Below are positions 1 to 64,000 of a stretch of DNA of 64,000 bases, piece by piece. Within the stretch, counting starts at the first letter, position 1; the number at the start of each line of letters is the position of its first letter. The stretch lies in the NCBI GenBank assembly GCA_008632985.1, contig QPGO01000067.1:62001-126000 (forward strand). The letters are read 5' to 3'. The stretch is from Psammoneis japonica. Its lineage: Eukaryota. A program made the translations under genes and the position numbers. The notes below the pieces were generated by a model that was given only the letters and a program-made list of their open reading frames with translations, did not search any database and was not told where the DNA came from.

Positions 1-181
1 GTATATATAGAACCTCATAACTTGTAATCTTATTATATACATCATGCTCCAGTCGCGCGCGACAAAACGAAAATTCCAAAAAAAAAAGATTCGACATCGC
101 CCGCAAGCAGTCTACAGCAGCAATACCGGTAGGCCACAGCACCTTACTACTTTTTATCTCCATTTGCAGTGAACATCCACC

Positions 182-2229
182 ATGGCATCACCATCGACGG
201 ATGGTGCAGAATCAGCCTCGTGCATGTCATCATGCCTGCCTTGTTTCTCTCGACCAAAAAAGAAGTACAGAGAAATATCTACGCCACCGGCACACAAGCC
301 CCCATTCCGAAGAGTCTCCGTCTACGAAAGCGCTGTGGAAGCCAATGAGCTCACAGAGAACGAGTTGGCTGCTCTCAAAGAATTAGAGGATGCCGTCGAT
401 GGATCAAATGATAGAGATTCCATGTATTTTTTCGATGCAGAGGAAAGCATTGACGGCGTAAGCGCACAACCGGTAGCATCCGTGTCGTACCCACCAGCTG
501 CCTGTCCGGACCCGCATCCGCGTGCTTCGGTCGTCATGGACAATCCCTCTACTCTCATGGTGAGTACCAACAAGGCAAAGCCACAACGGGAAATAACAAA
601 ACGCCGATCCTCTATTGCAAGGCTTCTGAGAGCTCCCGCTGGTGCTACTGCTCCTACCTCGGTCGAGTTGCAAGGGTATCCGGGAGAACTAAACGAGAAA
701 GAAGTAGAGGCGGCATTGAAATTTCGGGCCGTGCTCAAGCAAAAGATTACCGAAGGAAACGATAACTCGTACAAAGACATGGTTCATGCTTTCAAAAAGG
801 CAGAAGAGGTAAGGCATGGAATTTTTGGTTCATCGTTGTCTTCGTCTGCCTCACCCGTTTGTTTGAATCCCCTTTAGGAGCCGTATGCCTTGTGCCGATT
901 CTTACGCTCCAGGAGCTTCAATGTGGAGGAAGTTATGAAAATGATGGATGAAGGGATAGAAACATGGAAAGACGGCGAGAGCCATGACTTTTATCCAGGT
1001 GAGTGGTGCACTGAGCCTCGGTGGAATCGTTGAAAATAGCATTCACACCGCGCATCAACTACCTTTTGTTCTTTCTTTTGCCAACTACTACAGATGTTGA
1101 AGAAGCTGTCGGAGCGCCAATGCCCGTCTTTCTGACACAATATCCCTTTCTTTATCACGGCAGTGCGAAGAACGGTTGTCCTGTATGTTACTTCAAGATT
1201 GGGAAGGTCTCTGTCGAGGGCATTGAGGCCATGACTGAGATTGACAATATTGCGGTAAATTTATGGGGCTTGCAGTCGACACATCATCATTGTTTCGCCA
1301 TGTCTCGCTTATTTATTTCTTTTTCTTTTCCACTCTGTAGAATATGTGTTGGAATATCATGATATTTCAGTTTCCCCAGCAGGTGATGAAGGCGCAAAAA
1401 CTCAATCCAGACCGAGTAGTCAGGTGAGAACCGGTTCCTCGTCTTTGATGAACTCGTATGCTTGATTCTGTTCAGACAATCTAAATCATTGGCTCTGTAA
1501 ATAGGTGTGAAGGAGTTACGGTATTCGATCTGGAAGGGCTGAGCTCGAGTAATATGAACTCGCGCACTTTGGATGTTTTGAAGAAGGTCATCGCCATCAA
1601 TGTTTGTTTTCCCGAGGTAAGACCAACTTTTGTTTTTGAGTGATTCATATTTCTTCATTTTTAAGCTTATGCTTTTCTCTTCTCAGGTGTTGAATGCCTT
1701 GGTTATCTTGAACGCACCTGGTTTCTTCTCTTGGGCATATAAGATTGTCAGGAAACTGCTCGATGAGCGAACAGCCAGCAAGATTAGTGTGTTTTCCAAC
1801 AAGGCCAAGGGCGACAAGTGGATGAAGGACCATATCGATACGAGTGAAACGCTCTCAGACTATGGAGGGACAGCATACTCGTTTGCCGAGGCTGCAAAGC
1901 GGCAAGGGAGTGGATCGGAATATCGTCGAGATCTTGCCGAGCTTTTGTCAGTTGCAAAGCGTGGGAAGAAGAAGTACACGTTTGAACTCAAGGGAGACGA
2001 GAAAGCCACAATCAAAATATACACCCGGGCGGCAGCTGGTGCGGATGTGACGGTATCAAAGGGTGCTGAAACGGTCAAATCAATGTCAATTGGTGAACAA
2101 GGTGCTCCCAAGCCCTTTTGCACAGACATCGCGTCAGATGTTGCTGGTGCGGGCAAGTTTGACGTTACGGTCAAATCCAAGGATGCATCTAACACAGCTA
2201 ACTTTTTGGTGGTTGTCCGAGTGCGCTAA
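182..2229 (+). CDS. CRAL-TRIO (Sec14-like) lipid-binding protein, 6 exons
   Basis: Exons about 182-808, 878-998, 1094-1254, 1341-1423, 1505-1616 and 1687-2229, all joined by GT..AG introns. Motifs: ALCRFLRSRSF (CRAL-TRIO N), KNGCPVCY, VFDLEGL, FPEVLNALVILNAPGFFSWAYKIVRKLLDERTASKI and LSDYGG. Confidence 0.85.
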
Positions 2230-2775
2230 CTGTGTTCTGCTTCTTTGCTGCAGCAAAAGATGCGGAATAGAATGTAGCGCCTTGGAGGAAACGACGATCG
2301 ACTCTAGAAAGCTATAGAGAGAGCTGTTCGTTCAGTTTGGAGAAACAAAGAGGAATGCTGAATAATAAGGCTCCTAAATTTGAATTGGAGGCGCTTAATG
2401 TAATTCATCTATCCCCTTTCATCCGTCAAGCAAAGCAATGCTATGCATTGCATGCATTCATACGCTCGCGCACAATATGGCTGTTTCTCAAAGCACGAGC
2501 CACTTCTCCGGATAGAATCATCATCCGTGAGACAGTCGGCTTCGCGTCTCTTGCGTAGCATCTGGTATTGAACCTACGTGGAACGTTGAGTTGTGGGCGA
2601 AATACTCAACACACCAACAACACGAGCACAAAGCACGAGCAACAACAACGCGGATTATCGTCAGCAGCAGCAGCGCCCGCCAATCAGAAGTTCGTTGGAG
2701 ATTGGAACCAAGCTTCTTTCTGCATACACCAAACCAACGTTACTCCCTTGGGCGACCCGTAGTGCCGCCTAGGAA

Positions 2776-3764
2776 ATGAAGAAGCTGTTTAGGAATCGAA
2801 GAACAAGGGAGACAAGCATACAGGAGACGTGCAGCAGGAATTTGAGACGCCCGACAACGTTCCGGTTCCTCAAGAAGCATACGATCGAGCCCCTTCAAGT
2901 CGAGTTACTTACCAGCAGGGATCATCGCCACAGCTACAGCAACAGTACAGTCAGCGTCAACAGCAACAGCAGTATCAGCAACAGCAAGTTCAGTATCAGC
3001 AGCAACACCAGCAGCAGTACCAACAAGCTCCTCCTCCTGCTGCCAGCGGCTCCCCCAGGGCGAACCCACCCAGAGCTAAGACCACAACGACAGTCAGGAA
3101 CATCCCGGCTCCCTCACAGACTTCTGTACGACAAGTTCCTCCTCCGGCTTCGTCTTCTGTCCAGCAACTTACAGCCACCACTTCTCCCGCAGTGAAGCAA
3201 GCTCCTCCTGCTGCAGTGAACTCAGTCAAGGACGCACCTTCTTCTCCAGCCGGTACAGCAAGTATGCCACATTCTTCAGGAGGTCGTAATAGACACCCGG
3301 CACCCACCGCGGCCATGGGTCAGAGTGTATCCCACCTTCCAACCAACGATGCTAATGTAACGAGGGAGGTGGTGAAGAAGTTTATCGCTGATATTTGGAA
3401 CCGGGGCGATTTGGATTTGATTCCCGAGGTTTGTCATCGTAGTCTGAGGTTTAACGGAAGTGTTGGAATGGATCGCGTTGGACATGATGGATTTGCCCGA
3501 ATGGTTCAAACCATTCGAGACGCTCTGTCGGATTATCACTGTGAGATCCACTCCATGGTGGTGGAGGGAAACAAGGCCTTTGTTCGGATGCGTTTTACGG
3601 GACGCCACACGGGGGCTCTTTTGGGCTTTGAGCCCACGGGAAGGCAGGTTGCCTGGATGGGAGCATCCGAATTCACAATTAAGGATGGAAAGATTCTCAA
3701 GGTGTGGGAACTTGGCGATGTCAAATCGCTGGAACAGCAGCTCTATCCCGAGGATGAAATGTAA
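2776..3764 (+). CDS. SnoaL-like/ester cyclase domain protein with Q/P-rich N-terminus
   Basis: The C-terminal domain (VVKKFIADIWNRGDLD..VVEGNKAFVRMRFTGRHTGALLGFEPTGRQVAWMG..IKDGKI) is of the SnoaL type. ATG 2776 joins the long frame only if one A is restored near 2799 (cgaag->cgaaag). Confidence 0.75.
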
Positions 3765-4300
3765 CGAGTGTCGATTATGGGTTTTTGTGTTTGAGCAAGC
3801 GGAGATGGTTTTCCTGTACCCTTTTTCTTTTAAAAATGGAAGCCTTCTTCGTTTTTATGTGTCTAGCGTGTAGTGTATAGTAGGTTTCGACGAAGATATC
3901 AATCGCATTGAATGCTTCCGTATTTGAGAAAAGCTACGCTGCTCTTCAGCGCTTCAGTTTACTCCAACTCTACTAGCGGTAGGATTTCAGATTTATCCAC
4001 TCGAACACAGGGGGGCGGTAGGATTCCTACTGTACAGGATAAGGAAGCATGATCATGTGAGGATCTCCAGTGTATCTTCATCAGATTTGACGCCAAATTG
4101 AAAATGACGAGTCACGAGCGGGAGTGATGTTGCAGTTGGCGATAATCAACATATACATAGTTCAATACTTTTGAAATTTTGACATCGACTTTTCTCCCTC
4201 CAACGCAAAAAATAATATAGAAAACGCGAACACACGACCACCAGTGACCGTGAGGAATGGTGACAGCTGTCTTTACTTCATCAAGAGAAACGGCGTCGCC

Positions 4301-7028
4301 ATGTCTAAGTGCAACGCTTGCTTCGACATGACGAACACCAGTACATGTATCGTCCAAGAACCGCAACTCTACAATGAAGGTCCCATGGATGAAACAGTGG
4401 CTAATTTTATGGGCCTTCCGACACCGAGGGAGTTTCATAATTTGTTAGTCGAGGACGACAGAGTCGATGTGTTGATGGAGATTGTCTCGGCGTTGAACCT
4501 CGCTTCCGGTTGGAAGGAATCGGTGATCCCTACTGCGTGATTCATGTTGGAAACGAAGGCATTGTTCACCGGACAAGTACTATTCGCAATGATGCAGATC
4601 CCATCTGGACAGTCAAGACACGGGGTCTGTGCATCATTCGAATACCCGAAACTAATGCCGCTGAAACCACTCCTCAACAAGATGAAAAGTGCGTCGTGAT
4701 AGAAGTGTGCCACGATGGGGCCATTGCTGGTCGTAAATGCTTGGGAGTGGTCGCTGTTCCTTTTAGTGAGGTCCTTAGAAAAACTGGTGAACGCGAAGAG
4801 TTCCCTATTCGGGCAAAAACAAGTAACTCCTCTGACGACGAAATCCGAGGGACTCTGGCCCTTCGGTTCAAACGTGCTACTCCAGAAGATATCCAATTTC
4901 TTCGACCACCCACGAAATCTATGTTTCGAGACATTGTGGTACCAGCAGAGAAATATCAGTCCTCAGACATACACTTCCAATATGTATCGACAAGAAACGT
5001 TTTGAAGTCCCAGAAAAAGACTGGGCGGGACAGAGTCAAGCTATTTCGTGTCCAACCAGGTCCAGATCCAAAGCGAGTGGAGAAAACCACGTGGATGAGC
5101 AAGGAGGCTCTACATAAAGAAGCGCTGAAGCCGTCTAGTCGATGGGTGGAGTCTGGATGTGGCGAGCTTGGCACCGTATATGTTGAGATTATTGGCGCCG
5201 ACAATTTGCCGAATCTTGATCTTGGTGTCGCGGGCGACGTCACCGACCCATTTGTGGGTTTGGTAATGGAAGGTAGTTTCCTACGGAGTACTATCATTCA
5301 TGATTCGTTAAGTCCGAGGTGGATGCCATGGTCTACAAGAGCTTTTGCATTCAACGTGGCGCATCCAAGCTCGCTCCTCATGATTGGAGTGTTTGACTAC
5401 GACTCAAATCCACTTGACATGCATGACCCTGTTGGGCGCATCGTGATCAATACTTTCAACTTTACGTCACACACATCCTACTTACTACGGTATAACTTGC
5501 AGGAGGATCTGCAAAAAGAGAAAAGTTGCGGGACCATTCTTCTTCGTCTGCGAATCGAATGGCGTAGCGAAAGTGAAGCAATCAAGAAGTCCTTCAGTAG
5601 GCCACCACGGTTTTTGATCAATGTCGGATCACAGAAGTCGCTTAGTCTGCTGCGATACCTTTGTCGCGGTAGCGTCAATCTGGAAGAGCCATCGATGGAA
5701 TCTGTCAAGTACTACGCCAACGAGCTCAAGGGATACGGAAAATCGATTTGCTATTGCATTGACGTATTGGCAGAGATTTTGTTGTGGCGAGGTCGCGCCA
5801 AGTTTCTGGGGATGGACGTTTGGTTTCCTATCCATTCAGTAGTGCTTTTCCTTGCGGCGGCTACTTGTATTGAGTTTCCAACCATGATTCCAGTCATTTT
5901 CTTCTACACTGTTGCATGGATCATGATTGCACTGAATCACAGCTGCAGTCATAACCCCTATCCATGGAAGCAATGCAAGGTATGCTCTCGTTTGTTGATG
6001 GTGTGGGTGAGCTACCTTGTAACTCAATCGTATCTCATTCCGTTTTTGTCGCTACTAAACTCATACTTTCTAGTCGGTGCACGAAACCAATATGATCATG
6101 ATGACGGGTCGCAAGTTTCGTCAATCGGAGCGCATTGTCCCTTACCAAGGAGTTGAGGAAGAGAATGCTTTGGATGCCCTGGACGAGGTCAAGGCAGAGC
6201 GTGTTGCTGGCTTTCTGACCGATGCCAAAACCGTCGGTTTGAAAGTCAAGAATATTTACAACAAAACAGATATGAACAGTGAGTTGAAAAGTATTTGCGA
6301 TGATTGTCGGTTGCGTTCAATGCTCAAAGAATCATGCTCTAAATTTAGGCTACAACATCGACACCGAGGACAAGAAGTGGACATTGTTGGGTGGGCAGCT
6401 CTATTACGTGCATAGTCTTTTATACACGCTGTGCACAAATTTTCGCATGTTTCGCAACCTTGTCAATTGGAAGGGATACACGAGTCACAAGCTCACAATG
6501 ACGTGTTTTTGGGTTGGGACGATCTGGTTGATTTTGCCCATGCAGTCGACATTTATCTGGGTATGCCGTTTCTTCGTCTGGACTTTCTTGGGGCCGTGGA
6601 TGAAGCTTGTTGACATTTTTTATGTTCATCCCCACTACCGTACAAAGGCAGAGCTTATGGCGGACCCCAAATTCCACGGAACGAGCGTGGAATCATGGCT
6701 AGCAAGTGACTCGATGAGGAAGATGGGTGTTTCCGCTCGAGTCGCCGCAGAGGATGCGTTGAAGCTCAAAGATATGCGAGAGTACAAGTTTGGTCGACTG
6801 AGCCAGCTGATTCCAGCTTACGACACCTCTCGCTATGCCAGTGTTCCGCTGCCCGACTCGACAGCTGTTCCGTATCGGACGTGTGCCGAATCGAGACGTG
6901 CCAAGGCCGTTGAGGCCTTTGTGGACTTGTCCCCGGAAGAGCAAGAATGGCATTATGTGCCTGGTCAGAAGCTAGAAGGACACATGGTGCCGCATGTGAA
7001 ACGGACAGCAGGACTCCGTGCTACATAG
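4301..7028 (+). CDS. Multiple C2-domain membrane protein
   Basis: Two C2 domains (EIVSALNL..DPYCVI..ADPIW; VEIIGADNLPNLD..TDPFV..LSPRW..GVFDYD..HDPVGR) followed by hydrophobic helices. Introns at about 5980-6073 and 6279-6348. There is a one-base frameshift near 4510. Confidence 0.75.
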
Positions 7029-7436
7029 GCCTCGACGATTTACTCGTGAACTGATGTCTTCAGCATCCAGAACATGAACTGTACTTGTACGGTACCTGGT
7101 TGGAGGGTGCAAATAGATACAGTGAAGAAGTATACAACGATTTAAATAAACATTAAGCTAGAGACAAGGTAGAAATTTGGGTCAGGATAAGTTTGTGCCG
7201 GATTCATACGATCAATAGTCTCAAGGGATAACTACCTAAACTAGAGACGAATAGGCATGCATACTTTTCCTGTATAGATTCGAGCAATTGACATGTTGGC
7301 TAAATTTCGAAGCTAAGTAGTGACGAATGCTAGCGACTTAAACATTTAGGCAACAGCATCGTCTACAAAAGTTGAATTGGAACATTTTCTTCCCCTAATG
7401 TCTCATTGCATTCGCCGCAGCAAAACCAGTCAACAA

Positions 7437-8262
7437 TTAACGGACGTAGATGGCACTGTCAATAAAATCATTGAAAAAAACGTGAGCAGGTTGCATCATG
7501 AGAAAGTGCAAAGAATAAACAAATAGGAACTTACGCGCTCTTGGTTCGCACACGGTAGTCGTAGTCCGAGGAGTATCCTTGTCCGTACGAGTTGTCGATG
7601 GAAGGAAGTTCGCCGATTTCGTTGGTAGTGATGTAATCGTTGTATGCCGACTTAAGGGCACCCTTGTCTCCGGCCCTGATGGCAGCAAAGATTGCGTTAG
7701 TCTTTTCAACGGCAACTGCCTTCTTGGCCTTATCCTTGGGGTAAACACCAGAGTTGAAAAGGATAAAGGCGGTCTTCTCGTCAGCAACAGCATCGAAGTC
7801 ACCCTTGGAAACAGCATCGGCAAGAGCGGCGATGCGGTTTCCGTAAACACCTCTGGCACGACCAATGGTAGCAGCAGAAATGGCACCATCAGCAGAAGCA
7901 ATAGCAGGAAGTCCAGCGACACCGGCGGCAGCAACCGCGACCTGTCCAAAGGCAACACGACGGTCGACCTCCATGTCAAGGGCGGTGCTCGCACGCTACA
8001 GAAAAGAATAAAAAGACCAACAGAGTCAGTTGCTGAGGAAAAATATTTCTTTCACAAAATGCTTCATCCTGGAAAGGTCAGATTCACTTGGAACAATAAC
8101 CTCGAACGCTGTCATTACAGACCCGACCATGATGACACAAAACCGGCACAGTTCCTTCCAAAAGAACTAGGCATTTGACTTAAGACATACCGACGCGGTG
8201 GAAGGAGCGAAAGCAGCGGCCGAGGAAGCGGCAAGGGCGGCAACAAGGAGAGAGAACTTCAT
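7437..8262 (-). CDS. psb31: Photosystem II extrinsic protein Psb31, 3 exons
   Basis: Exons 8262-8191, 7995-7535 and 7455-7437. Bipartite presequence MKFSLLVAALAASSAAAFAP plus a lumen signal. Mature protein DGAISAATIGRARGVYGNRI..EKTAFILFNSGVYP..SDYDYRVRTKSAAIYVR. Confidence 0.88.
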
Positions 8263-8627
8263 CGTGACAACAATTCAGGGTGAGAAAGCTTGTGGTCGCA
8301 ACGTCAAAGTCGAAGTCAACCCAAACAAGCCACGTAGAACTCTGGTACAAAACGTCGTAGCTTTCGGAGATACCTTCAAGAATCTGATGTTCAAGATCGG
8401 CGTCCGTCCGTCTCGCATCTGCGAGTCAGCGACGGCTGCCGTATAAGTTAGTATTACTTCTACATACGGTAACTTGACGACATCATTCCTGGTATTAAAG
8501 ATTTGCCTTCAATCTCAAGTCACCGTGGAAATTCTACGCACGACATGTACTGCGGCCGAGTGCGAGTGACGACTACAAACGGTCGAGAGAAAGGTATTAC
8601 ACGTCTTGTGTGCACTATTCGACGAAG

Positions 8628-9320
8628 ATGAAGACCTCCGCCGCCGTTGCTTTCGTGTGCCTTGTGGCCTCTGCCTCCGCCTTCACGGCACCCAACTTCG
8701 CTACCCGTGCTGTTGGCAAGAAGGCCCCTGCGAAGAAGGCTGCTCCCAAGAAGGCCGCCGCACCGGTGAGTTGGTCGCCTTTCCTACTTTTTGCGTCGGA
8801 GATGTTGGTGTTCGTTCATGCTGAGCTGTTGAATGGTGTCTCACACTTTTGAATCGTCTCTTTTGTTTCGTTTCATTTCAATTTATAGAAGGCCCCTCCG
8901 GCATCCAAGGGATACCCCAGCTTTGATGTGTCGAATTTCAAATTCAAAGGTATCTCTGGCGGCGGAGATAAGGCGCCTCCTGTCAACTGGGTCGTCCCTG
9001 ATTTTTCTGATCCCAAGCTTCAGAAAGAGCGTGACCCTGAGTTCTACGCCGCTGCTGCCAAGACGAGATTGGCCAAGTCACCCACTGACTTTGTCTATGA
9101 TGATGGTCTTACTGAACTTGAGCGCAAGCAACGTGTGACAATCCCTGAATTCCTTACCGGATCGGCCAAGAGCCAAGCTGATACCAGCACCATCCGTTCG
9201 GACATTGCTGGTGAAGACTTTGCCTTTGGTCTTAGCGCCGATCGCTTCCAGCTTCTCTTCATCACCGTCTTTGGTCTCTTCACCCTTGTCGGAACCCTCT
9301 CTGGTGCCGTCCAGCTCTAA
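8628..9320 (+). CDS. Plastid-targeted small protein with one C-terminal transmembrane helix, function unknown
   Basis: Presequence MKTSAAVAFVCLVASASAF. In-frame intron 8766-8888. C-terminal hydrophobic segment FQLLFITVFGLFTLVGTLSG. Confidence 0.75.
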
Positions 9321-9659
9321 TTTGTCTGTTAGCTTTGCACTAAAATAAACGGCTTAAATAGAGAGTGATTTTCTGCTGTGATGATGTTGCCGTACCAGGT
9401 ATTAACAATATTCTAGCGTCCTCATTTGCGCGAGTGACTACTTTGGAATAGTTTAAATATTTGCAGTTGTCGAGTAGGGCTACCGCAATGCTCTGCCTTC
9501 CGTGCGGGGAGATTGAGGTGGTGTGGTCTCAACGTTCGCGAAATAAAACTCTACTCTCTAGTGTAGGAAGTCCACACTAATAGAAGGTACACTTTTTGAA
9601 TGCTTTCGATTGGCATGATTCTGTCGTCATTACGACAGGTCGTGACAGTTTGCTACGAA

Positions 9660-10440
9660 AATGAAAGCTGCCGCCATGGTGGTCCAGGAACGACACATCA
9701 AGACAGTGCAACTGTCACTTTGACTGCGTCTGAGCGGTCACATTTCAACTCTCACTAGGAAGTCAACAGACAAGAGAAAAGAACAAGAAGGTGCAGCATT
9801 GGATTCTAGGTCGTGTCAAAGAGAGAGAAAATCCTTGAGTGGACCCGAGTTCCAGTGATCTGTCGACGATGTAGGATGATTTCAATGGCAAAAAAAGAAG
9901 TTGCATGCTTCCGTTCCTAAATTCTACCACATCTGTTAGAAAATAAACTGGATCTGGATGTGCAAGAACAGTGCTGTCACTGCATCCAGCTCAAACCCAC
10001 TTCTTCAAAAGAGTGGAACCCCAAGATGTTTTCGATTTGTGCATCATCGCCTTGCCACTCACTCTGCAGGAGCCCACCGGTGCACACAGAGACTCTTTTA
10101 AAAGGCAGATTAGTGAGAACCGATCTCTCTCCTCTTGACGAAAACAGTGCACGTGCGAGCCTTCCACGGCAAAGCATTTTGTGACTTGTTTTTTGTTGTG
10201 TCGAGAATTTGTCCTTTTGCGCGCATCTTGTGAACAAACAGTCATTGCACATCTTCTAATTTAAAAAGAAAAAGATGATATTTCAAAAGTTTCAACAGGC
10301 AACCTTGGCTCCTCTGGAGTCACTGGTCCCTGCCGCATTGTCTCTCAAAAACGAGTGACAGGAGAAAACAGGAAAACTGAAAAACCGTCACGCACGACAC
10401 CTCTGCCCTCGTCTTTTGCGCAGATGCTGCAACACTCGAG
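9660..10440. other. Small TpA-depleted intergenic block (weak hypermutation signature)
   Basis: Very few TA dinucleotides compared with the TA-rich flanks. CG is partly retained. Confidence 0.5.
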
Positions 10441-10998
10441 CGCTATCCCAATTTTTCCAACCTGCCTGGATTCTTTATTTGACATAATGCGTTTGACCAT
10501 TGTCAGTTCCTTGATCGTTCTTCACACACACTCTTGCGATTTTGTGAAGGGCGAGTCGTGAGCGTTTTGTTATCGATTTTTGTGTAACGCAACAGACATT
10601 TCCATAAATTTTGTTTAGACGATAATTTTCCGTTCAACCGAAGAAAGACATTTTCCGATGAAAAATACAGTATCGTTTCATGAAGCATCCATAAAATCAT
10701 GCTTGTTAATACAGTACTTACCTTGGTATTCGTAAATCACAAAATCATTACTGGAGGAGTATCATTTCTAATTTACTATCATTTAACTCTGTATATATAG
10801 ATAAATTTCAATTTTTATATTCAATCTACAGTACATTCCCAGAGCAAGCCAAGACTTCTTCCAGTACAAGAAAACACGTAGAATCGACGTGGCGGAAGTC
10901 CGCGCACATCATCAGCTCTGTCACCTAGAGTGAATAAACTTCTCAACGCTCTCAACAGCAAGTGGGAGCGGAGGAGTCGTCTTTCTTATTGTACGAAC

Positions 10999-12786
10999 AT
11001 GTCTCGCCGCACCATGAAACAAGAACGACGGAGAGTAGCGGCATGGGATTCAGCCGATGGAGGAGCATTGAGTCGAATTCGGAGGCATCAAAAGCACCGA
11101 GAGCGAATGGATGGAGCACGCGAAGCGGAAGCTTGGTTGCTAAACAACAAAAACCCGTCAACCCCGTCAACTGTAGCATCGACACCGTCGCCGCCGCACA
11201 GCAGGAGCGATCCGTTGCCTAGTGCTTATTTAGACACAATATCATCTGCCTTTGGCCCAAATGTCGATTTGTACGAGTTGTTAAAGATCGATCGGCATGC
11301 GAGTGACCGGGACATTCGAATTGCGTACTTTCGTCGGGGGAGAGAGGTACTGACTGACAACTCAACTTCTGCGTCGGCAGCAGCCATGTCGGTTGGGTGT
11401 GTCTCGGAAGAAGCAAAGATTCGGTTTCAGGCAGTATCCATGGCATATGAGATTCTCTCGAATCCGGCATGGAGAAAAGAATATGAACAACAGACTCGGG
11501 ATTATTATGCAGTTCCGTATGCGGTAGACTACCGGTCTCAGTATATTGAGAATACCCCCACGTCAGTGCCTCGATCTCGGTCTATTCCAAACCCACCCAC
11601 GACAGTGTCTTTTGCAAAGCGATCGGGAGTGCGATGGAATGAGGAGGTGGAGGAACTGGTGTTTAATCAGGATCCTCGCGAGTTTGACTCGTCGGAAGCG
11701 GGGGTTTGTGGGGACCAGCCTCGCGAGAAAAAGTCGAAAAAGCGCAAAAAGAAAAAGCGAGTGGTGGTGGGAGATGACGAGGCTCTGGAAGATCACTTGG
11801 CAAAGCTCGACGAAGTCGCAGACCACGACCCATTCAACGACTTTTGGGATGATTTGGAAGCGAGTATCGATGGTTTGATGAGTTTTGGAAGTAAAGTGAG
11901 CAGAGGCAGCACAAGTTCGAGCAGCAGCAATCAAGATGAAGTGGCGGTTGCTTCTGAAACAAAAAAGGGCACCCCACGTGTTGCAACCCCACCTCCGCAG
12001 CATCAAGCACTCGAAGAAGCACGGTCACCGGTGCCGACAGTAGAAAAGTCTTCGGTCTCTCGTTCAACCTTTGAGGCGGAAGACATACCAGACGACGAGA
12101 GACGAACATCTTTGGAGCCTGCCGCAGGCAAGGAAAATGTTGAAGAGACTTCAGGCTTGCCACAAGACATTGTTATCGACCCTCAAGATGTTGATGTGCA
12201 GCCTCCATCGAATATTGCTTTCAAGTCACGCCAGCCTGTCCACACAGACGACGACGACTCGGTTAGCACCATGAGTGTTACGACGGTAGGTCGGAGCTCC
12301 CAGAGAAGTACTGTTCAGAGTGCGCCTCGGCTGTCCAGTGTCTCTGAGGAGGCCCTTCGGGATTTGGCGGAACATGAAGGAGAATGGGCGCTCCACAAGA
12401 CAAGAGAACCCCTTTTGGACAAGGACGAAGGGGGCGCCACTACAGTTACCAAGGCATCAGGCGCTTCGAGCGTGTCGACAACCGAACTTGATTGCATCAA
12501 TTGTTGCTCCTCCGACTCGCAAGCATCCGAATCACGTACTCAGGGTGACGCGACTCAAGACAACAAAAAAGGGGGAGAAGTGGCCATCAAGGACGAGACG
12601 TCGGCTGTGTCTGACTTCTTCTACCACTTGTACTCGTACATGCAAGCCTTTGCTAAGGAAGTGTCACACGTGGCGGAGAAGCCAGCATCCATTTTTGATG
12701 GGGTAGCATTGGAAGGGGACGACTTGGAAAGCTTTTTTGGGATATTGCGGACGGAATTGGGACAAGAACCGCAGAAAAAGCAATGA
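10999..12786 (+). CDS. J-domain-like protein lacking HPD, with a long disordered C-terminus
   Basis: DLYELLKIDRHASDRDIRIAYFRR...RFQAVSMAYEILSNPAWRKEYE within a long ORF. The start codon is uncertain. Confidence 0.7.
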   Translation: MSRRTMKQERRRVAAWDSADGGALSRIRRHQKHRERMDGAREAEAWLLNNKNPSTPSTVASTPSPPHSRSDPLPSAYLDTISSAFGPNVDLYELLKIDRHASDRDIRIAYFRRGREVLTDNSTSASAAAMSVGCVSEEAKIRFQAVSMAYEILSNPAWRKEYEQQTRDYYAVPYAVDYRSQYIENTPTSVPRSRSIPNPPTTVSFAKRSGVRWNEEVEELVFNQDPREFDSSEAGVCGDQPREKKSKKRKKKKRVVVGDDEALEDHLAKLDEVADHDPFNDFWDDLEASIDGLMSFGSKVSRGSTSSSSSNQDEVAVASETKKGTPRVATPPPQHQALEEARSPVPTVEKSSVSRSTFEAEDIPDDERRTSLEPAAGKENVEETSGLPQDIVIDPQDVDVQPPSNIAFKSRQPVHTDDDDSVSTMSVTTVGRSSQRSTVQSAPRLSSVSEEALRDLAEHEGEWALHKTREPLLDKDEGGATTVTKASGASSVSTTELDCINCCSSDSQASESRTQGDATQDNKKGGEVAIKDETSAVSDFFYHLYSYMQAFAKEVSHVAEKPASIFDGVALEGDDLESFFGILRTELGQEPQKKQ

Positions 12787-12881
12787 TGTTGCTGTATCAG
12801 CAACATACGACAACGTCAATGGGGTTGACTATTGTTGTCCACGGATGGAAACTATTTACTGAACCAACTGGCGATTGTAAT

Positions 12882-13261
12882 AAGTATCTGTAACTCATAT
12901 TCTATATCACGTGTGTGTGTATTGAATTCTCTAGCGACACTTTCGTTTCACTCTTTCCAACTCCCATCTACTGTAGTCCTTGACAAGCTTGGCCTCCCAT
13001 CTCTTGGTCGAAGTCACGCGTTCCTTCGCTTGCGTGGTGAGTTCAGGCAGATTCCCCGTTTTTACTAAACCAAGTCTAGAGAGCGATTTAAAAAGTATCT
13101 GTAACTCATATTCTAGATCACGGGTGTGTCTATTGAATTCTCTAGCAACACTTTCGTTTCACTCTTTCCACTGCTCATCTAGTCCTTGACAAGCTTGGCA
13201 CGTTTGGCCGAAGCCATGCGTTCCTTGGCTTGCGTGGTGAGTTCAGGCAGATTCCCCGTTT
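12882..13261. repeat. Tandem duplication of the UCH37 3' end and 3' UTR (12882-13061 vs 13093-13261)
   Basis: Both copies contain aagtatctgtaactcatattcta...agtccttgacaagcttggc...gcttgcgtggtgagttcaggcagattccccgtt. Confidence 0.9.
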
Positions 13262-14141
13262 CTGCCAAGGCCCGGATCAGCGCAACGCAGAGAGGCAAAT
13301 AGTTGTGTTGGCGACGCTCATTCTCCAACTTCCACCCCTCTCGCTTGGTTTCCTGAAGAGCCAGTTCTGCTTCTAGCTGCTGGATAGCTTCCGGAGACGA
13401 CGCTTCGCTGATGGCCTTTTGGATGGGAATGCGACGATCTTGGGTAAGGGCCATGAGATTGAATTTGATTTCGGTGGAGGCATACAACTCCATTCGTTTC
13501 TGAATAGCCGTCCTGGCCACCTTGACCCAATCCAAAGGGGAGGAAGAATCCGAAGCAGCATAGTCACCAACAATAATTGGTCCACTCTGTAGGCCATCCA
13601 ACTCATACACAGTCCCCTTCACTGGCACGTAGGCTATGAAGTGAAACACATCATCGTCAGCAGTAGCAGCCCTCTTCTTTTCCTCCGAGAGAAAGGCATC
13701 TTTCCTCGCAAAAGAATTGTGAGCCGTACGGATTTCATCCGACGCGCCAATAGCCTCACCCCTCAAGTCGGGCGGAAAGGAGGACGTGAAGGAACGAAAC
13801 TCTGAGAGCGTCGATCCCAGCTCAATCTCCTCGTCAGGCTGATTCATAATCACAGAGAGAATCGCCTGCGTCGCACACGCGTTTGTCGTGACTTGCTTGG
13901 CGAAAAAGAGACCTTCTGGTACCTCCTCGAGAGGCTTGGGTGACTCAGCGACCGGCTGCTGATTGCTCTGCCACTTGAAGAGGAAGATCAATCCATACAC
14001 GGGTAAATCGTGAAAAGCTCCAACCAACGAGTCATCGTCAAGGGCATAGAGCTCGTCAACCTCCACACCCTTGACTCCAACGCTCTCCATAAGCTCGGTA
14101 AAGACACCAGGGTCTGATTCGATAGTGCACCAGTCGGACAT
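13179..14141 (-). CDS. UCHL5: Ubiquitin C-terminal hydrolase UCH37/UCHL5 (peptidase C12)
   Basis: WCTIESDPGVFTEL, FFAKQVTTNACATQAILS, FHFIAYVP..YELDGL, and the C-terminal ENERRQHNYLP domain. Confidence 0.92.
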   Translation of the reverse strand: MSDWCTIESDPGVFTELMESVGVKGVEVDELYALDDDSLVGAFHDLPVYGLIFLFKWQSNQQPVAESPKPLEEVPEGLFFAKQVTTNACATQAILSVIMNQPDEEIELGSTLSEFRSFTSSFPPDLRGEAIGASDEIRTAHNSFARKDAFLSEEKKRAATADDDVFHFIAYVPVKGTVYELDGLQSGPIIVGDYAASDSSSPLDWVKVARTAIQKRMELYASTEIKFNLMALTQDRRIPIQKAISEASSPEAIQQLEAELALQETKREGWKLENERRQHNYLPLCVALIRALAETGNLPELTTQAKERMASAKRAKLVKD

Positions 14142-14440
14142 GATTAGGCTGTAGTGTCTTGTTTGAGAAAAAGTAACGCTACCAGGTACGACGCACCCCG
14201 TCATTGTGGGTGCTGAAAAGGAGATCGACCGCGCGCGGCGGGAAGCGAAAAGGATTTCGCGCAAAGATTTCACGCGCGATGCGATGCGCGATTGATGATT
14301 CAGCCAGTCCACGATCCGCGAACCAATCCACGATCCGCGAATTTGAAATTCAACCCCCCCCCCCCGCCCCTTCACACTCTTTGGCTTTTCTGTTTTCTCT
14401 GTTCCCCCAAAAACCAATCAAAAAACAAAACAACGAGACC

Positions 14441-15053
14441 ATGTCGGAAGTCAACAACGAGAACGACAACATTACCATTATCCTCACGAGCAAGGATGAA
14501 CGGAGCTTTGAGCTACCGTACAAGGTTGCCAAGATTTCTGGTCTCGTGAGTGAATGGATCAGCGACCACGAAGCCGAGGATGGCCAAAAGATTCCGATTG
14601 ATTGCAACAATGTCGTTGGGACGTGCCTCGAAAAAATCGTGGAGTTTATGAAGCACTATGAACAAGGTAATGTGATGGAAGCGCTTTGTATTGTACTCTT
14701 CATGATGCCCAAAGTACCATTCTCACATTCTGTTTGCGTCTCTTTGGCATTCTTTAGAGCCACTAAATCCCATTCCGTTTCCCCTGGTGACGCCCGTTAC
14801 CTTGGAAGAAAACGTCAAGCAAGACTGGTATCGATCGTTCGTTGATGACTTGGATCGTGAAGACATTGCTGAACTCCTTACCGCTGCCAACTACATGCTC
14901 ATCAAGGAGCTTTTAGGCTTGTGCGCTCTGAAGATCACGACTCAGCTCTCTGGCGCGAATGCGGAAGAAGTACGCGAATATCTCGACCTGCCAAAGCTCA
15001 CCGATGAAAAGGAAGCCACGTGGCGAGCGGACCAGCCATGGATCTTTGAGTAA
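14441..15053 (+). CDS. Skp1-family protein (divergent), 2 exons
   Basis: IILTSKDERSFEL..AKISGLV..LEKIVEFMKH. Intron 14668-14758. LLTAANYMLIKELLGLCALKI..EEVREYL..PWIFE. Confidence 0.85.
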
Positions 15054-15225
15054 GAGCAGAACTTATTCGTTTGGGTACTTCAGGTGGGTGGTAGTGGGGG
15101 GCTTGGGAGCAAAGACGCTGTAGTCGAAATTGATATACTGCACTAAGTTTGAGCCTAGAGATTGTTCTGTCTACTCGTGTTCTCGAAATTAAAGGTATCA
15201 AGGGTATGTTTTTTTCTGGGTCGAA

Positions 15226-16667
15226 CTAAAGTTCATCGCCGCCATCTTTGCCGCCCCCGCAGGCGCAACAAGCATCATTTGCCTGCACTCCGTCAGCATC
15301 CTCGTCGAAACCGAATTCAACGCACCAGTTGTTTTCTTCATAATCCTGATCAATTATTATTGTCAAAGCACAGGCCGTGTCAGAAACAAAGGTATAAAAT
15401 ACAAAAAGCAAACGGTTCTAAAGAAACACGACGCTCGTACCTCGCACGTCTCTCCGGTTTCAGCATTTTTCCAACCCGCAAAGTTCTGACAACTCTCGTC
15501 GTAAGGCGGCGGACATCCGGGTACAGCCAGATTATACAGAGCTTCCTCGGCCTTTCCAGACTCTAACGCATCAGGACTCCTCACCATTTCACAGAGACAC
15601 TCTTCTAGAAGCTCAAACTCGAGGAGAGACTCTCTAGCATCGGGTCCAGCCAGGGCAAGATTCCGGAGAAGCCCGACTGCCGCCCAAGGAACAATGGCGG
15701 GCGACGATTCATCGCCTTCTGTATCTTTGGATACTTCTGCAAGCGAAGGCCACGCATGGTAGTTGTTCTCCTCCTCGAGAAGGGCGTGATGAGGAAGGTG
15801 GACGGGGCCCGCACAAGCGTAATCCACCAGCTGGTGCAACACGGCTTCATCCGCGTAATGCATAATCTCCGTGCGAACTTTTTGGGCGTCAACTGTTAGC
15901 TTACCATGCTGCTCATGTATTTTGAGTACGTCCTTACCATCTTTTTCTTCTGTCCATTCCCACCAGCAATGGCCAGTCTCACTAGCGCAGTAACTAGCTG
16001 CCAAATTCTGCAAAGCAGCGGCACTCCACATTTTTGGGAGCGAGCAAATGTGCCGTTCTTGGCCGCAATGAGGATCAATAATCACTTCTGAAAGAGCAGA
16101 TACTGCACCAGCTTCAACGAATCCAGCATGATTTAGTGGACTGTTGAACGAAAGTATCCAAATAGCCTCGGCGGCGTTGGCCACAGCCGTAGCAGCTTCC
16201 TTTGCATCCTTAGATTCGTCGCGGTAATTGTCAGCAGCTTTTTCGTCTGCAAAGACAGTTCTGCCATTACGAATCAACCTTACAAGGCCCGAATGAACCG
16301 TGTGTTTGAAACTGTTGTCGGTATGAAACACATTTCCAATCGCCTCACGATTTTCAGGGTGATTGGTTGTACACAGAGCCAATGCTTCTGCCGCTTTGCC
16401 TTGTGTTACCAGTCCTAAATCGACATTTGTCACCGTGGCGACCAAAGCCGGAATAGCGTCGGGGCAAATGATTTTTTGCTGTTCTGATGTCTCTTCGGTT
16501 GGGCTTGGCCGCACAATGTTGAAATCTTCTCCTCGAAGACTTGTGACCATCTTTTTGAGTGCTTCAAGATCCAACGTTTTTGGGCCTTCTTGGGCATCTT
16601 GAGAAACAACCTCTTTGTTCCAGATACCGCTACAAAACAACAAGCCTGCGCTCCAGGAAACCTTCAT
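15226..16667 (-). CDS. Secreted/ER armadillo-like helical-repeat protein with a C-terminal Cys motif (ACCACGGG) ending GDEL
   Basis: Signal-like N-terminus and ARM-like motifs (AAEALAL..NREAIG, AAEAIWILSF, SAAALQNLA). Intron 15440-15346. Paralogue at 50742-52201. Confidence 0.75.
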
Positions 16668-19009
16668 TGTGATATCGTAATGTCTTTAACAACTGCTTCT
16701 ATACACCAACAACTAAAAGGTAAGGTCACGAATGCAATAGAGTGCCCGATCGCCGATCGGCTGCAGAAATTAATGACTGTGTCTGTCTCGCCAAAATCTT
16801 GCCCCAAAATGTCAGAAAAAAAATGTGACGGGGGGGGGCTGCTGTCAGGCAGTTCAGGAGAGACAGAGGGAGCTGCTCGTCAACAACGGGCCTGCGATGC
16901 AGCAGAGCCAGCTTCAGTGGACAAATGGGTTCAGATTGGTTTGCAATTGAGTCCCAAGCAATGCAAGAAGTGGAGCAAGCAAAAGAGAAAACTGCCAATC
17001 TGTGCTCTTGTGTTTTGTGTTTGAACATGATCAGTGGCCAGCCTCCTGTGTGCAAACAAAAAGTGCAAGTGAGCCAATTTTGCAAACCTCGCCCATGCCA
17101 GGATGGGGCACAATGAGGCAGTCATTCAGCTCAATCTTTGTTGTGCTTTTTCCCAATGCAGTCAACAAAAGTCCCTGTGTTGGAAAGTCAGCCATCATCA
17201 TGCCCCTTTCAGAGAGCTGAAGCAGCACCCACCACCCACACTTTGCCTTTTGGCTTCAACAGCTGAGATGCTTCTCTTGCCAAAGTTGCACCCGCAGATG
17301 ATGGAACAGGGTTGTCAGCACAACACTGCTGTTCACAGCACCACAACAAGGGGGTGGGGGCATGCTCTCTCTTGCATGATGAGCAACAGAATCGCCAGCT
17401 GCTGCTGTTCAAAATTCTTCTGCATCGCAACACAGTGCTGCTCTTCTTCTTCAACACCTTGTGCAATGATGCCAACAACCTCACAAGAATTTGTTGTCTC
17501 ATCCTCACCACAAAGCACTGTTGCAATCATTGCACACAATTCTTGAGGAGCAGTGCTGTGCATTTGTCCTTGCAAACGGCGCAACTTCAAAACAAGTTCT
17601 TTGAGCTGGCGGTGCTGGCGGGCAGTGGCATCATTGGTGGCCCAAAGAAGACTGTCTGACAATGGGAGCTTGCAAATTGTTGTTGCTGCAGACACAGCAG
17701 AGTTGCAAAAAAAGTGTGTGTCAACTGGGGGTCAAGAGATGTGCAGAGGCAGCTCGTTGTTGCAGCTCCTCATGATCATGGGGTTGGCCCAGCAATTTGG
17801 CAGCAAACTCATTTTTGTCCAAAGAGCACCATCAAGGCAGCAATGCAACCCAGTGCTGTGCTGACATTGCACCATGCTCCAATTGGTGCCCATTCTCTAT
17901 TTGGCATCACTTGGGAGATGTCAGAGCTTTTGCCTGCCAGAAGAGAACAGCAAGTGGGAGTCATGAGTTTTGCATGATGTTTTTGGTTTGGAGAGACAGT
18001 TTGGCAATGATGCAGCTTCCACTCACGTTTGTGCAATGTTGTGGCACAGTGTTCTCTTCAGGCTCAACTTGTGTGCCAATTTGTTTGTCAAGGGTGGTGA
18101 AAGCATCAGCTTTCTACATTGTTCTGAAAGCCACCTGCTTTCATCATGCCACGCTTCCAACCTCATGCCTTTTCTTGTGGCTTTTGTTTGTTTCATTGCT
18201 CACAGTGCTTGGCTCTGCTGTTGCCTTTCCGCAATTCTGTCATTCCACAGGATGCTTAGATGGCTTTCTGTGTTTTGTGTGTTGCATGTTGTGTGGCAGC
18301 AATGATGTGTTTTTGGCGCAATGCAAAGCCAGTCAGCCTGGTGATCATTCTCTGCATCATTTTGTGACTTGTCATTTTTCATGTCTTTTTCTTTGTCATG
18401 TGCATTTTTGAAGGTTTGTGTTGTTTAAATCAAATCAAGTGAGTGACAGGCAGGACTGGCCTTGGTTGACCAACAATTTCATTCAAGCAACGTTCTTTGT
18501 TTGCAAGCAGGATGTTCAACATTGAACCAATCTAGAGCGCACGTGTTGTGCAAGATTGATGTTTTCATTCTCTGTGATCTCAGTCAGCTCTTGTTGAGAA
18601 TGCAATTTTCACTTTGCACTGATCCAAACAGCTTGTCCATGTGTCAGTGTCTGTCAGACTCTGCTGTTGCAGCTGGTTTTTGCACAGCTGATCCAGATTC
18701 ACACAACAACCTTTGTTGCAGCTGTGCTCACATCATGGTTGAAACTTGTGTGCAGGACAAGGTCAGAAGGGGGCATGGAGTTGGTTGTGCAGGAAGTGTT
18801 GGACCCCTGCAAAAAGAGCTCATTGAATTGCTCAAGCAACAACTTGGCTTGTCCACTGCACTCATGGCAGCCCTGCCTGCCAGCACAGCAGCATCCAGGG
18901 ACAGCACCTCCCATCATGTTGTCACTGCCAGCAACAACATGCTTCAAACTCTCAGCTTTGTGATGCTGCAAATGATGACACCCACAGTGCCCAAGAACAG
19001 CAAAGCTGA

Positions 19010-19970
19010 AAGGTTGATCTCATGGCATTGTGCCCCTGGTCACATTGCCCCCCAACAGCAGCAGACTTGACTTCCCCAACTCTGAGCTGCGCAGATCCCA
19101 TCATGGTGCCAACCAACCTGACAACTGCCAGCACAGGGCATTGGTGGTTTTTGGTGGACCCCAGGCAAGACTTCAAGAGTTGTTCTTGGGCATTGTTGCA
19201 AGGTTGGTCTTGTTGTGCTGTGGCCATGTGTCACCTTGTGCTCAACAACAGCAGACTTGAACTTCCAAGTTCAAAAGCAAAAGGATCCCACAATGGCGCC
19301 AACTGACCTGACAACTGCAAGCTGAGGAAATTGGCGGTCTTTGGCAGACCCCATGCAACAGTTTGAGAGCTGTGGCTGGGCGATGTGAGGTTGATGTTGT
19401 GGTGGAGTTTCCCCATTTCCCTTTGACCCCAACAGCAGCAGACTTGAGCTTCCAAGCTCCAAAGTGCAGGGATCCCATGGTGGTGCCAACCAACCCAGCA
19501 ACTGCTGCAGAGGGCACTGGCGGTGGCTGGGAGACCCCAGGCAGCACTTTGAAAACTGTGGTTGGGCATTGCAAGGTTGATGTTGTTGTGGTGCCCCATG
19601 TCAGCTTGTGCCCAACAGGAGCAGACTTGAACTTGCAAACTTCTCAATTGGAGGATCCCATGATGGTGCCAACTGACCTGACAGCTGCAAACTGAGGGCA
19701 CTGGCAGTGTCTGATTCACACCTGGTTTGACTTTGAGAGCTGTTGTTGGGCATTGCAAGGTTGATCTTGTGCTGTTGTGGCCCCACATCACCTTGTTCCC
19801 AACAGGAGCAGACTTGAGCTTCCAGACTCCAGTGCAAAAGGATCCCTCCAATGGCACCAACCAACCTGCCCCAACTTCCAGCAGAGGGCACTGGTGCAGT
19901 GTCTGTTGGATCCAGGAGGGCAAGATTTGTCAAAAAGTGTGCTTGGGCATTGCAAGGCTGATCTTGTGGC
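19010..19970. repeat. Degenerate tandem repeat, about 5 units of 182-190 bp
   Basis: The anchor aacagcagcagacttga (with variants) recurs at about 19054, 19244, 19431, 19613 and 19801. Confidence 0.88.
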
Positions 19971-22900
19971 AAGGATTGAATGATCCTGTCTTTGAATCCA
20001 TGTCTGTGGCAGCTCCTTGGTTCTTTCTGCGTCCATTTAAGCAGAGTTGGAGTTGGTGTGTTTCCTGTGACTGCTGACGAAAAAGACTCAGATTCAGACA
20101 TGGAAGCCAAGGAAGGAAGATTTTGCAAGATGCACAAGGTGAGCTTGAAGAATGTGGTTGCTTGTGTGGTGGCTTGAGTCTGCCGCCACCTCCTGACCCT
20201 GCACTGTGCTGAACAAGGAACAACTGAAGGTGTGTGCCCACAACTGCCACTTTTCACATTGTCACAATGCAGATCTCACAAGGTTGCACCACATCCTGAT
20301 TCTGTGAATGTGTGTTTTTCACTTGGATTTGCTGTTTTAGAACATTTGCACCAATGCTGCCACAGGGATTGCCCGGGGGGGGGGGGGGCTGAAAAGCCTT
20401 GGCTGCATCATTGGTTTTTTGTGAGTGGGGAAAGCCAAGGCTTGTGCATCATGCTGGTGCTGGATGCAATGAGGGCATTCCATGGCACAAGCGATTGTTG
20501 CAAAATCCTGGATGGCAAAAAAGGGCTCCCTGTGCATGATGAGTTTGTTGCCAAGTTGCACAAGGAATGAGGAGAATGGCACAAAAAGTGAAACAAATGT
20601 GGAGGATCAGGCAAAATGATTTGTGAGCAATGTGGTTGAGAACAGTTTGGTTGGCACATTTGCAGCACCTGATTTAAGCAAGAGAGTCAGCAAGGACAAG
20701 AAAGGATTGAGTCAAAGTTGTCCTTTTAAGATGTGCTGCACAAGTGGCAAGCGCCCTTCTTGCATCATCATCCTGGGCTTGTGCTGCCTCAAGATCACTG
20801 GCATCTCACTCATCCTGAATGTGCAACAGCCAGAGCAGAGCCAAGAAAAGGTGTGACAACACCTGGGGTCACATGACCCAGTTGTTAAAAAAGTCCATTG
20901 TTTGGGACCAGCACTGTTGGCTGGAAACCTCAACTCAGGCAGCACTGAAAACAATTGCAACAAAGAAGTGGCAGTCTTGTTTCTGGTTTTTTGTCATTTT
21001 TTGCAAAGTGGTGGATTCACTCATCAATGCAGACAGAGCACAATTGTGAACCTGCTTGAGTGCAGTTGTTTTGTCACCCTCCATTCTGTGTCCCCAACTC
21101 AACAGCTCACCTTGACAACTTCCAATGTCCATGTGAGCGTTTTGCCATCTTGCTCCTTTTGCTGTCTTTCAGCTCAACACATGGCACCTCATCTTTGGTT
21201 CACACCACACATTGTTCCATCAGCAGCTTTTCCACTTTGCATGAGGTTGTCATTGCCACCCAAAACTTTTCAGATGAGTTTGCCTTGGTCCAATTGCATT
21301 TCCAGGCTCCAGTGCAACACACTCCAAGAGCTGTGCAGGCTGGAGAGCAGAGTTTGCACAACAGCTCTGACTTCAACAATGTCTGACCCCTAGTCCAATC
21401 AGAACATGCAAAATGATGGCCTGTTGAAAGCCACAGCAACAGCAATGCCACACTCTTTGGTCAATCTTCACATTGTTGCGTTGCTGATTTCTCTGAGCAA
21501 CAGCCTGCTCTGGTTGTTCTTTTGCCATGCCAATGACTCCCATGACAAAATGTGCAATCAACAGGTTGCTGAACATTGTTTGCAGCCAATCATTTCCAAC
21601 AATGCCAAGCACACAATGTTGTTCAAGAGACACAAAAGGCACTGTTGGATGGCAAGCAACATTGGGGTAAAGAGGTGTTTGGTGCAAACAAATGATTCTC
21701 ATGGACTTCAGGAGGAACAACAGCCAATTTTCAAGTCAATTTCTGCCATTCTTTCCTGTTGTTGGTTGTGTGTGCATGCTGGAATCACCTTTTGCACTGC
21801 AGATCAATGGTGCATGCAACTGCAATTGCCCCTGCATGTCTCTGGATGGGTGGCTTGGCCAATGAGAAATGATGACACCAAGAGGTGGCAAAAGTGGTGC
21901 AATTGTGTTGCAAACAAAAAAGCATTTTTTGCATTTGTTTTCACTCTTTCCTGGAACACCAGTGTCAGGCAGTTGTGCAGCAGAAACACCCTGAAATGCA
22001 GGCAATGGGCAATCAAATGAAAGACCTTCCAACCAACTGAACAAACTCTCAACAAGATCCAAAAGTTTTCAAAATGAAACACTGCACATTCAATGCCATT
22101 GCAGCCATCACCTGTGAACATCAATCTCATTGTAAAAAAAATGCCAGATGTGCAATTGGAACAGCCAACCACAGTGAAACAGTTCATGAATCAAATGGCA
22201 GAACAAGCACAACAGTTGACATTTGTAAAAATTGTGTGTTGGTGGAAATTGCAGTCACAAATGTGAAAACTGCAGTCTTTGTCCATTGCTCTTCTTGTCA
22301 AGTGCAGAAACATGTTGCAGACAATTGAGCAGAAGCTCACAAGCAAACAAGAATCACAGGTGCATGCTGTCATGCTTGGAAACATGGCACACTCATCAGC
22401 ACAAGACATGGAGTTTGACAAGGATGGCAGTGGTGCCCTTTCAGCCACAGCTTTCTCCAAATTTTCTGTGGCACATGTCACCACACAGGCAAGTCCCACA
22501 CAGTTTGTCTTTGAACTTGATGCAGCTTTGCATGTTGCCCATTGCACTGAGTGGAAGCACATCCAAGACAGAAAGCAGAAGTGGGTGTGCTTGAATGACA
22601 AGCGCAAGAACACAGAATGGAAAGAGCAGCAACCAATGGCAGGCAGCTGGCATTTGCCAAACAAGAGCAGTTGTGCAGGTTCTGCCAGAGTTGTCTGTGC
22701 CTGTGTGCTGACAACATGCACAATGTGCAGCAGATTGTGCCCTGTCACCAGCAAGCACTGTGCTGGCAATGTGGCAAGACCACGCAGATCCCAAACACAG
22801 GCATCATGCTGCAGCAGTGTCAGCACATGCCATGGAAGCACAGAGAGGGTTCCCTGGAGGCTGGCAACTCAGGCATTTTAGAAGTGAGCATCCGCACATG

Positions 22901-23882
22901 ATGTGTGTTTGCACTGACAGTTGACAGGCTGCCAGTGTAAAGGAAGAACAGCACATGGGGGCTGCACACCTGTGTGCATGTGATGTGCACAAGCGGGGTT
23001 GGAGAAACTCAGATGCAGCTGACTGGGTGTGTCCCAAGCTGTGAGCCAACATGAGAATTTGTGCAATTCCCACTCACTCAACTCCACTTTGCAAAAACAA
23101 AAAACCAATCTCACAATTTCCACAGCAAAACTTTCAACAACCTGCCATCTCTGTGAAGTGACAGTGCATGAGGCACCAAGCCTTCAAGCTCAACTTCTTC
23201 AACACCATGTTGGAGCTGTGTGAAAAATTTCCTGCAGCACCAGTGCAGGGAATCTCCTTCTCTGCCACATTTTCTGACAAAGCACAGTGATCAAAAGAGG
23301 CTGAGTGCAGCCTCAACAGCAAACAAGAAAGCACAAAATTGAGCCACACATCAACAAGTGCCAAAGATTTTGCTGGAAAGCCACTCTAAAGCAGAAATGA
23401 GTTCTGTTGCTCTGTGTGACAGCAGCTCTAAATGCCTCATTGGTGTGAAAGAAAACAGGTTGACCAGTCTGTGCTGAGCATGACAAGGCAATCCCATGAG
23501 CTGTGAGGTGACAGAAATGAACAAACAAGGCATGGCTCATGACCTTGCACCAAGCAAAATCACCAACTTAACAGCAGCGCTGGGCACTGAACCAAGAGAA
23601 ACTTTATGCTGTGTGCTGCTGCAAGCACAAGACAATTTGAGGTGGCACTGCCACAGAGGTGATTTCAGTCACTTTGCATTTTCGCAGCAGGAGTCATTCA
23701 AAAATGTTGCGCCAGTCACAGCTGGTGTGTTTTGCATGAAGAAAAACCCAAAATCGTGTGGAGGTGCACACTCCTTGTGTCATGCAAGAGAGTGATTGGA
23801 GCCAATGACTTTTTGGGAACTCAATTGAAATGCCATCTGATCAATGGCTGGCCTTCACTGTGTAAATCAAGATCAGACAGCA

Positions 23883-24010
23883 TGTTTCAATTGATTTCCC
23901 GAGAAGTTGACATTCACACACAGACAGATGGACAAACTGACAGCGACAATTTTTGGCACTCTCCCACACAAATTCTACGTGATGACTCTGAGGACCCGAA
24001 TCATTCCTGT
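23883..24010 (+). repeat. Mutated copy of the short dispersed element at 30860-30987
   Basis: tttcccgagaag..cattcacacacagacagatggac..ttctacgtgatgactctgaggacccgaatcattcct aligns with 30860-30987. Confidence 0.85.
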
Positions 24011-27000
24011 TGAAAACACATCTGCATCACCTTGGTGCAGAAAAGGACACAAACAACATCAGGCTTGAGCAGAAACAGAGAATTTTTGTCTGTCAGCAGA
24101 TCAACAATGTGCTGCACACAAGCCAGAGCATTGAGCTGAAGAGCCCGCACTCCAGCCAAGCATGTCACACCCAACAGCAGCAAAAATCCAGAGCCTCCAC
24201 AATGTTGAATTTGAAATGATGTGAGTGGCTGTGACATTTGTGAAACATGAAAAACAGCAATGCAGAGACATTGGGCATCAGCTGAAGAAGTGCTGTTTGT
24301 CCAACAGTGGGGTGCAGACAGAGACAAGCTGTTGATGCCAACTTTCTCCACAAGGTGTGCTTGCAAAGCATTTTTGTGGCAAATCTGCATGTTGCCATTG
24401 CACAGATCTGGGCCAAGTCTTTCATTCTCAAATCATGGAAGCACTGGTGTTTCTCATGGTTGGCTTGCTGTGCAGCTGCACAAAGGTGCACTTCTTCAAT
24501 GAGCAGAGACTGCAAAAGGAGGCTCAGATGAGGTCGCAAGTGTCCTGCACCTTTGTTGCAGAAACCACACAAACTCAGATGTGCTGCACATCTTGGCTGT
24601 CATTTGCTGTGATGGTTGTGCCAGACAAAGTTGGAACAACTGACTGGCACTGTTCTTTGAAACAATTGTGGACCCACACTCTGCTCCTTTTCCCAAATGA
24701 AATTGCCCGCTGGTTGACAAGACAGTGTGAACTCACTTTGCTTTTGTTTTGTTGCTGTGTGAGGCATTGGGCAGCACCTGCAAATTGGCACTCAAGAGAT
24801 TGATCTCTCTGTTCTTGTGGCAACATGTCCTCTGGCCACACACGCACCACTGAGCCAGACACACAGGGTGCAAGAGTTCAGAGGACTGCCCAAAAGATGC
24901 TGATCAGCATCTTTTGGGAAATCAATTTCCTGGGATGGCAGGTTTGTTCATGCCATGTCCAAAAGCCCTGATCTGGCCCTGGACAATGGTGTGTTGTGGG
25001 CTGGGATCACAAATGGGAGCTCTGACCACTGCCATGCATCTTCTTCCACACCAGCAAAAGCAGGGGGCAACAAGTCAAAACCTTTCAGAGTCCTGATCCC
25101 CCAAGCACTGTTTCTGTGCCCCCCACTCAGTGAGTGACTTGTGAGTGACTTTTTTCAACTGCCATTGCTTGAACTTTGGGTGTGGCAAGGACAGATTTGC
25201 ACCAAGAGACAGTTTTCTCAATGGTCGCCAGATGAAGCGCTGGCGCACCACACTGATCTTCCAAATGCTGCTGTGCACAGAAACAAGCAATGTGAGTGGA
25301 AATGGCAGAATTTTCAGAACAAAAGTGCAGTGCTCCCACACCTTGGTCATGCCGATCTGTGTGGCTTGGGCAAGAGAATGCCAAGGGCCAATGGAAGCAT
25401 TGACCAAAGGCACCCAGATCTCAAAACAAGGCCTGATGATGCTCATCTGAGGAAGATGAAAGTGAGGTGCTTTTCATCATGTTTGGAGTGTGATGTGGGA
25501 AAATGAGTGAATGTCTCCAGGGATTGCTGTGGTTTGATGGAAAAGAATGGAAAAGAAGAGCTCTGCCTGCAAGACAAAGGCAAAAAGGAAGGAAAAAGAA
25601 TGGGGTGAGCTGCTCAGCACCATGTTGCCACCTGAGAAAGAGGAAATTTTGGCTGTGGCTGTGCCAGAAGCCAAGGGATCTAAAGCTGCCAGCATTTTTT
25701 TCCAGAGGGACAGATTGTGGGCAAGCAGGTGACAATGAGAGTGCACAGTCAATGGAGCACTCTTCTTTGGAGTTGACAACACTTGGGGGAAGAGGCAGGG
25801 GGGGGGAATGATCAAGCCAAGGCTCTGCAGAAGGAATTCATCAAAAATGCAAAGGAGAAGAGTGCAGCTCTGCCAGAAAGAAAGTGTGCAAAAAGTGAGA
25901 GTTTGTGTGTGAGCAATGGTTTGACACATTCAATGACATGAATGATGTGCAGGGATGACATGGCAAAAGAGTGGGAGAGCAGGTTGATCAGCTGAAATGT
26001 CCATGCAAACCAGCAACTTTAATGTGACAATGTGTGTTTGTCTTTTGCTCACCTTCATCATTGGCAAAGTCACATGAATTGTTGCAGCACACTTCTGGCT
26101 CCTGCTGAGAAACAACTTTCAAGTCGACTGTTTGAGCAAGGTGACAGCATGAGCATGCATCCAATGCACTCTCCTCCATTGTTTTCCATGATGCTTTTTT
26201 AACATCAGCCAAATGCCCTCAGCTTCTACATGGATTTCTGCACAACTTCTCACACTGATGTCACCCTTCTCAGATGGTGTTGTGTTGGCTCCAACAAGCC
26301 CATTTTGTCCACAGTTGCCAGCAGCACAACTTCATTGCAGCATGAAGAGCAATGTTCTTCAGCGGAAAATGACGGGTGTCAAAGCCTCATGCTTTGCATG
26401 CTGGCTGCCATTCATTGTAATTTTCTGTCATCTTAGAAAATTTTCTGCAGCACACAGGCTCCAGTGCAAATTCTGCATGGCTCTGCTGAAACCACTGATG
26501 ATCTGCATGACACATCTCTGCAGTCAACTTTGGTCCCTGCCAGTTGGTCTTCAATGCCACTTCCTTTCTCTGCCATTTGGTCAAGTCTTTTGCTCTTGGG
26601 GTGAAAGCACTTCCTCTGTTGTGGCTCTTTCCAGCACAAACAAGAGCGGCACCCTTTGGCATCAGTTGGTTGTCATCTGCTTGCTTCACCCACCAGCATT
26701 TCTGCACAATGTCTGGCATTGTTTCTGTGTGTGACAAACATTTTTTCTGATGACCCACCCATCTCACCTTCAAAGCTCCCAGCTCCATGCATCCAAGTTT
26801 TTTGCACAATCTTTCCTTTGCATGAGTGCAGTTCTCTTTGGTGCATGAATGAGTGGCCTTGCAGCCCAGGTCAGTGTTGGCTTTGGAAGCACATTCCAAG
26901 GTGCTCAGTGTTTTTTTTTTGAAGACCACCAGTCATCTGAGCATGGCTGTCCTGCGCATCTGTGGTGCACCTTTTGTTGCTGTCACCAAAAGTGTGCAAC

Positions 27001-27529
27001 AAAGTCCTTGTGCAAATTGTTTCCATTCAACTGTTCAGTGGGGTGTCACTGACAGGTGATGCCCACACTGGCCAATTGGCAGCACTTCTGCCACACTGTG
27101 CAGTGTGCTGGAAGCATGGGTTGGCCAGCACCGGCACAGCCAACAATGGAGCAGCAGCACTCCAAGTGCAGATCTGCTTTTTGCATCTTCTTCAATGGCA
27201 CTGGTGGTTGACAATGCAAAACACAAATGAAGGAGCGAGAAGGCTCAAGAGAACATCACCAAAAACAAGGTGGCACACTCAAAAACTCGGCGTTGATGTG
27301 CTGCTTGTGGCTCACAGTGGCTCTCAAGCAAAAAGCAACAACAGCGGGGGGGGGGGGGGACAGCAGTCAAAAAGCAGGGGTGAGTGTCATGGTGAAGTGA
27401 TGGTTGAGAGCAAGATGTGACCATGCAAAATCTTGTGTGGAATCTTGCGAAAATTGATTGTTGAGAATCAGACCTCATGGCGCCAACTGGAATCTTGTGA
27501 AAATGGAACTCTTGTGAAAAATCTGTCAC

Positions 27530-29790
27530 ATGAATCTGAAGTCAAAATGGCGATCATTGTCAACAAGAAGTCAATCAACAGTCCCAACCATCAACCATGT
27601 GTTGCATGTCAATGGCTTGCACATCACTGAATTGAACAATTCAAGAAGAATTGACTTCTTCATTGCTTTTTTTGGTCAAAAGAGCACAACAACAACATCG
27701 AGCAAGAGTGTTTTGGCAGCATTTTCGACTCCAGAATGGCACCCAAAGCACAGAAAGACTCTCACAAGTGACACAAACTGTGCTCTGTCAAACAAGGCTG
27801 GAACATTCATCACAATGTCTTGATTGATGTTGCTTCTTGCACAAAAGCCACCATTGTCATTCACAATTTCGAAGTTGGTGTGAAAATCACTTTGTGTTCA
27901 AAATTCGTGATTGCACATTTTCATTGATGAGATGTTAGAATGTTCAGTGCACAAATGAACCATGTGTGAGCAGTTTTTTTGAGGCATGTGCACAACAAGT
28001 GCAAAGCAGCACAATGTTGGACAGACAACAGTCGTGCATTTGTTGCGATTTGTGCGACAAATTGCTGTCAATGCCGCCGCCGCCGACGACATTTTTCTCA
28101 TGCCCTCACAGGATGACTTTGCAATGAGCACTTGTCACAATGATTGACTGCACTGTTTGCAACATGAGTGTGTGAAGAAAGTCCCCCTGACAAAGTCTCA
28201 ATCATTCAACAATGAATGCATGACAGTGACAGGCAGGAAAACAAAGCTTGGCATTGACAAAATGTTTTGCTTTTGAGTGGAGGTTGCTCTTGGGGACTTT
28301 CATGACTGAGCACATTCTCAAACTTAATGACCCAAATGTCTGTGATGACAAAAGACTCTGGGACATGTTGCTGTCATTGCTGTTGTTGCAACAACGCACC
28401 ACCATCATGTTGCCAATTTTTGGCGATGATGCACACAGCGCGCACAAAGTTTCCAGCACAAAAAAGTTCAGAAAGTCCAGTCATCTTGCCATCCATCAGC
28501 TCATTGTGCAAATGCCTTTAAAGTCAGTGACAGCCATGCTGAAGAATTGAACTTTGATTCTTAAAAGAAAACAGGATGGCGGAACTTGTGAATCGTCCGT
28601 TGAGTGTGCACATTGAGCTTGAATTTTGCACTCAACAGAAATCCAATTCTCAAGAATCAGCACCCGGATTCTTGAGGAGGGTCATCCCCACGTTTGTCCT
28701 GGAATTGCTGTGGCATTTGAATGAGGATGTTTGCAGTGTTCATTTTTTAATGCAAAAATTGTTCACATTCACCCCCGATCGTGCACCAAAACAAGAACAT
28801 CTGGCACCGCGATTGAGGCACGACAATGACGGCAATGTTGACACAGCTCAAAAACACAGTGGTCCATCCTCAATCATTTGATGCATGTGTGACCTTTGAC
28901 ACATCACAGCAAACATAAAATGAGTGAGAGTTGACAGATGGACCACCTCCGTCAAAGACTTGTGGCTTGATGTGTGTTTTCGCCATGGTGGGGCATGGTG
29001 AAAATCAGGAAAAACCATGCAAATCATGAGCTGTTTGGTCAAATTCGAGCTGAAAAAAGCAGCAAATGACCCCCCCCCCCCCCCCTTGAGAATCGGTTTT
29101 CACAAGTTTGTTTGCAGCAGATCTTCTTTGTCAAAGCTTTCTCGCTGTCATTGACACACGCGTTGGCTCATGTGAAAGATCTTTTTCTCCACTTGCTGGC
29201 CATTTGATTTTTGCAAAAACTTCTTGGCACAGGCCCATTGTGCACCCAAAACCCCAAATTGCACACATTTTTTTGGCAATTTGTGCAGTGCGTGCAATTC
29301 CACGTGTCTCTGGTGCTGGATGATGGCAAGACGTGCGACAATCCAATTGAAGGAGAGTTCAACCGCCCTGCGTTCATCGTGAATTTCAAAGAGGAGCTGA
29401 AGGTGCACAAGGAGAAGATTGATGAAACAGATGATGACCATCATGGCACGCATGCATTGAAAATGCAGGAAGGCAGCTGGAGAGGAGCACGATCTGAGCA
29501 ACCTTGAAGAACACACGGGCCGACTGGCTTGGAAAAGAAGATGTTGCAGAGGTTGCAAGGAGGAGGGTTTGGGAATGGCGGCATGTTCACCATGAGATGC
29601 ATTTGTCCATGTCTGAAGCTGCACATCTGGCCAGTGGTCCTCGTGCAACTTTCCAGCACTTCAGCTGAGCAAGCTTTTTCTCGGCTCAAGCACATTGTTG
29701 AGACAGCTCAGCGCAGCACGCTGCATGATGCCATTTTGTTGCATCTTTTTTCTTGTTTGCACTGGGGACATGATGTCAATCAAGACTGTT
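27530..29790 (+). mobile_element. hAT-superfamily transposase remnant
   Basis: C-terminal dimerisation motif VLVQLSSTSAEQAFSRLKHI (compare SSASxERxFS), preceded by FKEELK and an ARR..VWEW-like segment. Many stops and frameshifts. The 5' limit is approximate. Confidence 0.7.
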
Positions 29791-30291
29791 GGCAGTGCTG
29801 CAAGAGAAGCTCAGATTCGAGAGAGCTCTTTCTCAGCTCCATCGCGGCTGCCATGATGGCGCAATTTTGTTGTGTCATTTTTCTCATTGGCAAATGAGGG
29901 GTGTGATTCAGTGGCAATGCAGTGCAGCAGCAATGTGGTTGATGTGATGTGGCAGCAATGTGATGCACCAGCAATGTGGTGCAGCAAAATGCAATCGAGA
30001 AGCAATGAGCGGTGTCATTGCCGCGTTGCCGGTGATGAAGCACGATTGCGCTGAACCTGGCACTGCACCACGTACATTCATTCTGCGCAGTGCAATGCAT
30101 TGCGCATTCTGCTGACAGAAAATCCCCACTTTGGGTGGGGGGTGGGGGTGAAATCATTCGAAAATGTCGCGTGGGTCATAATTGATTTTTTGCATGTGGA
30201 AAAACACAAAATCGTGTAGAAATGTACACAATGTCATACGAGAGAATGATTAGAGCTAACAACTTTTCGGGAACTGAATTGAAAAATGCTG

Positions 30292-30344
30292 TCTGATCGA
30301 CGGTGTTGGCCTTCACCATGTGAATCAAAATGCCGTCGATCAGA
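30292..30344. repeat. Imperfect palindrome/hairpin
   Basis: tctgatcgacgg ... ccgtcgatcaga forms perfect 12-bp arms that extend imperfectly to about 25 bp. Confidence 0.75.
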
Positions 30345-30346
30345 TG

Positions 30347-30844
30347 CCAGCAAAAAACCGAATTGAGTCCCCATTTTTGCCACATGTTGAATGGCCATTT
30401 TTTGTCCATCATTGGCCTAAAACTGACCATTTCTTCGCATTTCCTAGCTTTTCATCTCGCGTAATGACTCAATTCGGTCCCCCTGTACATTTCTACGTGT
30501 CAAGTACCAGAAGAAATTCAACATATCTCCAAATCAGCAACCAGCACGGAGGAGTGATGATATATGATGTACGTGTCTTGATAAAAAAATTACATGAGAA
30601 TTGTTGAATCTCGTTTTCGCTTCAAAAAATACAAACGACCATGTTCGACGGCAACGGGAAGCCGAAGAAAACTGAAACACCCAAATCCAAGCACATGGTC
30701 AGAAGCAGCAGCGATTGAAGATTGTCACAGCAACAAGAACAGTTTGATTACTTTTTTTTTCATCATTTTATCGATCGATTCAACATATGGGTCTGACAAG
30801 GACTCAGTTCAGTCACATAAGGACTCAATTCGGTTTTTTACTGG
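30347..30844. mobile_element. MITE with 24-bp TIRs, probably Tc1/mariner type (TA target site)
   Basis: Left ccagcaaaaaaccgaattgagtcc; right ggactcaattcggttttttactgg followed by TA. The left flank reads TG. Confidence 0.75.
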
Positions 30845-30859
30845 TAGGGCCCTAGCTAG

Positions 30860-30987
30860 CATTTCAATTTATTTCCCGAGAAGCTCACATTCATATACGG
30901 ACGGATGGACAGACTGATAATAATTATTCTTAGTACTCTCCTACACAATTTCTACGTGATGACTCTCAGGACCCGAATGATTCCTAC
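30860..30987 (+). repeat. Short dispersed element with a (GAC)-type microsatellite, possibly Helentron-associated (DINE-1/HINE-like)
   Basis: tttcccgagaagctcacattcatatacggacggatggacagac; second copy at 23883-24010. The family assignment is by resemblance only. Confidence 0.45.
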
Positions 30988-31026
30988 TTTTTTTGCACTG
31001 CGCATACGCAATGGGCCTGTGCCTAA

Positions 31027-32364
31027 GGCACGTTCCCACCCTGATAATTTCGGCCGTAAAATAAATATAATTTGGCCAAATTTACGTATTTACGGGCGTC
31101 AGACTGGGAACGAATTCGATCGGTAAAAAACATCAAAATCTCATGTCGAGCTCGGTGAGGACGCTACACGCGCTACAGCTAGAGCACTGTTGACCGTGCA
31201 CTGCTACCCTCTCTACTCTAGCTAGAGTAGAGGCTTTCTAGAGCTAGAGTAGAGCTGGAAATCGTTGTCCATTTTGCGATTGCTCTACGGTAACTGAAGA
31301 CTCATAATACCAGTGAAGGTCGGAAGAAATACATCCAATATCCAATCACTAGCAAGAGTGCAGAGAGAGCAGAAAGACCCACGAAACAATGGCATGCAGT
31401 AAGACTACAGCATGTAAACTACTAAATGAAATTTCTACAGCGTATAAGGTGCTAAAAGGCACTATTCTTATCTCTTGCAGTTTACCAATGGCTTAAATCC
31501 ATTTCAAAGAGCAAAAAAACACAGAGCAAGTCGCAGAGAAGAGAGCAGAAAATAGAGCAAGGCACTGTGAGGCACATTGCAGACGATGTTGTGCAAAATA
31601 TTGACCCCCACCAACATAATTGTCCCAACTTACGATGAGGTTAATGAAATAAGTGCACACAGTCTTCTTCATAGTCACATTCTATCACAACGGAGCAAAA
31701 GCCTTGCTGTTGTCGACGTGACCAAAATTCTTGTGTTCTTGACTCTTGACCGTCAATCAAGTATAACAACCTTGAGTATACACCCAAGAACCACCTCAAT
31801 GTAACATCAGATCATATATTGCTGCGAAGATTCAGCGTCAAGTCTGTAGACGCATGGTTTGTGAAGAATACCAACGCGAAATCTGAAAAGAGAAACGAAG
31901 ACATCAAAACTACCATGAGTCGACACGGACGTCATAAGCCACAACAACAACGAAAACTCAAGATTCTGACAAGTTGATCGTATCAAGCGTAGTCTTATTA
32001 ACCTGTCTCTATATTGTTACCTTCGTAGACTGGACGGTCGTTCGTGTATGAACGGGTCCGTTCATGGCAGCAGCCATCATGGTTGTTGTGCGGATCGATC
32101 GGAGCAGAGAAATAAAATGGGAGAGGTTGTGACGTGGCACGTTCGAGCTCCCAAAACGCCGAATTTACCGTGAAAATTATATTTACGGGAGAGAATTTAC
32201 GACGACCGACACCTGTCGTCGTAAATTGCTGATAATTACGGCTGTAAATTGAAGGATGGAAAACAGACGTGCGATTTTTCTTGTACGAGAGTTTCTACAG
32301 GAATTTTATGTAGAACGAAATTATATTTATTTTACGGCCGAAATTATCGGGGTGGGAACGTGCC
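31027..32364. mobile_element. Non-autonomous PIF/Harbinger-like element
   Basis: TIRs of about 47 bp (ggcacgttcccaccctgataatttcggccgtaaaataaatataattt, one mismatch) flanked on both sides by TAA. Confidence 0.85.
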
Positions 32365-32450
32365 TAAAAACTTCAAAACAGTCATTTTCCCGAGTTTTCA
32401 TCATCGGTGGAGGTTCGAGCCAGTCAAAAAATCGCTCGTCACCATTCACC

Positions 32451-33605
32451 ATGGCCGTCGTGCGACGCCAGCCCAAGAGTTTCGTCTCATTGTCGACACT
32501 CTTTCTGGTTGCTGGTGCTTTAGCTGTTGGACTGCTTGTTGGGCGGTTGACTGGGGGCGGACTGGACGAATTTGCCACCACCTCCAACGCACGTCTCGAC
32601 GTCAATAGCAACCAATTTGCGGGCACACGAGGAGGGAAAGCGCTTGGTGAGCAGGAGGATGTGAGAATTACAAACGGCCTTGATTCTTCTCCCTACAGGA
32701 GTCCCTTTCTCAAGACTTTTCCAATGCAAGAGCTGGACCAACTCAATACAGAAGCGGCGGAGAACCGACGAAGACAAGCCAGAAACCGCAACACCACCAA
32801 CTATCTTCACCAAGAATTGAGCAACAACTATCCTTATCTGAAACTAGTCTTGCGCACTATGACCGTGGAAAGCATTTTTGAGGAACCTCAAATAAACGAA
32901 CCCTTCATAACGGAAGAAGGCAAACGGACCAATGGCGGGTGCGACCAAAACTCGCCCAAGTGCATCTTGACGTGGGACGGCTGGGGCCGCGCCATGGCCA
33001 CGGGCGATGTCTTGTACGACGTGATTCGCCGTCAAGTTCCGGGGGACGTGGTTGAGGTGGGCGTTTTCAAAGGAGGCATGGCGGCCTATTTGCAGGCCAT
33101 GCTTATGGCCATGGACGAAACGAGCCGACGCAAGGTGTGGTTGGTCGACTCCTTCAAGGGACTACCGCCCACGTCTCTCATGGTTTCAGCAGTGGATGAT
33201 TCGGGAAGCGCCAACAACAATTCTACGCAGGTTCAGAGTTCTTGGGCTGGCAAGTTGAGCGTGGGCCTGCAAACAGTGCAGAATAATTTGGACCGCATGG
33301 GATTGTTGGACCCTGGCAACGTTGGCTTTTTGGAAGGCTATGTACAGCATTCCCTTCCCAACTGGAACGAAGCGCAGGAAATTGCCATCTTGCGAATTGA
33401 CGTGGACATTTACGCAGCCACATACGACGCGCTGCATTATTTATATCCCCGGTTGAGTCGGGGTGGCGCCGTGCTCTTTGACGACTGGAAATTTGAATTC
33501 TCTCGAGAGGCGGTTATAAACTATCGAAAGAAGTATGGCATCACCACGCCCGTGCAGTTTCTCAATGGGACAGTGGATCCCATGGCCTACTGGATCAAAG
33601 AATGA
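32451..33605 (+). CDS. TylF/MycF/NovP-family O-methyltransferase with N-terminal membrane anchor (copy A)
   Basis: VPGDVVEVGVFKGG, VWLVDSFKGLP, FLEGYVQHSLP, IAILRIDVDIYAATYDALHYLYPRLSRGGAVLFDDW. 384 aa, collinear with copy B. Confidence 0.9.
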   Translation: MAVVRRQPKSFVSLSTLFLVAGALAVGLLVGRLTGGGLDEFATTSNARLDVNSNQFAGTRGGKALGEQEDVRITNGLDSSPYRSPFLKTFPMQELDQLNTEAAENRRRQARNRNTTNYLHQELSNNYPYLKLVLRTMTVESIFEEPQINEPFITEEGKRTNGGCDQNSPKCILTWDGWGRAMATGDVLYDVIRRQVPGDVVEVGVFKGGMAAYLQAMLMAMDETSRRKVWLVDSFKGLPPTSLMVSAVDDSGSANNNSTQVQSSWAGKLSVGLQTVQNNLDRMGLLDPGNVGFLEGYVQHSLPNWNEAQEIAILRIDVDIYAATYDALHYLYPRLSRGGAVLFDDWKFEFSREAVINYRKKYGITTPVQFLNGTVDPMAYWIKE

Positions 33606-34039
33606 ACAGCCTCGGACTCCATGGAAACCATACTCTAATAAGTGATACATTAGTCACGATAATGACGTCGCTCCGACCTCATCGAGCAACCATCTACTCC
33701 TTTTGTTCTTATCTAATGATAAGGTAATGACTTGACGTTGGACCCTTCTATTCTCATTGGTTGCTAACGCTTCTAACCGTGCCAACGAGCAGTGGTGCAA
33801 ATTGATTCATCTGTGGATCGAGGTGTACGGAACCAAACAATCGGAAGGCGCAGACATGTTGTGATCTGCATCAATTGGCTTAAGCTCCAGTGTTTGTACT
33901 TCTCAGCCTGCTCTGTTCTCGTGCGAAAAAACACCACCCAGGCATTGAAGGATCAAATCCCTGGAAGAGTCTTCCCAGAAACAAGAACTGACACAATGTC
34001 AATCGATTGACAGTCCAGCCCCAGCAGAATGTTTCAACC

Positions 34040-34310
34040 TCCAACAATCTCTCCCATCGGCAGAACAGATTTGTGGAAGGTGCTGTCCTTGTCTCATCTT
34101 GGAAATCATTGAGATGATCCATGGGAGCATGTCCAAACCAGTGAAGAACTGGTGCAGACCAAAATCTGTGGACATGTCTCTGTGCCTGGGACAAGGTGCA
34201 AGTGTGGTGGACATTGACACTCCAAACAATGCTTTGGACCCATTCCAGAGAAATGTGATGTGACAGCAACTGCGTCTCACCAAATTCTGAAAAGAACGTG
34301 ACCTGGAGAT
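34040..34310 (-). pseudogene. CDIN1/C15orf41 (TPD domain)-like fragment, mutated copy
   Basis: SKALFG followed, across a frameshift, by QAQRHVHRFWSAPVLHWFGHAP. This resembles the family motif SKAxFG..Y.NRFGPGLVIYWFG. Confidence 0.5.
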
Positions 34311-36129
34311 GAGTGCAACAATTTTTTGGGCACATGATTCTTCTCAATGGCAGGCTTGCGGGCACTTGATTTCACAACAGTCAAGAAGGGAGGCAGCGCA
34401 TGTGGTCCCTCTAGCCTCTCTGCTGTGTGAAGGTTGTGATCAAATCTTGAGTCATGTTGTGGGTGCTCAACCTTGTCAAGTGTGCAGCAGAGCTGTTGCA
34501 AAGCACTGGCAGTGTGTGTTGAGATCATCTCTGAAGTTTGATCTCTGCCTGGGATCACTTGAGCAGTGCAAAGTCTGAGGTGATTGTGAGCCGCACATGT
34601 GGGTGGAGCTGCAACTCCATTGTCTCATTGTTGTTCTCTCTCTCTCTTCCCCCCCCCCCCCCCCTTCTGCATGTGCAGCACACATGATCAGTCAGCTGCT
34701 GTGTGTGATGAGCTCTCTCTTTTGCAGCCCTGATGGAGTGGCAAGACAGCTCAAAGTCAACATTTTTGTGCCACACCTCCTGCAATGCTCTGGTGCAGAG
34801 CCAGAACTTGCAGCTTTGGCCTGGCTCCAGACAATGAGCTGTTCATGGGGCCTGCAACAGAGCCAGCTTTGGCAGACCAATGCAGTCAGAAGATGATTTT
34901 GTAAATTCTTGAGCCCTGCAGGCAAAGGCGGTGAGATGATGAGCAAGTGAAAAACTGTGGGCCATCAGTGGTCAGCCCATGCATGGATAAAAAAGCAAAT
35001 GTGTCAGCTCCACAGACCTGCAGAAACCTTGTCCACTGTCAGAGTGAGGCACAACAAGACAGCTGTTTCACTCAATCATTGTTTTTTTTGCATTTCCTCA
35101 GGCAGGTGACCCCCCACATGTGCTGGAAAGTTTCCATCAGCACATGCTGCCTTTCAGAGATTTGTGCAATGAAGTCACCAACCTCACAAGAAGTTGTTGT
35201 CTTGTCTTTGCCACATGGCACAGTTGCAACCATTGCACTGAATTTTGTCCAGCGTGTGTTTGTTCTTACAAACTTTTTGTGCAATTTGCCAGCACTGCCT
35301 CTTTGGGTGTGCAAGCCCAAAACAAAACAAGCAAGTTTGGGCTGCTGGCATGTGAAGGAGGATGACAATGCAGTCAGTGGCCTGGGGAAGAGTGGCTGAC
35401 AACAGCAGCTTGCAAATCATTTTTGTCAATGTGGAAAAAGCTGTGTCAGGCAGGGTTGACAAAAGTGCAGAGGCAGCACATTTTGTTGCAGCTCCTTGAA
35501 AATTGCCATTGGCCCAGCACAATGCAAAACAGAAATCTCATTGTCAGCGGGGCACTGTTGAATGCAGCCCAGTGCAAGGAGGCTTGCCTTTGTCATCTTG
35601 ACAGTCCAGCCATGTCAAAGCCATTGTTTTGGATCAGTGCAAGCCCAGTGTGGTGACTCCCAAAAATCACAGCTTTCCAGCTCATGCCTTGAGCCAAGAA
35701 CCATCAAGTGGTGTCTCTGCAAATTGCTTCTAACTTTGCACATTAACCAAAGAAATGTTTTCTTGCAACAGAGTTTCTCAAGCAATCCAAGAAAGAGATT
35801 GAGAGATGCAGAAGCTTCAGAATGTTCATCCTTTGTCCAAACTGGCTCCTGTTTTTTGTGCCATTGCTGAGTGCAGAGTTGCATGACAAAAGCCTGCACA
35901 TCATGGTGTTGCAAAAATTTGAATTTTCCTGCCTGATTGGAGCAAAATGTCTTCTGGTAAAATTGCAGCAAACTCAGGTGGCTTTGTGCAACAATTGAGA
36001 CATTCAACACTCACAGCCTTGGAAAGAAAAACTGCCATTTTGTGAGTCTCCACCAAGGTTGTGTGAGGTGCAAGTTGCTGTCCCATTCCCCCATTTCCCC
36101 ATTGACCACCAAAACTGCCACACAGACTG

Positions 36130-36380
36130 GGCAAAATTTGACGTGCAAGTTTCAAATCTGAGATGAAGAGAGATTGCTTTCTTTGTGCAACAAAGACAGC
36201 ACTTTTGCACAATTCAGACACAGTGTTTTTACTTGCCTTTGTGCCACCTAGAAACTGCATTGGGTGCCAGTTTCAAGACTGCTCATTTTGTGGGGGAATG
36301 TGTTCTGTGTCCTTGACTTTCAGAAGCCTCCTTGTTGTTTCATTGCAACTTCTGGAAAGTTCCAAGCTGCCTTCAATTCA
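36130..36380 (-). pseudogene. Possible histone-fold protein remnant
   Basis: FPEVAMK / RRLLKVKD / LKLAPNAVS / VSELCKSAVFVAQRKQSLFISDLKLARQIL, read across frameshifts, resembles histone-fold helices 2-3. Confidence 0.35.
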
Positions 36381-39300
36381 TGTTTGTTGCTGCAGTGCAA
36401 GAGATCATTGCCTTCTGGTGGTGCCAACATGGACAGGGCTTGTCATCACAAGCTTGTCATCCTTCAAAACAAGCTTGCCATTTTTCAAACCAAGCCTGGC
36501 TGCACTTCTTTTTTGTTTTTGCATCTTTCAAGTGACAGAGAGCTGCATGATTTGTGGTGCATTGCCTGTCAGCAAAGCTCAGTGCCCCCACTTTCAAAAA
36601 CTTCATTTTCCACCCTGCTCAAAAAGCAGATGTCACAGCACAACACATTGTCATTGTGTCAAACACACCTGCAGGGGCAAACAACATCAGTCTCTTGTTT
36701 TGACATGATCTGCATTGTCTCACAGCCAAATGGGCTGCTGGTCATTGTTTCACAGCAAACATCTTTCCAGGGGGGTGTCAAGTGTGTTGTGAGGGTGCTG
36801 AAGAGCAAACCTCTCAAAGGTTGTTGTTGGTGAGAAAGACTCTGTTGCATCTCCCACCTGTGTTGCATCAATTCTGTGTCTGTTGCAATCATCAGCTTGA
36901 TGATGTTGCACCTGGAGCAGGCAAAAAAGCCCCAGCATGGTCCATGTGCAAGAACGGTGCAAAAGAAACAACTCCTGACCATGGTTGAGTTTCAGCTGAT
37001 TGTCGTTGGCAAACATGTGTCTGCACAACCACATCCCCACAGCTGCTGTTGGACCTCTAAATGTGCACAAATGATCATCAGCCAAACATGAGTGCCAGTG
37101 GCAACTTTCCCAGTTGTTTTCAAAAGCAGGTAGACAGGGCACTCTCTGACGCTTGTGAGCATCCTCCATGAGTGCTGGAGCCCCATGTGCTGAATGACAT
37201 GGTTGATTGCTTGCAACACATCTCACACATGTTGCCCACAAAACCCTGGACCAACCAGACTCTGTCAGTTAATCTGCACCATGCAGTGCACAGGCCAGCT
37301 CAACAAAGGCACTTGACAAACTTTGACAGCTCTTTCAGATGCACAGCACAAACAAGTTGTCACATGCAACAACTGATGGTTGTCAACAGTTTGGAGAGTT
37401 TGTTTTTGGCATGCAAGCACAAACCCACATGGGGCTCCATGTCATGAGCCACTCTGTGCAGCACCCCCAGCACACAGAGATCCAGATGAACATCCACCAA
37501 CCCTGTGGGTGGAGACATGAGAAACAATGATGGCACATCATGAATCAGCAGGCTGTGGTTTGAAGCTGCTTCTAACTTTTTAAGTTGTTCCTTTGCACAG
37601 CACTCAACAATGTCTCACAAGCATGACATGTGCATCGTCAGATGTGCACTCCAGCTCCAGCCCTGAGGCTGGGTGTCACCTTGGGTGCACAGCTGGAATT
37701 TCATGTGCAAAACTCTGTGTGCAGCAAGGTTGTTTGGCAATGAACAAGTGAGTGATTGCCAGCAGTTTGCACAAACTTCTGCACACTTAAAGTGTTGCTT
37801 CATCTTCAGCAGTGCACTGGCAGTGTGAGGCGCCACCAAGAGCTGGTTTTGGTTGGTCTGCAGGTGCAATTTCTCTTTTGTCAAGTGCAGGAACAACTGC
37901 AAACTTGTGGTGATTTTTCAGTGCCTTTGGAACTTCAATTGAAAAGTTTCCTGCACCCTCTTCTTGGGCCATTTTGATCACCCTGCTCTAAAATCATTCA
38001 ATGCAAAGAGGTCGCCACCAAATCCTCCATGTCCAAATCAGTGTGTGTTGTCATTTCTGTGTCACACAGATCTGTTTTACAGTTGCTTGTGTGTGAACTT
38101 TCCACGGTGCATCAAAGACCTGCAATGATCTCCCATGAATGAAACAGGTCTGTTTTGGAAAGAAATGCCTCGTTGTTCACCATTTTTTACAGCACATGTC
38201 AAACATCCACTGCTTGCATTGTTGATTGATGCTGCTTCTGCAATTTTGCAAAGTTGAAAGAAGTCATCAAAACAACAACCATGCAACACCATTCCCCACA
38301 TGGAACATCACAGCATCATCAAAAAGATTAAAATGTTTTCTGCCATTTTGGTGTGGAATGTGGAGCAGAACACTCAGTCATGAAGCTCAGATTCCAAAGT
38401 TGATCTTTTGGCAGCACGCAGATCTGCAGAGAGCAAAAGGGGCCTCAAAGAGCTTGCAAGTTGGAGCAACTTGGGTCAGACTTCAGAGCAAGCAAACTGC
38501 TCCTGTTGCCTCATTTGGCACAAGGTGCATTTTTTGTTTCACAACACATGGTGCCAATCTGTGCCATGTGGGGCACAGGGGTCATGCCAGCATTTTGAGC
38601 ATCTGCACACTCAGCTGAGTGGTTGTTCAGAAATGTTGCACATGCATGAGTGCTGAGAGAGAGCTGCACTCAGTCAGAGAGAGAGAGAGCATTTGATTTG
38701 AACTTGCTGTTTGACAATGGGGGCATCTTGTTCTTTTGTGCATGGCAAAGTTGTTTTGCAAACCAAGAAGAGCAACACAGCTGCCAGGCAGAGGCATGTG
38801 GGCAGCCTTTCAGCGCAGCAAGTGTCTGGGTGGGCAGTGCAAGGCAACAAGAGCAACAGTCAAGACAAATCACATTCTCAGCAGACTCCTTGATTGGAGC
38901 ACAAGGCAAACTTTGTGCTTGGATTGGTGCCCTCACTCTGTGTCATGTGTGCACCTCTCATCTCCAGAGCTAGACATGAAGGGCTTGCCTGAGCCTTGCA
39001 CTCAGTGGCCCCATTTGGCACCCATCTGTGATGTGTGCAACACTTGCACCCCATCATGAGATTTGCATCTGTTGTGGACTTCAAACAAGAATGCCCTGGC
39101 TGCTGCCCCTCTTTGTCAATGTTGAGTGGCACACTTGTGCTCTGGCCAGCAGTGGTGCTGGGGCAGCTCTTCACACGATGGACACAAAAGAAATGTTGCA
39201 CCAGCTCCTCCATCTGATGCAAGTCATGACCTGACAAGCCTGTGGGTTGGGTGGCATTGCTGGGTGCAAGGGAAAGCAACATGTGGATGAATTTCTGAAC

Positions 39301-39490
39301 GCAGCACTTTTGTTGTTTGTGCATTCATTGGTGCATGGCAGTTGCTCTCAGCACTCAGCAAACCACCATCAAATCTTTTGAATTCAAGTCAAAAGTGTGC
39401 AGAATGATGCCAAAATGCTCACATGCACACTCCACACAAAAATGTGCTTCATGCCAAAAATGAAACTCCTGCCCAGAAGCTCTCAAAATC

Positions 39491-39668
39491 AGAGCTCATC
39501 CAAGCTCCTGACATCAGCAATGCTCACCATGGAAAACTGTCAACTGTTGACATGTGAATTGCCAGTCACCAACAGCTTCCTTTTTCCTTGCCACTTTTTC
39601 AGTTCACCACAGGAGAGCAACTCGTGTGATCTAAACAATCACTCACTTTTCACACTTCTCCACTTTTG
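39491..39668 (+). repeat. 5' LTR-like direct repeat
   Basis: gagctcatccaagct..acatcagcaatgctcacc..ttccttgccac..ggagagca..atcactcacttttcacac..ccactttt matches 44351-44518. It is followed by tggtgc, a possible primer-binding site. Confidence 0.7.
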
Positions 39669-41708
39669 GGTGGTGCTTTGACAGTCATTTGAACACATCA
39701 CATCAACCACAACCAATCCCCCACCAAGCAAATGCTTGAAATCATAATCTGTGGATGAGTCCCTTGCTTGCAAATCCTGTGTCCAAACATTCACCCTGAA
39801 GAAGCATGTGTCACACGCCCATGGTTGCACCACCTTCACATCCTGCCCAGCCATCACCACTGACATGAGAAATGTTGAACGCTGCCTCACATTTCACATG
39901 ACAAAAATGCTTTGGCCAGTGCATCCAGAGATGTCCCCTGCTGACCATCTCAACATCATGGACAATTTGACCAATTCTGCCAGCACCATTGACATCCAAA
40001 CCAACAAGCACAAGACTGTTGACAAAAGGTCCCTCAAGAAACCAGCAAATCTCCAGGTGCCATCTCATCATGATGCTGGAGGCAACATCATCCCAAACTG
40101 TCTCTTGACAGTGCAGGCATCACCAAGCCCATCCAGGATGGCCCAACAGCAGACCGCCACCATGATGACATCATGTGTGCACCACGACCATCATCAACCT
40201 TGGCTCTTTGCATGGCAACAGGAATCTTGCCATTGCATTCTTCATCTGCTGACTGCCCATGAACAACACTCAACCACTCAACACAGCCAGAAACCCTGCA
40301 AATGTGTGCACTTTCAGCAGTCCTGGCAATTGCATGACCCCACCACCAGAGCAGGATCATCAAGACCTTGCTCACCAACCCAAATGAAGCCACACCATCT
40401 GCTGAACTTGTTGGTGCCATTGTCAACTCCCTCATCATCAGCACCAGCTGCAAACACACTCTACAGTCTGCAGGATGGTCTCTTGTCCATTGCTCCTGCA
40501 TTCATTTCCTGTTCATTGACGACCCATTCAAGATGATCAATCACATGCATCAAGTCAATGACCCATCTGATGATGCCATTGTCAAGTCCACCATCCAGGA
40601 ACACCATGACAACTGCAATTTTGACCTGCCAACCCTCACAAATCAGACACATGTGCAATGGCAGTGGAACCCACTGTGTCTCTTCATTGACAATCTTGAC
40701 TCTCAGATCTGCCAAAAGATCAGGGCAAAAAGACTCCACAGTCATGTGGAGACTGTGTCCCTCCTCTGCTCTGAACAAGCCAGACTCATCCAAGCTGCTT
40801 TCACAGCAACTGAGACAGCCAAGTTGAATCTCACCACTGATTGTCTGTTCATCCAAGGCAAGCTCCGCAAGACTCATGGCTTTGTGACTGTTGCTCAGCA
40901 GCCAACCATCCAACAACCTCTTGTCTCCAATGCACCCACTGTGGCCAAAGCAGCGGCCAAGGATCAAACTGTCATTGCACTCCCAGTGCTGCCAAGAGTG
41001 CCCCCAATCATCAGAAATTCATGGGCAAGTCAGGTTGCTGGGGGTGTGGAGCTGCAGAACCCCTCCACTGTGATTCCAAGACAAAAACAATTGTCTGTCC
41101 TTACACCAATGAGCCAGAGATTCACAAGAATGCTGTGTGTGCAAGGATTTCAACAAGTGCATGAAGAAGCACCATGGTGGCAATTGTCGCACACTCAAAA
41201 TCTTTCTCACACCAGCAACCTTCTCCTGTTGGCACTCCCATCTCCAAAGTCTAAATCCAGAGGCAATGACCAGCTCGCTGGTCTCATTGTCAACTCAAGC
41301 AAGCAATCCTTGGGCAGATCCAACAACAAACATGAGAGAGCAACTCCAAGTCAGTCATCACTCTTCACATGCACATCTGACAGTCCATGTCAAGAAACCT
41401 TCCTCAACTCCCCATCCTGGTGAACAACATGCTGCATCATGTCGTGCTTCAACTTGGCCTTCCCAATGGTGCATTCAACCCATGTGCTGTTGTTGATGGT
41501 GCTGCTGCTCTCATGTGCAGCAACAGCAATTGTGGGGTGCCCACATTGCAAAGGTGCACCCCCTGAGCCAGCCAAGACAGCACTTGTCATGTCAAGGGTT
41601 GTTGCTCACTCATCACACTGATGACAAAATTGCGGTCAACATGTGTCTTTTCATTTCCTTGATTCTGTCTGCCCTGCAACACCAAAAGTCTCTGAAAATC
41701 AATGTGGG

Positions 41709-41907
41709 AAAGAGCATTTCCATGAACCCGTAGAAAAATGCCGATTTCGAATTTTTTAGCTCGAAAAACAGCCGACAACACTGATGAAGCGAAAGCGAAA
41801 GCTCACATCATCGAGCTTTGTATGTCAGGCAACTCTCAATAGATTGCTGTTATGCTGAAGGCTGTTGGTGCATTAGACAACCCCGAAAAAAGAGCATTTC
41901 CATGAAC
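41709..41907. repeat. Insert of about 160 bp retaining CG and TA, flanked by a 19-bp direct repeat
   Basis: aaagagcatttccatgaac at 41709-41727 and at 41889-41907. Confidence 0.85.
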
Positions 41908-44350
41908 TGCACTGTCGCCATGAGCTTCATCTCAACAGCCAAGTTGGTCATGGACTTTTTGAAGATGACACAGTTGATTTTAAACTGCATGATTGTGATC
42001 TCCATTTCCCATGGAATTCCACAGCCTGGCTTGCTCAGCTTTGAAGCTGCTCCCTTGCAATGAGTGGGCATCATCCAGCTCAAATCTTGTCACAGATGGG
42101 AGAGATTGACAAGTTTGTCAAGAACTGCTCCTGTGACACAGAACCTGGCACTGGTGCTTTCACCTCACAGATCTCCCCAAAAGTCTGTTTTGATCTTGGT
42201 CCATCCATGACCACCATTTCTGGTCAGCACCGTGCACCACACATCTCAGCATCATGCATGATGTCAAAGTCACTTGCAAGTGATGATTTCACATCACATC
42301 ATGTCACACATCTTGACATTGCTCAAACACACTGTTGACATCCTGAACACACCTCCATTGCAGGGTCAAATGATCAACATTCCTGAAGCACCACATCATG
42401 CCAAGAAGCCCAACCTGTTTGAAAGACAGAATGTGCCAGACACTGAAGACAACTTTTGTCTCCTCCTTCATGAGGCTTGAGTTGGCAAAGTCATCAGAAA
42501 GAAGACTCATCTGAATGCACGGACCTGGACATTGACCCCAACTTCACTTCTTGAACCTTCAATCCAGCCCAAGACACCAAAGAGCTGAAAAAAAATCTAC
42601 AACTTGATGAGGATTTGTGCCAGAGGATGTCAAGTCTTGTGTCATTGAGCTCATCAAAAAGCATCATTGTTGCTGCTGCTGCAAAGAAAACATCAAAATC
42701 CCCATCCAGGACTGTGAATGCATTGTCAACACAGGTGCAGCAAAACCAACAGCAGCCAAGAACATCCAATGCAGCCTTCACAAAACCTCTGTCATGAATG
42801 AAGCAATTGATGCCCTGCTGGAGAATGGACACATCATCCCCAACACATCAAGGGGGTGGCTGTCAAGGATCATTCTTGCCCCCAAGCCACACCAGGAAGA
42901 CATCACAGACATCAATGAATTTGTCTGGCAATTCTGTCTTGGTTGTGTCAACCTCAACCAAATGACAAAGGCAGCCTCACATTGAACTCCTTGCTGTGAT
43001 GATGCCACAGAGCACAGTGTTTCAGCTCCACCTCACATTTGTTCCTGCTCAACTTCTTCAATGGATGCCTTCAATGGATGCCATCAAATCAAGATGGGGG
43101 CACTGTCAGCTGCTAAAACTGCATTTGCTGCCCCCCCAAAGGCCAAAAGTGTCAGCACACCATCATGCCTTTCAGAGTTGTGAACAGGCCCACCACACGT
43201 GTTGCAACGGCACACAACGTGAAGGACAGCTGGGACAATGAAGCCAAAGTCATGGGTGTCACACTCAATGACAGTGATGGCTGGTCCTTCACATTGCCTG
43301 CCATCACAACTTGTCTTGAAACTTGAAAAAAATGCCTTTTCTTCCCAAAATCAGTCAAGTTTGTGGATCATGTTCTCACCACTTTGGGCCATTCCAAGAG
43401 TGGATTGCTCAGATGTTGGAAGCAACCTGGAAACATGTGAGACATCTCCAGCTTCATCTGCTTCTTTGGCAGCTTGTGTCAACAGCACATTCCATCATGC
43501 TTTGCGGACCAAGCAAGCACCAATCTATGAGTCAGTCAAGAACCATGACTTCAGCTGCAAGATCAAGGACTCCAAACAGACCGATGCCCTCAACAGTGAG
43601 TTTGAAGATCATTTTAAATCCACCATCTTGTCAAAACCATTGCTCTGTTGAGTTGATCACAACAAGAGACCATGCCTGCATGCTGACTTCTTGGGATGAG
43701 AGATGGCCCATGCACTCCTCCAGCCCAGAGATGATGAAGCATCCTTGGCAGGCCTCAAACCTCACATCAGAGAAGGAGTGCCCTTTGCTGGGTGATTTGT
43801 GAAAACTCTCATGTGGTCCATGGACAGCCACTTGCCAATGTTGGAGACTGCTGCAGACTGATGTGGTGGATCATGTGTTGTGAAGGCTGCCATCCTGCCA
43901 TTGCCAACCACCTGCAAATGAAGCTGGTGTCATTGTGGTTCACTGTTGTCCACCAACCCAACTGCACACTCATCAATGCCGTCCACTTCTCACAATGATG
44001 TGGCCAAGAAATCAACTTGGACCCCATGCTTGCTGGGCACATCTTGACAGCACAAGAGCAACTGGCATCAGACATCTGCTGCTGGCAGCCACACAGGAAC
44101 AGAAGTCAAAGCCAAGAACATGCCTCATTTTTGTTGCAATGCAAAAGCAATCAAACAAGCTGACACCATTGCTGTCCAATCTGGTCCAAGTGAATTGGAA
44201 GAACCGTCATGCTGGAGAACACCCCAGCATCATTTGGCACATCTGGCAAACCAACAGCCCCACCCAGACACTCCGGTGCCTGACTTTTGCCTGGATGTTT
44301 TCAAAAGCTCTTTGGCTTTTGCCATCTTAGTTGATGGGTGGCTTGAAAGT

Positions 44351-44518
44351 GGAGCTCATCCAAGCTAACATCAGCAATGCTCACCTTCAGAAAACCCACA
44401 GCCGCTGGCACATGAGTCACCAGCCCTTTTCCTCTTTCCTTGCCACCTTTTCAGCTCATCGTGGGAGAGCAGCTCACAACCCAGATGATCACTCACTTTT
44501 CACACCACTCCACTTTTA
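44351..44518 (+). repeat. 3' LTR-like direct repeat
   Basis: Matches 39491-39668 and the split copy at 47330-47405 plus 48403-48497. Confidence 0.7.
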
Positions 44519-44805
44519 AGAGCTGTCTGTTCACACTTTCATTTCTGCACATTTTTCTGCTGACAACTTTTTTGTCATTGTGTTGTGCAGCTGCAGCATT
44601 TTTTTCACCACCCATGCGCTGCCATGGGTGGGGATGCTGCAGAAATCATGCAGGTGCCATTTTTAAAAGAAAAACCAACCTTGTTGCCCAAATGGACCAT
44701 GGCGGTCATCAAAGCCGTGACAAAAAAAAGTGTCCTCATGATTCACAAGTCTCAACGTGCAGTCACAATGCACAGGCAACAACCAAATCAACCTGCCATT
44801 TCTCA

Positions 44806-45090
44806 CCAAATTGCTTTTGCACCCTCAGAATCACTGTGTCAGACAGCCCCTTCAAAGCATCACATCTGCCATCATCTGGTTGGGTGGAGTGCACCAAGGG
44901 GCTGTCTTGAACAATGATTTGGTTGAAAATTAAGCAACATCAACACCTGACCAACACACATGATGTTTCATGCCAAATCGCTTTTGCACCCTCAGGATTG
45001 TCATCAAGAGTTGCACTTTTGATGCCACTGTGTCCGCCATCATCACATCAGGTGGGGTGCACCAAAGTGCAACTTTTGGAAGCAATTTCA
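44806..45090. repeat. Two tandem hairpin-forming units
   Basis: Shared ccaaatygcttttgcaccctcag leader and shared loop. Stems are agacagcccctt/aaggggctgtct and agttgcacttt/aaagtgcaact. Confidence 0.7.
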
Positions 45091-45384
45091 TCAAGCAATT
45101 TTGAAATGTCTGCAAATGACCTCACATCTTGTCTGAACATCATGCCGCCATCCAAATGGCACTTTCACAAAGAATTCTTTTGTTTGCCAGAAGTGGAGAC
45201 TGCTGGGAGTTTGTCTGTCAGCAAACAACTTGCCATCATGATGAAAGCTGCGAGGAAAACTTTTTTGCACTCTGAGACTCTGAGACTTTGAGAGTGATTG
45301 ATTCAATCAATTCCATGTTCACAACAAGCAACAAGTGTTCAAAAATGCTGTGTTTTTGGCCTCATCAAGAGGAAGAGTGCCACT

Positions 45385-45740
45385 CTGAGCCACATTGTGG
45401 AGAGGAATGGGTGGCTGCACATGGTTGCTGGTTGCTGTGGATCCACTCTGCCCTGCATCAAGGCCATTTGGGAAATGCCAGAGCAGCACAAGCCAAGAAA
45501 GCTGCCAGACATTGGCCTTCCCAAGATTTTGCTTTCTGGTCTCAAGGATTTGGTTGTGTGGATGACACTCAGCACAACCAATTGGCTTGCCATTTTTGAA
45601 CATGGGTGAGTGTTGCAACATTTCTTGATCAACTCACTTCAAAAAGCTCATGATGGCAGGTTTCTGTGAAGCAGTTGTGGACATGTCAAAGAAGCAAGTG
45701 GAGGATGGGGCGCACATGATTGACGTGGGTGTCAATTGGA
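45385..45740 (+). pseudogene. METH: Cobalamin-dependent methionine synthase fragment (end of Hcy domain and start of pterin domain)
   Basis: NGWLHMVAGCCGST..IKAI..KPRKLP..LLSGL, then FLNMGECCNIS..FKKLMMAG..KKQVEDGAHMIDV. Confidence 0.85.
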
Positions 45741-46519
45741 AAGTGGGAACTCCTGCTTCTGATGCTGCTGTCAACCCAAATGATGCAAAGATGGTTCCAA
45801 CTTGTGTCATGCAAAGTCACATGTGCACGACACTGCCAGATTGGTTGGTGTTTTGTCCATGTTTGTGTGTGTTTTGCAACAATTGTTGCACGCAGCACAA
45901 CACTTGCACAACAAGAACATGGTGCATGGTTTTCCTCTTGACAGAAAACATTTGTTTGAGAGTTGGAATCATGTTGTTTTGTTGGATGTTTCGTGTTTCA
46001 TCCTGCAAACACAACGTGACTGCCTTGCCTGATGATGACCCATCCATGTGTTTGTGTCATTGACAAGAACAAATGGAGGAGTGTTGTCAGTTGGTGCAGG
46101 AACATTTCCATCTGCTGCTGCGGCAAAGCCAATGCACACACCTGATGCAATTGACACCGGCCGGTGACATTTTTGGTGTTGGTTGTTGCATGATGGAACT
46201 CTTTTTGAATGGCGAGCGTGTCACAGAATTGGGAGATTTGATGGAACATCATCAACAGGGCACCTCGACAACTTCACTTCAATCCAATCTGCACAAGAAT
46301 GAATCGTCTTCAACCCAAGCCACCTGTCAACACATGTTGCATTTTTTAAATCCCAAACAGCGACTGTCAGCAAAAAAGCATTTGCAGTGACTCAAACAAC
46401 AACTGCAGGGGAGTGGCAGTGGAAGAGATGGGGCAGCAGGAAAACTGCTTCAACCTTGGATGCATCACAGTCATCATCATTGTCCACTGTTGCTGCCAAC
46501 GTTGAGGCCGTGTGCATGA

Positions 46520-46692
46520 GAACTGAATTGCCACATGGTGCAAAGCTGGCTCGTGAGGCTTGTGTGATGAGGTGATGGCCAAGGATCCCACCAAGCCCGG
46601 TTTTGTCATGTGTGCTCTTGGACCAACAAACAGCACAGGTTCAATTTCTCTTTCAGCAAAAGAGCCGTCTGCCAGAAATGTGACCTTTGACA
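46520..46692 (+). pseudogene. METH: Methionine synthase fragment (middle of Hcy-binding domain)
   Basis: GAKLAREAC / DEVMAKDPTKPGFVMCALGPTNSTGSIS..PSARNVTFD. Confidence 0.85.
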
Positions 46693-47411
46693 AAAGTGAT
46701 GTCGATTTGCCCAGTTGGACCTTGATGACGATGATGGACGAGCCGGGCTCCTGCTGGCATTGCCCAAGGGATGACAGGGAATTTATGTGGATCAGGAAGG
46801 ATGCCAAAGGTGGACATCATGCTTGATGATGTGACCTTGGTTTTGCCATGAAAACGGCATGTGGATTGTTTTGCACTCAGTTGATTTTTACACGGTGAAG
46901 TGTGCGGCAAAAGCGAGAAAAGTGCCGTTTCTTGTTCTCTTCAAGTGCACAGTCAAGTGACTTGGTGGAAACATTGTCAGAGACATGAGAGCTGTCACTT
47001 TTGATGTCGGTCACCATTGGCATTGTAAAAGCCACAATGACACTCCAAAACTGCAAACGAGTCAATGCACGAAAAAGTCAAATGTTTTCAGTCGTGATTG
47101 CACGGCAAAGTGCGGGAAAATGGCAGCCACTTCATCGCTCTCGATCTTGACAAATGCAAGGCCAATGAAGAAGTTATGCCCCGTTCCAAGCACCTCTGAG
47201 CACCCTCTGTCGAATGAGGTGAGTCTCGTTTTTACAGTGATCAGAGGGTCTGTGGTGTTTGCGATCCAAGAAAATTCGTTTCTACGTGATTTCTACGGGC
47301 GTCCCACCCATAGCCCGCTGTTTGGATGTTGCCCAAGCTGACGTCAGCAACGCTCAGCTCCAGAAAACCGTTACATCGGCACATGAATCGCCAATCGAAT
47401 CGCCATGCACA

Positions 47412-48390
47412 TACAGTCTGCTCGCTCTAACATGTGCTTTTTAAGGTGGTGCGGGTACAAAAGTGGGCCAGATTCTACGCACGTAGAGCTTAGTATGTTT
47501 TCTACACAAATCGCCAAAGTCGGCTCGCCAACTTGAACCCTCTCCAGGACGATGGAAACTGGGACATTTCACATAACAAAGTGTTTTGACTACTTAATTA
47601 CACTCCCCTCGACTTGTTTATGAAGAGAAGTTACAAGTTTCCATGGGTTTCTCGTTTTGTATAGCTCTTTAAAACTCGAACGTCGCGATATATCCTCAGA
47701 AACCTATGAAAACTTGTAACTTCTCTCCCTAAACAAGTCGAGGAGAGTGTAATTAAGTAGTCGAAACACTTTGTTATGTGAAATGTCCAAGTTTCCATCG
47801 TCCTGGAGAGGGTTCAAGTTGGCGAGCCGACTTTGGCGATTTGTGTAGAAAACATACTAATCTCTACGTGCGTAGAATCTGGCCCACTTTTGTACCCGTA
47901 CCACCTTAACATATACCCTCTCTATAACGTATACTAAAAATCCGGCCTGACCCGTCGGACGAAGGTCAGACTTCCCTGTTAACAGACAGACCGACAGACC
48001 ATTTCGCGAATCCGTGATACGACTAGTTTGAGGCGATGAAACCATTAAGACTACACTTACAACAACTGTAAACACCCTTGTTGACCATTATTTAACTCTA
48101 AGAAGTGGTCCTGGGCTTCTTTGTACCTAACAGGACCAAAGAATTGATGAAGGCAGGTCATGAGTTTTTTCAAAAATTACAGTGGTGGCCGCGCGAACAT
48201 GGCCAAAGCGTCGTGAGTCGTGAGGGAGAAGCGCAAGATTTCAAACTACGTCAATCTTGGTACTGATTCTACGTAGGTGGTAAATATACGTACTTTTGTA
48301 CCAGGATGGAATAACATAATATACCCTCTCTATAACATATACTAAAAAACCGCATGTACCCCCAGTATATGTTAACGCGAGCAGACTGTA
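47412..48390. mobile_element. Non-autonomous DNA element with TIR tacagtctgctcgc
   Basis: tacagtctgctcgc at 47412 and gcgagcagactgta ending at 48390. Internal direct repeat atataccctctctataacrtatactaaaaa at 47911 and 48319. Confidence 0.7.
47441..47909. mobile_element. Foldback/MITE: near-perfect inverted arms of about 210 bp bounded by TTAA
   Basis: 47441-47652 is the reverse complement of 47698-47909 with few mismatches. The spacer is about 45 bp. Confidence 0.92.
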
Positions 48391-48552
48391 CTGTACTGTA
48401 ACGCTTTTCCTCGCCACTTTTTCAGTTCACCACGGGCCACGGGGAGAGCAGCTCACAATCTAGACGATCGCTCGCTTTTCACGCCGTTCCATTTTTTTAA
48501 AAGTACATACTTACTGTTGCCGCTGTCATAAAATCGCTCGTCATCTTTCATC

Positions 48553-49707
48553 ATGGCCGTCAAGCGACGCCGGCCTAAGAGTTTCTTCTCATCGGCGACA
48601 CCCTTTCTGGTTGCTGGTTGTTTAGCTGCTGGACTGCTTGTTGGGAGGTTGACTGCGGGCGGACTGAACGAATTTGCCACCACCTCCAACGCACTTCTCG
48701 ACGTCAATAGTAGCCACAATGCAGCTATACGAGGAGGGAAAGCGCCTGGTGAGCAGGAGGCTGTGAAAATGACGCACAGCCTTGATTCTTCTCCCTACAA
48801 GAGTCCCTTTCTTAAGACGTATCCAACTCAAGAGCTGGACCAACTCAACACAGAAGCGGCGGAGAACCAGCGAGCACAAGAAAGACATCTCACCACTACC
48901 AACTATCTTCACCAAGAATTGAGCAACGGCTTTCCTTATCTGAAACTAGTCTTGCGTACTATGACCGTGGAAAGCATTTTTGAGCAACCTCAAATACACG
49001 AACCCTTTCTATCGGAACAAGGTAATCGGGGCAATGGTGGGTGCGACCAAGGCTCGCCCAAGTGCATCTTGACGTGGGACGGCTGGGCCCGCGCCATGGC
49101 CACGGGCGATGTCTTGTACGACGCGATTCGCCGTCAAGTACCAGGGGACGTGGTCGAAGTGGGCGTTTTCAAAGGTGGCATGGCGGCCTATCTTCAGGCC
49201 TTGCTTATGGCCATGGGCGAAACGAGCCGACGCAAGGTGTGGTTGGTCGACTCCTTCAAGGGACTGCCGCCCACGTCTCTCATGGTTTCAGCCGCGGATG
49301 ATTCGGGAAGCGCCAACAACAATTCTACGGAGGCTCAGAAACCATGGGCTGGCCAGTTGAGCGTGGGTCTGCAAACAGTGCAGAATAATTTGGATCGCAT
49401 GGGATTGTTGGACCCTGGCAATGTGGGCTTTTTGGAAGGCTATGTGCAGCATTCCCTTCCCAACTGGAACGAATCGCAGGAAATTGCCGTCTTACGAATT
49501 GACGTGGACATTTATGCAGCCACGTACGACGCGCTTCACTATTTATATCCCCGTTTGAGTCGCGGGGGCGCCGTCCTCTTTGACGACTGGAAGTTTGAAT
49601 TCTCTCGAGAGGCGGTTATAAACTATCGAAAGAAGCATGGCATCACCACGCCCGTGCAGTTTCTCAATGGGACAGTGGATCCCATGGCCTACTGGATCAA
49701 ACAATGA
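48553..49707 (+). CDS. TylF/MycF/NovP-family O-methyltransferase (copy B)
   Basis: Intact 384-aa ORF with the same motifs as copy A and high sequence similarity to it. Confidence 0.9.
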   Translation: MAVKRRRPKSFFSSATPFLVAGCLAAGLLVGRLTAGGLNEFATTSNALLDVNSSHNAAIRGGKAPGEQEAVKMTHSLDSSPYKSPFLKTYPTQELDQLNTEAAENQRAQERHLTTTNYLHQELSNGFPYLKLVLRTMTVESIFEQPQIHEPFLSEQGNRGNGGCDQGSPKCILTWDGWARAMATGDVLYDAIRRQVPGDVVEVGVFKGGMAAYLQALLMAMGETSRRKVWLVDSFKGLPPTSLMVSAADDSGSANNNSTEAQKPWAGQLSVGLQTVQNNLDRMGLLDPGNVGFLEGYVQHSLPNWNESQEIAVLRIDVDIYAATYDALHYLYPRLSRGGAVLFDDWKFEFSREAVINYRKKHGITTPVQFLNGTVDPMAYWIKQ

Positions 49708-50218
49708 ACAACCTCGGATTCCATGAGAACCCTACTCCAATAAGTGGTATTTTAGTAACGACCATGACGTCGCTCCGACCTCATCGAGCACCCATCTACT
49801 CCTATTGTTCTGAGGCTATCTAGATGATAATGACTTGAACGTTGGACCCCTTCTTTTCTCATGCGGTTACCAAACGCGTTTCTAAACGTGCCAACGAGTA
49901 GTGGTGCAAATTGATTCATCATTGGATCGAGGTGTGCAAGACCAAACAATCGAAGGCGCAGGCTGTCGTCGTCTACATCAATTGGCTTAAGCTCCGGTGT
50001 TTGTACTTCTCGCCCTATACTCGGCTCTCATGCATCGAAATCACACAACCCAGGTAAGCATTGCCCACCAGCTTGCTCTTGCAACCCAAGCGGTTCTTGA
50101 ATCACAAGGTTCAGAAGAGTACCATAGAGAAAGAAGAGACAATCCCCGGCGGAGTCTTTACAGGAACAAGAGCTGATAGAACGCCAATCCATCGACAGTC
50201 CAGCTCCAGCAGAATGTT

Positions 50219-50420
50219 TCAACCTCCAACAATCACTCCCGTCGGCAGCATGTGTGTTTGAGGAAGGTGCCATCCAGCAATGACAATGTCGCCTTGGCAA
50301 TCGTCGAGACGATCCATGGGAGCATGTCCAAACCAGTAAAGAACTAGCCCAGAACCAAATCTGTGGACATAATTCTGTGCCTGGGGTAAGACAGTAGTTC
50401 GATGCGTGTGACATCTCCAA
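50219..50420 (-). pseudogene. CDIN1/C15orf41 (TPD domain)-like C-terminal fragment
   Basis: QAQNYVHRFGSGLVLYWFGHAP. No intact upstream part is visible. Confidence 0.55.
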
Positions 50421-50741
50421 ACAGATGAGTCGAAAATCGCGTTTGGGCACATGAGCCTTCTTATTGGCGGGCTGGATGGCTGGGCATTCGATTTCATCGC
50501 GGTCGAGGGAGGCGATAAGACTAGCAAGAGTATGTAGTCCAATTTCTGCTACAGTATGTAGAGATTGTTTCCAAATCCTAGGTCAGCTCAGGGACGCTCA
50601 ACCTTGTTGGGCGTTTAGCGGAACTTTTGTTGTGAACGCACGAACAACGTGCATTGGTTATCACTAAAAAGTTTGATCTCTATCTCTAGAGGGATCACTT
50701 GAACAATACAAGATACAACCATAAACCACTTATGGATAGAG

Positions 50742-52201
50742 TTACAACTCCGTTGTCTTGTTATTCTTCCCCCCTCCACAGACGCAGCACGCCTCGTTAG
50801 CTGTGTGACCGTTTACATCTGGTAGATGGCCCCATTCCACACACCAGTTCTCTCTTTCGTAGTCCTGTTGGAATAGCGAGAGCAGAAAGTTAACGTTTAT
50901 TTAGAACGAGAAGGTCGCAAAACGAGTCAGTAAATCAGTATGTTGCCAGCTAATGGTATCCAATAACTCACTTCACAGTTGTCCTTGGAGTCTGCCTCTT
51001 TCCAGCCATCAAAATTCTGACAGGTTTCCTCGTAAAGTGAAGGACAAGATTCGACGCCCATGTAATTAAGTGCATCTTTTGCCTTGAGCGCTTCGAGCCA
51101 ATCCGGGCTTCTTGCATGATTACACAAGCAAGGCTTCAAGCTTTCGATCTCCAGGAGTTGCTCTCGAGCCTCGGGTCCTCCTAACGCCAAATTCTTGATG
51201 AGACCCTCGGCAGCCCAAGGAATGATGGCTGGAGATTCTTCATCCCCTGCGCCTTCCGCGGACGTAACAACACCGCGCGACGGCCATGAATAAGAGCTAC
51301 CATTTTCTTTGTGAGAGTGATGTGGCAACTTGACGGGTCCCTCGCATACAAATTGGACAGCCTTGCGAAGCAGAGAAGTGTTAGCATACTTCAAAATCTC
51401 CTCCCGGACCTGTTGTCCATCAATCATGATTGGAGTTTTAGGATTGATCCGTAGAACTACTTCCTTGTCCTCTTGAGTCCATTCCCAGAAACAATATCCT
51501 TTCTTGGACGAGCAGTAGTTTGCAGCCAAGTTCTGTAGCGCTGCAGCACTCCACATGATGGGACGACTGCAAACGTTGCGATTGTCACACTCTGTGTCCA
51601 GCATCACCGATGCTAGGGTTGGAACTGCGCCGGCTTTTACGAAACCTCCGTGATTGACAACGCTAGCAAAGGTCAAAATCCAGATTGCTTCCGCAGCATT
51701 TCCAACGGCTGCCGCAGCAATCCTAGCTTCTTCAGTCTCCTGTTCCCCGAGACGCTGGGGAGCGATCTTGTCGAGGGCATCTTTTCCGGAGCGAATCAAA
51801 TCGATAAGACCCGAATGAATGCTTCTACCTCCATTTAGTACCGTCGTTCCAATTGCTTGTCGATTCTCTGGATTGTTGGTGGTGCACAAGGCCAACACCT
51901 CGGCTGCCTTTCCTCGTACCTTTAGAGCCGACTTTGTATCACTCACTGTCGCCACCAGCGACGGAATCGCCTTGGGACAGAGAAGCCTTTGTTGTTTGGC
52001 CGTCTTGCGGGAGGGAGAAGGGCGCACCAAGGCGTAATCGCCAGCCCGAAGATTCGAAGCTAGCATGTTGAGCTCATCCATGCCGATAAGGTTGTTGCTT
52101 TCCGATTCCTTCCAGGCCGACGCCGAAGCTCGGAGCCAAGTGACGGAACAGAAAAGAATCAACGCAGCGACTGTTTTCAACAAGACCATCTTTGAACGCA
52201 T
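50742..52201 (-). CDS. Secreted/ER armadillo-like protein, paralogue of 15226-16667, ending ACCVCGGG..TEL
   Basis: Signal peptide and the same motifs as the paralogue. Intron 50971-50865 is at the same position. Last exon reads DYERENWCVEWG..EACCVCGGGKNNKTTEL. Confidence 0.78.
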
Positions 52202-52804
52202 GGACTTTTGTCCGAGTTGAGAGCGATTTTGTATTCTTCTAGGAGGGTGTGAGCTGTGAAATGTCATCAAGATTGACATGCTGTGGGTGCAATCAACCGA
52301 GAGGGAAGGATACGGTAGGTCAAAACGCAGCCAGATGACATTCAACATGAAGTGGTGATTGGATGTTGTGCGTTCAACGGCAGCTCACTCGCCCAAAAAG
52401 TGAGCATGATTTCGCGGATTAATTTGTATGCAGAGACGAATGCTATTGATATCTTTCAGAGTTCGTATGATTCGGAGCTCGAACACCTGAGTTTCAAGAG
52501 AGAAAAAATTGCTGCTCTACATGCTCTACTAACCTCTATAACGGTACACTCTCGAGCTCTCTAGAGTAGGGCCCTCTCTACTAGCTAGCTAGAGAGAGAG
52601 TCTTTGTACTGGCGCTAGAGAAGACTGAGAGAGATATGGGCTATGATACTTCTAAGAAGCTGGAGAAGAACAGCTTCGTGAGAGCCTAGAGTTTACATGC
52701 GCTTGAGAAGAAGTTGCTCAATATTCCTCTGCTACATAACATTCTAACAAATTGCTATGGCTCTCGAACCGTATTCGTATCTCCAAGAATCAGTTTATGT
52801 CTCT

Positions 52805-53925
52805 TCAGTCAAAGAAGAACTCCTTGAACTTTAGACTTTCATAGCCTTGTTTATAGACCGTGACTGGAAGTCCCTTTGGACGACCAAACTTGTCGCAGTA
52901 TGTATCCGCGTGTCCCATGGCGGCGAGACGCTCCGACCTGTCGGCACCCTTTCCAATCCATAGGTAAATGTCCCAGCCGGCATCGAGCAAAAAGACATCA
53001 TTTTCATCCAACAAATCACGCTGAATGCGTGGCGTCGCCTTGGCCCAACCAATCTTGATGGGCTCTCCTTCTGCAATTTGAACGGGGCTGTCGGCTGCAT
53101 CTCCCGAAATCTTAAAGAGGGTGGGTGTAAATTCAGTCACTTCATCATCGCCTTCATCAGCTTCTTGAATCTCGCCGTCTCCCAAGACATTCCAAAAGTC
53201 TTCATCCGCGTCGTCTCCTTGATCCAACACAGTCACGGTTCCTTCGGTGGCCATGCCTTCGGCCAAGGTGTTGGCACGAGCACGCTCGTCGGGATTGGAG
53301 CTTGCTCCGTTCCACAACCAAACCTTTTCGGTTCCAACCGCCAGAATAAAGGAATCACCGGCATTGAGCGAAGTCTTGGATACGGGTAGTTGCGTCAGAC
53401 TCATGGCCTTGTCGGTACCCTTGACGCGGTACAAGTGCGGAACGTCCACGGTGGGCTCGACATGAGTAAAGCCCGATTCGACTCCGCCCTCAAGGTATGT
53501 GAGAGTTGGAAAATACGACTGAAACAGGGGAGACTCGTGACCCTCTACTTCTCGGTGCTGAATAGCAGCATCACCCAAGTAATCGTCCGCCTCAACCATT
53601 TTATACGCGGCGGTCCCGTACTCATCCTGACTGCTTTCCTTTCCAATCCAAATATGCACGTCGTGGAGAAGCTTGGGGTTGTCGTCTGATTCCGTGTACG
53701 AGTGGAGAACAACGTAGAATCACCCGTGTGAAACTTGCCATGCTGCTCTTCGGGCCACGGAACGACACAAAACTGTTCAATCCGCCACACCTTGAGACAG
53801 GCCTCCTCACCGAGTCCCTGCCACTGCTCTTCGTGTTCGGCGGCCGCTTGCTTGATTTTGTGATCGAGATCCGATCCTACCAAGGAGAGATTGGATTCTT
53901 GCCACGGTACGCGATCTTCAGACAT
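52805..53925 (-). CDS. Gelsolin/severin-like actin-severing protein (3 repeats)
   Basis: LKVWRIEQF..GKFHTGDS, HIWIGKESSQDEYGTAAYKMVE, QHREVEGHES, GGVESGF, SLNAGDSFIL. One-base frameshift near 53716. Confidence 0.9.
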
Positions 53926-54374
53926 GATTTGACGAGTTGATGAAATCAAAAGCCCTCTTTTCTTTCAATGTAGTCTAATGTGTTTGCAGCAGTCGCAATA
54001 CCGTTTCCTCGTCTGGATCTTTTCTTATTTCTTGCATCGCCGAAAGATCGTGCATGTGCGAGTCACGCGGGACTGTGTCGATGACTCAATCGATTACCTC
54101 GGTAGTTGCTACGTGTGCTGCAGTACAACGACGTGGCTTCAACTTGTATGTACAGTGTCTTCCATACGTGGGGAGTTCGTACGATTGCCGCGACTCTTTG
54201 GTTCGTGTTTGAAAACTTATTCGTATCTGAATACAAATAAATGAAAAAGGTATACTCAGCTTCGAAGGTTTTGATTTCCCATTTTATTCACGAAGGCCCG
54301 CGAAAACCGCGACGTTGAGATGAAAGGCGCATAATTCTAACTAACTACCGCTATTTTATATTCAGCACTGCACC

Positions 54375-56135
54375 ATGACATCACCACCGCCATCACCACC
54401 GCCGCCGATGTTTATCGGTAGTGGCCACTACCCGCTCAAGGACGTGGAGGAGCCTCATGCTCATGACGTTTTATGCGGAAGAGGCGGAGGCACGAATAAT
54501 CACATTGGGAACAATCACTGGAGAGCTCTGGTGGGTGCCAACAAGCAGCTCTACATGACGCTGCCCAAACGACAAAAGATGCTTTTATCGCGTTCCATCG
54601 TCAATGCCATTCGTTCTCAACAGCCGCCTGGGAGGTTTCTGATTAAAGACAAAACGACGAATCTATGGTATGACGTGGGAGATAATAAGGCTACAGAGAA
54701 AACGTCTCAAGCACTCCGTGAGAACAATACAAAGAAAAGTTCAAATACAGAACCACCATCCACGACAGAAACGAGTGCCTCTTCTGAAAGCAAGGAGGAA
54801 AATAACTCCCAGTCCCAATCGAAACCATCCGTTACTCCAAAGACAGCACTCGTTCCACCCTATCAACCATCAGGAGAAGCTAATAACGTTCCTCCGCCTG
54901 CACCCTTGTCTTCGCCAGGCATTATGAATTTTTCTCCCGGGCAATATATGGCTATGGAAATGTATGCGGGTATGATGCAAAGCCCAGGAGCCATGTCACC
55001 TGGAATGATGCAGCAATCGCCCTTTATGGGAATGCCACCCATACCTCAGCATGTACCGTCTCAGGCTCCGGGAGCGGCTTGTAGTGGTGGTAGCGGCAAA
55101 AAGACTGGAGGAAGAAAACGCTTGTCGCAAGAAGAAAAGACAAAGTTTGCAAAGGAAGCAGAAGAACAACAAGCAAAAGCAAAGCGAGGCTCAGAGACGC
55201 AGCAGCAGCAACAACAACATCAAAAACGTTACAACAATCCAAGCATGCCTCCGCCTCTACCACCGGGTGCACGAGTTGATTTTGAGACCATGGCGTCCAT
55301 GGTACAGCCACTAGAACCAACAGGCATTTCGTTTGGTTCCATCTCCATGACGAGTGTGGAACACAATCGACTCCAACCGACCGGAACGTCGTTTGGATCC
55401 GCGTCCATGACATCCGCAGGACGAGGAGTCGCTCCTGTGGATGGTGGCTTGGAACCGTCGGGACTGTCGCACGGATCGCAGTTTTCCATCAATTCTGCAG
55501 AACACAATTACATTCAAAATGTAATTTTGGAACCCACGCCGCTTCGTGAAGACAATAACGCTCCTCTCTCGTTTCAGACGCAGACGTTTCTGGAACAGCA
55601 GAAATCGCGTGGTAATCTCTTGGAGTGTTCCGACACGGAATCCGAAGATGAAGAGGACGATGCTCAGGACGCCATGGATAAGGAAGAGGAATGGAAAAAG
55701 ATGCAAGCCACTTTACAGCAGTTTCAAGGACAAAATGGCAGCAAGGCTTCCAAAATGGCGCCTCCTCCCAAGGCTACTGCCGGTGATGCCGACGGACCTG
55801 CCGAACCCGACTTTGCCAGGGATATTTCAGCCATGTCGGGTATTTCGCTCATGTCGCTGGAACCCTACACAACCAAGGGAAGCTTGGGGATGACCATTCC
55901 TCCCGAATTGAATCAAGAAGTGAGTGTGGCCTTTTCCGAAATGTCGCTTTCGCGCGATGTGAGTTTGGAAAATCCATTGGCTGCCGCGGAACAACGAGAA
56001 AAGCAACAGCAAGATGAAGTGCCAAAGGACGACGATGGTTTGACGGAAGAAGAGAAATTACAAAAGCTATTCTTGGCACGAGGGGGGAGTTTGGCGTTTG
56101 AACCATTTGGTAAAAGTGAACGGGGGTCAGCATGA
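54375..56135 (+). CDS. DUF6824-domain protein (family expanded in diatoms)
   Basis: DVLCGRGGGTNNHIGN..IVNAIR..GRFL..WYDVGDNKATEKTSQALRE, followed by a low-complexity tail. Confidence 0.82.
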   Translation: MTSPPPSPPPPMFIGSGHYPLKDVEEPHAHDVLCGRGGGTNNHIGNNHWRALVGANKQLYMTLPKRQKMLLSRSIVNAIRSQQPPGRFLIKDKTTNLWYDVGDNKATEKTSQALRENNTKKSSNTEPPSTTETSASSESKEENNSQSQSKPSVTPKTALVPPYQPSGEANNVPPPAPLSSPGIMNFSPGQYMAMEMYAGMMQSPGAMSPGMMQQSPFMGMPPIPQHVPSQAPGAACSGGSGKKTGGRKRLSQEEKTKFAKEAEEQQAKAKRGSETQQQQQQHQKRYNNPSMPPPLPPGARVDFETMASMVQPLEPTGISFGSISMTSVEHNRLQPTGTSFGSASMTSAGRGVAPVDGGLEPSGLSHGSQFSINSAEHNYIQNVILEPTPLREDNNAPLSFQTQTFLEQQKSRGNLLECSDTESEDEEDDAQDAMDKEEEWKKMQATLQQFQGQNGSKASKMAPPPKATAGDADGPAEPDFARDISAMSGISLMSLEPYTTKGSLGMTIPPELNQEVSVAFSEMSLSRDVSLENPLAAAEQREKQQQDEVPKDDDGLTEEEKLQKLFLARGGSLAFEPFGKSERGSA

Positions 56136-56446
56136 GAAGTACGCCATTTTCGTCATGGGAAGGGATTACGCGATATCTATGATTCAAACTGGGGACAGAG
56201 GGATTGATGTGTTTGGGAGCTGCCTTACTATTTTGTTTGGAGATTGGCCGGGACGGTTGTCGAGTTGATTTGTTACTTGTTGCACCGATCGAATTGACCC
56301 GAGTGTTCCTGGTTTTGAAACCATTCGATTGGCTGCTTGGCTGCGAGACACTACTACTAGATGTAATTCATATTGTTGGGGTGGTTTTGTTTTGCGTCTA
56401 GGTTGGCAAAGTAGTCTATGAATAGTAGGTGTAGCGGGTGATTCGT

Positions 56447-58147
56447 CTATTGAGGTACTTTGCAGACTGAAGGGTCGAGTTTGCTTGAAATTTCGCGGAA
56501 ATCTACCATGGACGTGTCTGTACTGAAACCAGGAATGTTTCTCGCAACCTTGCCGGGAATATCCGGTGTAATGCCTGCTCCCTGAATTTCATTTCCGTTC
56601 GGGGTCACGTACTTGGCTACTGTCAAGACGAGACCGGCGCCATTTTTTAATCCGTAAACGGCTTGGATCAGCCCCTTTCCGAATGATTTCTCACCCATGA
56701 CGAGGGCACGACAATTGTCATGAAGAGACCCAGCAAAGACTTCAGAAGCAGAGGCTGATCCCCCGTCAACCCAAATGGCAATTGGTTCGTCAGGCTCCAC
56801 CATGACGCGGCCGGTAGAAGTCTTGAATGGGAGTCCGATTTCATTACTATCAACAACTTTGGTTGCAACTCGATCTTCAAAGAACAAGCTGGACATTTCC
56901 ACCGCGCTCTGGAAAGCGCCTCCAGGATTGCCACGCAAATCCAACACAAAAGCGTTGGCTCCCTCGTTCTCAAGATTTGTAATCGCCTCTTCCACGGAGC
57001 CCTTGACGAGGGAATTGAACTCAAAAATTCGAATATACCCCACAACCGTGCCGTCGTCTCGTCTTTCACTAATCTTGTAGTAAACTGGATTCTTCACTTT
57101 CTGAAATATACGCTTCATGGTGATATCTCGGGTGTATCCCTCTCCGGGTACATCGTCGGGTTGTTGAGTTCGAACTGTGAACGTGATGGCTTCGGCGTTT
57201 GGATCATCGGATACCTGATCAATGATATCGAAAGCTGTTCGACCTTTTGTTTCCAAACCATTAATGGCAACCACATAATCGCCTTTTTTCAAACCTGCCT
57301 CGTCAGATGCGGACCCCGCAACCGGTGGTGCTCCGACAATGATTTCCTTTTTGTCATTGGGCATTAACGTCACTCCAACTCCAATCAAGTCATATTTCTG
57401 AATTCCAGCGTACTGATTTGCATCCAGTACTCGCGAGTATTTGTCCCCTAAACTCTTGACCATTTCTGCCACTAGCTTCATAGTATTGTCTTCGTTCTTG
57501 GGATTTTTTGCGACAAGTCTACTGTACTTTGCACGAACTGACTTCCAATCCTAGCACGTGACCACAGGACGAAAGATACACAGGTAAGGGATTTAGATAC
57601 TGTGACTGTGCAAAATTCAATGCACGAATCTTACCTGTGCGTTGAACGTTCTGTCAATGTAATACTTGTCAATGAGTGTCCAAGCTTCGTCCAAGATACC
57701 AGGTTCGTTCTGAAAGCTTGCGATTTTCTGGGCATCGACATCTGGAGGTGGTCCGCCGGGTGGGATGCTAGCTTGCAATATTTGCGCATTCGCAGGAGGA
57801 GGCAAAAAGGCGAAACCTGGTTTTGATGGGCTCGGAGAAAACGCAAGGATTCCTGCAACTAATGCAGCTGTGAATGCGGATTTGCAGGATCTCCATGGAT
57901 TGTCTATTTTGGTATCTTCAACGCTGTCGTCAGTGCGTGGAGAAGGAACGCTAGCAAAAAATACTCCGTGAACATGACTATCTGGAGCACAAATTTTTCT
58001 GAAGCAATTTGAATCAAATCTTTTCGACAATTTCGATGTTCGACATGACAAAAAAGCGGAGGTCGTGCCACCCAGAGAGATCAAAATGTGCAGTAAAACA
58101 AAATCTATTGATCGTAACCGACGAAAACATACCCCCGAGTTCCTCAT
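56447..58147 (-). CDS. ctpA: C-terminal processing peptidase (S41A, CtpA family), plastid lumen type, 2 exons
   Basis: PDZ domain plus VLDLRGNPGG, SASASEVFAGSLHDN, SFGKGLIQ and LTVAKYVTPNG. Intron 57634-57551. Confidence 0.88.
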
Positions 58148-58757
58148 TCTGTGATTGCTAGGCAACAGACAATTCTTGACTTTTGAACTCTTTCTTGTCT
58201 GCGTTGGAGTACTATCGGCTTGTCAAACTCAAGTTGTCGTTGCAAACAGTGGCAACAGGGGCGATGCGTCCTCCAGCTGTCAGCTGTCAGGTTGTTGGTC
58301 GTTTCTGCATTTTCGAAATTTTCGATTTTCCCGCCATCATCTTCTGACGTCACTAGTACGGGAGACTGACATACTTCTACTTCTACATACAAAAAATTAT
58401 CGATGACCCGCCCGATTTATTTTGAATTTTTTCCCGTTCAACCACACCACCACATCTGGAAGCAGACAACAACGACGACTATCCCTGTGTTCTGACCTAA
58501 TAAGATTTGCTTCATGTGATATCAAATCCTACTCGTTAGAGAGTTGCTGTGTTTGTTTGCGGTGTGTTCTAGCTAGAGGTGGTGCACCGACTTGCTGCCT
58601 TCTTGTTAGCCTTGAAAATTATTCTGTTTGCAGTTGCGAAGATGTTCTACAAAGTGTTTCAACACACGCTGCTGTGCATTGGTTTCCGGTATTTTCGTTT
58701 CTGCCTCAGCTGAAAGACTCTTTCGTTGCAACTTTCCCTTTCCACTCGTGACAACCG

Positions 58758-60926
58758 TCACCTCCTCCTCCTCGTCAAAACAGAAGCGACAGAAGCAGTT
58801 GCGATCGCGGCGAGAAAGCCCGTCAGGATGAAGCGCCACTTATTGCCACTCTTAATTCCCGGAATAATACTCTCACGATTCCGTTGAAAAGACGTAAATG
58901 ATAAAGCACCATCTGCTTCGTTTCTCGTTGAAGCTACCACGATAGATAACATCTGCTCTCTGTAATCTTTGTTTTCCTCCAAAAGTGGTGGCAGAAAGTA
59001 CCTGATTCGTCGTAGTGATGACTCATCGGTCGGGCGTTTTCGCGCTACTAGTACTAGCAGCTGTAGCGAGCAAATTGCGTCACAAAAAACGTCTTCCTTC
59101 TTTGCCACATGGCTTCTCCACTCGACTAATTCCTTGTAGAGCATCGTGTTTGAGTTGGTCCATTTCAGTTCCCCGGTGGCAGCGCGCTTCATGGTATCAA
59201 GAAGCTCAGAGCATTTCATAGGTGGTTCCGGCTTGCTCTTCCAGAAGCGCAAGCAGCTCTGCTGACTACGCGTGATTACTCTCATTAGATTTGCTTGCAT
59301 ACGCAACTCCGATGCGGTGAACAATGACTTCTTGCCTTGGACACAGACTTGTGCTGGATCATGGGTATTTGTTTGACTAGACAGAAGAAAGTCAGCTTCA
59401 TTCGAACTCTCGGGAGATGAGCCTTGCGGTTCCTGTGTATCAATGAAGCTTTCGTCCACGTCGCCTTCATATTGCTGAATCGACCTGAGCGTTTCAGATA
59501 AAGCATTTGCGACCAAGTAGTCCTCTGCTTTTTGGTCTATACCCGATGTATCCCATAGCTCTCTTCGAGTGAGATCTCTCATCATCAGACGCCGAAGCGC
59601 TACAAGATAATGTACGTCAGTTCGTGCATATTTGAGCAACGGGTCCGTCAGAGGTCTCTGCGTCCAGTCAGAGTTTTGGTAGTTTTCTTTCAGCAGCTCG
59701 TATTCAGCACTGTTTCGAAGGCCGTAATGCTTGCAAACAGATGCCAATCCATGGCTTTTCAGCCTTAGGATTCTAGCTGCCTCATATGTGTCAAATGCGT
59801 TGACGACAAAGATTCCGAAATCTCGATGCAGAGAACCCACGTCCAAACCGCCAATGGCGTGGCCAACTTTACAAATTCTTGGATCCGCGAAAAGAGGCGC
59901 CAATGAACCCACCTCATCCCATACCCCGGGAGCCAAAACGTCAATAATGTAGTCCTTCTCTAAATTGCTGGATAATTGTATAAGACATGTCACTTGGTAG
60001 TATTTTGATGGATTGTACATTTCCAGATCAAATCCAATTTCCGTTGGAGAACTCTCCAGAAGTTCTTTGACGCAATCTTTCATTTTATCTGCCGTGTCAA
60101 CAAGATTCCATGAACTGCTACATTCACTCATTACATGTGATACAGAAGACAAGTCCATGTCATGCATTTTCTCAAAGTCCAGCGTGTCGTGTGCGTCCCG
60201 CAGGCACATGCCCGGTTGATCCAGTAGGCGCTCAATAGCTTCGCGCCCTTTTCGCGTCGCCTCCACAACATGACTTGGCGGTTGTTCAAGATATCCATCA
60301 ATGCCTGCATTATCAGACTCTGTGTCATCTTCAAACTGGTCAGGAGTATCGCGACGACAATACCATGGGTGGCAGTACTTTAGAGACGCTCTTGCTGGCC
60401 GTAGCCCTTTCACCGAATGAAACCCATTAGCGTGAATAGATATGACGATATATCGGTTTCCCGCATCATCGGCATCTGCACTAGCATGAAAGATATCCAC
60501 TTGATATGCAAACGGGGGGATAAAGGTGTGAGGAGTTTGGGGGCTTGAACAGCATTGATAAACACACAGGAGCAATTTACCGTCAACGCAAATCTCATGA
60601 ACAACGCGCCGCTGTTTCGGCGTCAGTGTCTCTGGCAACGACAAATAAGGCCTGACTAGATTTTCTTTGTTTAGAGGAGGAAACGAGTGTCCCGCGATTA
60701 ACACTGGATCACTTTCAGAATAATCGACAACAGAGGATGAGCACGATTCCGTTGGCGGCACCGCGGCACATTCACGGTGCGCCCCGTCACGGTACTCTGT
60801 CAGGTAGGCCGTTATTCTCTGGCGATCTGAATGAGTAAAGGCATTTGACGACGAGGTACTGCCGTCCAAATCATCGCTTGGGTAGCCATTCCTGCTGCGG
60901 TTCTTCTTTCGTTTCCATCGTCCCAT
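58758..60926 (-). CDS. RRP6-like DEDDy 3'-5' exonuclease with HRDC domain
   Basis: IGFDLE..TCLIQLS..FADPRICKVGH..LHRDFGIFVVNAFDT..SDWTQRPL..YARTDVHYL and HRDC motif LVEWRSHVAKKED. Probable in-frame intron at about 60.50-60.58 kb. Confidence 0.85.
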   Translation of the reverse strand: MGRWKRKKNRSRNGYPSDDLDGSTSSSNAFTHSDRQRITAYLTEYRDGAHRECAAVPPTESCSSSVVDYSESDPVLIAGHSFPPLNKENLVRPYLSLPETLTPKQRRVVHEICVDGKLLLCVYQCCSSPQTPHTFIPPFAYQVDIFHASADADDAGNRYIVISIHANGFHSVKGLRPARASLKYCHPWYCRRDTPDQFEDDTESDNAGIDGYLEQPPSHVVEATRKGREAIERLLDQPGMCLRDAHDTLDFEKMHDMDLSSVSHVMSECSSSWNLVDTADKMKDCVKELLESSPTEIGFDLEMYNPSKYYQVTCLIQLSSNLEKDYIIDVLAPGVWDEVGSLAPLFADPRICKVGHAIGGLDVGSLHRDFGIFVVNAFDTYEAARILRLKSHGLASVCKHYGLRNSAEYELLKENYQNSDWTQRPLTDPLLKYARTDVHYLVALRRLMMRDLTRRELWDTSGIDQKAEDYLVANALSETLRSIQQYEGDVDESFIDTQEPQGSSPESSNEADFLLSSQTNTHDPAQVCVQGKKSLFTASELRMQANLMRVITRSQQSCLRFWKSKPEPPMKCSELLDTMKRAATGELKWTNSNTMLYKELVEWRSHVAKKEDVFCDAICSLQLLVLVARKRPTDESSLRRIRYFLPPLLEENKDYREQMLSIVVASTRNEADGALSFTSFQRNRESIIPGIKSGNKWRFILTGFLAAIATASVASVLTRRRR

Positions 60927-61718
60927 CGTGAGTCGTGAGGGGCGCAAAAATTGTGAAATGAGCAAAATCTGCGCCGGAAGGTGAACGGACGCTTGCCCGC
61001 GTATTGCCGCGCCGTCCTACCTGCGTGCGCGCGCCCTCTCACCAACGCCCGCCCGCCTGCGTGTTTCGACTTTCGACGATGGCCCACTTATTGAACTTGG
61101 ACCGCATTCGCAAAGCCAGAAGCGAAATTGCGTTTGTGCAAAGTTGGTTGACCATACGTTGTGACTTCGATGACGCTTGGATGATTCGTTTCGATTAAGC
61201 ATACCATAATACCGACTCGCTATGAGAAGGTTTGTCTCTGGCTGTATGATAGGTATGAGGTGACGTGGATGTGGCTGGAACTGATTCCTGATCGATAGGG
61301 CCCTAGTGTGTCGTCATGTCAAACATCCTTCTGCCGACCGACTGTGCTTCGCACCTTCATGGGCCCTGCTTGTAAGAGCGAGTCGCGGGGCTGCGTGGTC
61401 GAGAGAGGAATAGTGGTACCGGCGGCTGGAGTGATTTCGAATGCGGTGTCATCACAACTTTGTAACATCCTGCATGTCAGGTGCTGGTTTCTCGCTTGAG
61501 CAAGCAACGTACAGCATTTATCTTGGCGCTAGAATGCATCATTCCTGCTCTGGATAGTTCAAGAGCGTTTTACGACAAGAAAGGCATACGTGCTCATGGT
61601 CACTTGCATTGTAATATCGATCAGGTAAGATACATCTTTGTTCTGGTGAACACTTCACTATTTCGTTTAAGCCTAACCACTACTGTTCTACTTTTTCCAC
61701 CAAGTCTTGTGTGTTTCT

Positions 61719-63197
61719 TTACATGAAGAGCGCTCCCACGGTAGCCACTAGGCCCAAACCCAAACGAGTAGTCTTGTTGCTGCCAGCCGAGGGCGTGGGA
61801 GCAGGAGTACTAGGCGTGGGTTGCTTGGTACCATGTCCGTGATCGTCTTCACCGCACATAGCCGTGGGAGGAATGCCACCCACAATTCCTTCGTACGGGG
61901 TAAAGTCCAGCTGCGACGAGGTGATTTCCATTTCACCATCATCCACGTGCTCCAGGTCCACCGCGAACAAGGTCTTGGTAGGGATGTGGAGGACAAAGGC
62001 CTGGGCGACGCCAGGAATTAACTCTGCTTCAGTACAGGCTTGCATGCCCTCAACGACTTGGACCTTGGCGAGCTCGGTAAAGTCAGGAATAGAGAAGGCG
62101 TGCAACATGCCGTTGGGCATAAGTACCATTACGTATTCGCCATGACCAACTTCATAGGCAAAGCCACACTGGCGTTCCGTGCCGAGTGACAAGACGTGGT
62201 CCTCCGTCAGCACCGTTTCGGACTGCTTGAAGGCCATTAGGTTGTAACTACCAGAGCCGCCAAAGTTGCCGACAACGTACTCTTGTTCGTGGTGGTCGGT
62301 GAAGCTTCCCGTGCGGTGTTCCGGAAAGGAGTCTGGGTATTCGAGAGCCCGGGTCTGGTACGACATGGAGGGAGAGGCGTAGTCGATTCGGAGAATGCCG
62401 CCGTGTTCAACGTCGCAGGCCAAGGCAAAGGTGTCCGCCTGGACAGCCTCTCCATGGAAACCAGAGCATGACGTATCAGGACTCGCGGTGTCGGCGATCT
62501 CGTGCAAGACGTTACCCTCGTAGTCGACGACCTGAAAGGTGGCAGGCAAGGACGTGCTACCCTCGACTCCGTTGAGTCGGTCTTCAACAGGAAGGGAGTA
62601 CAAAAGATGATCTTCATCGACCGAAATGGCCACACCGTGGTGGCTTCCTTCAAGAGTGATGTTGTGGATAATGGCACTCTCTGTGGCGGATCCGAACTTG
62701 TCCTCGTCCAATACCCACACGGTTGAGTTTATCGTGGGATCCGCATCAAAGCTACCGTCGCAGAAAATGGCAATATCCCCATTGTGACGGACAAAATGGA
62801 TAGCCCGAGCACATTGAAATTGCGCATTCTCCACCATGGAAAGAGGACCGTACTCGACCGCGTCGTGGTCACCGTGGGACTCGACGCGAACTCCAGTGTT
62901 GATCCAACTTACCACGCCATCGGAATAGAACTTCTCTTCCATACCGCGGTAAATGGCTGCCACTGTGGCACCGTCCGAGGTCAAACCAAAACTGACGCCC
63001 GGGCCAGCCGCACCGGGGACGTCCATGGTGGTTTCCTGGACCAAATTGGCAAGATTGCCATCCGACACGTCAAAGATGCGGACCGTGGCATCGTCCGTTG
63101 ACGATAAAAAGAGCTTGCCATGAGTGCATTCGAGCTCGGCGACTGCGCTCTTTGCCATGAGCCAAGAGCAAAAGAGAGCAAAGGATGGAAGCTTCAT
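61719..63197 (-). CDS. Secreted AztD-like His-rich beta-propeller metal-binding protein with a GPI-like tail
   Basis: Signal peptide. Motifs ESHGDH, IHFVRH..AIFCDG, HHGVA and CSGFHGEA. A P/T linker precedes a hydrophobic C-terminus. Confidence 0.65.
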   Translation of the reverse strand: MKLPSFALFCSWLMAKSAVAELECTHGKLFLSSTDDATVRIFDVSDGNLANLVQETTMDVPGAAGPGVSFGLTSDGATVAAIYRGMEEKFYSDGVVSWINTGVRVESHGDHDAVEYGPLSMVENAQFQCARAIHFVRHNGDIAIFCDGSFDADPTINSTVWVLDEDKFGSATESAIIHNITLEGSHHGVAISVDEDHLLYSLPVEDRLNGVEGSTSLPATFQVVDYEGNVLHEIADTASPDTSCSGFHGEAVQADTFALACDVEHGGILRIDYASPSMSYQTRALEYPDSFPEHRTGSFTDHHEQEYVVGNFGGSGSYNLMAFKQSETVLTEDHVLSLGTERQCGFAYEVGHGEYVMVLMPNGMLHAFSIPDFTELAKVQVVEGMQACTEAELIPGVAQAFVLHIPTKTLFAVDLEHVDDGEMEITSSQLDFTPYEGIVGGIPPTAMCGEDDHGHGTKQPTPSTPAPTPSAGSNKTTRLGLGLVATVGALFM

Positions 63198-64000
63198 GGT
63201 ACAATCGATTGTTTGTTTTGGTTGCTGTCTCGAGAAAATGAGAACTGCGAATGGCCTCGAGCAAACGCCGCAGCAAGACAATACCAGATGTACCTGTACC
63301 TACTGTATCATAGGATTCGGATCTGGAAGGACCACAAAAGATCGTGAGAACGCAAATACTGGATACTACTTGTTGACACTTCGTCGCAGACGCGCGGGAA
63401 TCTCGTTTGAAATTTCACATGTTTAGGCCAAAAGTGGCCTTTTGAGGCTGTTTTGGGGCTATTGGATACGTCAGCTCAGTTTAGGTAACAAGAGCTCCAG
63501 GCCTAAGAGAGGCTAAGTTTCACCGATGTTTTGACGGTGAGTACTAGTAGAGAGCTAGTAGTAGAGTCGCACCGTAGATCCAATCAATTGTGTTCATCAA
63601 GAGCATGATTGGTGCCGATCTTTCGGTTTCAGGGCCTGGTAAAGCCTCATGACGCTCCGGTAGCTTCAGAACAAGGGACTGACGGCCATTTTCGCACGAT
63701 TCAGTCACGATGGAAGTGAGGAAAGGGACCGGAGTTACCCGCACAACGTAGTTCAGAGCGAAAGAATTGAAAAGACATCACCGAGCATCCATCATTTCCC
63801 GATTAGAGAGCAAATCGTTGCCGGCTTGACAATGAATAACCCGTGCAAACAGATTTTCATTATGGTCACTCTCCTTGCGATCCGCGTTGCGCCTGCCGAG
63901 GTGTGCAATTCCAATGCTGACTGTTCCAATGGGGGTGCATGCGAATCTTTTGATTTCGCCTCTGGAGGTCACCCTGCCATTGAGGCAAAGTGTAAATGCC

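What the first reader, a model, noticed from the sequence alone, without database searches (positions are those of the whole stretch)
16790..47150. Candidate new genome-defence hypermutation: CpG and TpA both converted to TpG/CpA across two 13-kb transposon blocks
Seen: in 16.8-30.2 kb and 33.9-47.2 kb, TA falls to a few sites per kb and CG is scarce, while TG/CA dominate. The flanking genes and intergenic DNA contain both dinucleotides freely. Known: CpG loss fits 5mC deamination, and diatom transposons carry CG methylation attributed to DNMT5. Fungal RIP converts CpA to TpA, which creates TA. Methyl-C decay cannot explain TpA loss, which needs A->G (T->C) at TpA on both strands. Inference: a domain-targeted mutator acts on repeat-rich chromatin and runs opposite to RIP. 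Candidate mechanisms are a DNA adenine deaminase, or error-prone repair synthesis of the Pol eta WA->WG type. I know of no description of this but cannot search the literature.
Basis: partly seen in the sequence, partly recalled or inferred. Interest (0 to 1): 0.96.

Follow-up and report, generated by a model that had tools for sequence, protein, structure and literature searches.

The report
CpG and TpA erased in blocks
Two 13-kb stretches of silent, repeat-bearing DNA in what looks like a diatom genome have had nearly every CG and TA rewritten to TG or CA, extending a TA-targeted hypermutation first reported in 2026 in an unrelated alga.

Summary
In 16772-30178 and 33898-47174, TA falls to 3.0 per kb (obs/exp 0.04) against 39.4 per kb in the flanks. 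CG falls to 8.9 per kb (0.16) against 57.1. TG and CA roughly double, and GC content barely moves.

It arose by mutation in place. Where a sequence has one copy inside a block and one outside, 28 of 36 outside CG sites and 21 of 28 outside TA sites read TG or CA in the block copy. Tandem copies inside a block show TG/CA swaps that only independent conversion explains. K-mer contigs of a public run bridge a block border at flank depth, so a basecalling or planted artefact is unlikely.

No transposon or viral protein domain was found, although parts are multi-copy. The CG-converted zone is nested inside the TA-converted zone, which points to two processes.

The TpA half is no longer undescribed. 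A 2026 bioRxiv preprint measured exactly this signature in Bigelowiella natans, but it does not mention CpG or diatoms.

Verdict: a real, near-saturated hypermutation limited to these domains, and a new variant of a very recently described kind. The enzymes and the methylation state are untested.

The parts
16772..30178 (.). Block 1: domain almost free of TA, with CG depleted
   Evidence: 35 TA in 13.4 kb. 1-kb bins show TA obs/exp 0.00-0.08 and TG/CA 1.65-2.34. Run X1 contigs cover it at depth 57-68, the same as the flank.
33898..47174 (.). Block 2: second such domain, not homologous to block 1
   Evidence: 45 TA in 13.3 kb. blastn between the blocks finds only an 87-nt match. An R/Y dot-plot adds only short matches.
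27501..30178 (.). Right tail of block 1: TA converted, CG only about half converted. Mostly multi-copy DNA.
   Evidence: The two tails pooled (with 46001-47174) hold CG 25.7 per kb and TA 2.9 per kb. X1 summed depth is 330-2300.
46001..47174 (.). Right tail of block 2 with the same asymmetry
   Evidence: 500-nt bins at 46001 and 46501 hold CG 9 and 13, and TA 1 and 2.
33956..34646 (+). Left edge of block 2: converted copy of the DNA downstream of TylF-2 (50141-50776)
   Evidence: Pair A: outside CG gives 10 TG/CA and 1 kept; outside TA gives 5 TG/CA and 0 kept. Pair A2: 4 TA to TG and 1 CG to CA. The adjacent part 32423-33897 / 48525-50004, with both copies outside, keeps 77 of 94 CG and 34 of 51 TA.
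23730..24008 (+). Converted copy of a dispersed repeat. Its unconverted copy lies at 30188-30345 plus 30862-30985, at and beyond the block 1 border.
   Evidence: pairs B and B2. The family is multi-copy in X1 (depth about 1560; joints 30344 to 23885 and 30345 to 30861).
39582..39667 (+). In-block copy of the sequence upstream of TylF-2 (48405-48496)
   Evidence: (pair C2): 5 of 6 outside CG sites read TG/CA (the sixth reads TT).
44435..44517 (+). Second in-block copy of the same upstream sequence
   Evidence: (pair C): 6 of 7 outside CG sites read TG/CA, and the 1 TA reads CA.
19011..19944 (+). 187-nt tandem array (about 4.5-5 copies) inside block 1, with each copy converted independently
   Evidence: TRF period 187/370. 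38 of 309 homologous pyrimidine-purine steps are TG in one copy and CA in another, against 0 of 325 in the control pair.
30179..33897 (.). Unconverted spacer between the blocks: dispersed repeat, a 1340-nt element with 48-nt terminal inverted repeats (31026-32365), and the TylF-1 gene (32256-33605)
   Evidence: TA and CG are at flank density. Terminal inverted repeats are 98% complementary. TylF Pfam E=7.5e-45. X1 summed depth is 1400-2060 over 30342-32342.
15138..16727 (-). Expressed flanking gene whose transcript 5' end lies 45 nt from the left border of block 1
   Evidence: An X2 contig is spliced across a 95-nt GT..AG intron and ends at 16727.
39501..45000 (+). Sub-region of block 2 with CA exceeding TG on the + strand
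   Evidence: (TG-CA)/(TG+CA) is between -0.14 and -0.29 in 9 of 11 500-nt bins. GC skew reaches -0.20 and AT skew +0.09.

Best explanation
Two silent, decayed, partly repetitive stretches of a diatom-like nuclear genome have undergone hypermutation in place. Within each domain two context-specific transition processes have run almost to completion.

1. TpA goes to TpG or CpA. This is A-to-G on one strand or the other. It is the same signature measured directly in Bigelowiella natans mutation-accumulation lines.
2. CpG goes to TpG or CpA. This is the signature of deamination of methylated cytosine.

The most likely chemistry is enzymatic deamination of adenine to hypoxanthine at TpA, together with deamination of 5-methylcytosine at CpG. 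Both would be confined to a silenced chromatin domain whose edges abut active genes.

**Shown:** the composition, the direction of change, action after duplication, action on both strands, the sharp borders, the nesting of the CG zone inside the TA zone, and read support.

**Inferred:** the deaminase chemistry, methylation, chromatin targeting, the defence role, and the diatom origin.
For: - **Composition.** TA obs/exp 0.04 and CG 0.16, with CA/TG 1.86/1.89, matching a simulated full conversion of the flanks (1.92/1.91). GC content and pyrimidine-purine step density are unchanged.
- **Direction.** In 6 paralogue pairs with one copy inside a block, 28 of 36 outside CG sites and 21 of 28 outside TA sites read TG or CA in the block copy. 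The control pair, with both copies outside, gives 12 of 94 and 12 of 51 (Fisher 2.8e-12 and 1.3e-5). Two of the six pairs share one outside copy.
- **Border inside a duplication.** A duplicated segment, 32423-34646 matching 48525-50776, is normal up to 33897 and converted beyond. The border therefore lies inside pre-existing host DNA and is not an insertion junction.
- **Timing.** There are 38 of 309 TG/CA swaps between in-block tandem copies against 0 of 325 in the control. Conversion was independent in each copy and followed duplication.
- **Both strands.** TG 3024 against CA 3223. The runs test gives z -0.88 and -2.41, within the range of simulated random conversion.
- **Position rather than repeat family.** One repeat family has a converted copy in block 1 and an unconverted copy at and beyond the border. 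Parts at single-copy depth are converted, while multi-copy DNA at 30.3-32.3 kb is not.
- **Two processes.** CG is retained at 25.7 per kb in the tails, where TA is already 2.9 per kb.
- **Reads.** An X1 contig of 4732 nt at depth 62 spans 14354-19079 across the border with 10 differences. Other contigs cover 19844-26824 at depth 57-68.
- **Possibly ongoing.** 3 of 7 isolated differences between the window and X1 in the single-copy part fall on the 1.7% of bases that are residual CG or TA (P=1.7e-4). The list of differences shown was partial.
- **Precedent.** In B. natans, 230 of 231 new mutations in two regions were A>G or T>C, all at TpA, and the genome holds 124 clusters depleted in TpA and enriched in CpA+TpG (preprint Results).
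Against: - No methylation, chromatin or enzyme data exist for this locus, and no whole genome is held. Generality, targets and candidate enzymes could therefore not be examined.
- No viral or transposon protein domain was found in the blocks, so the 'foreign DNA' targeting seen in B. natans is not shown here.
- The B. natans process showed no CpG component. One search found 0 mentions of CpG, and 210 of 211 NCLDV-region mutations were A>G or T>C.
- Runs X1-X3 come from one sample and one study and may be the source of the assembly. The sequencing platform is not on record, so read support is not fully independent.
- The unconverted repeat copy beside block 1 could simply be younger than the process.
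- Residual TA sites are strongly context-biased. This could reflect enzyme preference, or fresh C-to-T creation of TA. I cannot tell which.
Confidence: 0.7

Rival explanations
1. One dual-specificity DNA deaminase, for example an ADAT2/TadA-like enzyme acting on both C and A, makes both kinds of change. No separate methylation-dependent CpG pathway is involved.
For: - The two depletions coincide over about 23 kb and share their left borders to within about 130 nt.
- Both kinds of change would yield TG from top-strand events and CA from bottom-strand events.
- The preprint's Results cite amphioxus ADAT2 editing of A and C in DNA, and Trypanosoma ADAT2 deaminating C in DNA (I did not read those cited papers).
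Against: - The CG-converted zone is nested inside the TA-converted zone. The tails keep CG at 25.7 per kb with TA at 2.9 per kb.
- In B. natans the TpA process runs without C-to-T changes.
- The contexts differ: C with a 3' G, A with a 5' T.
Confidence: 0.13
2. Sequencing or assembly artefact. Modified bases in heterochromatin, such as 5mC at CpG and a modified T or A at TpA, were miscalled as transitions by a long-read basecaller and carried into the assembly.
For: - The pattern is confined to presumably modified, silent DNA and consists only of transitions at palindromic pyrimidine-purine steps.
- The platform of X1 is not on record, and X1 may be the assembly's own data.
Against: - De Bruijn-type contigs of X1, up to 315 kb long, carry the converted sequence across the border at the same depth (62) as the flank. 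Error-prone reads would not assemble like that.
- TG/CA swaps between tandem copies look like fixed sequence. So do the ordinary transversions mixed with conversions in the paralogue pairs.
- GC content and pyrimidine-purine step totals fit true conversion.
Confidence: 0.05
3. RNA-level hyper-editing, ADAR-like A-to-I with a 5' U preference, of retroelement transcripts. The edits were fixed by reverse transcription, and ordinary CpG decay followed.
For: - TA is the preferred ADAR context, as stated in the preprint's Discussion.
- A 5.5-kb sub-region, 39.5-45 kb, shows CA exceeding TG, as one-strand editing would.
Against: - No reverse transcriptase or other retroelement domain was found.
- TG roughly equals CA overall.
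- Converted DNA includes a duplicated gene-flank segment whose conversion starts mid-segment.
- Tandem copies were converted independently in place.
Confidence: 0.05
4. The composition is native, not mutational. The blocks would be foreign DNA, viral for example, that evolved avoidance of CG and TA under selection, or error-prone Pol eta-type repair (WA to WG) shaped them.
For: - CpG and UpA avoidance is well known in viruses (listings only; those papers were not read).
- The blocks have no recognisable host genes.
Against: - Polarised pairs show host-derived sequence converted.
- The depletion, TA obs/exp 0.04, is far beyond the lowest value the B. natans preprint reports for giant-virus genomes (0.45).
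- AA is not depleted, at 1.20 against 1.14, so the WA motif of Pol eta is not the target.
Confidence: 0.03

Closest known systems
TpA-specific hypermutation of integrated viral DNA in Bigelowiella natans (Mettrop et al., bioRxiv 10.64898/2026.01.13.699255; I read the abstract, Results and Discussion)
   Same: - TpA goes to TpG/CpA on both strands.
- The process is regionally confined.
- It leaves TpA-depleted, CpA+TpG-enriched clusters that are mostly without annotation.
- The affected DNA is transcriptionally silent or foreign-looking.
- The enzyme is unknown; an adenine deaminase has been proposed.
   Different: - The organism here looks like a diatom (stramenopile), not a chlorarachniophyte.
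- Depletion is near-saturated (obs/exp 0.04, against 0.45 for their NCLDV region).
- CpG is converted as well, which the preprint does not mention.
- No viral genes are recognisable.
- No mutation-rate measurement exists here.
Repeat-induced point mutation (RIP) of ascomycete fungi
   Same: - A mutational genome defence that riddles silent or repeated DNA with transitions.
- It leaks into adjacent unique DNA.
- It leaves compositionally distinct blocks.
- Diatoms encode DNMT4 enzymes related to RID (PMC9998398, passages).
   Different: - RIP makes TpA from CpA. Here TpA is destroyed and CpA is made.
- RIP lowers GC content. Here GC content is unchanged.
- Targeting here seems to follow position rather than duplication.
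Methylation-driven CpG decay of silenced repeats (vertebrates, plants, some basidiomycetes; recalled knowledge)
   Same: CpG goes to TpG/CpA with reciprocal enrichment, confined to silenced DNA.
   Different: - It cannot remove TpA.
- The depletion here (0.04-0.15 in the core bins) is at the extreme end.
- Methylation at this locus is untested.
ADAR / APOBEC editing of repeats and retroelements (recalled knowledge, plus the preprint's Discussion)
   Same: - Deamination-type transitions.
- A 5' U/T preference for A editing.
- A defence logic.
   Different: Those act on RNA or on single-stranded replication intermediates and leave strand-asymmetric marks on mobile copies. Here both strands of resident DNA are hit, including non-mobile duplicated host sequence.

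Membership tests
B. natans-type TpA hypermutation | Changes are A>G / T>C at TpA, giving TpG or CpA | tested here: met
   21 of 28 outside TA sites read TG (11) or CA (10) in the block copy, and 2 are kept. The control gives 12 of 51. TA obs/exp is 0.04.
B. natans-type TpA hypermutation | Confined to discrete regions, with the rest of the genome normal | tested here: met
   Within the window, TA density steps from about 39 per kb to about 3 per kb at 16771/16772 and 33897/33898. The genome-wide picture cannot be tested.
B. natans-type TpA hypermutation | Targets are integrated viral or otherwise foreign sequences | tested here: inconclusive
   0 viral or transposon Pfam families in 128 ORFs and 12 read-through frames. 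Parts are multi-copy repeats. In B. natans, too, 81% of the proteins in the clusters lacked annotation.
B. natans-type TpA hypermutation | Spectrum almost exclusively AT>GC, with no C>T component | tested here: not met
   CG is also converted: 28 of 36 sites, obs/exp 0.16.
B. natans-type TpA hypermutation | Rate of new mutations raised about 1000-fold in clonal lines | not testable with these tools
   There is only a hint. 3 of 7 isolated window-versus-X1 differences hit residual CG or TA (P=1.7e-4; partial list).
Fungal RIP | C>T mainly at CpA, creating excess TpA and lowering GC content | tested here: not met
   TpA obs/exp 0.04, CpA 1.86, GC content 0.473 against 0.483.
Fungal RIP | Triggered by sequence duplication | tested here: inconclusive
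   Parts at single-copy depth (17.0-19.0, 20.3-23.7 and 24.3-25.7 kb) are converted. Multi-copy DNA at 30.3-32.3 kb is not. The ages of the copies are unknown.
Fungal RIP | Depends on a RID/DNMT4-type enzyme | not testable with these tools
   No genome is held. DNMT4 was reported in 31 of 60 diatom species, with unknown function (PMC9998398 passages).
Methylation-driven CpG decay | CpG>TpG/CpA with reciprocal enrichment | tested here: met
Methylation-driven CpG decay | 5mC present on the affected DNA | not testable with these tools
   No methylation data were available.
ADAR/APOBEC editing of retroelement intermediates | Strand-asymmetric edits on elements that replicate via RNA or ssDNA | tested here: not met
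   TG 3024 against CA 3223. Runs-test z is -0.88 and -2.41, within the simulated range. No reverse transcriptase was found. A duplicated host flank is converted.
Pol eta-type WA>WG mutagenesis | A>G at both TA and AA | tested here: not met
   AA obs/exp is 1.20 in the blocks against 1.14 in the flanks.

The most novel reading that the evidence does not exclude
Diatoms and chlorarachniophytes share an ancient pathway, targeted to heterochromatin, that deaminates adenine at TpA in resident double-stranded DNA. In diatoms it works alongside CpG methylation-deamination as a two-pronged mutational genome defence, an 'anti-RIP'. This defence permanently scrambles any DNA placed in a silenced domain without changing its GC content, and it is still active today.
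Probability: 0.3. Interest if true: 0.92.

Novelty: new variant of a known kind. Interest (0 to 1): 0.78.

Why it matters
Context-specific A-to-G hypermutation of nuclear DNA was first reported only in 2026, in one rhizarian alga, and its enzyme is unknown. Near-saturated traces of the same signature in a diatom-like genome would have several consequences.

- The process would be widespread in the SAR supergroup rather than a curiosity of one species.
- It would be tied to the CpG methylation system that silences diatom repeats.
- It would offer genetically tractable organisms in which to find the enzyme. A natural DNA adenine deaminase acting on double-stranded chromatin would interest both the genome-defence and the base-editing fields.

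There is also a practical point for annotation. Such blocks lack TAA and TAG stop codons and produce long spurious ORFs.

Tried and rejected
- **Whole genome.** None is held, so no genome-wide scan and no search for ADAT2-, TadA- or DNMT4-like genes was possible.
- **Earlier findings.** Three look-ups returned nothing.
- **Protein content of the blocks.**
  - 128 stop-to-stop ORFs of 90 aa or more gave only sub-threshold Pfam noise. Examples are Pkinase E=1.2e-3 at 46064-46387 and Pterin_bind E=4.7e-3.
  - 12 frames read through with X at stops added nothing. The nine longest ORFs gave nothing either.
  - ORF numbers are only modestly above dinucleotide shuffles: 54 against 38±5, and 44 against 32±4. 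The 361-aa and 262-aa ORFs look like by-products of TGA scarcity on the CA-rich strand.
- **Flank proteins against the blocks.** tblastn hits only the known duplicated edge.
- **Unconverted spacers.** No Pfam family. No tRNA and no Rfam family anywhere in the window.
- **Strand-coordinated, processive conversion.** The runs test shows nothing beyond the simulated expectation.
- **Metagenome scans.** A flank protein and the terminal inverted repeat of the neighbouring element both came back empty.
- **RNA evidence.**
  - No RNA holder is listed.
  - X2 behaves like RNA, since its contig is spliced, and it has next to no cover inside block 1.
  - X3 laid nothing.
  - These blanks are not evidence about expression.
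- **Literature.**
  - Eight answered searches found no paper describing joint CpG and TpA conversion, or TpA hypermutation in diatoms.
  - One search was rejected for a badly formed term.
  - PMC11884799 and PMC7884421 were checked by passages and are irrelevant.
  - bioRxiv supplements are closed. Tables S2 and S6-S11 of the B. natans preprint could bear on flanking context or CpG, and I did not see them.
Full report
**1.

In 1-kb bins the window is ordinary: TA obs/exp 0.33-0.83, CG 0.75-1.16, TG and CA about 1.0-1.36. The exceptions are 17001-30000 and 34001-47000. There TA obs/exp is 0.00-0.13, CG is 0.04-0.50, and TG and CA are 1.64-2.34. GC content stays at about 0.45-0.53 throughout.

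I place the borders from the site positions. The last TA before block 1 is at 16771, and dense TA resumes at 30179. The last TA before block 2 is at 33897, and dense TA resumes at 47175.

| Measure | Blocks (26,684 nt) | Flanks |
|---|---|---|
| TA sites | 80 | 1471 |
| TA per kb | 3.0 | 39.4 |
| TA obs/exp | 0.04 | 0.59 |
| CG sites | 237 | 2132 |
| CG per kb | 8.9 | 57.1 |
| CG obs/exp | 0.16 | 0.98 |
| GC content | 0.473 | 0.483 |
| Pyrimidine-purine steps per kb | 246 | 238 |

No flank 1-kb bin (n=35) has fewer than 19 TA or 41 CG.

I converted every CG and TA of the flanks at random to TG or CA in silico. That gave CA 1.92 and TG 1.91, and the blocks show 1.86 and 1.89. The blocks therefore look exactly like ordinary DNA of this genome in which the two self-complementary pyrimidine-purine steps were turned by transitions into the two non-self-complementary ones.

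**2. It is a mutation made in place, after duplication, on both strands**

The blocks are not copies of each other. Several short sequences, however, have one copy inside a block and one outside.

The clearest case is a duplicated segment holding a TylF-like methyltransferase gene and its downstream DNA (32423-34646, matching 48525-50776).
- Up to 33897 both copies are normal and 90% identical. They keep 77 of 94 CG and 34 of 51 TA.
- From 33956 onward the first copy lies in block 2. There the outside copy's CG and TA face TG or CA.

I pooled six such pairs.

| Outside-copy site | n | TG in block copy | CA in block copy | Kept | Other |
|---|---|---|---|---|---|
| CG | 36 | 11 | 17 | 5 | 3 |
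| TA | 28 | 11 | 10 | 2 | 5 |

In the control pair 12 of 94 CG and 12 of 51 TA face TG or CA. Fisher tests give 2.8e-12 for CG and 1.3e-5 for TA. Two of the six pairs share one outside copy, so they are not fully independent.

The border at 33897/33898 lies inside pre-existing duplicated host DNA. It is therefore the edge of a mutational domain, not the junction of an inserted element.

Inside block 1 lies a 187-nt tandem array. At 38 of 309 homologous pyrimidine-purine steps one copy reads TG and another reads CA. The control pair shows 0 of 325. A TG/CA swap needs two adjacent transitions. It is what independent conversion of a common CG or TA ancestor produces.

Overall TG (3024) and CA (3223) are nearly equal. 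The order of TG and CA along the blocks shows no more strand clustering than random conversion of flank DNA would give. One sub-region, 39.5-45 kb, does have a steady CA excess.

**3. The assembled bases are supported by reads**

A public run, X1, holds 0.92 of the sampled 31-letter words of 12000-21999. When laid on the window, one X1 contig of 4732 nt at depth 62 runs from 14354 in the flanking gene to 19079 in block 1, with 10 differing letters. Further contigs at depth 57-68 cover 19844-26824.

Contigs of this kind, built from exact words and up to 315 kb long, need accurate reads, so a basecalling artefact from modified bases is unlikely. A planted or in-silico feature is excluded, because public reads carry the converted sequence.

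Two caveats apply. X1-X3 come from one sample and one study and may be the assembly's own data. The platform is not on record.

**4. What the blocks are**

The flanks carry ordinary eukaryotic genes: C2, DnaJ, a UCH hydrolase, two TylF-like genes, DUF6824, an S41 peptidase, and an RRP6-like exonuclease.
- The long uninterrupted ORFs, the DUF6824 hit (E=6e-30), and the nearest Atlas clusters of two proteins (commonest phylum Bacillariophyta) point to a diatom. This is a lead, not a proof.
- The same features argue against the intron-rich B. natans. That B. natans is intron-rich is recalled knowledge.

The blocks hold no recognisable protein family: 128 ORFs of 90 aa or more, and all 12 frames read through with X at stops, gave nothing. 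ORF numbers only modestly exceed shuffles.

Read depth shows that parts are multi-copy in the genome.
- 19.0-20.3 kb and 23.7-24.3 kb have summed depth of about 1400-1560.
- 25.7-30.2 kb has summed depth of 330-2300.
- 17.0-19.0, 20.3-23.7 and 24.3-25.7 kb are at single-copy depth.

'Transposon blocks' is therefore too strong. They are silent-looking, decayed, partly repetitive DNA.

The 3.7-kb spacer between the blocks is also multi-copy but unconverted. It carries a dispersed repeat and a 1340-nt element with 98%-matching 48-nt terminal inverted repeats. One repeat family has a converted copy at 23730-24008 and an unconverted copy at 30188-30985, straddling the right border of block 1.

Targeting thus follows position rather than repeat family. 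The unconverted copies could also simply be younger.

**5. Two nested processes**

On both sides of both blocks the CG-converted zone lies inside the TA-converted zone.
- On the left the offset is only about 30-130 nt.
- On the right, CG stays at 25.7 per kb over 27501-30178 and 46001-47174, while TA is already 2.9 per kb.

Either the TpA process is faster, so the tails are recent additions to the domain, or its domain is wider than the methylated one. Either way the two conversions can be separated, which argues against a single enzyme.

The left border of block 1 lies 45 nt beyond the 5' end of a spliced transcript contig of the neighbouring gene. The left border of block 2 lies 293 nt beyond the TylF-1 stop codon. 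These positions fit chromatin-domain edges set by active genes. That reading is an inference.

**6. Context, and a hint of ongoing activity**

Residual TA sites are not random. After strand symmetrisation, the 5' neighbour counts are A 10, C 39, G 25 and T 86, against 768, 664, 888 and 622 in the flanks (chi-square p=9e-23). The resulting block/flank density ratios are below.

| Context | Block/flank density ratio |
|---|---|
| ATA | 0.018 |
| GTA | 0.039 |
| CTA | 0.082 |
| TTA | 0.193 |

This distribution also differs from the neighbours of CA/TG in the blocks. It may reflect enzyme preference, or fresh C-to-T creation of TA after pyrimidines. I cannot separate these two.

AA is not depleted (1.20 against 1.14), so a Pol eta-type WA motif is not the target.

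Among the differences between the window and the X1 contigs shown (a partial list), 7 are isolated and lie in the single-copy part of block 1. Three of them fall on residual CG or TA sites, which make up 1.7% of the bases there (P=1.7e-4). A fourth is a window TG facing CG in the run. This suggests the process differs between haplotypes or isolates, and so may be recent or still active.

**7. Comparison with what is known**

My searches found exactly one: the bioRxiv preprint 10.64898/2026.01.13.699255, dated 2026-04-14. I read its abstract, Results and Discussion.

Its main results for Bigelowiella natans mutation-accumulation lines are these.
- Two integrated viral regions mutate at about 6e-7 per site per generation.
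- 230 of 231 mutations there are A>G or T>C, all at TpA.
- The mutations arise only in some lines.
- An ADAT2-like deaminase is proposed but untested.

The preprint text never mentions CpG, diatoms or 6mA.

The TpA half of this finding is thus a second, independent and far more saturated instance of a just-described kind, apparently in another supergroup lineage. The joint CpG conversion, the nesting of the two zones, and the context bias are new in the sense that none of the searches above turned them up.

Fungal RIP works the opposite way and fails the membership test. Diatoms do encode RID-related DNMT4 enzymes of unknown function (PMC9998398, passages). That is a lead for the CpG half.

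**8. Verdict**

This is a real, striking hypermutation limited to these domains. The 'transposon' label and the claim that nothing like it had been described are not.

The mechanism is inferred, not shown: adenine deamination at TpA plus 5mC deamination at CpG in a silenced domain. Without the genome, a methylome or mutation-accumulation lines, the enzymes, the targets and the generality remain open.

Noticed in passing
32256-33605 and 48553-49707: Two paralogous TylF-like (macrocin O-methyltransferase family) genes, about 90% identical at the DNA level over 1.47 kb. The first copy has a longer ORF because a terminal-inverted-repeat element sits at its 5' end. Such genes are unusual in a eukaryote and may have a bacterial origin.
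   Followed up: partly
31026-32365: A 1340-nt element bounded by 48-nt terminal inverted repeats that are 98% complementary. It has no Pfam domain, is multi-copy in run X1, and is unconverted although it lies between the two blocks. It looks like a young MITE-like DNA transposon.
   Followed up: partly
47441-47909: A foldback: two 212-nt arms, 96% complementary, 45 nt apart, just outside the right border of block 2. It is unconverted.
   Followed up: no
12871-13061 and 13083-13261: A direct repeat of about 190 nt (87% identity). Its first copy lies between the DnaJ-domain ORF and the UCH hydrolase gene, and its second copy reaches into the 3' end of the UCH ORF.
   Followed up: no
15346-15440 (- strand): A 95-nt GT..AG intron in the gene next to block 1, supported by a spliced contig of run X2. 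That run, labelled 'DNA?', therefore behaves like RNA.
   Followed up: yes
39501-45000: Inside block 2, CA steadily exceeds TG on the + strand, with GC skew down to -0.20 and AT skew up to +0.09. Nearly all ORFs of 90 aa or more there lie on the + strand. This could mean strand-biased conversion, from transcription or replication direction, or it could be a property of the original sequence.
   Followed up: partly
17096-17685 and 35037-35425: This is the only homology between the two blocks: short segments 76-82% identical, at similar distances from the left borders. It may be remains of a shared repeat.
   Followed up: no
41501-42000: A small island inside block 2 with 7 TA and 11 CG in 500 nt. 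It could be a later insertion or a protected patch.
   Followed up: no

What the first reader, a model, noticed from the sequence alone, without database searches (positions are those of the whole stretch)
16900..47030. Surviving TpA sites are strongly biased to TNTA/TANA contexts, an enzyme-like signature
A manual scan of the block cores found roughly 60-70 surviving TAs. Most read tttaa, tgtaaa, tctaaa, tctac, ttaga or cttaca, that is T two bases upstream or A two bases downstream (strand-symmetric). I noticed only about 8 exceptions (for example cttaac, cctagt, attaac, cataat, gctaac). Inference: the mutator or its repair step disfavours this context, as sequence-selective deaminases and polymerases do.
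Basis: partly seen in the sequence, partly recalled or inferred. Interest (0 to 1): 0.75.

Follow-up and report, generated by a model that had tools for sequence, protein, structure and literature searches.

The report
Sequence fingerprint of a TpA mutator
In the transposon-filled parts of this diatom genome nearly every TA has been rewritten to TG or CA, and the few TAs left mark the neighbourhoods that the unknown mutating activity handles slowly, which gives a fingerprint against which candidate enzymes can be tested.

Summary
Confirmed. In two TpA-erased blocks (16900-30060, 33900-47030), 69 of 79 remaining TAs have T at -2 or A at +2, against 681 of 1459 outside (p 2e-13). Sibling retrotransposon copies elsewhere in this diatom genome show that this is slow mutation, not re-creation. 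TA goes to TG or CA on both strands, almost purely as transitions, long before CpG decays. With the changed strand read as TA>TG, a +1 pyrimidine speeds the change about 3.3-fold and picks the strand. T-2 or A+2 each slow it about 2-fold on both strands. A model trained on other contigs predicts the window's 87% exactly, and a third family reproduces it. A faint leak at other adenines (AA > CA, GA) shares the +1 pyrimidine rule. Sharp 1-1.6 kb tracts escape both TpA loss and CpG decay. Best reading: a DNA adenine deaminase acting in silenced repeat domains (enzyme unproven, 0.6). The parent process is in a 2026 Bigelowiella preprint whose main text gives no flank rule. This scan noted the erasure and the +1 rule before, on other pieces of this genome.

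The parts
16900..30060 (.). TpA-erased block 1. CpG is also depleted, less so from about 28000. Holds 34 remaining TAs, 31 with T-2 or A+2.
33900..47030 (.). TpA-erased block 2. Holds 45 remaining TAs, 38 with T-2 or A+2. CpG depletion fades after about 46000 while TpA loss continues.
30061..33899 (.). Part of the background set.
39492..44552 (+). Decayed gypsy-type LTR retrotransposon. LTR-like pair at 39492-39698 and 44352-44552 (71% alike); reverse-transcriptase region about 42680-43515. Relatives on other contigs are TpA-erased but keep CpG.
33948..34900 (+). Host-type duplicate of 50100-50990 that runs into block 2. Over the 33601-34855 alignment the outside copy's TAs stand as TG 22, CA 10, TA 11; the kept ones lie mostly before the block edge at about 33900.
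48405..48496 (+). Unmutated fragment of the same LTR family outside the blocks; an internal reference.
21000..22400 (.). Multi-copy repeat DNA inside block 1 (47 matches in G000, the self match included).
37847..38200 (.). Multi-copy repeat inside block 2. The TA at 37989 (TCTAAA) is also TA in 7 of 8 aligned homologues.
19000..19969 (.). 187-base tandem array (4.5 copies, 71% matches) inside block 1.
45629..46390 (+). Decayed host-like coding remnants (Pterin_bind E 0.0047, Pkinase E 0.0012; both under the curated cut-offs).

Best explanation
The remaining TAs are the slowest substrates of a domain-targeted A:T>G:C mutator that is specific for TpA. SHOWN: (1) In repeat domains TA becomes TG or CA about equally, almost only by transition, far faster than CpG decays. 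(2) With the changed strand read as TA>TG, +1 C or T raises the rate about 3.3-fold over A or G; +2 A lowers it about 2-fold; -2 T lowers it about 2.5-fold; -1 A raises it about 1.6-fold. The +-2 effect slows both strands and the +1 base picks the strand. (3) A 30-fold or more weaker leak hits AA, then CA and GA, with the same +1 pyrimidine rule and only in hit zones. (4) The process is all-or-none over kilobase tracts that coincide with the tracts of CpG decay. INFERRED: an adenine deaminase turns the A of TpA into inosine in duplex or briefly opened DNA of silenced, probably CG-methylated domains, one site at a time over many divisions, and replication fixes it as G. Purine-stacked, A/T-flanked steps such as TTTAAA, TCTAAA and TGTAAA are poor substrates. 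My split of the deaminase case: ADAR-like editase about 0.3, ADAT2/TadA type about 0.2, another family about 0.1. CpG loss is a slower, separate decay (methylation inferred, not measured).
For: Two sibling copies (94.8% alike) differ at 450 sites with only 18 transversions; 95 sites are TG against CA, 61 are TA against TG or CA, and 516 CpGs are shared. TAs kept in both copies carry the context in 21 of 29 cases, against 33 of 95 for sites lost in both. Thirteen copy comparisons gave 2621 observations at 521 sites, with site-bootstrap intervals: -2 T 0.39 [0.30-0.48], +1 C 3.41 [2.74-4.18], +1 T 3.29 [2.69-4.17], +2 C/G/T 2.43/1.78/1.87 relative to A. A held-out family (4532 observations, 305 sites) gave -2 T 0.45, +1 C 3.16, +1 T 4.05, +2 1.93/1.67/1.98. 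The model predicts the window's either-share as 0.87 (observed 0.87) and both-share as 0.32 (observed 0.37), AUC 0.88; a gain-loss equilibrium predicts 0.70. The +-2 position carries 111 log-likelihood units for survival but 22 for strand choice; +1 carries 120 and 92. Non-TA A>G changes: 206 of 25388 in hit zones against 2 of 2942 in spared tracts, with +1 pyrimidine odds 4.2 (AA), 7.4 (CA) and 3.4 (GA). CpG C>T: 137 of 5312 in hit zones against 2 of 594 in spared tracts. The genome encodes an ADAT2-like gene, a TadA-like gene and two editase-domain genes. The 5' order T>>A>C~G matches ADAR's U>A>C>G (PMC3113232). YAY>YAR is the order of an engineered TadA editor (PMC12528748).
Against: No enzyme activity was tested, and sequence cannot tell an A-centred lesion from a T-centred one on the other strand. 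No known deaminase fits both sides: human ADAR1 prefers 3' G and least U; TadA editors prefer YA, but here CA is no higher than GA and below AA; amphioxus ADAT2 prefers GAA sites and hairpin loops, while hairpin-loop position had no effect here. The ADAR-like gene has relatives across diatoms, so it is not specific to this genome. The model over-predicts the bias in five of 15 other stretches (0.56-0.65 observed against 0.75-0.89 predicted). In the held-out family both-sites were kept no more often than T-2-only sites (0.37 each), A+2-only sites went to CA more than TG (292 vs 171), and the -3 T effect was not reproduced. Across 19 copies TA loss and CpG loss correlate only weakly (rho 0.33, p 0.17), and two lightly hit copies still show CpG decay (13 of 680). 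Some window TAs look newly made rather than kept.
Confidence: 0.6

Rival explanations
1. An error-prone polymerase of the pol eta kind inserts G opposite template T after a T:A primer end during repair patches in silenced repeats. This could also restore deaminated methyl-CpG while it destroys TpA.
For: The 5' order is TA > AA > others, and WAT>WAV and TA>AA are reported for pol eta hotspots (PMC8749460 passages). TATA double changes fall on one strand more often than controls: 0.75 vs 0.50 and 0.67 vs 0.52. TpA loss and CpG decay share tracts.
Against: TA exceeds AA about 30-fold (38% per base against 121 of 9347). Outcomes are almost pure transitions: 3755 against 55 transversion-type outcomes at 16 sites; that pol eta makes many transversions is recalled. 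There is no consistent same-strand excess at 3-150 bases: marginal at 5-10 bases, absent. Nearby CpG count has at most a 10% effect per SD. I did not search for a pol eta gene.
Confidence: 0.15
2. The lesion is on thymine. An enzyme tied to the methylation machinery modifies the T of TpA (preferring RTA) into a base that pairs with G. TpA is a YpR dyad with a 5-methyl pyrimidine on both strands, like methyl-CpG.
For: All counts read equally well from the T strand. The +-2 effect acts on both strands, like a dyad read-out. Targeted tracts coincide with CpG-decay tracts. The genome has many C5-methyltransferase genes, one with an upstream chromodomain ORF, the layout reported for some RID-related diatom DNMT4s (PMC9998398 section 7).
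Against: I know of no such enzyme (recall). The Tet_JBP search found nothing, but its control was silent too, so it is uninformative. Methyltransferases of this class act on cytosine.
Confidence: 0.1
3. The lesion forms without regard to flanks, and a repair step (inosine excision or mismatch repair) removes it more efficiently in TNTA/TANA and YTAR contexts.
For: A both-strand +-2 effect fits a duplex-level property such as stacking or bending that repair could sense.
Against: The +1 pyrimidine rule recurs in the leak at AA, CA and GA, as expected of one active site. This reading also still needs a TpA-specific mutator.
Confidence: 0.1
4. The remaining TAs are not survivors. They were newly made (CA>TA, slippage in T runs) or are assembly errors.
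For: Of 23 window TAs with a homologous column, a few stand opposite CG, TT or AG in every homologue (for example 44366, 38188, 20886).
Against: CA>TA gain is only 0.35-0.6% against 24-38% loss per strand. Direct copy comparisons show protection. A pure-survival model fits and an equilibrium model does not. Seven of the 23 have TA in at least one homologue, against 180 of 6840 homologue columns opposite window TG/CA (per site against per column, so a rough contrast). Short-read contigs agree with the assembly.
Confidence: 0.03

Closest known systems
TpA-restricted A:T>G:C hypermutation of integrated NCLDV and virophage DNA in Bigelowiella natans (Mettrop et al., bioRxiv 10.64898/2026.01.13.699255; read parts 1-3 of 5, abstract to conclusion, plus a term search; supplements not seen)
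   Same: TpA>TpG/CpA on both strands, nearly pure transitions, confined to foreign or repeat domains; a deaminase is proposed there too.
   Different: Here it is a diatom; the targets are LTR retrotransposons and adjacent host duplicates; erasure is near complete and shares tracts with CpG decay. The preprint's main text has no hit for context, flank, trinucleotide, CpG or diatom. Its Table S2 could hold the flanks and was not visible.
Repeat-induced point mutation (RIP) of fungi (as described in the preprint's discussion; further detail recalled)
   Same: Dinucleotide-specific transition hypermutation that disables repeats.
   Different: Opposite direction: RIP is C>T and makes TpA. A 1.9 kb, 83.5% alike gene duplicate in the window is spared, near-intact element copies exist, and single copies are mosaics.
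ADAR adenosine deaminases (PMC3113232, passages and Table 3)
   Same: 5' order U>A>C>G, multiplicative neighbour effects beyond the nearest base, duplex substrate.
   Different: RNA substrate. The 3' order G>C~A>U is close to the reverse of the T~C>G>A found here.
TadA/ADAT2 deaminases on DNA: ABE8e-YA (PMC12528748, passages) and amphioxus BjADAT2/3 (PMC10354150, passages)
   Same: A>G on DNA; YAY>YAR order in ABE8e-YA.
   Different: CA is not favoured here. BjADAT2 prefers GAA sites and hairpin loops and also deaminates C, whereas non-CpG C>T is not raised in hit zones here.
Polymerase eta WA hotspots of somatic hypermutation (PMC8749460, passages)
   Same: TA>AA order; a 3' T raises the rate.
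   Different: Much sharper TA specificity, 3' C as good as 3' T, near-pure transitions, no patch-length strand runs.

Membership tests
B. natans-type TpA hypermutation | A:T>G:C transitions concentrated on TpA | tested here: met
   TA>TG 24-38% per strand against 0.2-0.9% for other A contexts
B. natans-type TpA hypermutation | Both strands hit (TpG and CpA outcomes) | tested here: met
   840 TG and 888 CA; no sense-strand term in two families
B. natans-type TpA hypermutation | Confined to foreign or repeat domains | tested here: met
   Sharp blocks on repeats, with genes between them normal; also spreads into host duplicates
B. natans-type TpA hypermutation | About 1000-fold raised de novo rate, on in some lines only | not testable with these tools
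   Needs mutation-accumulation lines
B. natans-type TpA hypermutation | Same flank rule and same enzyme | not testable with these tools
   Preprint supplements not visible; its main text gives no flanks
Fungal RIP | C>T, mostly at CpA, creating TpA | tested here: not met
   TpA is destroyed; CA>TA is 0.35-0.6%
Fungal RIP | Triggered by homology between duplicates | tested here: inconclusive
   Repeats are hit, but near-intact copies, mosaic copies and a spared 83.5% duplicate exist
ADAR-type editase | 5' order U>A>C>G | tested here: met
   TA >> AA (121 of 9347) > GA (49 of 8762) ~ CA (36 of 7279); C and G not resolved
ADAR-type editase | 3' G preferred | tested here: not met
   +1 G 1.3-1.5 against C/T 3.2-4.1
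ADAR-type editase | Editase gene in the genome | tested here: met
   Two PF02137 loci, G000:C40 and G000:C79; the C79 exon tested hits ADAR chains in the PDB. Presence is not activity.
ADAR-type editase | Deaminates A in DNA | not testable with these tools
   Needs biochemistry
TadA/ADAT2-type deaminase | 3' pyrimidine preference (YAY>YAR) | tested here: met
   reference order
TadA/ADAT2-type deaminase | 5' C accepted next after T | tested here: not met
   CA below AA and level with GA
TadA/ADAT2-type deaminase | Prefers hairpin loops or single strands | tested here: inconclusive
   No effect of predicted loop position (ratio 1.0) or unpaired probability (1.18, interval spans 1) in 41-42 base folds; chromatin state unknown
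Polymerase eta mutagenesis | WA motif, TA>AA | tested here: met
   Order met, ratio about 30-fold
Polymerase eta mutagenesis | Substantial transversions at A (recalled) | tested here: not met
   3755 transitions against 55 transversion-type outcomes at 16 sites
Polymerase eta mutagenesis | Same-strand clusters over a repair patch | tested here: inconclusive
   Clear excess only at distance 2; patches with under one change each would hide it
Polymerase eta mutagenesis | Gene present | not tested
   No search made

The most novel reading that the evidence does not exclude
Diatoms, and perhaps other SAR algae, have a dedicated DNA adenine deaminase, possibly the diatom-wide ADAR-like editase. It is guided to CG-methylated repeat domains and reads the hexamer around a duplex TpA step. 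That would be a natural, genome-defending adenine base editor with a specificity (5' T>>A, 3' pyrimidine, dislike of T-2/A+2) unlike any characterised deaminase.
Probability: 0.35. Interest if true: 0.92.

Novelty: new variant of a known kind. Interest (0 to 1): 0.72.

Why it matters
A:T-to-G:C hypermutation of repeats runs opposite to RIP and APOBEC defences, and its enzyme is unknown. A quantitative, strand-resolved flank rule that replicates across element families turns 'which enzyme?' into a direct test: any candidate must reproduce TAY>TAR, the both-strand penalty of T-2/A+2 and the AA>CA~GA leak. Applied to the Bigelowiella mutation list, it would show whether a diatom and a chlorarachniophyte share one system. 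A natural DNA adenine editor would also interest base-editing work.

Tried and rejected
Re-creation of TA by C>T as the main cause: rejected. Block composition: rejected. RNA editing before reverse transcription: rejected, because both strands are hit equally, LTR pairs differ at TA sites and host duplicates are hit. Spared tracts as recent replacements: not supported, because transversions and non-CpG C>T are not lower there. Hairpin-loop position, local GC and CpG proximity: little or no effect. Long same-strand runs: two of 17 copies at p<0.05, and none beyond about 10 bases against cross-copy controls. Tet_JBP search: no match with a silent control, so uninformative. MafB19-deam search: no deaminase locus beyond those. 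Metagenome scan with a retrotransposon protein: 5 loci, none TpA-erased (TA o/e 0.70-0.77), hosts unknown, so no evidence on spread. Pfam on 56 of the 140 listed open frames: five weak hits, all under cut-off. Protein atlas: no usable hit. No RNA holder listed. Literature searches that found no diatom TpA or flank-rule paper: 0 papers; 7 listed; 1, the preprint; 6 listed; 0; judged by titles and abstract starts, and most subscription papers are not covered.
Full report
Observation. The window is gene-dense eukaryotic DNA. A gene of this genome (the G000:C79 editase) has its named relatives in diatoms, so I call the host a diatom. Two blocks, 16900-30060 and 33900-47030, have TpA observed/expected at or below 0.19 in every 500-base bin from 17001 to 30000 and from 34001 to 47000, with CpG low and CA/TG high; bins outside range 0.21-1.10. 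Of 79 TAs in the blocks, 69 have T at -2 or A at +2, against 681 of 1459 outside (OR 7.9, p 2.4e-13). The other 15 dinucleotides in the blocks show 0.33-0.50. The bias holds in each block and with or without the YTAR context. Contigs of run X1 reproduce long pieces of the blocks; that run may be the assembly's own sample.

What the blocks are. They hold multi-copy repeats, a decayed gypsy-type element at 39492-44552 and host-type duplicates. Relatives of the element on other contigs have lost TpA but kept CpG. Among 362 one-kb windows (the window plus 30 fetched stretches chosen around retrotransposon hits and beside the window, so not a random sample), 79 had TpA below 0.2 with CpG at or above 0.7, and none of the 145 with TpA at or above 0.4 had CpG below 0.7. 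TpA loss therefore comes first and is its own process. Two sibling copies differ at 450 sites, 18 of them transversions; 95 sites are TG against CA and 61 are TA against TG or CA, while 516 CpGs are shared. Their LTR pairs differ at TA sites, so change continued after insertion.

Survival or re-creation. I aligned 17 copies to the least-changed natural copy of their family and used 13; four were dropped because that family's first yardstick was itself mostly mutated. This gave 2621 observations at 521 TA sites: 893 kept, 888 CA, 840 TG. TAs were kept at 24% of neither-sites, 46% of T-2 sites, 51% of A+2 sites and 69% of both-sites. Gain of TA from CA was 0.35-0.6%. A competing-risk model fitted only on these other contigs predicted the window's either-share at 0.87 and both-share at 0.32 (observed 0.87 and 0.37), AUC 0.88; a gain-loss equilibrium gave 0.70. 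It under-predicted T at -1 (0.40 against 0.54). In 15 further stretches, 317 of 442 TAs carried the context, with AUC 0.66-0.91; in five of them the bias was clearly weaker than predicted. Of the 23 window TAs with a homologous column, 7 are TA in a homologue, and a few, including the exceptions at 44328 and 44366, look newly made.

The fingerprint. Read the changed strand as TA>TG, with rates relative to A. At +1: C 3.41, T 3.29, G 1.29. At +2: C 2.43, G 1.78, T 1.87. At -1: C 0.71, G 0.61, T 0.55. At -2: C 0.66, G 0.82, T 0.39 (site bootstrap). A held-out family (18 of 19 aligned copies, spared tracts masked; 4532 observations, 305 sites) gave 3.16/4.05/1.47 at +1 (C/T/G), 1.93/1.67/1.98 at +2 and 0.45 for -2 T. 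It did not reproduce a -3 T effect, and its both-sites were kept no more often than its T-2-only sites. Splitting survival from direction, +-2 matters for survival (111 log-likelihood units) but little for strand choice (22), while +1 matters for both (120 and 92). The +2 A penalty is strongest after a +1 purine (interaction 0.43), which is why TCTAAA, TGTAAA, CTTAAA and TTTAAA head the survivor list.

Further clues. With every column excluded where any copy shows TA, or both TG and CA, and keeping sites changed in at most two copies, non-TA A>G changes occur at 206 of 25388 positions in hit zones and 2 of 2942 in spared tracts. By 5' base they are AA 121 of 9347, GA 49 of 8762 and CA 36 of 7279, each favouring a +1 pyrimidine. 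Outcomes at TA are 3755 transitions against 55 transversion-type changes at 16 sites. TATA double changes fall on one strand in 43 of 58 cases (42% expected) and 125 of 187 cases (control 0.52). At 3-150 bases there is no consistent excess (marginal at 5-10 bases, absent). Seven copies carry sharp spared tracts of 0.3-1.6 kb where TA loss is 3.5% against 38% per base and CpG decay is 1.2% against 6.3%. Transversions and non-CpG C>T are not lower there, so the tracts look protected rather than replaced. Against a simple link to methylation, TA loss and CpG loss correlate weakly across copies. That diatom transposons are CG-methylated by DNMT5 rests on PMC9998398 (abstract and sections 7 and 9) and was not measured here.

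Mechanism. Near-pure transitions, a sharp dinucleotide target, a leak with the same 3' rule and multiplicative neighbour effects fit an adenine deaminase acting site by site in silenced domains (inference, 0.6). The genome has an ADAT2-like gene, a TadA-like gene and two editase-domain genes; one editase has relatives across diatoms. No characterised enzyme fits fully. ADAR matches the 5' order but prefers 3' G (PMC3113232, passages). An engineered TadA matches YAY>YAR but accepts 5' C (PMC12528748, passages). Amphioxus ADAT2 prefers GAA and hairpins (PMC10354150, passages). A pol eta-like polymerase (PMC8749460, passages), a thymine-centred lesion and context-dependent repair remain open at 0.15, 0.1 and 0.1.

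Novelty. Its main text has no flank analysis and no mention of diatoms or CpG; its supplements, which I could not see, list the mutations. My searches found no paper on this in diatoms. The scan has noted the erasure and the YTAR/+1 rule on other pieces of this genome. The short listings I saw did not mention the both-strand +-2 rule, the leak order or the spared tracts, but I saw only a few lines of each. Verdict: a real, replicable feature and a new variant of a recently described kind; interest 0.72.

Noticed in passing
L152, L155, L156, L160, L161, L168, L088 (family aligned to L154): Single retrotransposon copies are mosaics: about 80% of TAs are lost except in sharp 0.3-1.6 kb tracts with under 10% loss. 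The tracts recur in two parts of the element, and two copies share a tract end. CpG decay is also low in them.
   Followed up: partly
L094, L098, L081, L083 element ends: The outer 270-330 bases of several copies are spared where the flank is normal DNA, while ends next to other hit DNA are mostly mutated. L092's right end is an exception.
   Followed up: partly
L110-L112, L116, L126-L128 (G000:C297, C301): Several copies of a C5-methyltransferase-like gene are themselves TpA-erased with CpG partly kept; either amplified host genes or cargo of a repeat.
   Followed up: no
L113-L114 (G000:C34): A C5-methyltransferase ORF with a chromodomain ORF upstream (E 2e-5, just under cut-off), the layout reported for some RID-related diatom DNMT4s. 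Not placed on a tree.
   Followed up: no
L077/L123 (G000:C79:344171-345887): A second editase-domain gene besides the C40 one, with no dsRNA-binding domain in the three frames scanned. Relatives in many diatoms; a candidate enzyme.
   Followed up: partly
L071 (G000:C79:88500): A zinc deaminase domain in one frame with a 2-oxoglutarate Fe(II) oxygenase.
   Followed up: no
window 19381-28811: Of 14 listed single-base differences between run X1 contigs and the assembly that I checked, 11 are CG against TG or CA, which suggests CpG decay still segregates in the block. Alleles and paralogues were not told apart.
   Followed up: partly
window 32423-34228 and 48525-50423: A TylF-family gene duplicate (83.5% alike) is untouched in both copies, but the downstream part of the first copy is erased as soon as it enters block 2.
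   Followed up: yes
window 27500-30060 and 46000-47030: TpA loss reaches further out than CpG loss at block edges.
   Followed up: partly
window 47540-47910: An apparently long inverted repeat seen by eye; not tested.
   Followed up: no
L082, L085, L091, L154, L165: Lightly hit copies coexist with heavily hit siblings of 91-95% identity, so targeting differs from copy to copy.
   Followed up: partly

Follow-up and report, generated by a model that had tools for sequence, protein, structure and literature searches.

Two domains depleted of TpA and CpG in a diatom genome, and a segmental duplication that indicates the direction of change

The region analysed here (the window) is a stretch of 64,000 nucleotides from Psammoneis japonica (assembly GCA_008632985.1, contig QPGO01000067.1, positions 62,001 to 126,000), and all coordinates refer to it. 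BLAST and global alignment (32300-35300 against 48400-51400) delimit a segmental duplication. It comprises a pair of TylF methyltransferase genes, both intact, together with the 3' end of an HGH1-like gene in convergent orientation. Copy A lies at 32423-34775 and copy B at 48525-50910, both on the forward strand, and the credible part of the global alignment ends at about 34775 in A and 50910 in B. Copy A contains the gene TylF-A, intergenic DNA and the HGH1-like last exon in decayed form. TylF-A (32451-33605, forward strand) is an intact TylF-type O-methyltransferase gene of 384 codons (Pfam PF05711, E=7.5e-45); TylF-B (48553-49707, forward strand), identified by the Pfam profile and by comparison with copy A, is likewise intact and has 384 codons. 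The two products are identical at 329 of 384 residues, with a dN of 0.077 and a dS of 0.172. The duplication is an old one within the diatom genome, with a synonymous divergence of 0.17. A metagenome scan with TylF-B returned 132 pattern matches, none of which was confirmed.

TylF-A sits in an unconverted island separating two TA/CG-depleted domains, which were delimited by composition and site mapping: block 1 (16772-30072) and block 2 (33898-47025), each of about 13.2 kb. Overall, the observed/expected ratio (O/E) in both blocks is near 0.03 for TA and near 0.08 for CG; in the block cores it is 0.00-0.13 for TA, 0.04-0.26 for CG and 1.6-2.3 for TG and CA. TA and CG together constitute 9.5% of dinucleotides outside the blocks and 0.8% in their cores, TG and CA together 14.2% and 23.7%, and the loss and the gain balance. 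Block GC (0.45-0.53) equals that of the flanks, and TG and CA are doubled. Both blocks are single-copy by read depth. A Pfam search of 128 block ORFs of at least 90 aa gave no match above threshold and six weak sub-threshold matches, among them a protein-kinase C-lobe remnant at 46064-46387 (E=0.0012, below the cut-off). No Rfam family reached the gathering threshold anywhere in the window, and none of 2230 homologue candidates scored against the longest block ORF (P0020, 361 aa). Period-3 power in a purine/pyrimidine code gave no signal over most of the block, a measure too noisy to reveal former coding. Close to their left ends the blocks have about 0.5 kb of homologous sequence in common (17030-17142 matches 34964-35083, and 17447-17535 matches 35150-35238), and in purine/pyrimidine coding their homology is confined to the first 1.4 kb or so. 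A diagonal at offset 5400 between the blocks was rejected as most likely a poly-pyrimidine tract near 34640. From just three small repeat families, we infer that the blocks are transposon graveyards.

The left edges of both blocks are sharp. In block 1 the final dense TA is at 16771 and the final dense CG at 16895, about 100-230 bp upstream of the ATG (16667) of the HGH1-like paralogue C. In block 2 the edge lies about 250-300 bp downstream from where TylF-A stops. Dense TA continues to 33826, two TA survive at 33881 and 33897, and the next is found at 34412. The start at 33850 given in a preliminary description of this DNA is a real edge, which the A/B duplication places to within about 50 bp. 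On the right, CG returns gradually from about 27000 in block 1 and from about 45700 in block 2. TA returns in block 1 from 30073, where an unconverted MITE-like element starts with its left terminal inverted repeat (30075), and in block 2 from about 47026-47175, adjoining high-copy repeats. The right-hand 1.5-3 kb of both blocks is TA-free and retains 25-45% of CG. Surviving TA lies in TTAA in 27% of cases (3% outside), with no survivor in ATAC, ATAT or GTAC; surviving CG is found in GCGC and CCGC, and TCGA is depleted. These differing flank biases are at least as compatible with two distinct activities as with a single enzyme.

The duplication crosses the left edge of block 2, and the two copies were compared on either side of it. 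Left of about 33850 the copies differ at 9.6% of positions and context bias is absent; by BLAST, identity is 88.6% between 32423-33942 and 48525-50054 and 79% between 33956-34190 and 50141-50385. In the in-block part of copy A (33851-34775), the TA and CG dinucleotides of copy B read TG or CA. Of 33 TA sites in B, 18 became TG, nine CA and four another dinucleotide, with two kept; of 36 CG sites, 14 became TG, 11 CA and nine another, also with two kept. Conversion to TG/CA amounts to 27/33 for TA and 25/36 for CG, against retention of TG at 45/49 sites and of CA at 45/61. Outside the block (32423-33850), TA was kept at 33/49 sites and CG at 77/91, and the difference between inside and outside is highly significant (Fisher tests, p=1.3e-8 for TA and p=2.5e-17 for CG); TG and CA do not differ significantly in the same test. 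The changes aligned by eye in the preliminary description, such as atcgtcgagacgatcc -> atcattgagatgatcc and ccagtaaagaactag -> ccagtgaagaactgg, are all reproduced in the global alignment, and the dinucleotide count of the aligned copies agrees with that reading, as TA and CG are lost far above any other context. The shift that it had reported from TA to TG holds for 18 of the 33 TA sites, and the change to CA at nine others had gone mostly unmentioned.

Counted per base within the block, 34 of the 68 A positions in TA context differ (29 by A>G), as do 40 of the 78 C positions in CG context (31 by C>T), which amounts to about one change per TA or CG dinucleotide. C>T in other contexts affected 23/300 positions, against 31/78 at CG. 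The broader WA preference suspected earlier was not borne out, since A>G in AA (13/116) is not significantly more frequent than in CA and GA together (17/227; p=0.31). Divergence at non-target sites in the block is 100/643 (15.6%), near the dS of 0.172 of the neighbouring TylF pair, and the acceleration is restricted to target sites. Non-target transitions overall are about two-fold more frequent inside the block than outside, consistent with relaxed coding constraint. The dinucleotide fates, the non-target divergence and dS give both arms an estimated rate at least about 30-fold that of neutral transitions. The strand that takes each change appears random from site to site: strand runs are absent among the 52 A/B events to TG/CA (runs test, z=-0.18), and lag autocorrelation across the block does not exceed 0.05. 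TA -> CA, the opposite-strand form of TA -> TG, is about half as frequent in the pair (9 against 18). A flank preference in the choice of strand was set aside, given the small number of TA events (about 27).

Polarity is provided by the HGH1-like gene. In copy B, which lies outside the blocks and has normal TA and CG content, its last exon is intact and ends in a TAA stop (50742-50864, reverse strand; acceptor CAG|GAC and homologue match), with the end of exon 1 at 50972 and an intron at 50865-50971. The exon peptide (..DYERENWC..NEACCVCGGG..EL*) agrees with the conserved C-terminal sequence found both in the in-window paralogue (DQDYEENNWC..NDACCACGGG..EL*) and in the homologues P0003, P0004, P0006 and P0007. 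In codon-level alignment, the decayed counterpart in copy A (34603-34737, reverse strand) carries TAC (Y) -> TGC (C), a C|G to CA change across the TAC-GAA codons that gives E>K, GCG (A) -> GTG (V) and a TAA stop -> CAG (Q), all at former TA/CG sites, besides several indels. At the three outgroup-conserved residues among these (Y, E and A), the outgroup state is present in copy B. The protein outgroups therefore bear out the proposal that copy B, with its intact last exon, is ancestral.

The same TA/CG to TG/CA pattern recurs in four more repeat pairs with one copy in a block and one outside, and summed over the five pairs, including A/B, 43/54 TA and 51/69 CG sites were converted. A MITE-like copy in block 1 (23690-24011) is partly converted relative to the unconverted copy at 30075-31013, with TA -> TG/CA at 6/6 and 7/11 sites and CG -> TG/CA at 6/8 and 2/5. 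Repeat comparison identified converted copies of a further element, repeat R, at 39482-39670 in block 2 and at 44342-44520; its unconverted copy (47329-47396 plus 48404-48496) is interrupted by an element of 979 bp that bears terminal inverted repeats. Site mapping and read depth revealed an unconverted 161-bp insertion in block 2 (41728-41888), which has 7 TA and about 10 CG, is bounded by identical 19-bp direct repeats (41709-41727 and 41889-41907) and has a read depth of about 403 against about 60 around it. Conversion reaches about 94% in old block DNA, 62-76% in the MITE copy at 23.7-24.0 kb and 0% in the 161-bp insertion, and so grows with the time spent in the block. In block 1, self-comparison revealed an array of five tandemly repeated units, each about 187 bp long (19005-19972). 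TG and CA are mixed among its copies in 8 of the 21 columns with a YR step in every copy, indicating that the copies were converted independently, after amplification. The high-copy repeats at 31.0-32.3 kb and 47.0-48.3 kb (depth >1000) are unconverted, with normal TA and CG.

In Logan contigs of run X1 the depth over block 2 is 50-68, against 56 on flanking genes; the contigs agree with the window at about 99.7% of positions (14 differences in 4937 bases for record 2), and one spans the block edge (33570-34630). X1 is the only run found to contain this sequence, with no RNA run listed, and this support may not be fully independent, as the run and the assembly may derive from the same sample. 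Among 40 of the 110 differences between X1 and the window, a selected subset, those within the block number 32, of which 21 are single TA/CG <-> TG/CA steps and three are CA<->TG double swaps. Within the 40 of 110 differences listed, this polymorphism spectrum suggests recent activity. A block of similar composition is present in the metagenome contig L009, one of 25 loci obtained with an unrelated gene family. Its 1.07 kb (4574-5648) contain 1 TA in 1075 bp, against a TA content of 4.97% in the remainder of the contig; for CG the two figures are 1.4% and 5.1%, and for TG+CA 22.8% and 14.9%. L009 has no sequence similarity to the window and is an independent instance of a similar signature from another organism and project. 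As the right ends of the blocks and this metagenome block are TA-free yet keep 25-45% of CG, TA loss is the faster of the two.

It is very probable that, in the block only, nearly all ancestral TpA and CpG dinucleotides became TpG or CpA by one transition each, in place and up to the limits of a domain, with TA changing faster. The bounds are those of a domain and not of homology, because the TylF half of copy A and the whole of copy B are untouched. A converted site is no longer a target, and GC content and the total of pyrimidine-purine steps are thereby left unchanged. The complete explanation, which adds a base-modifying activity to this in-place, domain-wide process, is probable. The activity would modify bases in double-stranded DNA and would be directed to a chromatin domain, probably one of silent heterochromatin, with TpA and CpG, two self-complementary pyrimidine-purine steps, as its presumed targets; the domain seems to end at active genes, namely TylF-A, at its 3' end, and paralogue C, at its 5' end. 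The likely outcome would be permanent inactivation of what resides or arrives in the domain, such as transposon copies and gene fragments, including the HGH1-like exon of copy A.

The specific chemistry can be proposed tentatively. In its simplest form, the CG arm would be the change of 5-methylcytosine to T in methylated CpG, and ordinary methylated-CpG decay, running at some 30-fold the base rate, would be enough over the A/B divergence to explain that arm alone. For the TA arm, either the A of TpA may be deaminated, or a TET/JBP-like activity may oxidise 5-methylpyrimidines (T in TpA and 5-methylcytosine in CpG), which would then mispair and yield T>C and C>T. We know of no genome-defence system with the chemistry needed by the TA arm. 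A further reading, which is possible rather than probable, is that diatoms of two or more unrelated lineages possess a GC-neutral counterpart of RIP, with a main arm formed by an enzyme that changes T:A -> C:G specifically at TpA of duplex DNA in silent chromatin, beside methylated-CpG loss. On this reading the two arms would jointly remove both palindromic pyrimidine-purine steps and leave transposons and captured genes disabled for good. Such an enzyme could be an adenine deaminase or a thymine-oxidising dioxygenase.

That duplicated DNA was sensed by a RIP-type homology trigger, with either the A/B duplication or an old duplication of blocks 1 and 2 as the cause, is very unlikely. The mutated stretch does belong to a duplication, the blocks are near-equal in length with short homologous pieces near their left ends, and DNMT4, which is related to fungal RID, is reported to occur in many diatoms (PMC9998398). 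However, a single copy is mutated, and in just 0.9 kb of 2.35 kb; the TylF part of the duplication has no context bias, and the mutated domain continues 12 kb past the end of the duplication. Blocks 1 and 2 are non-homologous beyond about 0.5-1.4 kb even in the transition-proof purine/pyrimidine code, and the high-copy repeats retain TA and CG. Contiguity and collinearity of the mutated part with the unmutated part of the same duplication also argue against hyper-editing of RNA (ADAR-like A-to-I and APOBEC-like C-to-U) followed by reverse transcription into the locus. A>G together with C>T is typical of such editors, and ADAR favours a 5' U neighbour, but the AA context is not significantly enriched, conversion of TA is near 100% against roughly baseline elsewhere, unlike the graded preferences of ADAR, both strands changed at random without strand-coordinated runs, and the copies of the tandem array were converted independently and in place. 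RNA editing is accordingly a most improbable source.

Functional blocks, such as long transcripts or nuclease-resistant DNA, might instead avoid UpA/TpA and CpG by selection, as UpA and CpG are low and UpG and CpA high in cytoplasmic RNAs and RNA viruses (PMC3829696). This is highly improbable, since the depletion is near total (O/E about 0.03), non-target sites diverge at the neutral rate and a fresh insertion with normal TA and CG is tolerated. We know of no case of selected TA/CG avoidance close to that ratio. In addition, a captured pseudo-exon and decayed transposon copies are affected too, and over most of the block there is no conservation, ORF or Rfam family, nor a period-3 signal in that noisy measure. 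Heavily modified TA and CG sites might have been misread in DNA that in truth still has both dinucleotides. Some long-read basecallers read modified bases as transitions, and run X1 may share its sample with the assembly. A sequencing or assembly artefact of this kind has next to no probability: noisy or strand-discordant reads could not yield the multi-kb X1 k-mer contigs, with their normal depth and agreement of about 99.7%, and strand-symmetric miscalls predict all-CA and all-TG versions, whereas TG and CA are randomly mixed on one strand. The changes, moreover, come with non-target divergence, indels and a decayed exon, and the L009 metagenome contig bears the same signature.

To our knowledge, the known systems of genomic-DNA hypermutation (RIP, RIP-like CpG mutation and APOBEC/AID) all change C to T, whereas the local and nearly saturating process found here has A:T -> G:C at TpA as its faster arm. 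No description of joint TA and CG hypermutation was found in the literature searched, and the joint process appears new. The A/B duplication turns an odd composition into a directed spectrum, with an ancestral state, a relative rate (about 30-fold) and an edge. As base composition is unaltered, scans based on GC content or a RIP index would miss the process. If general in diatoms, it would account for stretches of unrecognisable 'dark' DNA, would be a new type of genome defence in major ocean primary producers and would indicate an unknown duplex-DNA-modifying enzyme. Were the reading as a GC-neutral counterpart of RIP true, that enzyme would be a natural, context-specific A:T -> G:C editor of duplex DNA.

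The process is like RIP in Neurospora and other ascomycetes in being permanent, regional, transition-only and dinucleotide-specific, and in destroying coding and obscuring repeats. RIP, however, is C:G -> T:A only and acts mainly on CpA, thereby creating TpA and lowering GC, whereas here there are 29 A>G at TA beside 31 C>T at CG, CA is kept at 45/61 sites, TpA is erased and GC is unchanged. RIP affects both copies up to the limits of homology; here only the in-domain part of copy A is affected, and the block extends 12 kb further. Here the faster arm is A:T -> G:C at TpA, and the host is a diatom. RIP requires a RID-type DNMT and is premeiotic. DNMT4/RID-like enzymes are those reported in many diatoms (PMC9998398). 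Transposons of basidiomycetes undergo CpG-directed (TCG) hypermutation (PMC3318451), which, with methylated-CpG decay, shares the CG -> TG/CA change; here too CG preceded by T is the context most depleted, TCGA being rare among the survivors. The conversion of 25/36 CG sites follows the direction of methylated-CpG decay, but both of those processes leave TpA untouched and do not reach a TA O/E of 0.03, and the loss of TA goes beyond them. ADAR and APOBEC/AID likewise make A>G and C>T changes with nearest-neighbour preferences. They act on RNA or single-stranded DNA, in strand-coordinated clusters and in TC, WRC or graded 5'-neighbour contexts, none of which is seen here: the runs test (z=-0.18) and the AA comparison (p=0.31) depart from ADAR, and the confinement of C>T to CG (31/78 against 23/300) without strand runs departs from APOBEC/AID. 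Base J and 5hmU have been reported at the T of TpA, and the TET/JBP superfamily oxidises 5mC at CpG. A TET/JBP-like activity would join both targets as 5-methylpyrimidines in palindromic YpR steps. One account of 5hmU (PMC6313786) treats its abundance in passages silent on TpA. Base J and 5hmU are epigenetic marks and are not known to cause near-complete mutation. Suppression of UpA and CpG in RNA viruses and mRNAs lowers the same two dinucleotides, with UpG and CpA high, but it is mild, selective and acts at the level of RNA, whereas here the loss is near-total and the DNA is mutated in place.

TpA and CpG are erased by single transitions in a real, in-place process that is restricted to domains of the window. 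Blocks were detected from dinucleotide observed/expected (O/E) ratios per kb along the window, which reveal two depleted stretches, at ~17.0-30.0 kb and 33.9-47.0 kb. In the block cores TA O/E is 0.00-0.13 and CG O/E 0.04-0.26, TG and CA reach O/E of 1.6-2.3 across the blocks, and GC content is unchanged at 0.45-0.53. TA accounts for 3.74% of dinucleotides outside the blocks and 0.29% in the cores, CG for 5.77% and 0.51%, and TG and CA together for 14.2% and 23.7%. The pyrimidine-purine total is therefore kept (23.7% outside vs 24.5% in the cores), as expected from transitions at TA and CG.

The left edges are sharp: at block 1 (16772-30072) the last dense TA lies at 16771 and the last dense CG at 16895, and at block 2 (33898-47025) dense CG continues to 33849 and dense TA to 33826, beyond which TA survives at 33881 and 33897. 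Gene ends adjoin both, namely the ATG (16667) of an HGH1-like gene, paralogue C, at block 1 and the stop codon (33605) of the methyltransferase gene TylF-A at block 2. On the right side, TA is missing until 30073 in block 1 and ~47026 in block 2, and CG returns gradually from ~27000 and ~45700, respectively. On the right side of block 2, where TA is absent and CG retained, positions 46064-46387 give a weak match to a protein kinase C-lobe (Pfam E=0.0012, below cut-off), which may be a host gene remnant.

Beside the right edges lie high-copy elements (30075-31013, 31026-32365 and 47412-48390) that have terminal inverted repeats and are unconverted; read depth in X1, a sequencing run that contains window sequence, is above 1000 there vs ~60 in the blocks. 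Three MITE-like elements occupy the interval between block 1 and TylF-A (30075-32365): the first (30075-31013) has 21-bp terminal inverted repeats and encloses a nested element (30347-30844) with 24-bp repeats, and the third, at 31026-32365, has 48-bp repeats that are 98% complementary; X1 depth exceeds 1000 over 31.0-32.3 kb. The 979-bp element at 47412-48390 has 27-bp repeats and holds a 212-bp hairpin (arms 47441-47652 and 47698-47909, 96% complementary). This hairpin part may be polymorphic, given that 47433-47912 is missing from X1 contigs.

Homology does not bound the process, as blocks 1 and 2 are homologous over only ~0.5-1.4 kb near their left ends. The blocks are nearly equal in length, at ~13.2 kb, and their sole common stretches are 17030-17535 and 34964-35238, with 85-92% identity in purine/pyrimidine coding.

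The segmental duplication used as an internal control in the preliminary description was borne out by self-BLAST and global alignment, and pairs copy A (32423-34775), the right part of which lies within block 2, with copy B (48525-50910), which lies outside. Each copy carries an intact TylF-type methyltransferase gene of 384 codons (Pfam PF05711), and the two proteins have 329 of 384 residues in common (dN 0.077, dS 0.172, ratio 0.45). A and B diverge at 137 of 1422 positions, without context bias, in the part outside the block (32423-33850) and at 174 of 789 in the part inside it (33851-34775). TA sites inside the block are mutated more often than other contexts, as had been claimed: the A of TA is changed in 34 of 68 cases (29 A>G), compared with 12-22% in other contexts, and the C of CG in 40 of 78, 31 being C>T. 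The wider WA preference also hinted at was not significant (p=0.31). At 34640-34677, a point at which X1 contigs break, copy A has a CT-rich run and then a poly-C tract, in place of the short C run of copy B.

Dinucleotide fate was counted from the copy B state to the aligned copy A state. Inside the block, 33 TA sites became TG (18), CA (9) or another dinucleotide (4), with 2 kept, and 36 CG sites became TG (14), CA (11) or another (9), again with 2 kept; TG was kept at 45 of 49 sites and CA at 45 of 61. Outside the block, 33 of 49 TA and 77 of 91 CG sites were kept. Retention inside the block is significantly lower than outside for TA (Fisher test, p=1.3e-8) and CG (p=2.5e-17), and does not differ for TG or CA. 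Non-target divergence inside the block is 100/643 (15.6%), approximately equal to dS, and the acceleration is therefore restricted to TA and CG. With 94% of target sites lost and neutral sites diverging by ~0.04-0.05 transitions per lineage, the target-site rate would be ~30-fold over neutral.

The direction of change can be read from a gene that copy B contains in part. The window is eukaryotic and diatom-like, with long ORFs, few introns and GC of ~0.47, and encodes a DUF6824 protein, C2, DnaJ, UCH, gelsolin, S41 peptidase and RRP6-like proteins. The nearest relatives of the minus-strand ORF 50927-52384 are in MMETSP and a Bacillariaceae MAG, with identity of at most 52%, and a Prymnesium match carries the name HGH1 homologue. 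This HGH1-like gene B (50742-52348, minus) is a paralogue of paralogue C (15363-16685, minus), with 48% identity in exon 1, and both paralogues have a conserved C-terminal ..ACCxCGGG..EL motif on a short last exon of its own. The last exon reported as intact in copy B is indeed so: it spans 50742-50864 on the minus strand, is preceded by an intron (50865-50971; donor GTGAGT, acceptor CAG), and encodes a peptide ending in the family motif ..ACCxCGGG..EL*, common to paralogue C and the homologues P0003, P0004, P0006 and P0007. Codon alignment from copy B to copy A shows TAC->TGC, a cross-codon CG->CA, GCG->GTG and TAA stop->CAG, along with indels. At three outgroup-conserved residues the outgroup state is present in copy B, which is thus ancestral, as the first reading had argued.

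Purine/pyrimidine-coded BLAST, in which transitions cannot hide homology, was used to find further repeat pairs inside and outside the blocks. A MITE-like element has a copy inside block 1 (23690-24011) and one outside (30150-30331 and 30859-30988), and repeat R has copies inside block 2 (39482-39670 and 44342-44520) and outside (47329-47396 and 48404-48496). In all four alignments, where the copy outside has TA or CG, the copy inside has TG or CA; pooled with the A/B pair, conversion to TG or CA affects 43 of 54 TA and 51 of 69 CG sites. In a five-unit tandem array (19005-19972), TG and CA are mixed among copies in 8 of 21 all-YR columns, indicating that the array amplified first and its units were then converted independently.

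Noisy or strand-discordant reads were considered as a source of the pattern, but these cannot give multi-kb k-mer contigs at normal depth. X1, which comes from the one sample listed and may be the assembly's own data, contains 0.89 of sampled words. Its Logan contigs have a depth of 50-68 over block 2 vs 56 on flanking genes, one of them (record 1, 33570-34630) spans the block 2 edge, and agreement with the window is ~99.7% (record 2: 14 differences over 4937 bases). A selected subset of 40 of the 110 differences includes 32 events within the block: 10 pair TA or CG in the window with TG or CA in X1, 11 show the reverse, and the remainder are 3 adjacent CA<->TG double swaps, 5 other transitions and 3 transversions. 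Double swaps are expected if one target site was resolved independently in two haplotypes and, within this selected subset, suggest recent or continuing activity.

A metagenome scan with the HGH1-like family alignment covered 25 short loci, 72 kb in all. One of these, L009 (5732 bp, GC 0.46), carries genes for an LRR protein and for a member of the family that shares 33-37% identity with every other member, and contains a block (4574-5648) with one TA in 1075 bp, sharp edges and TA-rich flanking DNA, including on its left side. Block and remaining contig differ in TA (0.09% vs 4.97%), CG (1.4% vs 5.1%) and TG+CA (22.8% vs 14.9%). The contig belongs to an organism other than that of the window, and no similarity between L009 and the window was found. 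Long TA-free stretches elsewhere in this set of loci are a different phenomenon, on contigs with GC of 0.63-0.73 and CG O/E >1.

Strand choice is random, with a runs test z of -0.18 over 52 A/B events to TG or CA and autocorrelation of at most 0.05 across each block. On the plus strand of 39000-45000, C exceeds G (GC skew -0.10 to -0.27), A exceeds T and CA exceeds TG (153 vs 93 at 40-41 kb), which could mean that conversion has a regional strand bias despite the absence of site-to-site strand runs. Conversion grows with time in the block: it is ~94% in old block sequence, 62-76% in the MITE copy, where transversions are fewer, and 0% in a 161-bp insertion (41728-41888) within block 2. This insertion has normal TA and CG, identical 19-bp direct repeats on both sides (41709-41907 overall) and an X1 depth of ~403 vs ~60 around it, and looks like the recent arrival of a small multi-copy element. 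TA loss outpaces CG loss, in that the right sides of both blocks, like the metagenome block, are TA-free but retain a quarter to a half of their CG. TTAA accounts for 27% of surviving TA, compared with 3% outside, and ATAC, ATAT and GTAC for none; surviving CG favours GCGC and CCGC, and TCGA is depleted.

The domain would correspond to silent chromatin, the spread of which would be halted by active genes, and the CG arm may reflect 5mC deamination. The TA arm could arise from adenine deamination at TpA, or from TET/JBP-like oxidation of 5-methylpyrimidines (T at TpA, 5mC at CpG) to mispairing forms; TET/JBP-like enzymes are reported to prefer TpA. The flank biases of TA and CG targets differ, which makes a pair of distinct activities no less likely than a single enzyme. 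To our knowledge, the TA-arm activity is without precedent in any genome-defence system. Full-text literature searches outside subscription journals found no description of joint TA and CG hypermutation, nor of anything similar in diatoms; the papers returned concern only fungal RIP, viral dinucleotide bias and base editors. The process differs from repeat-induced point mutation (RIP), APOBEC/AID and ADAR, as the tested defining features of each failed here. According to passages of PMC9998398, many diatoms possess RID-related DNMT4 genes of function not established; as a lead, these genes bear on the CG arm alone.
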